64,000 bases of DNA from Girardia tigrina (lineage: Eukaryota). Positions 1-64,000 of the stretch are shown here, piece after piece. The stretch spans positions 1 to 64,000 of the forward strand of contig MQRK01197175.1 of NCBI GenBank assembly GCA_001938485.1, in the 5' to 3' direction. Every line of letters begins with the position of its first letter. Position 1 is the first letter of the stretch. The position numbers were made by a program, and so were the translations under genes. Below the pieces are notes generated by a model. The model saw only the letters and a program-made list of their open reading frames with translations. It did no database searches and was not told the origin of the DNA.

Positions 1-500
1 AATTCATCGGGCTCTCCAGTTTAGTCAATCAAAATGGCTTAAGCCGTATATCGACTTTAACACCAATCTGAGAACCAATGCCAAAAATGACTTTGAAAAA
101 GATCAGTTCAAACTCTACAATAACAGTGTTTTTGGTAAAACGATGGAGAATATCCGCAACAGAATCAATATTGAGCTGGTATGTGATTGGAAACGGGCAA
201 AGAAGCTGATTGCCAAATCAAATTTCCACAGCAGNNNNNNNNNNNNNNNNNNNNNNNNNNNNNNNNNNNNNNNNNNNNNNNNNNNNNNNNNNNNNNNNNN
301 NNNNNNNNNNNNNNNNNNNNNNNNNNNNNNNNNNNNNNNNNNNNNNNNNNNNNNNNNNNNNNNNNNNNNNNNNNNNNNAAATTCAACCACAATTTACAGC
401 TAATGTATATGGATACTGACAGCTTCGTCTATCAGATTCATACAGAAGATCTGTTTGCGGAGTTTTTTCAAATGGCTCAACATATGGATACATCAGGTAT
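1..500 (+). mobile_element. Maverick/Polinton (adintovirus-like) protein-primed DNA polymerase B fragment
   Basis: Frame +2 reads [46 protein letters not shown] (KxxxNSxFG motif); after the gap, LMYMDTDSFVY (YxDTDS catalytic motif). Truncated near 500. Confidence 0.88.
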
Positions 501-679
501 TATAATTCAGTTAATTTTCAAACCAAAAATGTAAAAAAAAATAAATTTATTATAAATTCACCAAAAATAGACATTATGTATGTAATCATGTTTTTTTTGA
601 ACACTAGCAAACACATCATAATTGGTACAAGAAAATTGTGTAAAATAAATTAGAATAGAATTAAACAATTAAATATGTA

Positions 680-1276
680 CAGTCGTGGTCATAATTCACC
701 AGTTACCCTTAAAAATAGTTAGATTTTTGTACGATCGAAAGCCTCCTTCAACCAGACATCAACGAATGGTTCGTGCGCTAGGCAATTTATCAATGTTAGC
801 TGAGAGATCAGCTTGTATTGCGCGGGAACCAGCAGATGGATTAGTTTTGCAGGATCTCAAAATGACTCGATCTGTCACCTTGGTTGTGATATACGGCCTT
901 CCACTGCGTATCGTATAGGCAAAGGTACCGGTGGCTTGATGAAGACGGAGAGTGTCGGCTACTGCAGGAATATATTGAATTGCAAGAAATATTGAATCGC
1001 AGGGCAATTGCATGGTTCGAGACTCCAGTGTCGTGTAAAGCGACGATTTTTGCCCTCAGAGTGAGTAAAGTTGGTTGCCAGTCATGTCGGAATAGTCACA
1101 AATACTTGACACAAATACTTTTATATATGATAATAGTATAGTGATTATGCTATTGAAGCTGTATTCTTATTGGATGTAGGTTAAGAACATTATTTACATG
1201 CACTTACACACACACGGACGTAGATATTAATTTTCTTTAAAATGCAAGGGTAGGCGGTGAATTATGGCCACGATTG
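680..1276 (-). mobile_element. Internally deleted Tc1-family transposon
   Basis: TIRs CAGTCGTGGTCATAATTCACC / GGTGAATTATGGCCACGATTG flanked by TA; minus ORF 759-1013 has Tc1 HTH features (RSGRPYITTKVTDRVILR...SARTIR); no DDE domain. Confidence 0.85.
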
Positions 1277-3336
1277 TACATATGATATTGAAATTTACTT
1301 TTAACAGGTTTTGTTGAAATTTTGATTTTAAATACGTTTAAAATGGAAACGTGTTAAACGAGTTCCTTGTAAAACTATTTATAGGTGTATTTACAAAAAA
1401 ATTAAAATATTATTTATGAATTTTAATCTAAAATTTTCAACAAAGATATAAATTATTATTCGAAAATCTGTTGAGGATATATGACAAATTGTATCAAATA
1501 AACCTAATTTATTCTTTTAAAAATATCTTGAAATAGTATAAAACGTGTTGCATATCAAAATTATATTAAACATTTTACTTTTAAGGACGATAGAAAATTT
1601 TAATTGAAAAATCGTTTTCCCGACTTAAGTTCACAAGAAGAAACAGTAAATATTTTCAAAGTGAAAAGTCAAATAAAACTTGTGAACAAACAAAATTAAC
1701 AAGTTACTGAATGAAGGTCTTTATTGGAAAATTATTAGACAATATTTTTTATTTTACCACTGCAGATTAGGAATGGATTCATGTCACATTTCGTTGGTTG
1801 TAAGTCAATAATACATTAAATATTTAATTCCTTTTTCTAAACCTTCTTTATATCAAAGAACTTTTTAACGCGATAAAAGAAAAGTCGAAATGAGTTCGAT
1901 GTTGAACCAGAAAAAAAGCTAAATGTATAAAATATCAAACCTAATCCTTAAAGCCTTTTGTGTAAAAATAACATCACTCTTCTCACTTTTAAAATTAAAA
2001 TATTTAGTCTTTTATATTTTTTGTATCTAAATTTATCATTAAATCATTTTTAAATTATAAAATATTTTGTAGTTAAAAAATTAGTAATGAGGAGTTAGTG
2101 AAGTTTTAGTTTCTTGATCAAAATTTAAATAGTTTTTAAAAATTATTTAAAGTTTAAATCAAATTCGGAATTTATAAAAATTAATTAGAATGATGAGATT
2201 TCTGTTATTTAAATAATTTAAGTTTGGTGTTTTTTTAATTATTTTTCTATTATTTTGAATATGTGATATATATGATAAATTTAAACGTTTTCTTTGACTT
2301 ATTTAAAAATAATAAAAAACTTTTTCTTTAATCATTTGCTTTTATAGAATAATTTCTTTTATGTTTAAGTGATGATTTTTTAAGTTGATTGATTTTCTAT
2401 TTTAAAAGATAATTGAAATACTGTATAAGTATTTGGAGAATATTTTAAATTTGAATTTGAAAATATTCTTTATAAACTCATTTGAATTAAAATATTATTA
2501 TTAGTCGAAAAATGAATTGATCAAAATAGATCTGGTTAAGTAACTTTAAAAATGAATAATTTTAGTTAAAATTTGAATTTTATGAAAAAATTAATTTTTC
2601 AAATTTTAAATTAAATTAAGGATATTTAAATATTTAAAATAAAAAATTAGATATTAAATAGAAGTTATTTTCAAAAATTTCAAAAATAGTAAAAATATTA
2701 TAAAATGTTTTTTTTAAAAACGTAAAATTAAAAACAGCATTTAGTATTTTATTTGAAAAACAATATTTTAAAAAACAGTGTTACATATTAAATTTATTTA
2801 TTAAATGAAATATTTAACATGAAAAAATATGGATAATTATTAGTTTAAATAATATCTATTAAAAAGTATTTGTGTTGAAAAATAAATTTTATAGATTTGT
2901 TATTCGTTGTTACAAACAGTATAAAAGTATTAAAATAAACAATTATTGCCATAAATATTATTATTAAAATTTAAAAATTAAATATTATTTTGATTTGACT
3001 GAAATTTTAAATAAATGAAAAACTTTTTGAAAATAGAGATCGACGGATTGATTATTAATTAAGAAAATAGTTGAAAATTTTGTTTGAAAATTGTTTATAA
3101 TACATATATAAATTACCTAAAATGATTTCTGAAATTGATGTTACAAACACCTCTCCCATTAGTATTATTTATTTAAAAAATATCAATTGGAAAGAACGGG
3201 GGATACAAAAAACAAATCCTACCTCTAAAGGTACCACACTCTAGAATAATCATTACTATTTTTTATAATATTTTATCATATTTAATATTATTTAGTATTA
3301 TTTTATTAATACTTTATATTTCCACTTTATTTTTAG

Positions 3337-3367
3337 AGTCTTCAAAAAAAGTTCTCCAAATAATAAA
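3337..3367 (+). CDS. ARRB: Beta-arrestin exon (xVFKKSSPNNK)
   Basis: Pyrimidine tract + TAG acceptor, 31 nt A GTC TTC AAA AAA AGT TCT CCA AAT AAT AAA, GT donor; matches the arrestin VFKKxSPNGK motif and splices in frame to 43569. Confidence 0.85.
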
Positions 3368-3910
3368 GTTAGATTTTTTTTCATGGATTATTCATATCTT
3401 ATTTTAATTAATATTAATTTATTCTTTATATTTTTACTTATTTTAAATTACTTAGTTGAAATTAATTTTACGTTCTTTTTTTTCATTTTCTTAATTACAA
3501 TTCATAACAATAAATTCAAATGTGTTACATCTTCTCAGAAATGTTTGTTTAATTTATTTAATTGTATTTTTACGGAAGTTCTTGTCAAGAGACTCTGATT
3601 GGGAAACGTTTGGAAATATAACTTATATATTTTCCAGGATTTAATATATTATGTTTATTTTATCTGATAATTTCATTATTTTAAAAAAGATACAGACTGA
3701 TTGATTTTTTTTAAAAATCATGGAAATATTTCTTTTATTAAACATCCATCTAAAGCAGTGGTTGCCTGTCACATATGTGAAATTGGCCATGGACTGAGCT
3801 GAAAATATACTGATATATTCTCATACTGAAATATTCTCCTATAAAGTAATCATAGTGTATGCACCCATTGATTGCAGTTACGGAGACGATCAAAAAATTT
3901 TCATTTTTAT

Positions 3911-4365
3911 AAAAGTGGTTCAGTGCGAGTTTTAAGTCTGTGAACCACGCTATTATGGATAGAATTATTCCGTGTGTTACGTGGTTTTATAAAACATCTT
4001 TGGTTACAATGCTGGTATGAAAGAATTCGTTTGATTTCAATTGTTGACTGGTTGTGTATGAACATTTCGGGAAATCACCACCTTCCCTCTGCTAAATATT
4101 CTGAAGCCGGTGGGTCAGCATTAGTTATGCCAAATGAAGTAAGATGGAACAGCATGGATGACTGCCTGACATCATTTATAAGAAACTGGCAAATAATGTG
4201 TATGTCGGTAGCGAAAACCCTTCGCTCAATAAAAAAATAGCTAGTCTGGACCAAAATTTTGACTTGTAAAGAAAAGCTGACGATTTTTGGAAGGTTTTGA
4301 AACCGATTTCTGAGGCATTAGATAGAATGCAGAAAAAATCAACATCCCTTGCCGACAGCGTTACT
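3911..4365 (+). mobile_element. hAT transposase fragment, inverted copy of 5282-5740
   Basis: ORF 3974-4240 (LVMPNEVRWNSMDDCLTSFIRNWQ) is a diverged reverse complement of the adjacent minus-strand hAT. Confidence 0.8.
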
Positions 4366-4555
4366 ATGACTTATATAAAGCAAAAGTTAAGCCTAATTGG
4401 TCTGTTTATATGATGATAGTGGGAGGAGACTTTAAATGCTAGGAAAGTATACCCGCTATGCAAACACGTTTGACAATGAGAAAGATTAGTATCGCTTGCC
4501 GAAGAAAAGGGGTATGAAAGTAGTGAACTCATTCTTCAACTATAATGTGAGTAAA

Positions 4556-5950
4556 TAGGGTTGTTAAAAATCACGATTTTTTTAAAAACTCATTAAAATA
4601 GTTTTTTTAGGTTTATATCAAATTTTTCGGCAAGTAAAAATATGTAATTCAGTTAATAAGATTTTATTTTCTAAATTATTGAACATGGAATCACAAATAC
4701 AGAAAAAAAGAAGCATGTGTATTGAGGAATCAAAATTCAAGAGTTTAATACTTTAAGCATGAAAGTCAGTTTTACTACTTTCCCTGTTTCTAACAGGTTT
4801 CGTACATCGGAATGGACAAATCCGAATGTGGAGAAAACTCTTTCAACGTCAGTCGATGAAGGTACTGTCGTAAACAAACAGCAAACTAGTTGCGTTGTTT
4901 GCTGGTTCAGTTGTTTTTCCAGGGACAACCACCAAATCAATGGCGAAAGCGTTGTATCATTAAGCATATTTGGCGAAAACATGAAGTGATTGAAAAGTGA
5001 TGCACGTGCTTTCAATTTCAGCACATCTGGTAAAGCAGCCGGATGCTTTTCAGAATTGAATTCCTTTGCAATGTTATATTCTTCTGTGAAAATTAAAAAA
5101 TATTTTATTTTATCAATAATCAACACCTCAACCCTACCTTCATTTAATTTTTCAGAAGGTGCGGGATGGAGGAGAAATGCAGCCCAATGTGCGGGAGTGA
5201 GAGCCATATCTAGTCGATTTATGAAAATCTTTTTCAAACTATCAGGACAGCTTTCAAACTGAGTTTCCAGCTCTTTCCAAATACTACGGCTGTCGGCAAT
5301 TGATGTTGAATTTTTCTGCATTCTATCTAATGCCTCAGAAATCGGTTTCAAAACCTTCTAAAAGTCGTCAGCTTTTCTTTTCAAGTCAAAATTTTGGACC
5401 AGAATAACTATTTGTTTTTCAATAAGCGAAGGGTTTTCGCTACATACGGTACACAATATTTGCCAGTTTCTTATAAATGATGTCCGGCAGTCAGCCACGA
5501 TGTTCCATCTTACTTCATTTGGCATAAATAATGCTGACCCAATGTCTTCAGAATATTTAGCAGAGGGAAGGTGGTAATTTCCCGAAATGTTTATAGACAA
5601 CCAGTTAACAATTGAAATCAAACGAATTCTATCAGACCCGCATTGTAACCAGAGATGTTTTATAAAACCACGTAACACACGGAATAATTCTATCCATAAA
5701 AGCGTGGTCACAGACTCAAAAGTCGCACTGAACAACTTTTTTGAAATTTTAATTTTGGTAATGATATGGTAATTAAGCCTAAATTACCGACTTTGGATAT
5801 TCTTATGCTGAATGATGTTTTGACATTTTCTTCCCATTATTTAAAAAAATATACAAAAAGAAATGTGGATCGACTGTTTCTTTTGTGCGAGCTGCAACAT
5901 TTGGAGCTTGTAAGAATTACAGAGAACGAAAAACCGCCCTCGTCAGGATG
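4556..5950 (-). mobile_element. hAT (Ac-like) transposon remnant with disrupted transposase
   Basis: Terminus TAGGGTTGTTAAAAATC at 4556; EVRWN motif and C-terminal dimerisation motif (WWLSL...PSSTDVERVFSTFGFVHSDVRNLL); apparent GT-AG intron at about 5084-5137. Confidence 0.87.
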
Positions 5951-7569
5951 AAAATTAATGATTGGGAGCGAAACGACGTAAGCACAGAGATTAATCGGAA
6001 TTATTATGTCGGTTGTCGATGAACTGGGGGCCGCATTTCAATGGGCCCGGATGCTATCACTTCCCCCACAAAAACCGTACAGTTGATATTCAATATTGAT
6101 AAGATTAAGTTGAAAGAGTCTATTCTTTTCCACACACACTTTCATTACTCATAGTTCCATGTTGAAAATCGTTGGACTTATTCATTACAAATCCTCATAT
6201 TTTTCTGATTGATGGGAAACCCCGTAACGATAGACGTTCCATCACACTCAGCCTGAAACTGATGTACCGAGAGAAGTGAATTGTGCCTTTTTTATAGATA
6301 AAGTAAAATAAAAGATTGCTCTAAAAGACATCTAAACTGTCTACAAAGCCTTCAATGTTGTACTAATGTCGATCCAATGTTTGTATTCTGTCGGATTATA
6401 CGGCCCACGATCTATGCTGTCATTTCTAACAGATTCCTGATATCACTTTGAGTTTAACTTTAGTTGAGGTGTCAAAGGACGAATTTTCACTTTTCTCTGC
6501 TGGTGTTATCTCTGTAAGAAATAAGAATAGTTTCATATGGAAAGGAATTACATGATGTAGAGGACGTCTTGGGAAAATATATGATAAACAAAAAACAAAG
6601 TATAGATAAAGTTTGAAATTAAAATTATATAAATAATGATAGCTGCACTATATATATATATATATATATATATACCTGAAAATTAATAAAGAGAATTACT
6701 AAAATTAATAATTAATGATAATAAAACTAATCACATTTTTAACTATTACATTAAACAATAATTTATCAAAAATTATACCACAACTCATTAATTGTCAAAT
6801 ATTTTTATCGGTGATATTTAATCTGTGTAAACTCGAAATAATGTTTCGGAAACGATACGGATATCCGGAAAGCGTTGTCTGGGTTAGTTCATACGGTTTT
6901 ATGGTTGTCTTCTTGATGTCGAGGGAAATAACAAAGATCGAATTAACTTTTATAAAGTGGTAATCTGTTAAATTTTACTCTTTTAAATCATATGAGAAAA
7001 ATTTTTATTTATAAATAAAAATATAAAATATATTAAAAAGTAGAAAACACAACGAATGTTCGTTAAATAAATCACAATTCTTTTTAAAATTTCCTGATCT
7101 CCAAACAAATAGTGACATAAATCTTTCTAATTTAACATTTTATAAATTTCAGTCTGAATAAAAAATAATTTTCTTACTTTAACAGAACAATTTGATTTTA
7201 AAGATTGCCTGAAACTAAAAGATTAAAAAATTTATTTATGAGATTTTATTTATTTATTACATTTACGAATACTTTGATAATTTTTCTTAAAATTTCATGT
7301 TTTTGCTTGAATTTATCAGTCAAAAATATAATAGTAATTTTATATTTTTTTACAATAAATTATTTAGAATCAACGTCAGGTCACAAACCATTTTAGCATT
7401 GATAAAATTAATTATTCTTTTTTTAGTAGAATTCAAAATAATACTGATTTTAATATTTAATGACAATTATTGGGTTCGAGATTAAGATCAAGATTCATGA
7501 CTAAATTTTATTATGGTAAGTTTTGTATAAATTAAATTTTATTTTTTTACAATTTTTATTAAACTTAAA

Positions 7570-7880
7570 TATGATTTTTAAACCTTTAATTATAAAATAT
7601 TTTTATTGGGATTCTAATTTTAAATTAATTTCATAACATATTTATTTCCATTTTGATTTTTAAAACATTAATTATAAAAATATTTTTAATTTAAATTCCA
7701 ATGTAAAATTAATTTCATAACATATTTATTCCGTTTTAATTTTTAAAACAATTATTAAAAATATAAATTTCTGTGCAAAATTAATTTCATAAAAATGTTT
7801 ATTTCCGTTTTACCGATTTTGAACTTCAATTATAAAAATTCATTTTAATTATAAATTCCCTTTTCAAATTGATTTTCTAA
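7570..7880. repeat. Degenerate tandem repeat, ~90-bp AT-rich unit, 3-4 copies
   Basis: Recurring AATTATAAAAAT...AAATTAATTTCATAACATATTTATT(T)CC blocks. Confidence 0.65.
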
Positions 7881-8238
7881 TAACTTATATAAAAATTATT
7901 TGAACTTATTTTAACTATACATGAGAATTTACATTTTAAATATTCAAAAATTTAAAGTTCACCAAAAACCCCTTACATCAATGACAACTTTCCATTAAGG
8001 ATGCGTCAGAATATACTAAAAGGTTTACCCTGTTCTTTCATGTATTCTTTTCTCAATTGTAAGCGTCAGTATAAATTAATAAATAATTGTTGTAATATAT
8101 TCATTTGTAAATTATATTATTTTTCTGTATTTTCTCTCAACTTGGTAACTGATGTTCCGGATTTATGAAGTTTAAAGTTAAATTAAAAACAAAAAAAACT
8201 TAATTTGTTAATTTTTTTAAAGTGAAATATAATTTATT

Positions 8239-8286
<48 letters not shown>

Positions 8287-8319
8287 GAAAATATAATTTG
8301 ATTAAAGTCTTTTTTATAT

Positions 8320-8367
8320 AATTATTGGACATGTTTCGATGTTTACGTACATCATCATCAGCAATTT
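8320..8367 (-). ncRNA. Minimal type I hammerhead ribozyme (Penelope-type)
   Basis: Minus strand ATTG-CTGATGA-T-GATGT(ACGTAA)ACATC-GAAAC-AT-GTC-CAAT: intact core, stem I ATTG/CAAT, 5-bp stem II, palindromic ACATGT stem III. Confidence 0.88.
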
Positions 8368-8762
8368 TCGGATGTCTAGTATATACAATTAGTATAATAC
8401 AATTTTAAAAGATACATTTACTCTAAAAGGTAACGAAGAAAATAATTATTATTATTTATCAAAGTATTATTGGGTAATAATGGCAAAAGTATTTTAATTA
8501 AAAATTTTAAGTATTGAAATAACCTTACTTTGCCCATTTTGAATGTTAATTGATGGGTTGTAGTGTCTTATTAGTAGAGATTCACAAAACTGTCGTTTGT
8601 AATGTGAATCAAAATCCTTTTGTAGAACAGGAAACTCATCTTTTGAAATGGATGAGGTTCTATCCTTACAACATAATCAATGATCAAGAACCTTACTCGA
8701 TCGACTCATTTGTGAGTGCTCGCTAATCCGGGTTTTGAGATGATGATTTGTCTCTCCGATGT

Positions 8763-9174
8763 GCACCTCGTCTCCTTTCGAGTATTAAGCCTGAGGCTTT
8801 TTAGGAGGCCTGGGACGCTGATGGTTCTCAACGGGTACTCCCCCAATGTTGGGATAATAGCGTACCTTTGTTCCGCCTGTCCGAAGATGCAACGACGTCA
8901 TTGCGACACCCTTCACCGGGATTGATTCATCCAAGATCATTAAGATGCAATCCAACCATCGACAGCGGGGTCACTACTCCCCACAGCCTTCACACCCAGA
9001 TTGTAAAGCGTAGCCTAGTGAATGGATTGCTGGCCCATTCCTGAATACGATCTATTGCCGGCTGTTCCGCAATGAAAGGCTAGCTCTTGGACACTTTAGC
9101 CTAGAGACCGAGATCTCTAGTTACTCAGGGATACTACGTAGAAGTATACCCACTGGCCGCACAGTTGATCCCTG
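8763..9174. mobile_element. Unclassified 412-bp GC-rich insertion with an 11-bp target duplication
   Basis: CTCTCCGATGT at 8752-8762 and 9175-9185; removing the insert and one copy restores the GIY-YIG frame SYIGETNHHL. Confidence 0.8.
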
Positions 9175-9820
9175 CTCTCCGATGTATGAGTTTTGACACC
9201 CGTGACAATTAAATTTATATACCCGATTAGCTTGCAAATCACAAACTGTTTTCGATTTGATTGAGAGGAAACTTTGAACTTTGGATGTGACAGAGACTAC
9301 TTTAGCACTACTTATTGTTCTACAAATACTCTTCTTAAACGCTCTAAATCCTTCAGAATATGGAATTTCAATGATTTGTTTGTATTCTTCAGTATTTTCT
9401 TCTTTTAATTGTTTTTTAACAATATTATTATCTATTTTTATCTAATACAATTATCTAATCGATAATAAATTATTTATTTAGATAATTTAATGCGTAATAA
9501 ATTATTTAATGCGAATATTTATACAAAGAAATCTAAATATTACCTTGTTTATCTGCTATCTTATTTCAAACGTGTCAAACTGCCATTATAATTATAGAAA
9601 ATAATCTTGGAAAATAAAATAGTTTTTACCTTTTAAGTTAAACATGAAATTTAAAATTTCAATACTTAAAATTTTTAATTAAAATATTTTTTTGCCATTA
9701 TTACCCAATAATACTTTGATAAATAATAATAATTAATTTCTTCGTTACCTTTTAGAGTAAATATATCTTTTAAAATTGTATTATTCAAATAATTCAATAT
9801 TCATATACTAAACATCCGAA

Positions 9821-9868
9821 AATTACTGATGATAATGTATGTAAACATCGAAAACATGTCCAATAATT
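9821..9868 (+). ncRNA. Degenerate hammerhead ribozyme copy in the inverted pseudo-LTR
   Basis: ATTA-CTGATGA-T-AATGT(ATGTAA)ACATC-GAAAAC-AT-GTC-CAAT; stem mismatches and an extra A relative to the 8320-8367 copy. Confidence 0.72.
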
Positions 9869-9870
9869 TA

Positions 9871-10225
9871 TCTTATAAAAGCCCAAGTCACTCAGTGCCT
9901 GCCTCACTGCCTCACTATCGCTGTAAGGTAAATTTTTGAAATGATTTTATAATCAATAAAGAAATGATTGTATATTAATAAATAAATATTAGACTGATAT
10001 TAGAATGAATGCGATTTTTGTAACCGTAATTTCTTAAATATCATTTTGTCTCGAGATATGATTTTCAAACTTTGCATTAAACAGAAATAAAAACTTTTGT
10101 TATATGATTTTTTATACTCGAAACACTGAAATTTTCAATAAAAATGCTTTCAGAAAAAAGTCGCGTGATCTAATAACATTGAACCCCCGGCAAGAGAGGG
10201 CCGCGAAGCGGGCCGAGCGCGCTAN
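9871..10225 (+). mobile_element. Non-autonomous Helitron, copy 1
   Basis: A|TC 5' end (TCTTATAAAAGCCCAAGTCACTCA), GC-rich 3' subterminal sequence then CTA(G) running into a gap; near-identical to 27819-28169. Confidence 0.82.
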
Positions 10226-10599
10226 NNNNNNNNNNNNNNNNNNNNNNNNNNNNNNNNNNNNNNNNNNNNNNNNNNNNNNNNNNNNNNNNNNNNNNNNNNN
10301 NNNNNNNNNNNNNNNNNNNNNNNNNNNNNNNNNAAAAGCTTTAATCAAATTATATTTTCGAAATACTAAACTTGCGTTCACAAGACTGAATAATATATTT
10401 AAATATATATATATATATATATAATATTTCTTTAATATAAGAGATCCTTTTGTAAAAATAAAAAAATAAATAACGATTCGATGAATTTTATACTTTATAG
10501 TGTGTTTATGTTTGCTAAATAAGGCAGGAAAACATTTCAATCATGAAAAAGATATTTGAGTCTCGAAAGATCTCATTGAAATATATTTTGTTCATTAAA

Positions 10600-10914
10600 A
10601 TGTTGAATGTGAAAGGAAAATTGTTTAACAACCAAATCAACAATTCAATACCGATAGTCTGTCTTATGTCGGTGATCTTCATCCTGAAGTGACTGAAGCA
10701 ATGATCTACAAGAAGTTATTTTCGTACATATCAGTTTTTTCGATTCGCGTCTCGCAATATAATCACTTTCAAGTCGCTCGGATACATCTATGTAAACTTT
10801 CAAAACGCCTCGGACTCCGAATCCGTGCTAGATCGAATGAATTTCGACACCATGAAAGGCTGATCTATCAGAATAAAATGGTCTCAACGAAATCCATTGT
10901 TACGTAAATCTGGG
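10600..10914 (+). pseudogene. PABPC: Poly(A)-binding protein RRM1 pseudogene fragment
   Basis: [17 protein letters not shown]...[47 protein letters not shown] with frameshifts and a stop; ends after RRM1. Confidence 0.88.
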
Positions 10915-11929
10915 ATTGCAGAACGTGTACTGATTCTCCTTAGGACCACAACCAATGATTGACCGATCGAAGACCAGCAGCCACTAGCCACATCTGAGTA
11001 TTTCGAAATATGTTCTATTCTGCGGGCTTGCGGAACTGCCCCTTCGTGGACATCGCGATCATGGTGATTTAAAACTAAGAAAATTCTGGAAAACAACTGC
11101 AAATGACATGATGATCCTTTTCATCATTGAAATTTATTTGTAATATATTGAATGAAACACGTATTATGGACTTCTTACATATTAACCGTTATACTTTTTG
11201 AGTACTTAAGGTTTGATTACATTATCTATCACTGCTGTGAAAAATGTCACTATGATGAAATGAGTTAAATAAAAGTTTATTTCCCGGTTAAAAGGTAAAC
11301 ATTATTTTATTTATTTTCCGTTACATGTCTCCTATAAATTGATAGGCATAATACGAAGGATATAAAATATTTTTAAATAAATATTCAGTTGAAATATTTG
11401 CTATAAAATTAGAGATAAAAGATTCTTCTTTTTTCGTCAATGTAACAAAAAAAGAAAATACAAATTATTATTTAATTTTAAGGACACTTTAATATATTAT
11501 TTTTGTTATCTTTAAAGTTTTATTACGTTTTATAATATGAATATAATTAATACTAATTATTATTTAAAAATGTTTAAGCAATGAATAAAGTTTTGGCAAA
11601 TGGAAATAATTTTCATTGTAAATATATGGCACCGCCGGGATTAAGATTTTGTCAGACAAAATGACTTGTAATGCGATAAAATTAACTGGTCACGAAAGTA
11701 AAATCTGTAAAAAAAACTTTTCACATTAGAGAAATCTTTGAAAAGCATAACTAAAAAAGAAGTTCCTTTAGTTAAACTCCATAATTAAAGCATAAAACTT
11801 CTCCGTAACTGTTCCTAATTATATATATCCTTAACTTTATAATCCCTAAAGTGTAAAGACAGTTGAAGGTAACTACTGTATCTCAAACTTTCTTTATATA
11901 AAATTAATAAAAATAAAGTATTTATTTTA

Positions 11930-12477
11930 GAAATATATATTACAAACTATTAAAAAAACAAAGAATACAACAAAAGGATAAAGAAGCAGTCCAAGAATTC
12001 AAAGATCTTCCAAGATAACGAAGAGCACCGCAATAATTACCGCTATCTATTTGAACTTCCTAAAGCTGTAAAAACATTAAAAGAGATTGAAGAAAGGAGA
12101 TACATAAATATTCCAGACACTTATGCAAATGTTAGTTCAATAAGATGGAACAGTAAGGCAATATATTCACTGATGGCTGAATTGGCACTGGAATTAAAAG
12201 ATAAAACATTATAGATTTAAACAATTTCGTTGTTTATCAATGGGCTCCTGTTTGGTTCTGCGTCAGCAATGTAGTGGATTGGACCCAGCTAAAAATATTA
12301 TCATTTATGTATACTAAAATACTTACTAAACACGATTTAAAAAATAATGTGGACTACAACCCATTTACAAATGAAGCTGTTGAGAGAATCTTTAGACTAG
12401 CTAATGAAAAGATTGGCAGATTTACTTTTTTTAATGTGAGAAATTCTCTTATTAGATTTTGCCAAAGACACTTGTAA
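11930..12477 (+). mobile_element. Degenerate DNA transposase C-terminus (hAT/hATm-like)
   Basis: SSIRWNSKAIYSL and PFTNEAVERIFRL motifs across frameshifts. Confidence 0.5.
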
Positions 12478-12922
12478 ATTTAATAATTTATCTGAAATAA
12501 ATTCATTTTACGGTGGCTTTTGATTAGTAATATCCAGTTAATCATAAAGTATTACACAATAATTTATTGTATTATGTCAAGTCATAAGTAATGTCGTTTT
12601 TCATTGTTGATTTGTAATTAACTACTCGCTCTGTCCGAAAATAAGAGTCTCATTTCAATCAAAAAATTGTCTTTTTGTTCTTGGAATTATTATATTTTTC
12701 GTAGAATTCTCCACATAGAATTTTTTCACGATACTTTGTTATTTTTGGTTAACTAGTCATTTAAATCAGTAAACAACATTTTTCATCAACAACTACTAAA
12801 ATATAAAATCAATTACTCATATTATTCATTAATTTATTTCTGAACCCATTTCATGTTCTACTATTTACATTTGTTCCAGATTTATAAGAAAAAATATCTT
12901 TTTATATTAAAAAATGAAATTA

Positions 12923-14755
12923 CCGTATATTACAGCGTATAATGCGAAAAATTTATACCACTTTTGTCCTCATGAAAACATAGGGTCGCATTATACGTGA
13001 GTAATAAATTCTGAGTAAGTTATCTGAATCATTTATTATTAATGAGTAATGATTACTACAAATGATGATTAATGATTACTAAATCGATAATAAATTATTT
13101 ATTTAGATAATTTAATGCGTAATAAATTATTTAATGCGAATATTAATACAAAGAAATCTAAATATTACCTTGTTTATCTGCTATCTTATTTCAAACGTTT
13201 CAAACTGCCATTATAATTATAGAAAATAATCTTGGGAAATAAAATAGTTTTTACCTTTTAATTTAAGCATGAGTCAGAAAAGAAAGCGTATGTCGTATTA
13301 AGTTGGATTCAAGTTGCGTGTAGTCAAGTTTGCAGAAGAACGTAATAATGGCGCTGCAATGAGGGAATTTGGAATTTGTGAAAGCAAAATTCGTGCGTGG
13401 TGTAGAAAGAGAGTTTGGAAAAGATGCCGAAAACAAAGCGTTCTAGGCGAGGAGATATAGCCTCATTTCCTGAATTAAAACATGACTTGAATGAGTGGGT
13501 AGTTATGCAGAGACAAGAAGGCTACATTGTGACAAGAAATGCAATTCGTTTTTGTGCTCTTCAGTTGAAAAAAATGCAATTCAAAGGAACTGCTGGTACT
13601 GACACTTTTCTTGCTTCATCAGGATGGTGCAATAGATTTATTGAACGGTATGGCCTGACACTGACAGCGCACAAAAATTTCACAGAAGCTGCCAAAGCAA
13701 TTAGAAGAAAAGGTGGATTCCTTCCATAAATTTGTAATAACTATGCGAAAACACTATGGATATGAGTTATCGTAAATAGGGAATATGGAAGTGACACCAA
13801 TATATTTCGATATGCCGGGAAACAGAACTGTTAATGCCATCGGTGACAAAAGTGTTTCAGTTAAAACACAGGTCATGAGAAAACTCATTTTACAGTTCTT
13901 TTAGTGTGCATGGCCTATGGAATGAAACTAAAACCAACAATTATTTTTAAGAGGAAGTCAATCCCAAAAATGTCAAGTTTCCGTTAGGGATTATTGTCCG
14001 CGCTCATCCAAAAGGCTGGATGAACGAAGAAGGTGTCAAACTTTGGCTGCAAACTGTTTGGAATGGCCGTGCAAGTGCTTTGATTCAGAAAAAGTTGTTA
14101 TTAGTATGGGATATGTTTCGGGTCCATCTGAGTGACAGTTGCAAGAAAACTGCACGTGAAATGAAAACCGATCTTGCGGTTATCCCAGGCGGTCTGACAT
14201 CGGTACTGCAGTCATTGGACGTTTGCATTATTAAACCATTCAAAGACCGGCTTCACGCCAAATGGACGGACTGGATGTCGTCTAGAGCTCCAACTTTAAC
14301 CAAACACGGAAATTTACAGAGGCTGAACATTGCCCGTATTACAACTTGGGTGAAAGAAGCATGGGAGTCCATTCCGTCGGACATAGTAAATAATTCATTT
14401 TTGAAATGTGGTATCAGCAATGCTTTAGATAGGACTGAAGATGATGCCATTTATGAAAGTGGCAATGAAGAACAGGAAGAAGTGGACGATGATGATGATG
14501 GTGGATATATAGGTGATGATTTGGCAACAGATGAATTTTTGGCCGAAATGTTCGGAGAGAGTGACGATGAAGAATTTAATCAATAAATGATTTGTTTTTT
14601 GGATGATTTATTTTTTTATGTTAAGACTGTTTTTACGGTTTGAAGGTTTGAAAGGGCTTAAAAAATATAATGATCACATTAAACATGGACACTAGGTTTC
14701 TGTGGGATATCCTTGTCAAAATTATAGGGGTCGCATTATACGCGGTAAAATACGG
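12923..14755 (+). mobile_element. pogo/Tigger-like transposon, full length, disrupted transposase
   Basis: TA-flanked TIRs CCGTATATTACAGCGTATAATGCG / CGCATTATACGCGGTAAAATACGG; CENP-B HTH (FLASSGWCNRF) and DDE region (LLVWDMFRVH, IPGGLTSVLQSLDV), acidic tail. Confidence 0.93.
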
Positions 14756-15089
14756 TAATTAAGGAAATTAATAAATTAAAAATTAAGGAAATTAATATAT
14801 ATATATATATATATATNNNNNNNNNNNNNNNNNNNNNNNNNNNNNNNNNNNNNNNNNNNNNNNNNNNNNNNNNNNNNNNNNNNNNNNNNNNNNNNNNNNN
14901 NNNNNNNTATATATATATATATATATAGTTTTTTGTAAAGAAACTTTTTGTAAAAAAATCTGAGCTGGAAAAATACAGAAAAGAAAGAGTTTCGTTTTTT
15001 TAATAATTGTCTGTAAATCGAGTTAATTTTTCAATGATGAATAAAATGTTGAATCAATAAAAATTTGAATATTGTGTTTTTATCTTCGT

Positions 15090-15850
15090 GATTATGAATA
15101 TTTTCGTTAATGAATTCACAGATACCAAAAAATCGATCGGGATTATTTTTCATAGTGACATAAAATCCAGTCATTGTGAAATGAAAGTACCATTGGATCT
15201 CACGTTAATTTCGAGTTTGGAATTAAGGAATTTGTTCGAAATAAGAATAAAGAAACGAATTTTATTATTCATATTCGAAAAAATCGATTTTATCGAAAGA
15301 AATACATAAAATACGCTACTAATGTCGATTATTCCTTGGGACTGATGTCGAGGAGATCAAAAATAAAATGATCGTGACTCCATTTAGGAGAAAAAAGAAC
15401 TAATTTCCGAGCAGGATGTGTTACTGATGAAATTTGTCTCTCAAATCCCATTTGATTGTCTCAATGTTCAAACTTTGGCCGCATTAATTTTATTGAACAA
15501 AATGCTGAGTCATACGGAACACAATGAGCAGTTGTGGTTGGAAGCCCCGGAGGAGCGTTGTAGATTGTTGTTTGATATCTTATCCGATTCGACACTGGCT
15601 TTTCCGCGGGACATTTGTTGAATGAGATCAGTTCAAAACGAAAGGACGTATTGAAAGCGGTGTTGAATTTTATTATGACTGTGTCCGAGCTTCTCTGAAA
15701 AGACAAAAACATTTTAAAAATGTTTTTGGTAATTATCTTCATCCGCTCGCCGTACAAGTGTTGACTTTTTTACGAGAAACTCAAGTCGATGAATTGAATG
15801 ACGTCTATCCCAAGTGTCTTCAGATGAGGTGATTCCAATCATTCGATCCA
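15090..15850 (+). pseudogene. Disrupted, intronless coding fragment of an unidentified gene
   Basis: Raised GC/CpG and protein-like frames (EQDVLLMKFVSQIPFDCLNVQTLAALILLNKML...EERCRLLFDILSDSTLAF) broken by stops and frameshifts; no family recognised. Confidence 0.4.
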
Positions 15851-15949
15851 CAACAGATTTAATATTATCATTTAAAAATAAACATTAAAAAATAAATTTT
15901 GAGCTTTAATCAATTAAATAATAAACATAACAAATAACAATATATTAAA

Positions 15950-16745
15950 TGACAACTAAAGACTTGACAAATATGCGATTGCGCGAAAGTAATTAAATCT
16001 TTCACTTAAAGAATATCGGGTAACTGTTTCAATATTTTTTTCTTCAAATTTCGATATCTTTAGGTACGGTTGACTAAAGACCAGAGATCGCATGATAATA
16101 ACTTGTACTTTGCATTGGTATTCTTTCTCAAAACTTTGTAAAATTTTCCAAATTTTTCGATGGTGACATTGAAACAAAGCTTTGAAACCATAATGTCATT
16201 CTTCAATACTATTAGTTGTTCTAGCTAAACTTAAGAAGGGGTTACAAAATGATTCCATGACTCTATTGGAAAAATAGATGGTCCATCAGTCTCAACTCGG
16301 CCGGGTTTTCTTTCTCTTATATATGTATGTTCGAAATATGATAACAATTCTGGTATTTTTTGATGCAATGGTATATAATCAGCCAATTCTAAAAACCCTT
16401 CTTCAACGTCCTTTCGTGGAACTAAAGCTAATACAGCCAAACTTCTAATTAAAATACAAAGAGTATAATCAACTTCATAATCACTCTTCAATTCTTGTAC
16501 TTTCCTCTGCATATTCTTGGTCAAATAGAAATAACAACCTCCGATAGTTAATTTTAAAAACTTTTGTAATTCAATATTAATTTCAACTAATAATCAAAAG
16601 TTAAAATAAAAAATAATTATTTTTATTTTAATTTAATTTTTATTTAATTTTTTTTAAATATTTTGGTATTAAATGTCACTGTATTAAATTTCACGGTATT
16701 AACTGTCGCATGATTTAAGTATTGGCGATTAAGTGTCCGTATATG
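15950..16745 (-). mobile_element. MULE transposon remnant
   Basis: GCYFYLTKNMQRKVQ...LALVP...YFEHTYI...FPIESWNHF...RTTNSIE motifs; short tandem subterminal repeats at 16665-16740. Confidence 0.82.
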
Positions 16746-16747
16746 AT

Positions 16748-17461
16748 CAGTGGAGGATTTAGATTTTGGTGCGCGGGGGGGGACGAGAAAACTTTCAGGG
16801 GACGCCAAAAAGGATAAAGGTAGTACTAGCCCTACTAATTTTAATATTGAGTAAATACTATAATATACACGATTTGTACGCTCTCCGCTATCTTGTTCCA
16901 GCGGTAAGCAGCACCAAAAAATAAATAACTATTAAAATTAATGAAGTTTTTTTGACCCGTCATTATTACCGACTTTTAATAATATTTGGGTTTACTCCGG
17001 CCGGATATATTTAATTTTAATAAATGGCTGTAGTGCAGAGTGGTAACTGGAGAGTATTAACCCCCGTTGAACTTTATAGACAGACAAAACTTGTACAAGC
17101 AGCAAGTGGAAAGTGAAATCTTAAGTCTCAGTAGTATTCTCCACTGCCCAAAAATATTATGCCTGCTAGCCTACTAAATCATCTATGTCTAACAACACGA
17201 CATGGTAATATTCCAAATAGCAAAGCATCAGCAGCCATATGTTGCAATGTACACGTTAATAATACATACCAAAGCAATCCATTTAGTTCTTCTGCATCAC
17301 AGACCTTGTGTCAGTGTTAAGGATGAAACTTAATCATAATGCAGCTAATTCTTGTACACAAAACTACACATTTATAAAAGTCATCTTAGGGACGCCATTT
17401 AGAATCCAACAGAGGCGTGGGGGCTGTCTGCCCCCCAGTCCTATAGCTAAATCCGCCACTG
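16748..17461. mobile_element. Non-autonomous hAT element
   Basis: TIRs CAGTGGAGGATTTAG / CTAAATCCGCCACTG with a perfect 8-bp TSD, TATATGAT. Confidence 0.9.
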
Positions 17462-17662
17462 TATATGATATTAATCAACCAACCAGAGCGAGCCAATCGA
17501 CACAATTATTTTTAAAATCGATTTTTTAGTCGGTACACACAGCGGCTCAACTGATCAATCCTCAAATCAAGACAAAAATAAAATCAAATGCTGTAAAGTT
17601 AAAATTTGTAATTTGAACAAAAATCGCATTAAAAACCTTTTTGATGATGTTTTTATAAAAAG

Positions 17663-20600
17663 TAACGTCTGGGCAATTTTTTAAGTCAATTAAGTCAAAA
17701 TTTTGCACGATAAAAACTCAAATTTTTGCCTGATAAGTAAAAAAAGTCAAAATTATGAAAAACCAAATTAATTAGATATTAATTTTTAATTTTTAATTAC
17801 TAATTATAAATTTAAAGGTAAATTTTAATATTTTAAATAAATATTAAAATACTTAAATACTTTTGTTTAAATAATAATTTTATTTTTAAATATTGTGGCC
17901 AAAACGCAATTGTTACCGACTTACTACGTATTATTAAAAATTTATTCCCCTTATCATCCTACGTAATTTTAATTTTTAGTTTTCTTTAATGCCAAAAGCT
18001 AAAAATGGTTTGAAAGAAAAGGCAAAGGCCGCTGTTTTGAAGTCCAAATAATTTTACAGTTATTGGACAAGATAAATTATTATACCAACTTTGGAAATTT
18101 TGAAGTTTGCTGTCCAAAACAATTTTTGATTGATTCACATCAAAAGTCAATGAAACATCTCCACTTGGCTTGAGAGCTTGTTGTTCAACCAAAAATCACA
18201 GTAGTGAATGGGAACCAGCAATTTGCTTTGCAAACTACTGAAGCATTTTTGAGTGCGAGCATTCCACTGCACAAATTAAGAAATGAAATAAATGTCTAGC
18301 TTTTTAAGTCAATGAACCATGCATTCCCTTCTGAAACGGATTGCAGAGATCCGATTGATTTCTGTTAGAAAAAATGATTCAGGAAACCAAATCGATGCTA
18401 CAAGGAGAAAGCATTTATCTTGTTTTTGATAAATCCAGCATCAAAGATATGAATATTGGTCACACTCATGTTGAATTGCTTAAAATTCCTGAGTTAACTT
18501 TCCTTATACAATCAACTGTGTTCCATAAATCTCTGACTACTGCTTATGTTTCCATTGAAATTTACCAAATTATCAGACTTTGCTAATGATAGAGAAAATT
18601 TTTATCTTTTGCTTAGAGATACTGCATGATATATGGTTTCTGCTGGAAATTCATTAAAAATATTATATCCAAAGCTTTTACAAGGGTTTTACACCTTATG
18701 CACCTTGCTGCAGAAATGGTTTGCAAATTCTTTAATGGTCTTGACAATTTAATTTCTTCAGTCAAAGCAGTAATAACCAAAAATCGCGAGAAAAGAAAGC
18801 TTTTTTAAATAGGAATTCCACTAGCACCAGTTATGTCCCCCTGTGGCTCATGGATTGATACAGCTTTCTATTATGCGGAGAAATTGGCAACTGTCAAAGA
18901 AATTTTTGAAAGCAAAAAAAGGAACTTGAATTTTCTAACCTTGCAAAACCTTTTGCGACGATAACTTCTCAGTACAAATCTCTGTCAACTTTGGTAATCG
19001 AAATAGAAGAAGAAGTTTTCAATTGCAAAGGCACTGGATAAAATCGAAAGTATTGATTTTAAGAGAGATTCATTCAATGTTGATCAATATATTATAAATA
19101 TAAATGCTAAATTCAGAATGAATGACATTCAAGCAATCAGAGAAATGAAAAATGATAATTTATCACCAGTGGTGTATGAAAGGTTACTTAATTGTCCACC
19201 AACATCATCCACGATAGAGTGAAGTTTATCGATGCTCAATTCAATTCTGAAAGAAAATCGAAATTTTCTTCATTCAAATATTAGGGTGAGTCATAAGTTG
19301 TGGGGCACTCTTTCCAAAGTAATTATCTTTAATTACAACATGAATTGTCGAATCGATATTAATTGAATTTGTATATCGTAATAAAGCTCATANNNNNNNN
19401 NNNNNNNNNNNNNNNNNNNNNNNNNNNNNNNNNNNNNNNNNNNNNNNNNNNNNNNNNNNNNNNNNNNNNNNNNNNNNNNNNNNNNNNNNNNNNNNNNNNN
19501 NNNNNNNNNNNNNNNNNNNNNNNNNNNNNNNNNNNNNNNNNNNNNNNNNNNNNNNNNNNNNNNNNNNNNNNNNNNNNNNNNNNNNNNNNNNNNNNNNNNN
19601 NNNNNNNNNNNNNNNNNNNNNNNNNNNNNNNNNNNNNNNNNNNNNNNNNNNNNNNNNNNNNNNNNNNNNNNNNNNNNNNNNNNNNNNNNNNNNNNNNNNN
19701 NNNNNNNNNNNNNNNNNNNNNNNNNNNNNNNNNNNNNNNNNNNNNNNNNNNNNNNNNNNNNNNNNNNNNNNNNNNNNNNNNNNNNNNNNNNNNNNNNNNN
19801 NNNNNNNNNNNNNNNNNNNNNNNNNNNNNNNNNNNNNNNNNNNNNNNNNNNNNNNNNNNNNNNNNNNNNNNNNNNNNNNNNNNNNNNNNNNNNNNNNNNN
19901 NNNNNNNNNNNNNNNNNNNNNNNNNNNNNNNNNNNNNNNNNNNNNNNNNNNNNNNNNNNNNNNNNNNNNNNNNNNNNNNNNNNNNNNNNNNNNNNNNNNN
20001 NNNNNNNNNNNNNNNNNNNNNNNNNNNNNNNNNNNNNNNNNNNNNNNNNNNNNNNNNNNNNNNNNNNNNNNNNNNNNNNNNNNNNNNNNNNNNNNNNNNN
20101 NNNNNNNNNNNNNNNNNNNNNNNNNNNNNNNNNNNNNNNNNNNNNNNNNNNNNNNNNNNNNNNNNNNNNNNNNNNNNNNNNNNNNNNNNNNNNNNNNNNN
20201 NNNNNNNNNNNNNNNNNNNNNNNNNNNNNNNNNNNNNNNNNNNNNNNNNNNNNNNNNNNNNNNNNNNNNNNNNNNNNNNNNNNNNNNNNNNNNNNNNNNN
20301 NNNNNNNNNNNNNCCTACAGTCCTGATTTAGCGCCTTCGGATTTTCATCTTTTCCGAGCTATGTCGCATTTTTTGAAGGGAAGGAGCTTTTCCGATATCG
20401 ACGACGTCGATAATGGGTGTCGAAAATTTTTTGCTTCTAAAGACAAAACATGGTATCGACGCGGAATAGAACAACTTGCAGAACGTTGGGTACAATCTAT
20501 TGAACATAATGGACTTTATTTCGAATCATAATCTTTATTGTGCGTTGTTTTATGAACATTTTAATTTTTAATAAAAAGTGCCCCACAACTTATGACTCAC

Positions 20601-20930
20601 CCTAATATTGAGAAATACATGTGGCCACAATACAACTATTTTATGCTATAAACTGTTCACTATTCTTTGTTATGTAAGTTTAATTAAAAAATTAGGTTAT
20701 TTTATAATTTTATTAATATCGTTTCATTATTAATAATAATTTATTATTTATCGTTTTTAAATATTCGTAAATGAAGATAATTTAAAGAAAAAAAAATCAA
20801 AAATTGACTTTTCTAAATTATTAAAGTTAATTATAAAGGTAAAATTAAAAAAAATTATAGTATAATTTTTTTATATTTTTTAAGTCAAAATTTTTAGTTG
20901 ATTTTAGTTATCATATAATAAATATTATCC
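17663..20930 (+). mobile_element. Degenerate hAT-superfamily transposon interrupted by a mariner
   Basis: FLSASIPLHKLRN, DTA*YMVSAG, HLMHLAAE, PVMSPCGSWI and CPPTSSTIE*SLSML motifs; the frame resumes after the mariner (EKYMWPQYN); TAAGTCAA subterminal repeats at both ends. Boundaries approximate. Confidence 0.72.
19281..20605 (+). mobile_element. mariner transposon, mostly assembly gap
   Basis: Perfect TIRs TTAGGGTGAGTCATAAGTTGTGGGGCACT flanked by TA; C-terminus YSPDLAPSDFHLF...ERWVQSIEHNGLYFES*. Confidence 0.93.
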
Positions 20931-21345
20931 GTAAAAAATAAAATTAAAAAATCTTAAAAAATAAAACATTTTATTATTTAGTTTATCATAGTTACTAAAC
21001 TATTTGTTTTTTGTTATTATGATAAAATGATTTATGAGTTATCTTTTTATTTTATAAGATATTTGCTTTATTATTTGGAAATTAGATTACAAAGACTAAT
21101 TGTTTGTTGCTGAGTTAGTTCATTATATGTGGGAGTTGCTTGAAGCATCACAATATCAGTATTATTAAAATAGACTGTTAAAATCCTTTCTACGACTTTA
21201 ATATTAGAAATAAATACAAATAATTAAATTATTAAATATTTTAATGCTCACTATTATTAGTTTTTTTGCTCTAAAAGTACATGCTTCAATAATTATTATT
21301 ACAATATAAATAATAGTAAAAATCAATTATACTAATTATATAAGA

Positions 21346-21429
21346 TCAAACTTGTTCAATATGAACACTAGGGTATCAATATTTTCTTAAAAAAATGGGT
21401 ACACTAAAATTCATATTGAACAGGTTTGA
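21346..21429. repeat. Short inverted repeat / MITE remnant
   Basis: TCAAACTTGTTCAATATGAA ... TTCATATTGAACAGGTTTGA. Confidence 0.6.
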
Positions 21430-21789
21430 CTTTAATAGAAGAATTCGAATAACAAAATTGAGGCAACTAGTCATCTATTGTTCTGTCACAAACGATCATT
21501 AAAAATACAATTGTAGAAATTGAAATCTTTATTTTAAAGTTGAAGTGTTTCATGAAATTGCCATTTTTAAATTGAAAATCTTTGTTCAAATCCAAAGGCA
21601 CGCATTTAAAGGATAAAATAAGTTACGTGTAAACGACTGTTTTCTGCATCTAGAAATGCAGTCAACAAGAAGTGAGCCTCGTTATCAAAAAATGAGAACC
21701 AACTCGTGTATCTGAACAGCTGGCTAAGACAAAATCTAAAAAATATGATCATAGATCTGTGACTGCAAATTCTAACTGTTGTGACGCAT

Positions 21790-21965
21790 TTCCAGAATGT
21801 ATATCAGATAAGAAAACAAGCACTAGCAAAAGTTTTGATTAAAGGAAGAGTGGAAGGAGAAAGACCAAAAGGAAGACAAAAGAGACAATGGACAGACGTT
21901 TTAAAGGAGTTGAGTGGATTGAACATGGAATGTCTGAGAAAACAGGCTACAAATAGAGAGATGTG
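21790..21965 (+). mobile_element. RTE/BovB-like LINE 3' coding fragment
   Basis: KVLIKGRVEGERPKGRQKRQWTDVLKE...QATNRE matches the GxxEGxRxxGRxxxxW C-terminal motif of these LINEs. Confidence 0.7.
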
Positions 21966-22705
21966 ACGAAGGCTTGTACATAATTAGGTGCACCTACGGC
22001 CCAACGACTAAGGTCATATATATCATACAGTATTATAACTGATCGTTGAGCAAAAGTGCCCGGTTGGAACATAAATAAATTCGCCGCATGCATCGGCCCG
22101 ATGGCATCCTCTGCACCGGCCCTGGTTGCCACAGGGGTTCTTTCACTAGCGGCCTCCCCCGCACCCATCAATTGGGTGAACGTTTCCGCCAAGCCCGACA
22201 CTTCTGCTCAACCCGACCTTAATAGCTCATCATCGGAGTCTGGGTCGTACTCCCATGATAAGTTATCTACATCCTTTGATAAATCCCCAATCCTCCTCCT
22301 ATATAGATTGGGGACCAACTCATCATCGGATGGATCATCTTCTTCTTGATCCTCAATCTTATAAGTTCCCCCCGGTTGCACTCCTACTCTGTAATTGTAC
22401 GATTGTATAAGTGCATCTAGGGCGGCCTGATCAAACTCTTCTACCTCCTCAGGAGCGACATGTTCATAATCCGTTTCTTCCATTGCCAACATGCCCTCCT
22501 GAGATTCATCATATTTCTCTATCTCTATCTTACTTATTCTCTGAATCCCGCTTGGAATAATTCCATCTCGGTGATAGACCACTGGGCTGCTGAGTATTTT
22601 ACATTGGACACCAAGCAGCCAATTGCAATTTGTCTTATCACCTTTGGCGGGATCTTCAGAGTTGTTAGAATGTCAGTGCTCCTTTGTGGCCACGTTGTGA
22701 ATAAT
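21966..22705 (-). pseudogene. Foreign-looking disrupted ORF, possible endogenous viral element
   Basis: About 240 codons with one frameshift and one stop (TTWPQRSTDILTTLKIPPKV...EEFDQAALDALIQSYNY...WEYDPDSDDELLRSG*...); much higher GC than the flanks; no recognisable host or TE motif. Confidence 0.35.
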
Positions 22706-23812
22706 AAGTTATTAATAAAAATTGTGTTTTAAAATTTTATGATTAGAATTTTTAATCGTTCGATTAATCGCAATTAAGATTTTTAATCGATGTGTAGCAT
22801 TAATTATAATCTTTTGAGTTTTCACTCATTATTAATTCGATTTGATTTTACAAATCACAAAATTTCTGGAGTTCAAAAGATGTTTCGTCAAAATTGTAAT
22901 TTAAAAACAAAAATCGAAAAGGTTATTTAACGCTTTAAATATTTTGTGAAAGCGACTTATTTCATGTACGGCAATGAATCACCAATAAAGATTATTGAAC
23001 GAATCTCGAGCTCAATGAGCCATTTAAATTTGAATGAAGAACAAAGTGTCACTCAGAATTTCTACATCATTTGTACGTTCAATTTAGGGGGAAAAATAAA
23101 AACGACACGATCATAAAATCCGAAAGCCGGATACTCCTACCCCTTTTGTAATATAAAACTTTATATTGGAAAGCTGTATAATGTTGTAAAAAATACTGTA
23201 TTTTTAACTTTAAAAATTATATTTTATATCGGTATAAAGTAAATATTTTTTTTAATATAAATACATAATTATAATATTAAAAATTGAAAAAAATGTAAAA
23301 TATAATATAAATTTAAATTAGAATAAAACCTAATTTAAATAAATATTTGCATTTATTTATTATATGTGCTTTAAATAGTCTGAATTTATAAATATAAATA
23401 GTATTATTAATTAAAATTAACATAAAAATCTTAATTAAAGAGTTAAATAATGAATATTTTTTTTAATTCAGAAAATTAAAGTGATTTTAATTGCAGTAAT
23501 TATTTAATGAAATGTTTCTGTTTTCAATTACAAAAATTTGTTGAAAAGATAGAAATACCTTCGTTTCTAAACACAAAAATAATGTATTTGCATTAATATA
23601 ACTTCAGGTTTTAATTAAAAGTTAAATGAGACGCAATTTTTAATAATGCATAATAATATTAATTTTTAAATTAATGACATTTTAGTTAAATTTTTAATCG
23701 TTCGATTTAAAAAGATATTCTTACTACTTTTAATTAGATGTAGCAAGGAAGGGAGTCTTAAGAAAGTATAGATAAAATGTGTAACTATAAAATTTATATG
23801 AACAGTAAGATA

Positions 23813-25330
23813 CGTGGTTGACGCATTAATTACCCGGAATGGATAGAAAGCATTAAATATAATTTAGTGAATTTTTTGTGATTGAACTATAATATCTATA
23901 GGTAATGAAAATGCATCTTGTTTTATTGCATCATTGTGTTTACGTGTTCTACAGGCACGGAAACAAAATTTCGCACATTTCGTTATTTTTCCAAATGAAC
24001 CCTGTTGAGTATCGCAGTGTGATTAAATTTCTGGTGCTACAAAGGGTAGACAGCCAGGAAATTATCAAGCAGTTAAGGGATGTTTATGGGATAAATGTAA
24101 AGGATTACTTCTCAATGTAAGAACCATTATTGGCCACGCACTTCTCCCAGCGTACCACTAAGTCCGAAAAGGCATCTTTGAAGAAGTTTGAGTCACATTC
24201 AGCAAAGAAATTAATAACTGGACTTCTCACTTCTTCATCGGATTTTAAGATTTTGCCTCGAATCACCTTCTTTAGGTGCCGGAATAATCAAAAATTACTT
24301 GGCGTCAGGTCAGGAATGTATGGTGGATGAGGGACGAGGTTGAAAGCTGTATCATTAATAGCCGCTGTGAAAAGGGCACTTTTGGGAAATGGTGCGTTGT
24401 CTTGCAACAGCCACAGTGGTGAGCCTCTTGGCTTCCTACGCAGTGATCTGGTCTCAGCAATGAGTGAGACATAGTAGGCGCTATTCAGTTTCACTGTTTT
24501 GTCTGCGAAACCCAGTTTTATGACATCATCACCGTCCCAAAATACAGTCAGCATAAGATATCGCCGATGGTTTGTCCCGAACCTCATTGTCAGTGCTGGT
24601 TTTTCATTTGGAAGGCGCCATTCTGAAGATTCTCTTTTGCTCTCGGGTACATAGAGGTTAGCGATGTCTCATCTACAGTGACAATGTTGGATAGATATCG
24701 TTGTCCATGTTCTTGCCACAAATCCAGATTTCGTTGAGAACACTGCAAACGTGCCTCGCACATCTCTACCGTCAGAAATCGTGGCACAAAGCGAGATGCC
24801 AGCTTCCTTATTACAAGGGATTTCAACACCTCAAGTGCTTTTCCTTCACTGATGTTCAGGCTAGCTCCAAGCGCCTTCACAGTGATTTTTCTCTCTCATT
24901 TGATGATTTCATCGCAAATTTTCTCTAATTTGTCTTGATCGATTTCCACTGATCGTCCTGATCTCTCTTCATCAAAAACAGTTGTCCTTTCACAATTTAA
25001 ATGGGCAATCAAATCATAAATCAAATCTGTCGTTTTAGAGGGAAAATTTATCCCATAAACATCCCTTAACTGCTTGATAATTTCCTGGCTGTCTACCCTT
25101 CGTAGTACAAGAAATTTAATCACACTGCGATACTCAACAGGGTTCATTTGGAAAAATAACGAAATGTGCGAAATTTTGTTTCCGTGCCTGTAGAACACGT
25201 AAACACAATGATGCAATAAAACAAGATGCATTTTCATGACATATAGATATTATAGTTCAATCACAAAAAAAATCACTAAATTATATTTAATGCTTACTAT
25301 CCATTCCGGGTAATCAATGCGTCAACTACG
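23813..25330 (-). mobile_element. mariner element (irritans-like) with a duplicated inverted 5' end
   Basis: TA-flanked TIRs CGTGGTTGACGCATTAATTACCCGGAATGG; transposase on minus strand (FVPRFL, VTVDET, QDNAP, HPPYIPDLTPSNF); 23813-24096 mirrors about 25050-25330. Confidence 0.9.
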
Positions 25331-26600
25331 TATGTATATAAAATAAAAATTGGTTAAATACAGTGTTTGATGAATGATATTTACGTGAACACGGCTTGCG
25401 TATAATGTGTGCTCGGAACCACACATTGTTTTTATACATATTTGTCTGTTTTTAAATAAATTTAGTTACTGTTAAAGTATGTTACATAATTTTTATCTCC
25501 CATTTCATTGGCTTATGATTTTTTAAAGCACTAATTTTTCTTTTGTGCTGCTCTTCCGGACGAATTATTACCGTTAAGTGAAAGTGACTGGATTACTACA
25601 AGCAAGGATAATTTTCGTATTAAAATTAATTCAAATTTAGAGAAAAGGATGAAAAAATCAACAAAGCAGTTGTTTAGACCCCAATATATAAGTAATATTT
25701 ATTAAGTGAAAATACAAGGGTCATACATTCTAACTGAGAGTTGCACAATCAATGCTTTTAAAGCAGGTTATTAAAATAATATATTAAAATCTAACGAGAC
25801 TTATATAGCTAAACATTAGATATTTAAAAGGTTCTGAGATAATCTATGGATTATGATCTAAAGATATACTGGATATACGAGTGTGATCAGTGCTCGAAAT
25901 ACTCCTTTAGAACTAAGGGGGCCGGAAATAACCTTAATTTTCTAATATTGAATAGTAAAAATATATGCAAACAGCCAAATCTTAGAAAGAAGCGTTTTAG
26001 ACCTTATAGTTACCATAAACTGTATAGTTGTTCGGTCGCAAAATTATAAACAATATAAAGAAAATAAAGGTCCTTCGAAATGTTTTATTTCTAATAAAAT
26101 TTTTAAATTTTACTTTTTTAAAAAGATCATATCTGAATGTCAATCCACTGTTCTGACAAATGCATTCCTTGAGCATGCCCGAAAATCGATTTAGCTTCAG
26201 TACAGGTGCGGCATCCTAATTTTCCTAGTCGATACAATAAGAAATTAAATTTTGCCATCCATTTCTCCCATTGCTTCTTGATCCAAACTGCAGGATAATC
26301 GTTGATATTCACACTACGATTATGACCAGTTAAATCAAGGTTTTGGGAGTACGGTGAAATGATTGCAGACGGAGATGAAGAGGACGGCACAGAGGAACTT
26401 AGCAAAATAGTCTCTGGAGTGGCAGATTACGGAAAATTAGGCGGAAATGATTTCTGAAGAAGAGTAGTCAGTTTAGCTTGCTTCAGTCTCTTTTGTGGCG
26501 GCGGAGCATTGTCATTCATTGTGCTACGTTGGCTATAAATAACCAGTGTTGATTGTTACACCTGTTTACAAATTATAAGGGAATTATTAAATAGATTAAA

Positions 26601-26647
<47 letters not shown>

Positions 26648-27384
26648 NNNNNNNNNNNNNNNNNNNNNNNNNNNNNNNNNNNNNNNNNNNNNNNNNNATA
26701 TATATATATATATATATATAAACGACTAAAACATACAAAACAAATGAAATATAACCAATAAAAATTTAGCTGACTTTCATTCGAAAAAGGCATTAAAACA
26801 TTTTAAGGGTATAACTATATAGAGGTCAGAAAAATAAACACATACAAAAATAAATACACACAAACAAAATAAAAGACACACATCATACATACAATTTTTT
26901 TACATTCATTAAGGGCATTTAACGTTTTATTCGGGTAATTTGTAAATTTAAAATAAATAAATTTTCAAAAATATAAATAAAAAAAATATTGTTGGTGCCC
27001 GAGCGTGTGCAGAGCGGTCGCGGGGTTCCGGGGTTGGGTATTCAGTGTTTCCGCGAAAAGGTTAGAAAGAAAGACCCATCTCACTGGAATCCACTTGCTG
27101 CTCATCATCTAACTCGGGTCCAAGCTTTCCGCTATCGGATACGTTTTTCGACGTAATCAATGAAGCGATCCTGGGGTCAGTAGAGTAGAGCGCCGTCACA
27201 ATTCCGGGAATATCAATCAACGTATTTGCAGCTACTCGACTATCGCCAGAATCAGGCTCGAATCAGAGAGAAACGCATCTCCCAGTTCAAAATGAACCGA
27301 TGCCGAATCTTGGTTTATCCATGACTGATGATCACATTGATTTTCTCCTTTTATGGTCCTCCGCTTCTTTGGCTAGCTCCCTTA

Positions 27385-28335
<951 letters not shown>

Positions 28336-30699
28336 CAATTAATATTTTTAAATGGCAAATATTTCATTTGAAAATAACTAACAAATCTTTCCTTAAACAA
28401 TTTATTTTTATTTCCCAAATTTACAAAAAAACGCTCTAATACTGCCGCAACAAAATAACATAATTTCCGAAACAAAATTCATTTTTTAAGTGACAAAATT
28501 TTTTGGTGTACCAACGGCGAATCATATAACGAATAAAAATAATTGGCCTATCACATGGGCCTTGCAAATAACAAACATTTGTTTTAAGCCACTACGTTAC
28601 GGTCTTTTATTTAATGTTTTTTATTTTGCAATTTTTTTGGCAGTTTTTATTTATTTTAATTTTTTTATTGATTTTTTTTATTATTTTTTTATGGATTTCT
28701 TTTATTTATTTTTTCTCTTTTTTTTTACATTTACAATTTTTCATCAATAAAATCACTGCGAAAACAAATGGAAATACAAAACGAGACACGATTGAAATGA
28801 AACAAAGGTCAATGCAACAAAATCTACAAATAAAACAGAATAAAAGTTTCTGAAAAACGATATTATAATCACTAGAAATTGGAAGCCATTATTGTACTCG
28901 CCTGACGAAGGGTAACAATATTTGGTCGAAGAAACCTGATGATGAAGATTAACCCTTCCAAAACTGGAGTTTCACTCGGAAATTTTCATTTTCAATGTCG
29001 ATAATTTTCCTTTATTTTTGAGAATGAGAGTCTCCAAGCGATTTGTTTAATCTTCAGTATTATAATTTGGAAATTTCTTATTAAATAAAGCTTTTTGTAT
29101 TCATTTAACCATTTTGGAATTGTTTCAATAAGAAAATTGTATTCATGATTTATTTCTGAGAGCAAATTCTAGCTAGTAAGACGGGTATTCTGGCTAATAA
29201 TTAAATTTCGAGACCTTTCTGTTTCCTCATTGTGCGAGATGATATTTCAGATGATACATCACTGTGAGAGATGATATATTTTTTGTTGTCCTTCGAGATG
29301 TGTAGCACTCCATACAAGCCAAATTGGCACTGGGTAGATTGGCTGTATCAGCCCCTGAAATGCAAATCAAACAAATATTTTAAAATGGATGAACAATATT
29401 TGTTATTAGCAGTGCAACTGAAAATTCTAGAATTATTGATACAAGGCATTAATAAGTTTTTTAATAATTTTTAGCACACAACTTTAGAACTCCTAAATTA
29501 AAAGTATATCGGACAATTTTGAGAAAATTGAACAGTTACGACAGAAAACGAGTCAAAGTTCGTAAAAATTTGTATTATATTTAACTTAAATATAATATAA
29601 AATATATAATATAAATATAATATAATATTAAAATCTTATATTTATATTTTTCCGTCTTAGCTTATGAAAATAGACATAAACGTGCATTGATTATAATAAA
29701 ATAATTATATTTTGTATATTAAATGTAAATAAATTTATAAAAAAAAATCTTATTTCTTATTTTTTTATTGATTAAGTCAATATATCTAAAATTGTGAGTA
29801 GTAAATATTCAATAATAAGTTTAATTTATCCAAAACAAATGACTTAAATTGTGAGTAATAAATTTATCCAGTGCCCTTAATGAATGTTAAAGGGCCCTAA
29901 TTGAATGTAAACGGGTGTAAAACCTGTCACGTCTATCTGAACATGGAATATTAGTCTAACAGCAAAGAGGCTAACAATAACTAACCAATCATGAATAACC
30001 AAAAGTCACTACTACATGTGTTTCTTACCGAGACACACATGTCCATTTATCGGTAAGACACAGTTGCAGATACAAACGCACACACTCATGAATATTTTAT
30101 TACGATGAACAGGTAGCTTCATTCATAGAGAAGAAAAAATATTCGTTCTCTCTCCCGTCACGTACACCCCCACACACACATATTTTAAATGTACATAAAA
30201 ATACGAATAAAGCCCGGGTGGCAAGAGAATGCCTAATTGAATTATGTCTCTTACTCCTGCTGGAATAGCAGTGACTCATGCATATGTTACTGAAACTTCT
30301 TTTAAGAGGGCTTTTTTGTGGCCCCCCACAGCCGGTTTTATTATATGAACTTTGGAACCCAGCCCCGTATTTCGAGCACTGAGTGTAATGACTGTTCATG
30401 GAATATCATCGGAATTTTTTTTCAAGCATCCTCAAAATAAATTAAGTCCAGTAAACTGATTTAAAGTCTAACTAGTAAATCAAACAAAATTTATTTTATG
30501 TCCATGCTTTATGCGGGCAAAACTCTGTTTGACCAACAGAATTTTTTATTTTTTTTTTAAATTTCTCTATAAATTAAACAAAAAAGCAATAAAATACATT
30601 AAAAAATTGAAAAAAAATATATATTATATTTTGAAATAATTAAAACGCTCAACTATCACCTTTATATGAGAAAAAATATTCGTGAAAATATGTCAACTA

Positions 30700-31550
30700 A
30701 GTAAACTGACACTCTCTTTTTTACCGGTTCAAAAACCTTATTCATTAATTCCTGAAACTTTCTTGGTGCTGCTGTTGTGCCAAAAGGCATACTTTTTTAA
30801 CAAAATTGTCCTGATTTAGTTGAAAACGCCGTCTTTTCCTGCGACTCCTTGTTCAATTCTACTTGGTAGTATGCGTTTCTTAAGTCTATTGTGCTGAAAT
30901 ATTTCGCTCCGTGTAACCTATCCATCATCTCAGTTATGTTCTGCATGGGGAATATTTGTCTCTTTGTAATTAGATTTAATTACAAAGTCTAGGCATAGTC
31001 TGATTTCATCATTGTCCTTTATTCAGACACATATTATCGGTGTGTTCTATTGTGAGTTATATGGTCTTATTATTCCATTTGTTTCTAGTTTCTTAATTGC
31101 TTCTTCCAATTTACCCCCAAAATGTACCGGCTGTCTTCTTGGTTTTATATTTATTGGTTCCATGTTGTTTCTTTTCTGGGACGTAGTAAGTTCGTAAAAC
31201 CAATATCCCAGTTGTTTGCCATAAATATACCTAAATATTGGTGCATTAATTTCTCTATTGGTTTATCGTTCTATGTTTCTATCGTTTTTAATGCCTATTT
31301 ACCTCGATATTCATCCGTAATCTTTTTTCCCAAATTTCGCCTCGATTTCGCACATATTAAATTTACTATTTTCTTGATTTTGTTCTTTCCATTGTAGTTC
31401 TATTCCGTACTCTTTCATCAAAGGCATGCCTCCTATCATGTCTGGTTTTAAACTTATCACTATTACAAATCTTATTTGCTCAACTTTCTTTCCAATTTTC
31501 ACTACCGCCTCTATTTCTGATTTAAAATCCATTTGTAACCCATCCACATG
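30700..31550 (-). mobile_element. Gypsy LTR-retrotransposon protease/RT fragment, degenerate
   Basis: DMIGGMPL, EIRLCLDF and KTAFSTKSGQF..MPFGTTAAPRKFQELMNKVF motifs. Confidence 0.85.
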
Positions 31551-32649
31551 TCATACAACTTAGTTTACAAAAACTTGGATGATGAAAAATAACATTTTCT
31601 TCTGGATATGGTCTTCTGAAAGCCCAAATTTGTCATATAGAGAATGTTTGGACAATTATGAAAAAGGATTTACAAAAGAAACGTCCTAAAAATGAAATTA
31701 ATTATAAAAATAAAATTTTAACAATATTAATACCTTAATGCCAGGGTTTTTCTTTGAAATGTGGTTAAAAAGTAGGTTTTATTGTTTTTATTTGTAATAT
31801 TGATAACGTAGAAGTTGTAATGTAACCTTAAAAAACCAGCACTAAATTCGAATGAGCATACAATAAATATAAACTAAGCTCTATAAAATACAAATGGGCG
31901 AGAAATTATCAATTCAGATAAAAATATAAACATAATATTTATAAGTAGCGAGAGGTATTCGGGATAGCGCAAATCGGATCACATTTAATGTGTGAGAGGG
32001 TCTCGTTTGAGATGCTTAAGTGGTTTAACCACTTAAATAGTTTTCAAATTGGAATATGTTAAGATTTATACAATTAAATGAATTGAAGAAGGGAAGAAAT
32101 CATTAAAGCAAAGGGCGATGTTACAAGATTTTAAATAGTAGGTGTCAGAATTCTTTTGAATTCTAGAACAAATTTTGAATGCGAATAAAATTTTTATTAT
32201 TTAAATTTTTTATTTGATTTCTTCAAATTTATTTTAGAATTGTATTTAGATTATCGTAAAATATCAAATTAATTCGTCTATAGTACAAATAAGTATTTAT
32301 TATTTATATTTTCAAATTAATAAAATATTTTACATTTTCCGAATACATATGTATTTAAAATTCTTTATCTACAACAACTGGAAGAAAAGCATTTCTAAAA
32401 TAATTTGAATAAAATTTTTTTAATAAACTTTTATTAAATAATAAGTAAAATAATATCAATGTCAATTATGGAAGTTCTATAAATATGTCTGAAACTACAT
32501 AAAGTAATTACTTCAATCCACGGTTGGTGATCGATTACCACAGTCAGGACAGTATGTATTGTCGTTAACCTTTTATCGACTACATGGAATATCTACGTGG
32601 GGTGTGCATAGGATTAAAATTATAATAGGTTTAATTATCAGTTTCAATT

Positions 32650-32762
32650 TGTGAGGAATATTTTTAATTGTTTGAATGTGTAAATGTAGTGATGCTGTAT
32701 GTTGATTTGAGTATGTTGACTTTAGAATGGTGATTCTCCCACCAAGATGGAAATTGGTATTT
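32650..32762 (+). repeat. TGTGAGGAAT module copy A (LTR-like terminus, truncated)
   Basis: Nearly identical to the reverse complement of 53205-53314. Confidence 0.75.
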
Positions 32763-32946
32763 TTTGTTGTTACTGTAGCAACATGATTATTTCAACCAAG
32801 AAATGTCAAGAAAACAAAAATATTAAATATTTATTTATAAATAAAAATATTTTTAATAAGCAATTTTAAATAAACTTTGAAATAAATTTTGAAAATAAAG
32901 TTTAAATAATTTTTGAAATAAATTTTCAGGATTTAAAAATTAAATC

Positions 32947-33427
32947 TGTGAGGAATATTTGGTGTGTGGATGTTTTTGTGTAGTTTTTGTATGTTTAAAT
33001 GTTGTATGTTGATTTGGGATTGTGCCTCTCCTAACCAGATGGAGTGTCAATATTTAATTTTTATAATCTGAAACTAATTTATTTAAAGTTAGATTTAATA
33101 TTCAAATTTTTAGTTTTTATTATTGTACTTTTTAAATAATTTTAATGATTTTATTTTTGTAAANNNNNNNNNNNNNNNNNNNNNNNNNNNNNNNNNNNNN
33201 NNNNNNNNNNNNNNNNNNNNNNNNNNNNNNNNNNNNNNNNNNNNNNNNNNNNNNNNNNNNNNNNNNNNNNNNNNNNNNNNNNGAGATATTGAAAAAATTG
33301 ATTGATGGAATCTAGTGAAAGCCTTACTGTTGATCATCATAAAGATGATAAAAATTGTGAATGTAATAAATGTTCTGACAAATGTGTGAGTTCTCTTAAC
33401 AAAATCGAAAAGAATTTAATAGATTAA
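32947..33427 (+). repeat. TGTGAGGAAT module copy B with 40-aa micro-ORF (33305-33427)
   Basis: TGTGAGGAATATTT...TGTATGTTGATTTG...TCTCCTAACCAGATGG, then MESSESLTVDHHKDDKNCECNKCSDKCVSSLNKIEKNLID*. Confidence 0.65.
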
Positions 33428-34772
33428 TTTGAGTCGAGATAATTAAATTAACAGGAAAATTTGTTTTAAATATGTGAATTGTTATATAAATAAATTTTGG
33501 TGTTAAAAAAATGAATCCTGATATTGAGGTTGCAACCAATTCTCACAAAAAGTTTACTTCAATATGTAAACTTTAAGTAATTTAACACGCTCTTTTACTA
33601 TAAAAATAATAGGAAATTGGAAAATAAAATTCAAAAATAAAATTAATATAGAAAGACCTACATATGCAAGTATTTAGTCAATTTTAACATGAAAAGAATA
33701 AAGAAAAATATTAATTATTAAAATGGAGCGTTTCCTTTTGAAAAAAGGTTTTAATTAAATCTAAAAGCTTCCGAAAAATTTATATTCTTTGAAAAAAAAT
33801 GTTTTTTTCAATTTAATTGTTTTTTTGTTAATTTTAAAGGTAAATTCAAATTATTGTATGTGTATATGATTTTACAAATGTTTTTTTTGCTTATTTATTG
33901 TATGATTTATTTAAAGGAAAAACTCAGGTGAGAGTTAACATATCAACAAGAGAGATAAAATCGCCTCAGAAAATATATTTTAATGAAACATTATATCTAT
34001 TCACATAAATTTTATATCAAAACACATCTATTAATGATTTAATTATCTCCTTCGAATTAAGGACGTGATCCGTAGACGTTTGAGAACCTCTTTGTGGATT
34101 GAAAAGGGTTTCTCATTCTTATAGATCGTAGTTGCTTCATTCGAGTAAAACCACAAAATAGTCAACAGGTTTTCTTTCTTCAACAGTTACTGATTCTTTT
34201 TTAATGTTTTCATGATCAGCATTCAGATCGTTCATTTGAAAAGGTCGCACATTCGAAACGTGTCGCAATGGGTCCTTCACTTATACTTTTTATCACTTAT
34301 TTCTCGCGTTTTGGCTCCTGGATGCCATGGCTGTGCATCGCCTGTCAATAGGTTTGACGAACAGGCTTAGCTATTCTAAAGTTATACTCCCGTCTATTTG
34401 TTAATTATTTAATTCAACTGATTTTAGGGGTTGGTCTGTATGCTTTAAGATTTCATGTAAAAAGACTGATTTTCTTCATCACTGTTGTCCTTCGGTGAAG
34501 AGTTACACCAATAAACCACCTAAAATTTTATTGTTCCATGTGCATGCTAAATTATTTTATTAATAGATGGACAATGGGCACAACAATATTCTTAGCAACA
34601 TTACAATTCGCGTGAACACATTTATTAGCAACACAAACAAATGCATTTTCAGTAGCACAATTTGTGGAAAGCATCGTTCTTGATTAATATTTTTTTGTAT
34701 CTATATGCAAAATCTTGATTAATGAATGATATATAAATAATAATAACTTTTAATTTCTCAAAATTTTATTGG

Positions 34773-35398
34773 ATAGAAATGCATTAACATATCAATCTCA
34801 TCTGAGTAGGAGAGTCACCAATCTATACAGCATACAAACAGCATGTTCATAACATTCAGAATTTTTTTCACATATATAATAATGAGAAGCCTATGTTCCC
34901 AATAAACTGAATTAATTCTTTGACACTGTCTACAGTTTTTTTTACAATTTCTAACACCCTATTCCGCTAAACTGTTAGCTCTAGATAACTTTTATAAATG
35001 AAGTATCTTATCTATATTCATATGGGAAACCACTACGATATAATTAATAAGATTTACAAGAATATCCTAAACTTATATTATATTATATACCCTACCAGTT
35101 TAGGATATTCTTGTAAATCTTATTAATTATATCGTAGTGGTTTCCCATATGGATATAGATAAGATACTTCATTTATAAAAGTTATCTAGAGGTAAAAGTT
35201 TAGAGGGATAGGTTGTTAGAAATTGTAAAAAAAACTGTAGACAGTGTCAAAGAATTAATTCAGTTTATTGGGAACATAGACTTCTCATTATTATATATGT
35301 GAAAAAAAATTCTGAATGTTATGAACATGCTGTTTGTATGCTGTATAGATTGGTGACTCTCCTACTCAGATGAGATTGATATGTTAATGCATTTCTAT
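34773..35398. repeat. ~625-bp near-perfect palindrome (foldback MITE)
   Basis: Arms ATAGAAATGCATTAACATATC... / ...GATATGTTAATGCATTTCTAT pair almost to a short spacer at about 35073-35097. Confidence 0.92.
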
Positions 35399-35536
35399 AA
35401 TAACCGATACACACATGACTCTCAAAATTTTTTAGCCGTTAATCGCGCACGTGATATTGTGCATCAAGATAACAAAAAAGAAAGATTATTTGTTTTCAAA
35501 GGAAGATGAAGGAAAGGAAAAATTGAAGAATATGTA

Positions 35537-35685
35537 TTTAATGTGAAAAAATATCAATTTAATATGAAAAATAGACTCCAAATGTAAAATTTGTATTCAT
35601 AGTTATTTGGTGACAAACTGAATCGCAAACTTATGTATTTTAAAACATTTTTTTCATATTAAATTGATATTTTTTCATATTAAAT
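35537..35685. repeat. Short inverted-repeat MITE
   Basis: ATTTAATGTGAAAAAATATCAATTTAATATGAAAAA / TTTTTCATATTAAATTGATATTTTTTCATATTAAAT. Confidence 0.6.
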
Positions 35686-36455
35686 GTTAATATCAGTTTT
35701 ATAATTGAATAAAAAATTTTTTAAAAATTGCTTAGTTCGTGAATTTGGCATAACATATGCGTTACCTTGATAAGTTGTTTTAGTTTTAATGGAGAAAATC
35801 TCTTTGGAAAATTTTTAAAAGTTGTCGTGGAAAAATAAGTTCTTTTTTGAATTAAATATTATTTTTATTTTTGCTCAAAAATACAGAGGTCTTCATGGAT
35901 ATATATAATTATAATTGAAGATTATCAATATAATAAATGTTCCTATATTAGTGAACAGTTAATTAATAAGATAATTAAAATAATGTTAGACTATAAAGAA
36001 GACATAAAAAGAAAAAATATCAAATAAACGTGTTATCGACAATTATAATATCCTGTTTGGTTTGATAAAGATATAAGCAAAGACCTAGTTATTGTAGTTG
36101 GAGAGTTACAATAAGGTCTATGTAATTAAATTAATTGTTTGAATAAATTATTTTATTTTTATCTTCTAAATATCAATAAATTATATAGGAAGAATCGTAA
36201 ATAAAATATAAATATAAAATAAACCTATTTAAACAACGAAGCAAATTATTAAAAAAAATTCAATTACTTTCTAGAAGATTAACCGTCATCTTCAGATAAA
36301 GCAAACAAATATATAATAATATTTATACCTCAAATTAATGTTCCTGAATTCATTAACTTTCGACAAAGTTGAAAATGGAATTTGAACTGGTTTTGGGGAT
36401 GATAAAATTTTTTCATCAAGGCTCCTTGACGCAATACTATTTCGGAGAAATTAAT

Positions 36456-39400
36456 GGTATACGACCAAAATTTCTAAACTAAAATTTCTGAAACGAGAAT
36501 TTCTAAAATCAAAATTTCTAAATTCAAATATATTANGTTGGTCGAAAAATAATGGCGGTTTTAGGACACAAACTTCAAAGACGTGCAAATTCACAGAAAC
36601 AAAAGTTTATTAATCAAAGTATGAACCGTTGGCATCAATACATTTTTGCCAACGAGAAACAAGTTGTTTTATTCCATCAGCATAAAATGCATCGGTTCTC
36701 GAAGCGACGAATTCTTGGAAAACATTTTGAGCATCATTTTGGTTTTTGAAAATTTTTTCACGTAGGAAGTACAAATGCCTGAAAAAGTAGAAGTCCGTTG
36801 GCGAGAGGTCTGGTGAATATGGTGGATGAAGCAGGGTTTCATAGCCCAACTCATTAAGCTTTTGAAGNNNNNNNNNNNNNNNNNNNNNNNNNNNNNNNNN
36901 NNNNNNNNNNNNNNNNNGCGAGAGGTCTGGTGAATATGGTGGATGAAGCAGGGTTTCATAGCCCAACTCATTAAGCTTTTGAAGAGTCACTTTTGAAATA
37001 TGAGGTCTAGCGTTATCATGAAGAAGGATGGGAATTCTTCGATTGACCAATCCCGAACAAAGGGTTTTCATTTTTTTATGCATTTCATCAATTTCATGAC
37101 AGTACCTCTGTACCTGTGATTGTTTCACCTGGATTCAAGAAACTATAGTGGATTATTCCAGTATCACACCACCAAACTGTCACCATAACCTTACGGGGTG
37201 TTAGTTTCGGTTTTGGAAAGTGTTTCGGTACTTCATCTTTGTCCAACCACTGTGCAGATCGACGTCGGTTATCATACAGGATCCATTTCCCATCACAGGT
37301 AACAATACGATCAAGAAATGGATCGTTTTTATTGCGAAGATGATTGGCAGAACAAATTTCATAGTGTCGGTTCTTTTGATTTTCATTCAAATCATGAGGA
37401 ACCCATTTATTAAGTTTCTTGATTTTTCCAAGTTATTTTAAATGATCCAGGACTGTTGAATGACTAATGCCCAACCCATCTGCAAGTTCTCTGATTGTTG
37501 TACGGGGATCTGTTTCCATCATTGTCCTCAAATTGTCGTTGTTCACAGCAACAGGACGACCACGACCTTCTTCATCTTCAAGGTTTACATCTCCATCAGA
37601 AAATTTTCAGAACCATCGTTGCACTGTGCGCTCAGAAGCTGTAACCTTGCCAAACGCTTTATTGATATTGCGAGCCGTTTCTGCTGCTTTACGACCCAGT
37701 TTAAATTCGTACAAGAAAATTGCTCGAATTTTAATTTTTTTCATTATTAGTTTAACACCGTATATATTCTAAAAATAACAGCAATATGTTAATAATGGCT
37801 ATAGGAATATACAGCTTGGCATGAGATTTCAAATAATACATAACACTAATACATTTAAACTTATATACATATCAAAGTAGATAAACAAAGTATAAAGCTC
37901 AAAAACCGCCATTATTTTTCGACCAACCTAATATTAAAACGAGACTTTCTAAAATCAATTTTTTTAAAAAAATACATTTGTTTTAATCATTAAAAGAAGT
38001 CGAATTGCAATTTATTTGAAGTGTAAGTTAAATATTTTGTTAATTTAGTAAATATTATAGTTTAATTTTCTAGGTGAAAAATGGATGTAGAATTTATTTG
38101 GTCATCACAAAATAAATTTAAACTTGTTTTAAGTGGACATACATTTATAAAAATAATGTAAAAATGAAAAATACATTGGTAATGTGTCCAATATCTCAGA
38201 TTATCCTGCAATATCACTGCAATAGCTATAACACAAGGAGATACTCTCATTAGAACTTCATTTGCGCACAATCATCCAGCTGATACAACAGCAGTTACAG
38301 CTGAGAGGACATTCAGTAAAATTATAAGTGCTTTAAGAGGCACCCATTATTCCCTTTCTGTTATAACAGATTCTCTAATTTTTGTAGATACACAAATAAC
38401 AGTAAACTTGTCGACGTTTATTAATATCAAAAGACGAATTTATGCTAGAAATATACCAGGTCCCATACTTCCTGTTTCAAGAGAATTTATGACAATTGAG
38501 GATAAATATAAATTTACATTTTGAGGTGATTTATTTCTACTGTTTCATTCAGGCCATATTAAAGATACTAATATTTGGAACTCAAAACAATCTTAGTGTA
38601 CTTAGGGAAAGTGATCACTGGCATACCGCTGATAGAACATTTAAGGTAGTTCCATCATTATTCTGTCAATTTATACTATCCATGCAATGAAAAATGGTAC
38701 ATCGTTACCATTGATTTATGCTCTTCTGACATTCAAGAAGCTACGAGACTCTAATGAAGAAAGCGAAGGAGTTAACTCTAAATCATACTTCAATTTTCTT
38801 TTATGACAGACTTTGAATTGTCAATGATAAGAGCAGTTGCCATCCATTTTTCCAAATTCTATTCATAAAGGCAGTTTTTATCACTTTTCTCAATGCATTT
38901 GGAGACAAATTTGTTCTATTGGATTAAAGTTTCAATATGAGAGCGATATAAACATTCAACAGTCGATGAAAAAATTTAGTTCTTTAGCATTCGTTTCTTC
39001 AACAAAGTATTTTGAAGTACTTTGCGATTCATCTTCAATTTATTCTGAACCAGACGTGTTGAAGTTTGTTAGTTACTTTTAAGATAATTGGATTGAAAGA
39101 TACGAAGAAAATGGCAATCGCAGAAAACCTAAATTTCCACTTAACATATGGAATTCTTATGATAATATTATAACCGGACTTCCAAGAACCAATAATAATA
39201 TCGAAGGATGGCATCGAGGTTTTAGTGAATTAGTAACATCATTCAATCCAATTATTTGGAAGTTTCTTGATGCTCTTAAAAAAGAACAAAATAATACTGA
39301 AATAAAACTTCAACAAATTTTAAGTGGACAGAGGTTAACGAAAAGAGTTAGGTATCAATTACTAATCGAACAACTAGGCCTAATTATTCAAGGTTGGAAG

Positions 39401-39727
39401 GAAAATCCAGTTGAATATTTAACGTCAATTGCCTTCAACATTGCAAGCATAATATGCAAGCTATTGTGTTTTTAGATATAATACAATATTCAAAAATTGC
39501 TTATGTGATTGATTTTATTTTGTAATTTTTGCTAAGTTTTATATGTTGTATTTTCATATTTATTCTGAAAAGAAAATAATGTCTGTTTTATAGTAAAAGT
39601 TTATGTGATTTGACTATGATTTGAAAAATATGTAGACGAACATGAAAAACGTAGTTTAGGTTTAGAGATATTATTTCAATAAATTTTTTTCAAATATTTT
39701 GTTTTTAGAAATTCTCGACCCAAATCC
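36456..39727 (+). mobile_element. MULE transposon with a nested mariner
   Basis: GG...CC ends with AATTTCTAAA subterminal repeats; degenerate transposase at about 38080-39440 (DRTFKVVP, MTDFE, GSFYHFSQCIWRQI, RTNNNIEGWHRGF). Confidence 0.8.
36533..37931 (-). mobile_element. mariner transposon, full length, frameshifted
   Basis: TA-flanked TIRs TTAGGTTGGTCGAAAAATAATGGCGGTTTT; WVPH, IVTCDGKW, HDNARPH and YSPDLSPTD motifs. Confidence 0.94.
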
Positions 39728-39983
39728 TTCTAATATATGTATTTTGAATATATTGGTAACCAACATCTAGTTTGTAAGAATTTTTTCGAAGCAAAAGGAT
39801 GTTGAATAGATGTGATTTATACCTAGATTAAAACTTAAAATATGTATTAAACGAAATTTATTTGTTGCTTTCGGCTTTTATGATAAATAGATTATTGTTC
39901 TATTTTCAATATATATATATTATATATATATATNNNNNNNNNNNNNNNNNNNNNNNNNNNNNNNNNNNNNNNNNNNNNNNNNN

Positions 39984-40015
<32 letters not shown>

Positions 40016-40943
40016 TTTATTTAGTAACATTTAATTTTAAAAAATATAATAATTGAATTTTACCGCTTGATAAATGGTTTGACTCTTCAAATATTTTCTT
40101 TTCTCTTTATCAAACTTATAATGATTGATTATTAGAACTAAATGAAGAATACTGTTAAAATTTCAAAATATTTTAATAAAAAAAAGTAGAAAAAAGTTCC
40201 TAAAATAGCTTATTTCTAACAAACAGTTTTACTTTTGAAAATATAATTAAAATAAATTGGAATTTAATTTAATGTTTTCTTAAATTATAAAGATTATTTT
40301 TGTTTAATATAAACTTGTTATTTAAGTCATAAAATAAAAATATTTTCTGAAAAATAAGATATTTATTTTTTTATTTTATTTTATTTAAATAAAAATTTTG
40401 AAATTATTTTTTTCAAAATTATGAAAAATTATGAATTTTGAAGAAAATTATTTCTAAACGTTATTTGAGGGAAAATTTTAAAATTCAATATATTTTTCTA
40501 CGATAAAGATATTTTAGAATTAATATATTTATTAATGGATGAAAACAATTTTAGAATTAATTAACTAAAAAAATAATTTTTGTAAAATAAATTAGTATAT
40601 ATTTTTTCGTAATTTTTTGTAGAATTATTTTTAATTGATAAAAGATGTTTGTTTTTGGTTAAGCAGATTTTTTCCATATTATTAATATATTTATAATATA
40701 TATAAATTATTTCTACACAAAATATTTTGCCATAATTTTAGTAAAAATATATTATTTTTATATTCAAAGGTTAAGGAACTATTTTCTAATGAAATTATTT
40801 GTCACATTACTGAGATACATTTTTATGCCATTAAAAAGTTTATTCTAGTGGTTTCCTCCCATTCAGATTTAAATTTTACTTGTAATATAATTCAACAGTT
40901 TTTCAATACATATATTTGTATTATATTTATATATAATAAAATA

Positions 40944-41329
40944 TCTTATCTTATAAAAGCCCAAGTCACTCACTGCCTGCCTGCCTGCCTGCCTGCCTCA
41001 CTAACGCTCATATTATCTACTTACAATTGTAAGTAGATATTTATATTAATAATAATNNNNNNNNNNNNNNNNNNNNNNNNNNNNNNNNNNNNNNNNNNNN
41101 NNNNNNNNNNNNNNNNNNNNNNNNNNNNNNNNNNNNNNNNNNNNNNNNNNNNNNNNNNNNNNNNNNNNNNNNNNNNNNNNNNNNNNNNNNNNNNNNNNNN
41201 NNNNNNNNNNNNNNNTGTCTTCTTTGTTTTAATGCATCTGTTCCACATCCAAAATTACTCAAATTAAAATTAAAAAATGAAATTTCTTTTCTCAATTTTA
41301 CCCGTCATACATGACGGGTTATTTACTAG
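40944..41329 (+). mobile_element. Non-autonomous Helitron, copy 3 (different 3' end)
   Basis: Same 5' TCTTATAAAAGCCCAAGTCACTCACTGCC; 3' hairpin ACCCGTCAT-AC-ATGACGGGT then CTAG|T. Confidence 0.82.
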
Positions 41330-43005
41330 TTGTTCTTATAAATGTTAAAATGAAAAGCATAAAAGTTACAGAGAGACAAACAATATGATTTAGAAGATAA
41401 CATGTATTACTTAGAACCAAATTACTATAAAATAACATACAATTTGGGAGTCTATATTATCTTAATGTTTTAAAGCTGAGTATATTTCTTCTTTGGAGGT
41501 CATCGTCAACACCAGTACCTTTAGGGAAACCTGGTGTCTAAATTACAATCTCGTTTTTGATTTCATATAAAAATATTCTTAAAGATGTGTGGGTAAGTAT
41601 TGAAAGAGACTGAGGACTACTTCGTCATTCTTTACAAATACCGATGGTACAAACTATTCTTTTCATTGCCAAATCTAGTTTTTCATGATGCTGGAGCAAA
41701 TGAAAGAGTGGTAATCTGTATTTATCTCCCCTCCAAGGACTTCATAAAACACGAAAATACTTGAGCCTAAAATAGATTATCAACTCATCGATTCCGAAAT
41801 ATTTTGGTACACAAGTGGTCCATTAATTACCCAAATTTGAAACATCAGTAACAAGAAAATAGGGTTAAAACGTTTAATACTTCAACAAAAATAAGTAATA
41901 AACATTATAAAGCAGTCTGAAGAACGAGACTTTGGCTTTTTAGTGATCTTTTACTAACTTTCAGGCATATAAAATGTTTCTGGATCTTCTTCACTAAAAT
42001 TTCACAATTAATGTTAATATTTTTCTAATAAAGATACCATGACTCTTAAGGAAATATTTGGACAACAAATTCTTGGAAATAAACAATACACAATAACCCC
42101 ATTAATTTTCAAGCAAAAATCCCAAAACAGGTTTTTAACTATTTTATTATAATATTTGTACTTAAAATACGTTGAAATATTAATAAATTTTACTAAAAAA
42201 ATCCAAGAAAGTTGCTTTTTTCAAAAACTTCTGATCAATTGAAGTTCAAATCCTAAACATCAGACAAGTAGAAAGGTTCCAATGGGCTTAAATTTTAGAG
42301 GATGTAAAAAGTGTTGTGTAATTACAATTATATCACTGAATCAAGTTAATTGGTCAAAATTAAAATATTAGAAAAGGAAAATAAATAAGGAGATTTACAA
42401 CAGAAAGTAGAAAAAAAATCAATCATACTGTATTAAAATCGAAATAGTTGATCGAGCTCGAGAGATGTTTTGTTTTTGAATTAGGAATGATTGTTGTGTT
42501 TTTCGGAATTAATTGGGATTGTGTTTGATATTGGGGATTGCAAATAAATCATCCATTGAAAACATCACCATTGTATCATCAAATTGACTGTAATGTCGAC
42601 GGAATAATCTTGCAGAGCTGGATATTATTTCAACACTCAAATTCCCGTTAGCAAAACTAAACCAATCATATTGATTTTTTTTAAAGCGATCAATATTAAT
42701 AATTATAAATATACATATATATGTATAAACATATTTAATTTTTATATAAATAAATATATAAGTGACTGTAGGTCACTATAAATTAAAAAAACACACACAC
42801 AGAAAAATAAAAATGTACATTTACAGTTACTACACATAATATTTATTTAAAATTTACTACAGTATTATACAGTTTAAAACGAGTTAAAATGTAAAAAAAT
42901 TCCTTCACTAAACAGGCAACATTTAGAAAACTGAAATTTCACATCCACGAGTTACTTCTGGTATGCGGTAAAAATTCATTTTCACTACTTAACTGGGGTG
43001 ACTTT

Positions 43006-43050
43006 ATTAACCCTTTGAACGCGTTAGTCGACTATAGTCGCCCTGATATA
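43006..43050. mobile_element. Possible piggyBac terminus
   Basis: TTAA|CCCTTTGAACGCGTTAGTCGACTATAGTCG; no confident partner end. Confidence 0.4.
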
Positions 43051-43568
43051 ATGTTTAATAATGTTTAACGTGATCAAATGGTTAAGAGTTTCAGTGAAAT
43101 TTAGAAATTATGTTGAAATTGTTTAGAATTAATATTGATTGAATTTATTATGTTAAAAAAATTAAGAGTAAAACAGAGAGGACTGGAAAGGAAAAGACAG
43201 ACCATTACAAATAAGGGAAATAACCACATAATCTGATATCAAATGAACTGTTATTAAAATATGAATTGACTCCTTCCATCTTGCATACATTTGTCTAATA
43301 TTTGATTTAGTCAATTTCAAAAAAAATGTTTTTTAAAAAGAATATATGTATAATTAATTAATTTTTAATCAAATGAAGTACGCTTTTATAACATTTATAA
43401 TGATATAATTACATTATTTTCACCATAGAAACGAAACATAAGAATTATTTTTCGTGTGATTTTATAATGAAAAATCATTTATTTATCACTAATTACTTAC
43501 TACTTATTAGTTAAATTTTTTATTCTTGCATTATTATTTATTTATTTGTAATTTTTTATTTAATATAG

Positions 43569-43629
43569 ATAACAATTTATCTCGGTAAGCGTGATTTTTT
43601 GGACAAGAATGGAGTCGTTGATCCTATCG
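43569..43629 (+). CDS. ARRB: Beta-arrestin exon (ITIYLGKRDFLDKNGVVDPI)
   Basis: TAG acceptor, 61 nt, GTGAGA donor; YLGKRDF polar-core motif; phase-1 end joins 49036. Confidence 0.93.
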
Positions 43630-43758
43630 GTGAGAACTGTTTTTGGTAAATTAAATAATAAATATCAGTAGAAATAAAATAATATTAGGTCGTCAAGAAT
43701 GAAATACTATCGAAACACCTTTGATATTTAAACCTCAGCTGGTTGAAGCCATTAGAAT

Positions 43759-44232
43759 TGTGAGGAATATTTGAATGTTTGATGTTTTGTGTTTGAATGT
43801 GTATGTTGATTTGGAAATGTGTCTCTCCTACCCATATGGATGATTAATATTTGAATTCTTATTATCTAAATATATGTAATGTTTAAATTTATTTTTAATT
43901 TCAAATAATTTTAAAATTTTAAATAAGTTACCAATTAATTTTTATAATATTTAATAAATAAATCAAATTAATATTTTTTAAATAATTAATAATCATTTTA
44001 ATTATTATCCAAAGAGTTTTGAGTAAATATTTTATTAAAATATTTATTTCCCATTTGCTAAAAAAAATAATGAGAATTAAGTCATTAATCAATTTCGTTT
44101 AGAATGCAAATGTACGAAAGTTTTGACAAAGATTGTCTTAAGGACAATCAAAATTGTTGTTTAAATAAAAATATAAAAAGTCAAATTGGTGTTCTTAATA
44201 AGAATAAAAATTTTGTGGGCAAGAATTTATAA
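43759..44232 (+). repeat. TGTGAGGAAT module copy C with 42-aa micro-ORF (44104-44232)
   Basis: Same three motifs as copy B; MQMYESFDKDCLKDNQNCCLNKNIKSQIGVLNKNKNFVGKNL*. Confidence 0.65.
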
Positions 44233-44249
44233 ATTCCTATTGAATTTTT

Positions 44250-44670
44250 TTCCTTTCAAAAAGTTGTTCAAATTGAGAAATGGTAGTCATTTGGGGCTAG
44301 GTTTGGTGAATATTGATGATGATGCATAAGTTACAACTGAAGTTCCTGTAGTTTTGTCGCGGATTTTAGGGCAGTATGGGGTTTTGCATTGCCGTTGAGC
44401 AAGATCGGAACCGACATGTTTGCCAAACGCGGCTGTTTTTGTTTGAGTTTTCCTCTCTTATCTTCAAATTGGTGGCAGATGTCTGCACATCTGCTGTGAT
44501 CGACGAACCACGTTTCATGAATTCATAATGTGTTACACCTGAGACAGACCACCAAGCACTCCCCATCGGCTTCTTTTGGGGAATATTTTGCTTTTGACTA
44601 TGTTTTGTTACTTCATTCGTGTTCAGTCACAATTGATATAAAATTGAACAATTTTTATCTGGAGTTAATT
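44250..44670 (-). mobile_element. Highly degenerate mariner fragment
   Basis: SAWWSVSGVTHYEFMKRGSSITAD and a remnant YSPNLAPNDYHF. Confidence 0.7.
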
Positions 44671-45220
44671 CAGATCAACCAAGAAAATTTTATAAGGACA
44701 CAACAGAAAGAATTAAATTATTTGTTTAGAAGTACGATGAAAAGAATATGTAGAGTTCAATTTCAATTTAAAAGCGTCTTAATTATATTATAATAAAAAA
44801 TCATATTTCTATTGAGTTTTTGTATATTATTATTTTTAATTTGTTTAAAATCTTATTCTAAAATAATCCTTTTAGAAGTACCAATTTACACTGTTAATAT
44901 GTGCGAATCATGAGCTATTCTGAATACAATGAATTGAATTAATATTATATTTTGGTAGTTAAATACAGAAGTAAAGAAATAACTAATGATCTCAAAAAAA
45001 CGATAAATTCTTATTAAATTTACTTGAAAAATCAATTTACATTCGAAGAACATTTAAAATATTTAAATGATTATTTTATTTTCAAATATTTATTTGACAT
45101 TTTTATTTTATTAAAATTCATTTAGGAAAAATATTAAAATATTTAACAAATTTTAATAATTATAATTACACATTTAATGTAACCAACATGAACCAATTCA
45201 AAAAAATGAAAAATTATTTT

Positions 45221-45326
45221 GGTTTCGGAATATTTTTGACCGCGATATTTTCGTCTCGCGACATTTTTGTCATACGACATTTTTATCCGCTATATGTTTA
45301 CCATACAATATTAAGTTCCAGATCCA
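45221..45326. mobile_element. MULE-derived MITE
   Basis: GGTTTCGGAA...TTCCAGATCC ends with tandem CGACATTTTT-like repeats. Confidence 0.5.
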
Positions 45327-45743
45327 TTTTTTTAATGGACTTCTTATACTAGAAAATTAGTAGAGGTTGAACCACTTCTCCAAGAAGTGAGCAATATTTG
45401 TCATTTTATTTGTATTTCGTTATTTTACAAAAAAATATAAATAAACATTCATCCCTTCAATTATATTTAATGCCGAAATTCAGATTTTTAATTAGCTGGG
45501 GTCGAAAAGTTAAATTTATTAAACAGAAAATTGAGTGCTTAAGAGCCTTTTCGAAGGATTTTAAAATATAAGAAGTTAACAAATGATAAAGCTAAAGTAT
45601 ATATCTTTACCTATATATACACTTAAGACAATTCCACTTGTGTCTAAAAATTGGAAAAAAAAGAACATTTTCTGCTGTTATAAGTTTTATAGTTAAACTA
45701 AGGCCGAGATGTAGCGATAAGAAGAACGAAAAAATTTAATATA

Positions 45744-47570
45744 CCGTATATATCGGCGTTGAAGACGAGACTTAAAATCCAGTAAATAAGGTTCGTCTTC
45801 TACGCCAAGTAGAAATTTAATGGTATTAAAAAATATAACATGTAAAGATTTTATTTAAGAAAGAAAGTGGACTTATATTTTAATAAACACAACAAACAAA
45901 CATAGGTACCTATAAATATAATTTAGTTAATCAAAATAAACATCAAATCAATCACTTGAAGTTTTTACAAGTCATCTTTCTGTGTTAATCTTAGAAAAAC
46001 AACTTCTCAAGCACGTCCGGGGACTCATTGTTTAGATTCTCGTCATAGAGATCCCAACTCGAGTCATCTGAATCGGTGTGTCCTTGCTCATCATCATCAT
46101 CAGTGTCCCATAATAAATCATCTTCTGTACCATACATGGAATTTGAGATACCACATTTTTTAAATGACTTTACTACAGTCTCAACTTTTATTTTATCCCA
46201 TACTTTGATCACGAAGTTGCATAATATATCAAGTGGTGGAGCTCGCATTGCTCCTCCAGCTGTAAATGATTTCTCACCATTCAACATCCAATTATTCCAC
46301 TCTGCACGTACATGATCCTTAAATGGTTTGTGCAAGGAAACATATAGAGGTTGCAATACAGACGTTAAACCACCGTGTATAACAGCGACATTAGTTTTAT
46401 TTTCTGATAATAGAGTTTTAACGCTATCAGTTAGATGACTGCGAAACATATTCCAAACTAATAAACTGCGTTTCTTAAATAGACCACCTGGTTGAGTGTT
46501 CCATACATTATTTATCCACAATTTGACCCCGTTTTCATCCATCCATCCTTCATCATAAAAATGAACAAAAACACCAGAAGGAAATTTTATTTCCGGTTTT
46601 CTTTTACGCTTGAAGATGATCATAGGTTGCAACTTTGTCCAATCAGCTAAACACGACAGAACCACAGTAAACCGTGTTTTCTCATTACTAGTACTTCGAA
46701 CTAGTACCGTTTTAAGACCTTGGAATCAACTGTTCGATTGCCCACCATGTCGAGTTTCATCGGGTTTCATCCATGTTTGCTATATTTACTCGTAATAATG
46801 GAGACTCATGTTTTTTCCTAAAATTAATAATGAATTGGTGGAAACTTGTAACTTTATCCTCAAGATCTGCTGGTAGTTTTTGAACAAGTTTTGTTTTCTG
46901 CCGTAGTTCTAGATTTTTCCTGTTCATGAAACGGCTGCACCATCCTGAGGTCGCTTGAAATCCTGCACTCTGTTCTTGATTTAATTTTGACTACTTTAGT
47001 ACATGTGCTCTTATCATATTTCTTGTGATGATATAGCCAATCTGCCCCTGTTCAAGTACCCATTCTGCAATATAATTTTCAAGTTCGGGCCATCGGATGA
47101 TTCCTGTTCTCATTGCACATTTTTTCCTTGGCATCTTCTTTAAAATATCTTCATTCATTCTCCAGTCTCTTATCATCTTCTCGGTTACGCCAAACTTTCT
47201 TGCAGCAGCACAGTTGTTTAATTCTCTGGCTGATTCGACCACTTTTATTTTGAAACTTGCTTCATATTTCCTTCGTTTTGTTGGCTTCATTATTTCGATA
47301 TTATCCCAATAAAAAATTATAAATGAAGCAAATTAAGCCTATTTATAATACAAATAATATACAATAAATTTTATTGAAATATATTGTAAGAATCCAATCA
47401 AAATTCAATAACAAAGGATGGAATATGTTAGATTATTTTACAGAATTTTTCATTTCAAATAGCTACGTACCTACCAATCTTTTACCACTCGTCTTATAAA
47501 ACCGATTGGCATAAAATTCATGAAATGTTCTCTGAATCTTGATCCTTGTCTTATAATGCCAATAATAAAC
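45744..47570 (-). mobile_element. pogo/Tigger-like transposon, second family member
   Basis: TA|CCGTATATATCGGCG terminus; MKPTKRRKYEASFKIKVV HTH ORF 46991-47290 and DDE ORF 45991-46665 (GWMDE, IHGGLTSVLQP, KSFKKCGI). 5' end degenerate. Confidence 0.9.
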
Positions 47571-47929
47571 TTGTAACTTTATCCTCAAGATCTGCTGGTA
47601 GTTTTTGGGCAAGTTTTGTTTTCTGCCGTAATACTAGATTTTTCCTGTTCATGAAACGGGAACAAACACCGTTTATTATTTTGCATGTTGTGTTTCATAT
47701 GGAAAGATAGCTGCGGTGGAATCTTACAGATCTTTTGACTTTCTTTTCTCAGCTCGCACTTTCTATTTGCCAGGGACTCTCCATGTAGTACAAAACTTTG
47801 ATCCTAAATTTAACCGACTTTTCATTAAGCTGGTGACTTGAAATTTCGTATATGTATGTATTCATACTACTTAGCATATGTTGTTAAATTATAAAGTGAC
47901 CAAATAAAAAACAATAGAAGAAAATATAA

Positions 47930-48640
47930 TGGCAATGAAGATAGAAAATGCAAAAAGAGATCGTTTTCTATTTCGCAAAAAAATTTATTTTTTTAGCTTT
48001 GAAATTAAAAGCATGTTTGGCAATAAATCTCCAACGACATTAAGATTATGTTCGGATCTCATTTACCAATATACATGTAATGAGTGTAACGCCACATACA
48101 TTGGAGAGACTTCACGTCATCTCTGTAATATAATCCAGGAACACAGTCGTAATGAAGGTGGAAGTAACATTGCAGGACATAGAAGACCTTGTAAAGAAGA
48201 TATAAATTAACAACACTTTAAAATTATGTGCACTTAATTAAAAAATTATTGGGAGAGAGTGACATGTGAACCGTTATATATAAGATCTTTGGATCATATA
48301 ATTAACGTTCAAACTGCACTCTCTACAACTTTGTTGGGAGTTTTTAAATGATGTACTGATTACGTATTGATTGCATAATCATTAACTGCATTATATAAGT
48401 ACATGCAGTTAATAGTCTGCCACTTGTCTTCAAATTTATTCACAATTTTAAAAAATAGTATAATGGTTCTTTGAATACAAAACCAGAATTATTAACTCAC
48501 ATTTACATTCTTATTTCTTTTAATTTTACTTGTTCATATAAAATATTTTATGGGAGAAATTCTGGAATCCAGGAAGGATGTTATAATTAATCCCGAAATC
48601 ATAGAACTAAGAAAAGTGCGAAGTGGGAAAACTTCTAATT
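47930..48640 (+). mobile_element. Penelope-like element 3' fragment (GIY-YIG endonuclease)
   Basis: LIYQYTCNECNATYIGETSRHL..IQEH, ending INVQ; degenerate hammerhead-like sequence near 48570-48605. Confidence 0.85.
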
Positions 48641-49035
48641 ATTATACATATAATTGGTGTAACAGCATATATATTATTTTGTATATACATTTTGGACTAT
48701 AGTCGAACGCATAAATCCTCTAGAGAAAAATTAAAAACAATTTCAGTATAAAAATATATATTTTCAATAAGTCATCAATTAGTTCAAAATATTGTAAAAA
48801 TTAATTAAAATTATATAATTATAAAATTTATTTCATTTAATAATATTAATTAATTAAAATAAACTTTTTTTATCAAAATATACAAAACCCCTTTTGCTCG
48901 TTTTTTTATGAATATTAATGAGGTCCTTTTTAATAAAATAATTAATCAAATTATAAAAGATTTAATTTAATTAAAGGAATTTATTTTTTATATGTTTGGA
49001 ATTTTTTTAATTTAGTAAATCTTTTGATATTTCAG

Positions 49036-49277
49036 AAGGCATAGTCTTACTCGATCCCGATTATATCAAAGATCAAAAGGTATTTGTTCATGTTCTTGCG
49101 CTTTTTCGGTATGGAAGAGATGATCTGGACGTTCTTGGACTAACATTTCGAAAAGATTTGTATCTATCAACTCAGCAGATCTATCCTCAAATGGGTCCAA
49201 TCAATCAAAAACTAAGCAAATTACAAGAAAGATTAATAAACAAACTTGGAGACAAAGCAGTGCCATTTGTATTTCAG
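49036..49277 (+). CDS. ARRB: Beta-arrestin exon (EGIVLLDPDYIKDQKVFVHVLALFRYGRDDLDVLGLTFRKDLY...LQERLINKLGDKAVPFVFQ)
   Basis: TTTCAG acceptor, 242 nt open frame, GT donor; FRYGRDDLDVLGLTFRKDL finger-loop and LQERL motifs. Confidence 0.96.
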
Positions 49278-49324
49278 GTTTTAAAAATTTTTATTTCAAA
49301 CTAAATAAAAATCACAAATATTTA

Positions 49325-50207
49325 TTATTATTAAAATTTTACAATTGCCCAGACGGGACTTTATCTGAATGTTTGATGGTAGTTTTTTTTCTGCAGCGGC
49401 ACGGTTCGCCAGTCGGTACCCACTGCATGCGAGTTCAATACTTCAGTTTGTTCAAGTACATCTAACACATATAGGATTGTGCCGTGAAGTTCAAGCATGA
49501 ACTCACAATTCGTCTACAGAATCTTCCTCGTCCAATACAGCCTTTTCCTGGAGTAGAAGAGTATCTCTAGGATTGTGTTTAGGATCACGAAACTCAGATT
49601 ACGTCCATCACAGAAGGCTTTCCAAATTCTTGCAGACCATCGGATGTTTGATCGGACAGAGGCAATCGCAATGACCTTTTCTCTGCCTTATAGGAAAACG
49701 GTATCTAGTGGTTTGCTATTGGCAGGGATCCATGTGTCAAGAGCACCTACAACAAATGTGCACAGCAAAACTGTGGGATCACGGTATTTATCTTTAATTG
49801 CATCGCGAAGAGGTTTGTACTTAGCCAAGTTTTCCCTGTTCGCTTTGTCCAAGTTCTCCTTCTCATCAAAAGGACACTTCACATCAATCAGTACTATTCG
49901 CTTACGATCCGGAAAGAACACTTGCAAATCAACCCTCAAGGTTGAATAAACAAACCTGCAGGTGACATTTACATACAATTCAGCATTGCAATGCTCTTGG
50001 ATTTCAGTCTTTAAAATGTCAACCACCATGTCATGGCAAGCATTTATATAGGCCTGAAGAGTATCGCAATGAGAAACAACATGAGCTAAAGTTTCATTGT
50101 AGCCTCTACATCTACGACAAACAACAACATTCTGGAGACGGCATCCAACTTGAAGAGTATAGGATCGACTACGATGAACAAAATCCCATTCAGAGTAGGA
50201 CAGACAA
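49325..50207 (-). mobile_element. 5'-truncated RLE-type non-LTR retrotransposon (NeSL/R5/Utopia-like)
   Basis: CRRC..ETLAHVVSHC zinc knuckle, CHD, RVDL..LIDVKCPF, KY and VVGAL restriction-like endonuclease motifs; 3' UTR ending in (AAT)n. Confidence 0.88.
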
Positions 50208-51129
50208 CTATTGAAAACTACAGAAGTTGAGAAACCAGAAATAGAGAGAGAGAAGAGGCGGAACGACCAGCACTTGTTTGCTTCTTCCAGTAATTAAGAT
50301 AGTGAAGAGAGAGACACTTTCGAAGAAATATAGCAATCTTATCTTTATCTTGGTAACTAATGGTGGAAGAAACCTGATACGATTCATTCTGTAAAAAGAT
50401 GGAGATAATAAGAGATGGATGACTGTCACCAAAGAGTTTCTAAAAGAGTTTCGGATATCATAATTGTTAAGTACGCCATCTGCAGTACAGATACTTTCTT
50501 CAGGCATTAAGAAATAAAATCAAGAAAGTCCACAAAATTTATCAACTAATAATAATAATAATATTTTTCCAACAAATTTAGGAGATTTTTGTGATTTTTT
50601 TAACTTAACTGTTTTTTATAAATAAATATATGATATAATATTAAAATATCGGTAAAAAGAAATTAAAATCTCTAACATAAAATTCTTATTATGAAATCTT
50701 ACAATAATCATTACTGGTAGTGATAGGTCAAAGTCACAAAATAGTTATTTTTTTCTTCGCTTTTTTGTAAGATCTGATTTGAAACATTCAACTCAGTAAC
50801 TCTTTTAATACAAGATTGGAGGGAATTCAAAAATATTTTTAAAAATTAAAGATATATTTTATTCGGGTAATTCTAATATTGAAAAATAGAAAGAAAGTAA
50901 AGAAAAGGAAAGAAATATTTGTTTAAATTTATGTGTCAAATCATCAAGAAAAGTTTGATCATAATGAATTGTAGTTCTAATATTGAAAACAATCTAAACC
51001 CAGCGAACATTTATGAATATTCTTATCTAATATTCTTTCTTCTGTCTTTTCTTACTATATTTTGTGTACTTACATGTGTAACAGGCACCCGTCGTAAGAA
51101 TTGCTTTATTCTGATATGATTCGACGAAG

Positions 51130-51870
51130 TCTACCTAAAAACCGTTGAAGAACTTTTAAATAGAAAACAACAGTAATTTTGACCATTTGGGACAAATTCA
51201 CGGGGAATGATTGATTTACTAATAAAAAAACAATAACCATTGTTTTGATTTTGATGGAATATTTTGGCTTGAGACGACTATTTCGAGTTTTAATCCGTAC
51301 TTTGACATTTTTTGGTTTATACTGAAAACATCATGTTTTGTCATCAGTGTCAATTGATTTCTGTGATGTTAGACTGTTATTTACAGCTTTTATGATATCT
51401 CTCTAATGTTGCACTCCCCTCAGTTTTCGTTCTCCGGTTAGTGTGTGTAAAACAATTAAAACAGACCTTTGTTTTGCCTAAATCTTTCATTAATATTTGA
51501 CAAGTTATTTCTTTGTGGATGTTTATTGTCTTTTTCATCATTCTCCGTGTCGTATTAGGATTGTTAGGTATCGATTTTTGAACTTTTCAAATTGACTTTG
51601 ATTTCTACTCGTTCGCTGTCTTTCATCAATTTTTGCCTCTAAATAATCGTTACTGCTAATCAAAATTCTTTGACTGTAATAAGCATTCACTCTCATAAAC
51701 GTTTTGAATTATTTTGAACTTTGTAAAATGAAATTAAAAGAACACTTTTTTGATGACATTGATAAACATCCAAAGAAGGTCGACGTCCATCTTAGAAGTA
51801 ATACTAAAAACGCAAGAAGTCGAATAGCGTTACTGACAGCTTGATTCCATCATTACATTCATTAACTCTG
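51130..51870 (-). mobile_element. Degenerate retroelement ORF, possibly a Penelope N-terminal region
   Basis: Coding-like but heavily disrupted; weak resemblance to the PLE N-terminal FLxxCxxxxVxP pattern. Confidence 0.3.
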
Positions 51871-52782
51871 GTTAACTCGAAAGACCAAAATTAAGGGTAA
51901 AATATCTCTCTTTAAAGCTAAAAATTCATATTGTTTTACTGAAGAATATAATTATTCAGCGTACTCCCCGGACTTCCCTATAAACTGACCGGTGGTGAAT
52001 TTGAAGCTCCGGTATGTCGTTATCGTGCTAGGCCCATTTAAATTTATCATTCAGAGTGATCATCATTTATATTTATGAATGTTGAATTCAAATAAATCAC
52101 GATTCAAATTTCAGTCTCAAAGAGAATGAGAGAAAAATGAAAACTATTATATTTTGTACAATTTTGTATTCAAATTAAAAACACCATTCCATCGGAAAAA
52201 TAAAATATTTGAAATCATAAATGAAATAGCCCTCAAACAACTTGATCAATTCAAAATAAATTTACACTTGATCGAAATTCTGTCAATCGAGCATCAACAA
52301 TATAAAATTCCGTGAAAATTTAAATCGTCAATTAATACTCTCTACCAAAAAACAAGAAAAAAGGGATTTTAAAATGACTCTTTTTCCACCTGTCGCCAAG
52401 CTCGCTCTAATTGGTTGACCAACCAAAAAGAGTTGTTTTCCAATTTGGTCTACTACATGCACACACTCTGGGGACTATAACATAAATCGACTATTAATGA
52501 GTCATTATGTAATAAATAAAATGTCAAGAAAGGAAGATGAATTTCTGAAAAAAACATTATTAAAAGACATATGAAAATAAATATTATTTTTATAAAACAT
52601 ATGAACAAAGAAGTCTTTGTTCGGGATTTAAATTTGATAATAATAATAATTCAAATTCATATTTTTAATTGAAATATTAAATTAGTTTAAATCCTTTATT
52701 TTATTAATTACTTTTTTTCTTTTTTAACAAAATAATTAAGGCCATAAGTTTATACTGTTTAAGTGGAGAACATAATTTAACG

Positions 52783-53314
52783 TTATGACCAATATAATAT
52801 ACATATAAGAACCTTATTAAGAACATTTAGACAAGTTTCATTTGAATTTTTATTGCAATTACATTTAGAGTCATTAACACTCTCAGAAGGTCTTTCATCG
52901 TTTGCCATCGTTCTAATTGGTTCTCTTATTTCTGTTTTTAATCATGATTATTCGAACAATTTTTTAAGTTATTTTTTAAAATATTTAACCTCTAAAAAAT
53001 ATTAATTAAAAAATGATAATTTTTATTATTTCTCAATAAATCTCAAAATAATAAAAATGTCATCAAATTATTAAAAATGCATTTAATTTAAATTTTACTA
53101 AAAATTATTAAACTTAATTTTAATTGTTAAATTAAAACTATGAACTTATAAAATGATTATTTTAATTATGTTCGAATAGTCAATCCTTTAAATTTGATAA
53201 AAAATACCAATTTCCATCTGGGTGAGAGAATCACCATTCTAAATTCAACATACTTAAATCAACATACAGCATCACTACATTTACACATTCAAACAATTTA
53301 AAATATTCCTCACA
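52783..53314 (-). repeat. TGTGAGGAAT module copy D with 41-aa micro-ORF (52908-52783)
   Basis: Head nearly identical to copy A; MANDERPSESVNDSKCNCNKNSNETCLNVLNKVLICILYWS*. Confidence 0.65.
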
Positions 53315-56300
53315 AACCTAAATGAAGACTTAAGGGAAATTTTGCAGACTCAAATCTGAAATTCATTAAATTCAAGTATCAAATACTTACGAAACAAATT
53401 CGGTAATTTTTATAATATTCATAATCTGAACACAGAAGAATAAGTTCTCCCTACTTTTTGCAAATTGTTCACTGGCATGGGCATTTATTTAATATTTCAT
53501 AATCGAAATTTAATTATAAATTGTGAGGCAGGGAAATATTAAAAAGTTTATGGTGTCAAATTTTATAATTTCTAGTTAGAAAATTTAAAAGAATAAATGA
53601 CATAACAAGAAAGGGAGGAAGAAGAATTTCTGAAAAAAACATTATTAGAAGCCCTTTAACAAGAAAATGAAGAATTACATGTGATAAATATTATTTTTAA
53701 AAGACTTATTTTTTATCAGTAATTGCTTTTTTTTCTCCTACAACATCCAAATAATTTTTGAAGGCACATTAAATAGGGATAGAGAGATAAGTTTAATAAC
53801 AGAATATTCAACTACTATAATTTTGAATTGTAGATTTCATGACGGTATATTGCAATTCACTCCTATTGAGGCATATACATTTGGGTTTCCTTGCCTCAAA
53901 TACCTCATTTGTAATGTTATATTATATTATATTATATTATATTATTTTTTTTATTTTATATTACATAAGACATTATAATTTATTTAACTTTTGTTTAAAA
54001 TAACCCTTATTTCTGGAATGCTGCATTTGTAGTGAATAGAATAATTTAAAGCCATGTTATAATTTAATAAATAAATCTTTAAAAATGTTGTTTCTGTAAA
54101 AGAATGTGTTTTTTCGTACTAAAAGAAGAATAAAAAAGATTATTTTGTTGGTTAATAGGACGAAGAGTGTTTTACTTAAATAATTCTTGTGGAACGAAAG
54201 GTTTAAGAATCATTAAAATAGAAACAACAATGCGACGCATTCAAATATTCGAAAACAAATGAAAAGAATCAACAAATTATATAATAAATATATTTGTTGC
54301 TAAGAAACAAATTTAAGAACTCAAATATTTATAAGACTCTTATTTTTGTAGAGCAGACAAAATTTAATAAGACAATAACTGGCTTGACGTTTAATCACCA
54401 ACAAAGATTAATTATTGTTTTACATTGAAAAGTTTATTCTTCGTTTAATTTGATCGAAAAGATTAAAGCAAACGCTTTTGTCTCTTCTTTTTTTATTTGT
54501 TTCAAGAAATGTCACTTTCTTTAATAAATGAATGTTATTTTTTTAATTTTATGCTTGCAAGTTTTTTTTATTATTTTATTCCTTCAAAAATTGGTTAGTT
54601 TTATAAAATTCACTTAATTTTGCGTTTTTTCTATTTTAAATGGCCAAAGAAAGGATATCTACTGTCTATAGACTTTGAATAAATGAGAAAACCATAGAGG
54701 AAAATAATTTCTTTTACGAAACAAACAAGTCTTGGAGTAACAAATAATGCATTCTAATGTTCATGAAATAATAATTATTATTTGTTGTATTTGGGATCTG
54801 TTTTCTCTTCCTGGCATATTACGACACTAGAATTCATTAATAAAGGTTAACTAGAAATTTCAGGAAAGTTCTAAACATGTCTGACATAATTAGATGTTGC
54901 AATATAACATAAATTTTCATTAACATTAAAAACTCTTTCGCGTGATGTTTTATTGGTCAAGAGATAACCTTTGCAACCGGAAGAACAAGTATGAGGATTT
55001 TGTAAACGCGTATAAATTTTTGAATTTAGAATTTAACAAAGAAATTTGCAAAACATTTTAAAATATATCATAAATATAAAGAATTTTATGATTAAATTAA
55101 AATAAATTAATATAAATTTTTATAACAAAAAAAAATGGAAATTTATTATAAAATAATTTAAATTAAAAGATGGTAATGAATTTTGATTTAAATACTTTCG
55201 TAAATTAAAAATGCAAACTTAATAAGTTAGGAATAAAATATTTGAAATAAAATTTGAAATAAGTATATATTTCAAAATTATACGAAATAATAATTTATGT
55301 ATCTATATATATAATTCATTATTTTTATGTAAAAATAATTTGTGCGAGAAAAAAAGAAAAGTGTTCCTCAAACATTTATTTAAAAAATTTGTTTTTTAAA
55401 TCGCATCCATTTTATGACAATAATTTCTATCGATTTGATTTTTTTAGAGTTTTTATAATTTTGCTAGATATTAACATTGTTGAAATGAGCTTGAAAGAAC
55501 CAGGTCATTTGGAATTATTGTCTTAAAATTGGCTCGGTAGTCAAAAATGACGCTCCAGCATTCTAGTGTCAAAAAATATGTTATTTTGTTATATTAAATA
55601 AAAGTTTTAAGCAAGATTCGTCTTTGAAAAAGATTTCGTCTTTGAAAGTTTCGGTTTTATAAATTTATTTTTAAACATTTTTTTTACTTTTAAATAATAA
55701 CCATATTGACTTTTTAGTTTTATTAAATTTTTATTTTTCTTACTTAAAAATTTTTAATTTTAAAAAATTTGAGGTTTTTCAAATTTTTTTAATTTAAATC
55801 ATAGAATTTCTGTCAGTAAAAATTGTATTTCTATATAAAAGCTTAAGGTTCGTACAACTTCAAAAGATTGGAAAGGAAAAAGTAATTCATCGTAATATTG
55901 TTAAGAAATTACTTCAGTTCTGAATACTTGAAGAGTCTACTTTTTCGGATATCATATTTCCACTAATGTTAGCCGTTGTCATCTGACTCCATGTATAAAC
56001 AATTAGCTATTAAATATTACGTTATATTTATTAGAGGTTCTTGGAAAATCGTCAGAATTATTAGTATCAGACATTAAAACTTTTATTATACCACAAAAAA
56101 ATGTTTAAATCTAATATTTAAACAAATTTATTTTTTTGAGACTCTATTTGTTTCATAAATCTTAAACCGATATAGATAAAAATACATATAAATATTCATA
56201 TTTGCTTTTTTTATTACTTCTATAATTACGATAACACTTTAAAATATTTAATCGTTTCATTTAATTTTATTACTTTTTTAAAATCGTTTCATATAAAAAT

Positions 56301-56531
56301 TATACACTTTTTTTTACTTTTTATATTATATTAAAACTCTCAAAAATTTTTATTAGCAATTTAATTGATCTTAATTTTAGTAATTTTATTTTTTCGAATG
56401 TTACATATTTAATTATATAAAAATTTTAATTTGTACATATTTAATATAACTTTCTTTCAAAAATTTTCCTAACATTTTTAATTCCTAACAATCTTCATTT
56501 ATAATTGATATATGTATGAATCAGAATAATT

Positions 56532-56677
56532 GACTAAAAATTGTTTGCACGTCACGCTCAAAGATCTACTACTTGCAGTTGTAACTTGCAAGAAGACTAT
56601 GATATATATATATCATAGTCTTCTTACCATTGCAAGTACAAGATCTTTAAGCGTGACATGGAAACAATTTTTTAGTC
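56532..56677. repeat. Palindromic MITE centred on (AT)n
   Basis: GACTAAAAATTGTTT...AAGAAGACTATGATATATATATATCATAGTCTTCTT...AAACAATTTTTTAGTC. Confidence 0.8.
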
Positions 56678-57636
56678 TATTATATTATATATTAAAAATT
56701 ATTTTAAAAATCGATTGATGAAATTAAAATCCCAAACTTTCAAACTTAAAACTATTAAAGAAAATTTAAAAGTTACCTGCATTCTTGTATAAACATTTAA
56801 CAAATTTTACATAGGAAAACTTTAGAAGATTAAACTAAACCTTCTGTCTTAATGTAGATCTACCACAAGGTCGTTACCAAGTGCCCCATATCTTAATGGT
56901 GTTCATTATTAGATTTAAATATATGGCAAATTTATTTAATTATTAATCAACAAAAATCTAGTTTTAATTATAAATTTTTCTGGTTTGATTTTTATTATTC
57001 GTAAATCATTCTTTCCCATTGAAACTTAAATTGAAAAAGTGTCCATCAACTTAGTGTATAGAAGGTCCTACTTAATCAGCAGAGCAGAGTTCCTTAGAGT
57101 ACTTATCACAACAATTGAAGGATAAATTATAAATAATAAATTCAAAATAAAGCATATAAATTAAAGAAATTAGATTTTGTTTTAATTTATATTTTTGTAA
57201 AAAATATATTCTATATTAATCTCATGGAATGTTTTCCGTTACATTTAGAAAATTTCACAGGAAAAAAAATGAAAATATATTTAATTAATAGACAAATATT
57301 AGATTTATTACCTCCCCAATCAATTTTGTCTCACAACTCTATACAAAAAAATATAAAGTTTTCTTATCGATATAAAGTAATTGAGTTCCCACCCTGAATT
57401 ATATTTTATTACTTCTATTAATATAAAAACGAAAATTAGATATTCATTTTAAATTGATTGCAAAAATAGGTTTTTTTTATATTATTAAAACTGATTTTCT
57501 TTGCGAATGCAATTTTCGGTTGTCATGGTTGCCAGCATCTAATTTATAGAAATTCAGTTTGATTTTATGAAAATTAATTAATCAGACTTAACTGCTTTGA
57601 AATATTATATTTTCCATTAAATTAATTTTTTTCTAG

Positions 57637-57696
57637 GTACCCCATATGACTCCGGCATCGGTGACGCTCCAACCAGACCCTGATGATAATGGAAAG
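57637..57696 (+). CDS. ARRB: Beta-arrestin exon (VPHMTPASVTLQPDPDDNGK)
   Basis: TTTTCTAG acceptor, 60 nt, GTTTGT donor; PxSVTLQP motif. No downstream exon recognised in the window. Confidence 0.92.
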
Positions 57697-58070
57697 GTTT
57701 GTTTTTACAGTTTCAAGTTTTTTCTTTTCAATTTTTTTGGAGCTTTGAGGGTGCTTTGAGAAATTCCCAAAATTAAGTACAAATGACAATCTAGACCAGT
57801 TTAAAGCCAGTCGGAATTAATTAATAATTCAAAAGACTTTTATTTTATTTTTCAGCTTCTAAATTCACTATAGTCCTCACATGATCTAGACCGATTTAAA
57901 TGAAATAAAATCAATGTCATCCAACAATTGGTTAAAACAAATTATTTCCAAATATTCCGGAAGAAGGGAGCATCTGGGCCTATAGAGATGCTCTGAAAGA
58001 GTCAATAATGTCTTTGATCGCACTCGAGCGCTTTTCATTCATCAAATTGTCGTACTGATTAATGAAAAAT

Positions 58071-58920
58071 CCCTTCGGACTTCAGGATACACAAAACACA
58101 TTCGATTTCTGATTTATAATATCGATTTTGTTTTCTTTCACACAACACTGTGAGACCGTATCGTTCAAAACCACCAAAAACAACTCTTTCTCATTTGGAT
58201 GCCACCACAAATCGACCAACTGCCTTTCGGTATTCGGTTTATATTCACAAAATTCGATTCTCCACTCTCCAGCAGTAATCTCTCGACACGGAACAACCCG
58301 ACAGTCGCCAATCGACCATCATCGGTCACCAAGGCGACCAGTAGAATCGATCTACCGCAACTGAACTCGATCCAGGCGAAACTCAATCTGAATTTGATAG
58401 AGAAAATCAAATCGACACTTACGAGCGCGTTCCTCAAGTCGACCGATTCAATACTCGCTCTCTCGCACGAGGAGACATGGCAGAAATCCACATCGTTGCC
58501 GACGATTGACGCCAGTAATCCGGCCCGTCAATCGATTGCATTATATCGGATGTTTTTCGTGCATTTAGTCAATGACGGTTTGAATGGATGAAGCGTTTGA
58601 AAATTAACGTTTATCGAATTCGATTTGTCATTAAATCTTTCGAATCTTTCATAGAATACTTTAACCATTTCAGTATCGATTTTCGAATTGATTGATTCAC
58701 ATTTCGCTTTGTAAAAACCAATCTTATGGGAACAATTCTCTATTCGCCGATCACACAGAAACACTGCGTCGTTTATTTGATTAATTCTATTCAAATTTCG
58801 ATCTAAAATCGAATCGAGTTTGAAAATATCGACGAGAAGAATCGACGCATCAAAAGTTGCATTATTTATTGTTTTTGTAATTTTAATATTTGCGGTCTTT
58901 TTTAACATCGCGATTAGCAT
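58071..58920 (-). pseudogene. Nup214/Nup159-like N-terminal beta-propeller pseudogene, antisense within an arrestin intron
   Basis: WIEFSCGRSILLVAL...VGLFRVERL, frameshift, LVDLWWHPNEKELFLVVLND...VFCVS*SPKG parallels the Nup214 order LALSCD...FFDV...DMKWNP...VCWSPKG; two in-frame TGA stops. Confidence 0.6.
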
Positions 58921-59516
58921 AATTCAGCATCCAGAAAAGAAATTCACTCTTTAATCAATTCAAAACGATATTCAGTCACGTATCGAATTTATTTTCACCA
59001 ATCAAAATCTCTATCGTTTTTACAAGTTCATCAATTTAACTCCGCAAAACAAAACTCAAGGTCATTTCACACTATCAATTGTTAATAACTAAAAAATCAA
59101 AATTACAATTCAAATTGTTCAATTTCTATCGAATAACTTCAAATGACAAAAAATAATAAATTAATTTTCCATTTCAATTTGATTTGATTTTCTCCAATTT
59201 GAAACGAATATATAATAATGATGATAATTAATTTAAAAAACAAAAATTTAATAATTAAAATGTTCGAATCCCGAACACAAATGACACTTGAACTTACTTT
59301 TTTACCCCTAAGGTTAAGCAACAATCAAAACAATTGAAACATAGACATTCTCTATCACTATAGAATGTCCATAAAATCAGCGGGAAGAGTTGACTTCAGT
59401 CATTTTAAAGGTTAAGGAAATATAATAAAGAATGAATACAACATTAGGCATTTAGGATGAAAACATTCATGAAAAAAAAACCGCGATTCAGCAAGAAGAA
59501 TATCATTTTCCATCAT

Positions 59517-59900
59517 TGTGAGGAATGTCCTAAATTTTTTATTTGTTTATATTTTGAAGTTGTATGTTGACTCGGATTATGTCGGATTAGTATTTTCTTT
59601 GATGCCTATTAATTGAAAATAATTTAATTTAATTTTAAAGTAAAATTATATAAAATATTTTTCAAATGTAATTTTTAAATTTTTAAATATAATATTTAAT
59701 TTTTATAATATAATTTAAAAATTTAAACTTTAATTTGAAACAAAATATAAATCTAATTTTAGCCAATAAGAGTTTTGATAATTATTTAATATTATAATAA
59801 TTTTCGTATTTGTTTTCAAAAGAACTAGGATGACTAAAACATATTAATCAAGAAAGAATGACAATTCGACTTGGTACATTAGTAAATGTTCGAAAATCAT
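59517..59900 (+). repeat. TGTGAGGAAT module copy E, degenerate
   Basis: TGTGAGGAATG...TTGTATGTTGACTCGG; the downstream ATG at 59830 stops early. Confidence 0.5.
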
Positions 59901-60225
59901 ATTGATATTGTTAATAATCATGACAATGCGCATCTCCCTGCAAGAATGATAGCAATAAGAAAATTTAACGAACTTAAGTACAATCTGTTACAATATACAC
60001 CTTATTCATCTGATTTAGATCCTTCTGACTTTCATTTATTCTCATAACTAAAACTTTTTATCTGTCGAAAACTATTTTAAAGGACTTGAAGAACGACATT
60101 TGTAGTTGTGGAATATCATTGAATGAAGTTCACTTAGCTTAAAGGAGATTATGTAGATACATTCAACATTATTAAACTCTAATTTTCTCGTTTTCTCTTT
60201 CATTTTTCGAACTTGACAAAGCGCC
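59900..60225 (+). mobile_element. mariner 3' fragment, degenerate
   Basis: HDNAH...LNELKYNLLQYTPYSSDLDPSDFHLF. Confidence 0.78.
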
Positions 60226-60236
60226 ATCCTGTAAAG

Positions 60237-60696
60237 CAGTGGTGGCCAAACTGGGTGTCGCGGCGAGCCTTCAAGGGTGTCGCGAAAATTTTTCAAAACT
60301 ATCAAAAGTACTCACTTTTTTGAAAAAAATCTTTAGGTATTTTAATGCTGGATTATATAGTGAGTAGTACTCACTGAGTACTATTTCCAACCATTTTACA
60401 AGATTTATAGTTGGTTGTTACTTTCGGTTTAACGACCTTTTTGAAAAATATTTTTTTTCAAAACAATCCACTTTTTTAAACCAAAGAATAACCAAACCAC
60501 TATATTAAATGTTTCATCATTAATAAATAAGTTTTATCCAACTATGCTTGAAAAGCTAAAAGTTATGTCTTTTTCATTTTCAATTCCAATGACCGAAAAT
60601 TCTAGTTATGTAGAAAGGCTGAAAGGCATATGGGTGTCGCGAAATTTTTCCGTTTACAAAAAGCAGTCGCGGCGCAAAAAAGGTTGGCCACCACTG
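60237..60696. mobile_element. hAT (Buster/Charlie-like) MITE
   Basis: TIRs CAGTGGTGGCCAA / TTGGCCACCACTG with a perfect 8-bp TSD, CTGTAAAG. Confidence 0.92.
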
Positions 60697-63116
60697 CTGT
60701 AAAGATTTGAGTTAAATTTAAATTATGCATCAGCATGCAGTAAAAATAAAGTTTCATCAAAGTGGGTTCAACTAAATCGAACTGTGGTGTATTTTGTTCT
60801 CGCTTGGAATTGTACTTATATTATATATTTTATTTTTGTCTACATTAATTTTCAAATTTCATTATAAGATTTATCTTAATATTAAATTTTACATAACTGA
60901 AAAAAATTAAATTTAAATTACGTTATTCTGAGAGTAATAAAACATATTTTATTTATTATATTTGTCTTTAAAAGATTATTTTCATCGAACTGATATCGAT
61001 AAATTTATCTGACTAATGTAAAAAAAATATTTGTTGAAAATTTTCCAGAATAAATATGGCAATTATTTTATTTACTTTGGTAGCAAATTAATGAAATTAA
61101 AGATTACTTGTAAATTAGGTGTGAAGTATAATATAACTCGAGTCATTTAGTAATACGACAACATATTAAGGAATTATATGTATGGAGAACAATTAATTGT
61201 TCAGAAAAATCAAGGTTTAAATATTTACTAGAGTCACAGCGAAATGTTCTTTTTGTGAAGCATAAGTGTTCTAAAAGGATTATTATTAAAATAATTTAGA
61301 TGACAAATATTTTGTCTACGAGATTACCCTTAAATAATTATTATCAATTACAAAAAATATATAATGCAATAAAATAATTATAATTAATAACAATCTAAAA
61401 CAGACAGAAAAAAAGAAGTAATCCTAAAATCACATGTGTTGGGGTTCCTTTTGGTGAACTTTAAATTTTTGATATTTTTAAAACTCATATTTGTATTTTA
61501 AATAAATTAAAAATAATGTTCGGTTAATTAAAATGAAATAATTCTTTAAAATAAAAACCTTTTAAATTCTTTAAAAAAAGAACAGGCTCATTCTTTAAAT
61601 TATTGGAAATAATTAATTGTTATAAATAATCTCTAAAATAAAAAAATATTTAAAATCAAAAGTTTTAAACAGTTATTAGTAAAAAATATCTTAATTAATT
61701 TTAAAAAGTTAATTTCACAAATAATTGAATTTTAATTGTTTTGCATTTATTTTAAGAGTTATTCGGAAGAATTTTTTGTTAAAATTTTTGTTGTCAGAGA
61801 TGTAATAAAAAAAAGATAATTTAAAGTTAAAAGGCAGTTGGAAATTCTGCAAATTAAAATTCAATAAATAATAGATAAAATAAAGTTTATTCCTTTTTAT
61901 TGGGTGTTTAATTTAAAAATTGTAAAAATATGGTGTAATAGTAATATGTAATATTAAAACACTTTATTATAATACCTACCCAAGTTAACCAAATAGAAGG
62001 GATAATTTAGTTAACTTTGTGTAGTATCACAAAAATGCGAACTTTAACAAATAACTAAACGAAATAAATAATGAAACCAATAAGTGAAAAACAAATGTAA
62101 TTAAATACCAGTCGAAAACATGAAATCAACAAATCCAAATAACTGTTTTTCTTTATGGTTTGATTTTGAATATTTTGGCTTGTTCAATTTTTTCCGTTAT
62201 GGTATACATAATTTCCATAATTCTTTGATTTTATTTTTCTATTGATTTTCCAATCGATCGAAAATTTTTAAATTCCCAAATTATCATATGCAATTATTCA
62301 TTTTCGCAAGAAAGTTCCACTATTTTTCCAGAATGTTTTTTTACAAAAAGGAGGGGGAAAAAAAGAAAAGGGGGAAAGAAAAAGAATCTACATGTAACAA
62401 TAGAAGTGTTAATTCTAGTAAAGGAACACATTTACTAGAGATCTCAGTAAAAGTATATTACCATTGGAATCAGAATAAAATAAGATTTCAAACAAAGTAT
62501 TACCCANNNNNNNNNNNNNNNNNNNNNNNNNNNNNNNNNNNNNNNNNNNNNNNNNNAATTTTTAAATTCCCAAATTATCATATGCAATTATTCATTTTCG
62601 CAAGAAAGTTCCACTATTTTTCCAGAATGTTTTTTTACAAAAAGGAGGGGGAAAGAAAAGAATTGATACTGTTTCCTCCTGCTCATCCTTCCTCTATTTC
62701 AAATGTATTTCTTTCCATTTTTCCTCTGAACCTGATCCTTTCCGGAATTATTTTTCTTTCTTGATAAAACAAAACAAAACAAAACAACAATTACAGACCA
62801 TAAAACATAGTTACATGGTGCACACACACGAATGCAAACAAATAATAAAAATAAAAACAAAAGAGACAAACACAAGATACAGCAGTTTTTCCAATGTAGT
62901 GAACGCTACATGTAACAATAGAAGTGTTAATTCTAGTAAAGGAACACATTTACTAGAGATCTCAGTAAAAGTATATTACCATTGGAATCAGAATAAAATA
63001 AGATTTCAAACAAAGTATTACCCACCCCAAAATTCTGACTTTCGCAAATTAGATTTGTTGTGTAATAATTACTTGAATATATATTCCGATTAATTGTTTT
63101 CTTCGAAAACGTTCTA

Positions 63117-64000
63117 TTGGGTTGGCCAAAAAGTCATTGCGTTTTTGAGTACGTCCTAATAAAAAGCTTGAAAATATAAAACGATGTGATAAAATTTAAA
63201 TTCAATTATATATTCTGAAACCTTAATTTTCAGACTATGTTTATACAAAATATTAATTGATTTTTAATTTATTACTTTACCGTCAATTCGAAATGGAAAA
63301 TCAAAATGAGCATATTCGTCATGTTTTGTTGCATTATGTTCACAAAGGGAAAACCACTGTGCAAGCTCATAAGAAGATATGTTTTGTATATGGTAGTGAC
63401 TCCTTAAAACTTCGACAGTGCCAATACTGGTTTTCTAAATTTCGTTCTGAAAAATTTCATCTAAAAGATGCACCACGCTCCGGTCGACTAGCTGAAGTTG
63501 ATGGCGACAAAATAACAGCACTGATCAAATCTAATCCACATATGACGACAAGAGAAGTTGCAGAGACTCTGGAAATATCAAAATCAAGTGTTGGAAGTCA
63601 TTTAAAGAAACTTGGATTCGTCAGTAAATTCGATATGTGGTTACCACATGAACTGAAAGAAATTCATTTGGTGAAACGTATAGACATTTGCAATTCCCTT
63701 TTGAAGCGAGAACAAAGTGATCCATTTTTGAAGAGCTTGATTACGGGTAACGAAAAATGGATTGTTTACAACAATGTGGAACGCCGACGATCATAGCCAA
63801 AACGTGGTTAGCCTGCCAAAACGATGCCAAAAGCAGAAATTCACCAAAGGAAGGTAATGCTTTCCGTCTGGTTGGATTTTAAAGGAATTGTGTTTTTTGA
63901 ACTCCTTCCGAGGAATGAAACCATTAATTCAGACAGATATTGTGGTCAGCTGGAGAAATTGGCTCATTCAATTCATTAGGAACTTCCTGAATTGGCAAAT
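63117..64000 (+). mobile_element. mariner transposon (mellifera-like), runs off the window
   Basis: TA|TTGGGTTGGCCAAAAAGTCATTGCG; MENQNEHIRH...PRSGR...WLPHEL...ITGNEKW, with a premature stop at 63794. Confidence 0.92.

Follow-up and report, generated by a model that had tools for sequence, protein, structure and literature searches.

Repeat copies and their boundaries

The window, by which we mean the whole stretch of 64,000 nucleotides analysed, carries dispersed copies of a repeat that are most probably solo LTRs, together with a palindrome in which one head is duplicated:

32650..32765, + strand: copy A, LTR 5′ head, 96% identical to the D head over 118 bp
32947..33401, + strand: probable solo LTR B, 455 bp, of which 119 are a run of N (gap); TGT...TTAACA; flanked on either side by TSD AAATC
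34590..34872, − strand: probable solo LTR G, 283 bp; TGTG...GCTAAGA; flanks ATATA/ATATT (4/5 match)
34766..35403, no strand: palindrome of 638 bp, duplicating the G head and its upstream flank
from 35298, + strand: duplicate head F, a partial inverted duplicate of the G head, without a leader
43759..44200, + strand: probable solo LTR C, 442 bp; TGT...TTAATA; TSD AGAAT; within an antisense mariner transposase remnant
52815..53314, − strand: probable solo LTR D, 500 bp; TGT...TTAATA; TSD AGGTT
59517..59916, + strand: probable solo LTR E, 400 bp; TGT...TTAATA; TSD ATCAT; splits the HHDNA motif of a mariner transposase

An earlier description of this DNA, made from its letters only (the sequence-only reading), had listed five copies. 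All five are there, with exact TGTGAGGAAT matches at the places and on the strands claimed, a TGTATGTTGA box in the copies and a TCTC..CC..ATGG box in A-D only, but the sixth copy G and the duplicate head F had been missed. The decamer alone is weak evidence, since TGTGAGGAAT with at most one mismatch has 9 matches in the window against 4.3 expected. The heads of about 110 bp are homologous: in 10/10 pairs the observed score was reached by none of 200 shuffles.

Copies B, C, D and E are discrete insertions of 400-500 bp that share the start TGT and the end TTAAYA and are each bounded by a perfect 5-bp TSD; the flanks of G match at four of five positions and A has no TSD. Under a null model, a TSD at the shared end is expected with a chance of 0.002 per random site, the TTAAYA motif having been derived from the copies themselves. 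Furthermore, empty-site reconstruction restores a continuous mariner frame once E or C is removed. The earlier proposal of a TG-start LTR is borne out by the sharp termini and TSDs, and by a Gag gene of which the peptide described below forms the start; nothing indicates the “large” retroelement that was also suggested, the LTRs measuring 283-500 bp. All six copies start with TG. The CA end that the sequence-only reading suggested looking for occurs in B, but it is replaced by TA in C, D and E and by GA in G, that is, in four of the five right ends. The terminal inverted match is short and imperfect (about 9-11 bp), and self-BLAST found no TIR within any copy.

For copy A, no right end, leader or TSD was found; it is either truncated or disrupted by B. 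That it resumes after B was discarded, there being no leader match and no TSD at five candidate ends. A and D were also considered as inverted ends of a 20.7-kb element, which is ruled out because their identity ends after 118 bp without a TSD, whereas D is a closed unit with a TSD to itself. A run search showed, separately, that two DNA runs contain more than half the words of 43500-45500; smaller shares in further runs were left aside. The Rfam scan of the window gave four weak matches, none of them on the module, after which a snoRNA, miRNA or SINE reading was dropped. Full-length element DNA had no matches in metagenome contigs, viral contigs or prokaryote genomes, and the ORF at 58531-58923 had no Atlas match.

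A reading frame open to the last base of the LTR

Four copies contain an ATG-started frame that corresponds to the beginning of a Gag protein:

33305..33401, + strand: B Gag leader of 32 codons, reaching the LTR end; AATAAA at 33365; flanking tail as far as 33427
44104..44200, + strand: C Gag leader, 32 codons; AATAAA at 44164; tail to 44232 is antisense mariner
52815..52908, − strand: D Gag leader of 31 codons; AATAAA lies 40 nt before the end; flanking tail as far as 52783
from ATG 34674, − strand: G Gag leader, 28 codons, open to the LTR end

The three peptides of the sequence-only reading were read exactly as reported, from ATGs 358, 345 and 406 nt after the head (the spacing in B takes in the 119-N scaffold gap, 33164-33282). 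Their description as conserved peptides of about 40 residues holds for the leader, whose 28-32 conserved codons extend to the last base of the element, but not for the final 8-10 residues of B, C and D, which lie outside it in flanking DNA. Within the element the leader ORF meets no stop; the stops are in the flank, and the tails are unrelated between copies. An element that “encodes a microprotein” is not supported, as intact copies continue into a Gag of 356-403 aa, and neither is the suggested mobile microprotein gene family, the tail being supplied by whatever DNA received the LTR. The possibility that the peptide is a first exon with a GT donor at its end was likewise rejected, since the break sits at the LTR end instead.

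The B, C and D peptides are mutually 38-41% identical and have no Pfam match; tblastn within the window relates D to B at E=0.024 and D to C at E=4.6. In B, C, D and G together, the Gag frame contains no stops, and the other two forward frames contain 4 and 29. AATAAA stands 37, 37, 40 and 37 nt from the LTR end in these four copies, always in frame, so that a poly(A) signal, whose use is putative, is present in the LTR: the N-K common to the peptides is AAT AAA, and the common LN is the LTR end. The E leader is decayed, with three stops in the Gag frame and a weak likeness to the P0037 type (E=0.28), and this copy carries AGTAAA 36 nt from its end.

Match to public Gag proteins

Each of the four leaders matches a different Gag cluster. 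That of C is residues 1-32 of Gag P0014 (32/32 identical), that of B is 31/32 identical to the N-terminus of P0019, that of D is 87% identical to one leader of the P0035 cluster, and that of G resembles the P0038 cluster (E=6e-8). The copies probably represent several subfamilies of one LTR retrotransposon family, their Gag proteins being just 35-68% identical to the query. Public proteins that start with these residues are Gags of 356-403 aa that combine a capsid fold with two CCHC knuckles. Another six public matches are confined to residues 1-32/36 and diverge at one same residue; immediately after the LTR-coded part comes I, T, M, N or K, each encoded by a codon with A in first place, which fits an LTR whose last base is A. 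P0007, P0012 and P0013 also stand in the lists of cluster members; being unrelated proteins, they were left out.

Pfam finds zf-CCHC in 8/8 aligned Gag members and Ty3_capsid in 1/8, at E=0.12. Atlas scores are 0.92-0.94 to PF03732 and PF19259 clusters, the Retrotrans_gag clusters scoring 0.94. By sequence, the PDB gave nothing beyond weak zinc-knuckle matches. In the predicted structure the capsid fold begins at about residue 42, and residues 42-200 compare with the Copia, PEG10, dArc and Ty1 capsids at Z 10.7, 9.9, 9.4 and 8.9, respectively, with a capsid CTD rmsd of 2.3-2.6 Å over 82-85 residues; the top Foldseek rows are dArc, Copia, PNMA2 and Ty3 (best E=0.011). The predicted fold ties Copia, PEG10 and dArc. 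The leader is predicted to be disordered (pLDDT 34-41).

At the LTR junction, 10/10 Gag clusters show N-M-A-T, which implies a TGG adjoining the LTR end, together with an in-frame Met 22-32 codons upstream. A conserved Q-G-N lies near the Gag end, which we take to be compatible with a PEG10-type −1 slip site. The Gag body was not found within the 64-kb window, and no Gag-Pol fusion appeared among 5888 candidates of 696-2000 aa, which is weak evidence.

Origin of the micro-ORFs

TSD-bounded units whose leader residues begin public Gag proteins lead us to regard the copies as solo LTRs, probably of one likely Ty3/Gypsy family, and the micro-ORFs as stranded Gag starts whose translation would begin inside the LTR. 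An intact element would be transcribed from a point just upstream of the leader ATG, and the ribosome would read 22-32 LTR-coded residues through the poly(A) signal and the LTR terminus, continuing via a putative primer-binding site into the capsid and the two zinc knuckles; the M of M-A-T would be made of the LTR's last A and the TGG of that site. LTR-LTR recombination would then delete the interior, leaving a single LTR between 5-bp target duplications. With the interior deleted, the frame would enter flanking DNA and stop after 8-12 more codons. For such an element we infer a transcription start, use of the LTR ATG, translation of the leader, a PBS, a frameshift into pol, pol itself and the superfamily.

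The same solo LTRs could be accommodated by a Gag that starts at M-A-T, the upstream frame being a passive open stretch of LTR into which gene callers extended the protein, and the common residues being the poly(A) signal and the integrase end. We hold this to be unlikely. NK and LN do coincide with AATAAA and the terminus, and the capsid fold begins only well downstream. Mean identity is 28% in the leader (17% without NK and LN), 52% in the capsid, 71% in the knuckles and 26% in the disordered tail, leader conservation being about equal to that of the tail. The dN/dS among B, C and D, computed over some 15 synonymous sites close to saturation, is 0.52-0.77 and not clearly below 1. For nine of 105 listed cluster members the call begins at the junction Met or shortly downstream, and in one the leader is frameshifted. 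On the other side stand, in all ten clusters, an in-frame Met and the absence of stops. The chance of this is 1.6% in random DNA of like composition and, after neutral drift without indels, about 6% per lineage at 40% identity and 17-22% at 60%; the clusters are related to each other and therefore do not amount to ten independent trials. Stops are absent from the Gag frame only, although nearly absent from one other, the AATAAA-to-end distance differs by exactly 3, a Cys near N-K is retained in most clusters, and the M of M-A-T is fully accounted for by the LTR end plus TGG.

Dispersed host microprotein genes with a common promoter would fit the ATG-started ORF of 40-42 codons seen in four of the five copies having both ends. 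This idea is already largely refuted and very improbable, as the stops and unrelated tails lie outside the TSD-bounded unit (that of C in antisense mariner), the public copies diverge at one same residue and the conserved part is a Gag N-terminus. Ginger-type DNA transposons have TGT...ACA ends, a 4-5-bp TSD and terminal inverted repeats of tens of bases. Non-autonomous elements of this type with a captured gag fragment would explain the TGT start, the ACA/ATA end and the 5-bp TSD, but scarcely merit belief here: no TIR exists past the short imperfect one, the end of the unit is the exact start of Gag M-A-T in 10/10 clusters, and the poly(A) signal keeps a fixed distance from it.

Returning to solo LTRs with stranded Gag starts, a bolder extension, which we think improbable, is that the leader is a selected, fast-evolving, Cys/Asn-rich part of Gag with its own job in an animal Gypsy-like family, and that solo LTRs spread it. 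Were it true, that job might be membrane anchoring, metal binding or particle nucleation; each solo LTR would bring along a promoter, a start codon and some 30 open codons that lead directly into a new flank, and across the genome the family would give rise to chimeric microproteins and new N-termini.

Apart from one unusual gene layout, the locus is for the most part common transposon debris. A false microprotein family is removed: solo LTRs of this kind yield conserved-looking ORFs of 35-45 aa, and such leader stubs are already in public protein sets as hypothetical proteins. The modest novelty is the layout, in which one stretch of 70-100 nt would at the same time encode part of Gag, provide the poly(A) signal and form the integrase end, and would stay in frame across subfamilies. 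Phrase searches, insensitive and run outside Repbase, Dfam and most subscription journals, returned no report of this layout in an animal Gypsy-like element.

Comparison with known systems

Solo LTRs are left behind by LTR-LTR recombination (PMC7175516), and a TG start and a 4-6-bp TSD are described among their hallmarks (PMC5659011). The units resemble Ty3/Gypsy (Metaviridae) solo LTRs in their 300-500 bp, TG start and 4-6-bp TSD, and their Gag resembles that group in its capsid fold, CCHC knuckles and Retrotrans_gag and Ty3_capsid look-alikes. Unlike those elements, the Gag frame opens here 22-32 codons inside the LTR, and the right ends are TA or GA in four cases out of five; in Ty3 itself the PBS is placed outside GAG (PMC4974528).

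For a Gag that opens in the LTR, yeast Ty1 is the known precedent. In this Saccharomyces element (Ty1/Copia), as the sources cited here describe it, GAG has its start within the LTR and extends across the PBS: the 5′ UTR has 53 nt and the PBS lies at RNA nt 95-104, while the LTR has 334 bp and GAG-preserving PBS mutations fall at DNA nt 335-347 (PMC5454406, PMC4974528). The LTR-coded part of Ty1 has about 14 codons, compared with 22-32 in the present family, and the prion-like domain that Ty1 requires is given as residues 66-136, not the LTR-coded part (PMC10372613). Ty1 is, moreover, a fungal Copia element, whereas this family, with its two CCHC knuckles, is found in an animal-like genome. 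As for the termini, the non-canonical ends TG-TA of AcCOPIA1 and TG-GA of Tos17 (PMC5659011) are those of C, D and E and of G, respectively; these two are plant elements, whereas here subfamilies belonging to a single family have CA, TA or GA ends.

Repeat copies and their ends

The five dispersed copies (A to E) of the sequence-only reading, with their five decamers, two boxes and three 40-42-aa peptides (in B, C and D), were all confirmed as described. All ten pairings of the heads (the ~110-bp start of each copy) scored above 200 of 200 shuffles; A and D are 96% identical, restricted to 118 bp, and B and C 72% across 179 bp, while the three peptides share 38-41% pairwise identity. A 119-N gap lies between B's head and its ORF.

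A profile of the three peptides, searched against 1.84 billion public proteins (cutoff E<=0.001), retrieved six, all of which align to profile positions 1-32/36 and diverge thereafter, so that the element would end inside the ORF. As a search for target-site duplications (TSDs), the 5-mer preceding each head was sought downstream of it, and a sixth copy, G, was recovered by running 35 public leaders (putative LTR-coded Gag starts) against the window.

Copies in the window
A, 32650, plus: no matching 5-mer at a TTAAYA-type end downstream of the head
B, 32947-33401, plus, 455 bp: AAATC directly after TTAAYA
C, 43759-44200, plus, 442 bp: AGAAT directly after TTAAYA
D, 53314-52815, minus, 500 bp: AGGTT directly after TTAAYA
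E, 59517-59916, plus, 400 bp: ATCAT directly after TTAAYA
G, 34872-34590, minus, 283 bp: public leader match E=6e-8; flanks agree at 4/5 positions

The end motif matters because the same 5-mers recur at other downstream positions; among 20,000 random sites, 0.2% have TTAAYA, a motif defined post hoc, plus a matching 5-mer in the 350-550 nt range. Independent confirmation of the ends came from excision, which restores a mariner I-F-H-H-D-N-A motif at E and a minus-strand mariner C-terminus at C (tblastn E=7e-8). Units B to E have a GC-richer head, a middle of 8-14% GC and a GC-richer final 100 bp, and refined profiles gave no additional copies across the window beyond these six. The copies are almost certainly solo LTRs, which are products of LTR-LTR recombination (PMC7175516), of an apparently unannotated retrotransposon family.

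At 34766-35403, a near-perfect (95%) palindrome of 638 bp duplicates G's head and flank, as would be seen after fold-back duplication or through an error of assembly; a weak mir-944 Rfam match, under threshold, falls at its centre. Two direct repeats of ~60 bp, 83% identical, bracket D, each roughly 250 bp away from it (52511-52566, 53592-53651).

A Gag frame that would open in the LTR

Longer relatives were sought, giving two proteins of 370 and 380 aa. The N-terminus of P0014, a public cluster member, equals C's 32 residues exactly, and P0019, another relative, agrees with B in 31 of 32 positions; for D and G the matching Gag clusters are two others. Querying with a further relative, P0010, returned 10 clusters, 35-68% identical to it (itself excepted). 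Two CCHC knuckles occur in 8/8 Gag relatives, which resemble Retrotrans_gag clusters at 0.94. Residues 1-40 are predicted to be disordered, and the fold predicted for residues 41-200 (pLDDT 71-89) is a retroelement capsid, comparable to Copia across two domains (Z 10.7, rmsd 12.7 over 154), the PEG10 CTD (Z 9.9, 2.6 A over 84) and dArc2 (Z 9.4, 2.3 A over 82). Foldseek gave no matches at E<=0.001, its top rows being capsids throughout. The Gag body was found nowhere in the window. The public 126-aa P0005, which joins the leader and the first ~20 Gag residues to an apparent hAT-family transposase fragment, is a natural chimera started at the LTR ATG and known only from a gene call.

The junction where LTR part and Gag body meet reads N-M-A-T in 10/10 cluster representatives. 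Solo LTRs end in ...AAY A, and the junction M is thus the LTR's final A plus TG; M-A would further imply TGG immediately 3' of the LTR, the expected position of a tRNA primer-binding site (PBS). Upstream of it, the frame stays open in each representative as far as a Met that lies 22-32 codons away. The 105 listed cluster members comprise 70 with leader and M-A-T, 3 with a substituted junction after the leader, 1 solo-type stub, 9 starting at or just past the junction, 1 frameshifted leader, 19 internal fragments and 2 unrelated.

If these are LTRs, Gag most likely starts in them, since Met and open frame persist in all representatives, against 1.6% expected of random sequences and ~6% of lineages neutrally drifted to 40% identity (two cis signals protected, indels absent); the clusters are related, yet leader identity averages 28%. 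Against this counts that the leader is barely constrained, at 17% identity outside the signals; dN/dS of 0.52-0.77, from three window copies only, is uninformative. Translation of the leader as the Gag N-terminus would keep most of the confidence placed in the solo-LTR assignment. The frame would open inside the LTR, LTR-LTR recombination would strand the leader, and this would run 8-12 codons into the flank to yield the 40-42-aa ORF. The earlier proposal of standalone microproteins, which drew on three intact ORFs sharing a pattern, is very improbable. In its pattern, NK is AATAAA 37-40 nt from the LTR end, LN is the LTR terminus, and the last shared residue, the K after LN, takes one base from the LTR and two from the TSD.

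C, E and G share a ATTAATCAA motif 10-25 nt before the leader ATG, a candidate transcription-start element; where gene calls of the related P0037 and P0038 clusters extend further, it shows up translated as I-N-Q.

Genomic setting

The window is AT-rich eukaryotic scaffold DNA (19-37% GC in 2-kb bins; 12 N-runs). By Pfam, run on 147 of 166 stop-to-stop frames of at least 62 aa and the three peptides, it consists mostly of decayed transposons, with pieces of mariner, pogo, hAT and polB; part of a MYST gene and one exon of an arrestin gene also occur. This content suggests an animal host.

Other features
2-232, plus: piece of a Polinton-type polB, right where the window begins
27385-27600, minus: lone piece of a MYST acetyltransferase (MOZ_SAS E=3e-13), surrounded by a decayed transposase-like region
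30740-31560, minus: broken reverse-transcriptase gene that on inspection resembles the Gypsy type (a stretch of 60 aa matches RVT_1, E=3e-8), 1.1 kb from A on the opposite strand; membership of the LTR family is not implied
49011-49301, plus: arrestin N-domain exon (E=5e-8), then a short AT-rich intron
49691-50293, minus: beside that exon, a frame that on inspection resembles the terminal part of an R4/NeSL-type non-LTR element, with its zinc-finger/restriction-like endonuclease, for which Pfam gives no support
58168-58923, minus: adjacent frames of 131 and 120 aa with a single stop between them, close upstream of E and on the strand opposite to it, without Pfam or Atlas matches; a decayed gene

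All six copies, derived from at least four Gag subfamilies, fall within 27 kb (32650-59916), and the first 32 kb of the window are free of them. B starts 297 bp past A's head, and two copies sit inside mariners. This interval could be a local insertion sink, e.g., heterochromatin or a piRNA cluster.

Comparison with known elements

Judged from Gag alone, the family likely belongs to Gypsy, given the proteins that its Gag resembles, its two knuckles, and a gag ORF that is separate and stops close to a Q-G-N, presumably similar to a slip site; the predicted capsid fold does not distinguish Gypsy from Copia. TG-TA and TG-GA LTR ends are documented in plants (PMC5659011). Ty1 has a 53-nt 5' UTR and a PBS at nt 95-104 within GAG (PMC5454406, PMC4974528), and would share with this family a GAG frame opening in the LTR and a PBS within GAG, a layout that Ty3 lacks. 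The essential prion-like region of Ty1 lies at residues 66-136 (PMC10372613), so Ty1 offers no direct parallel for the leader.
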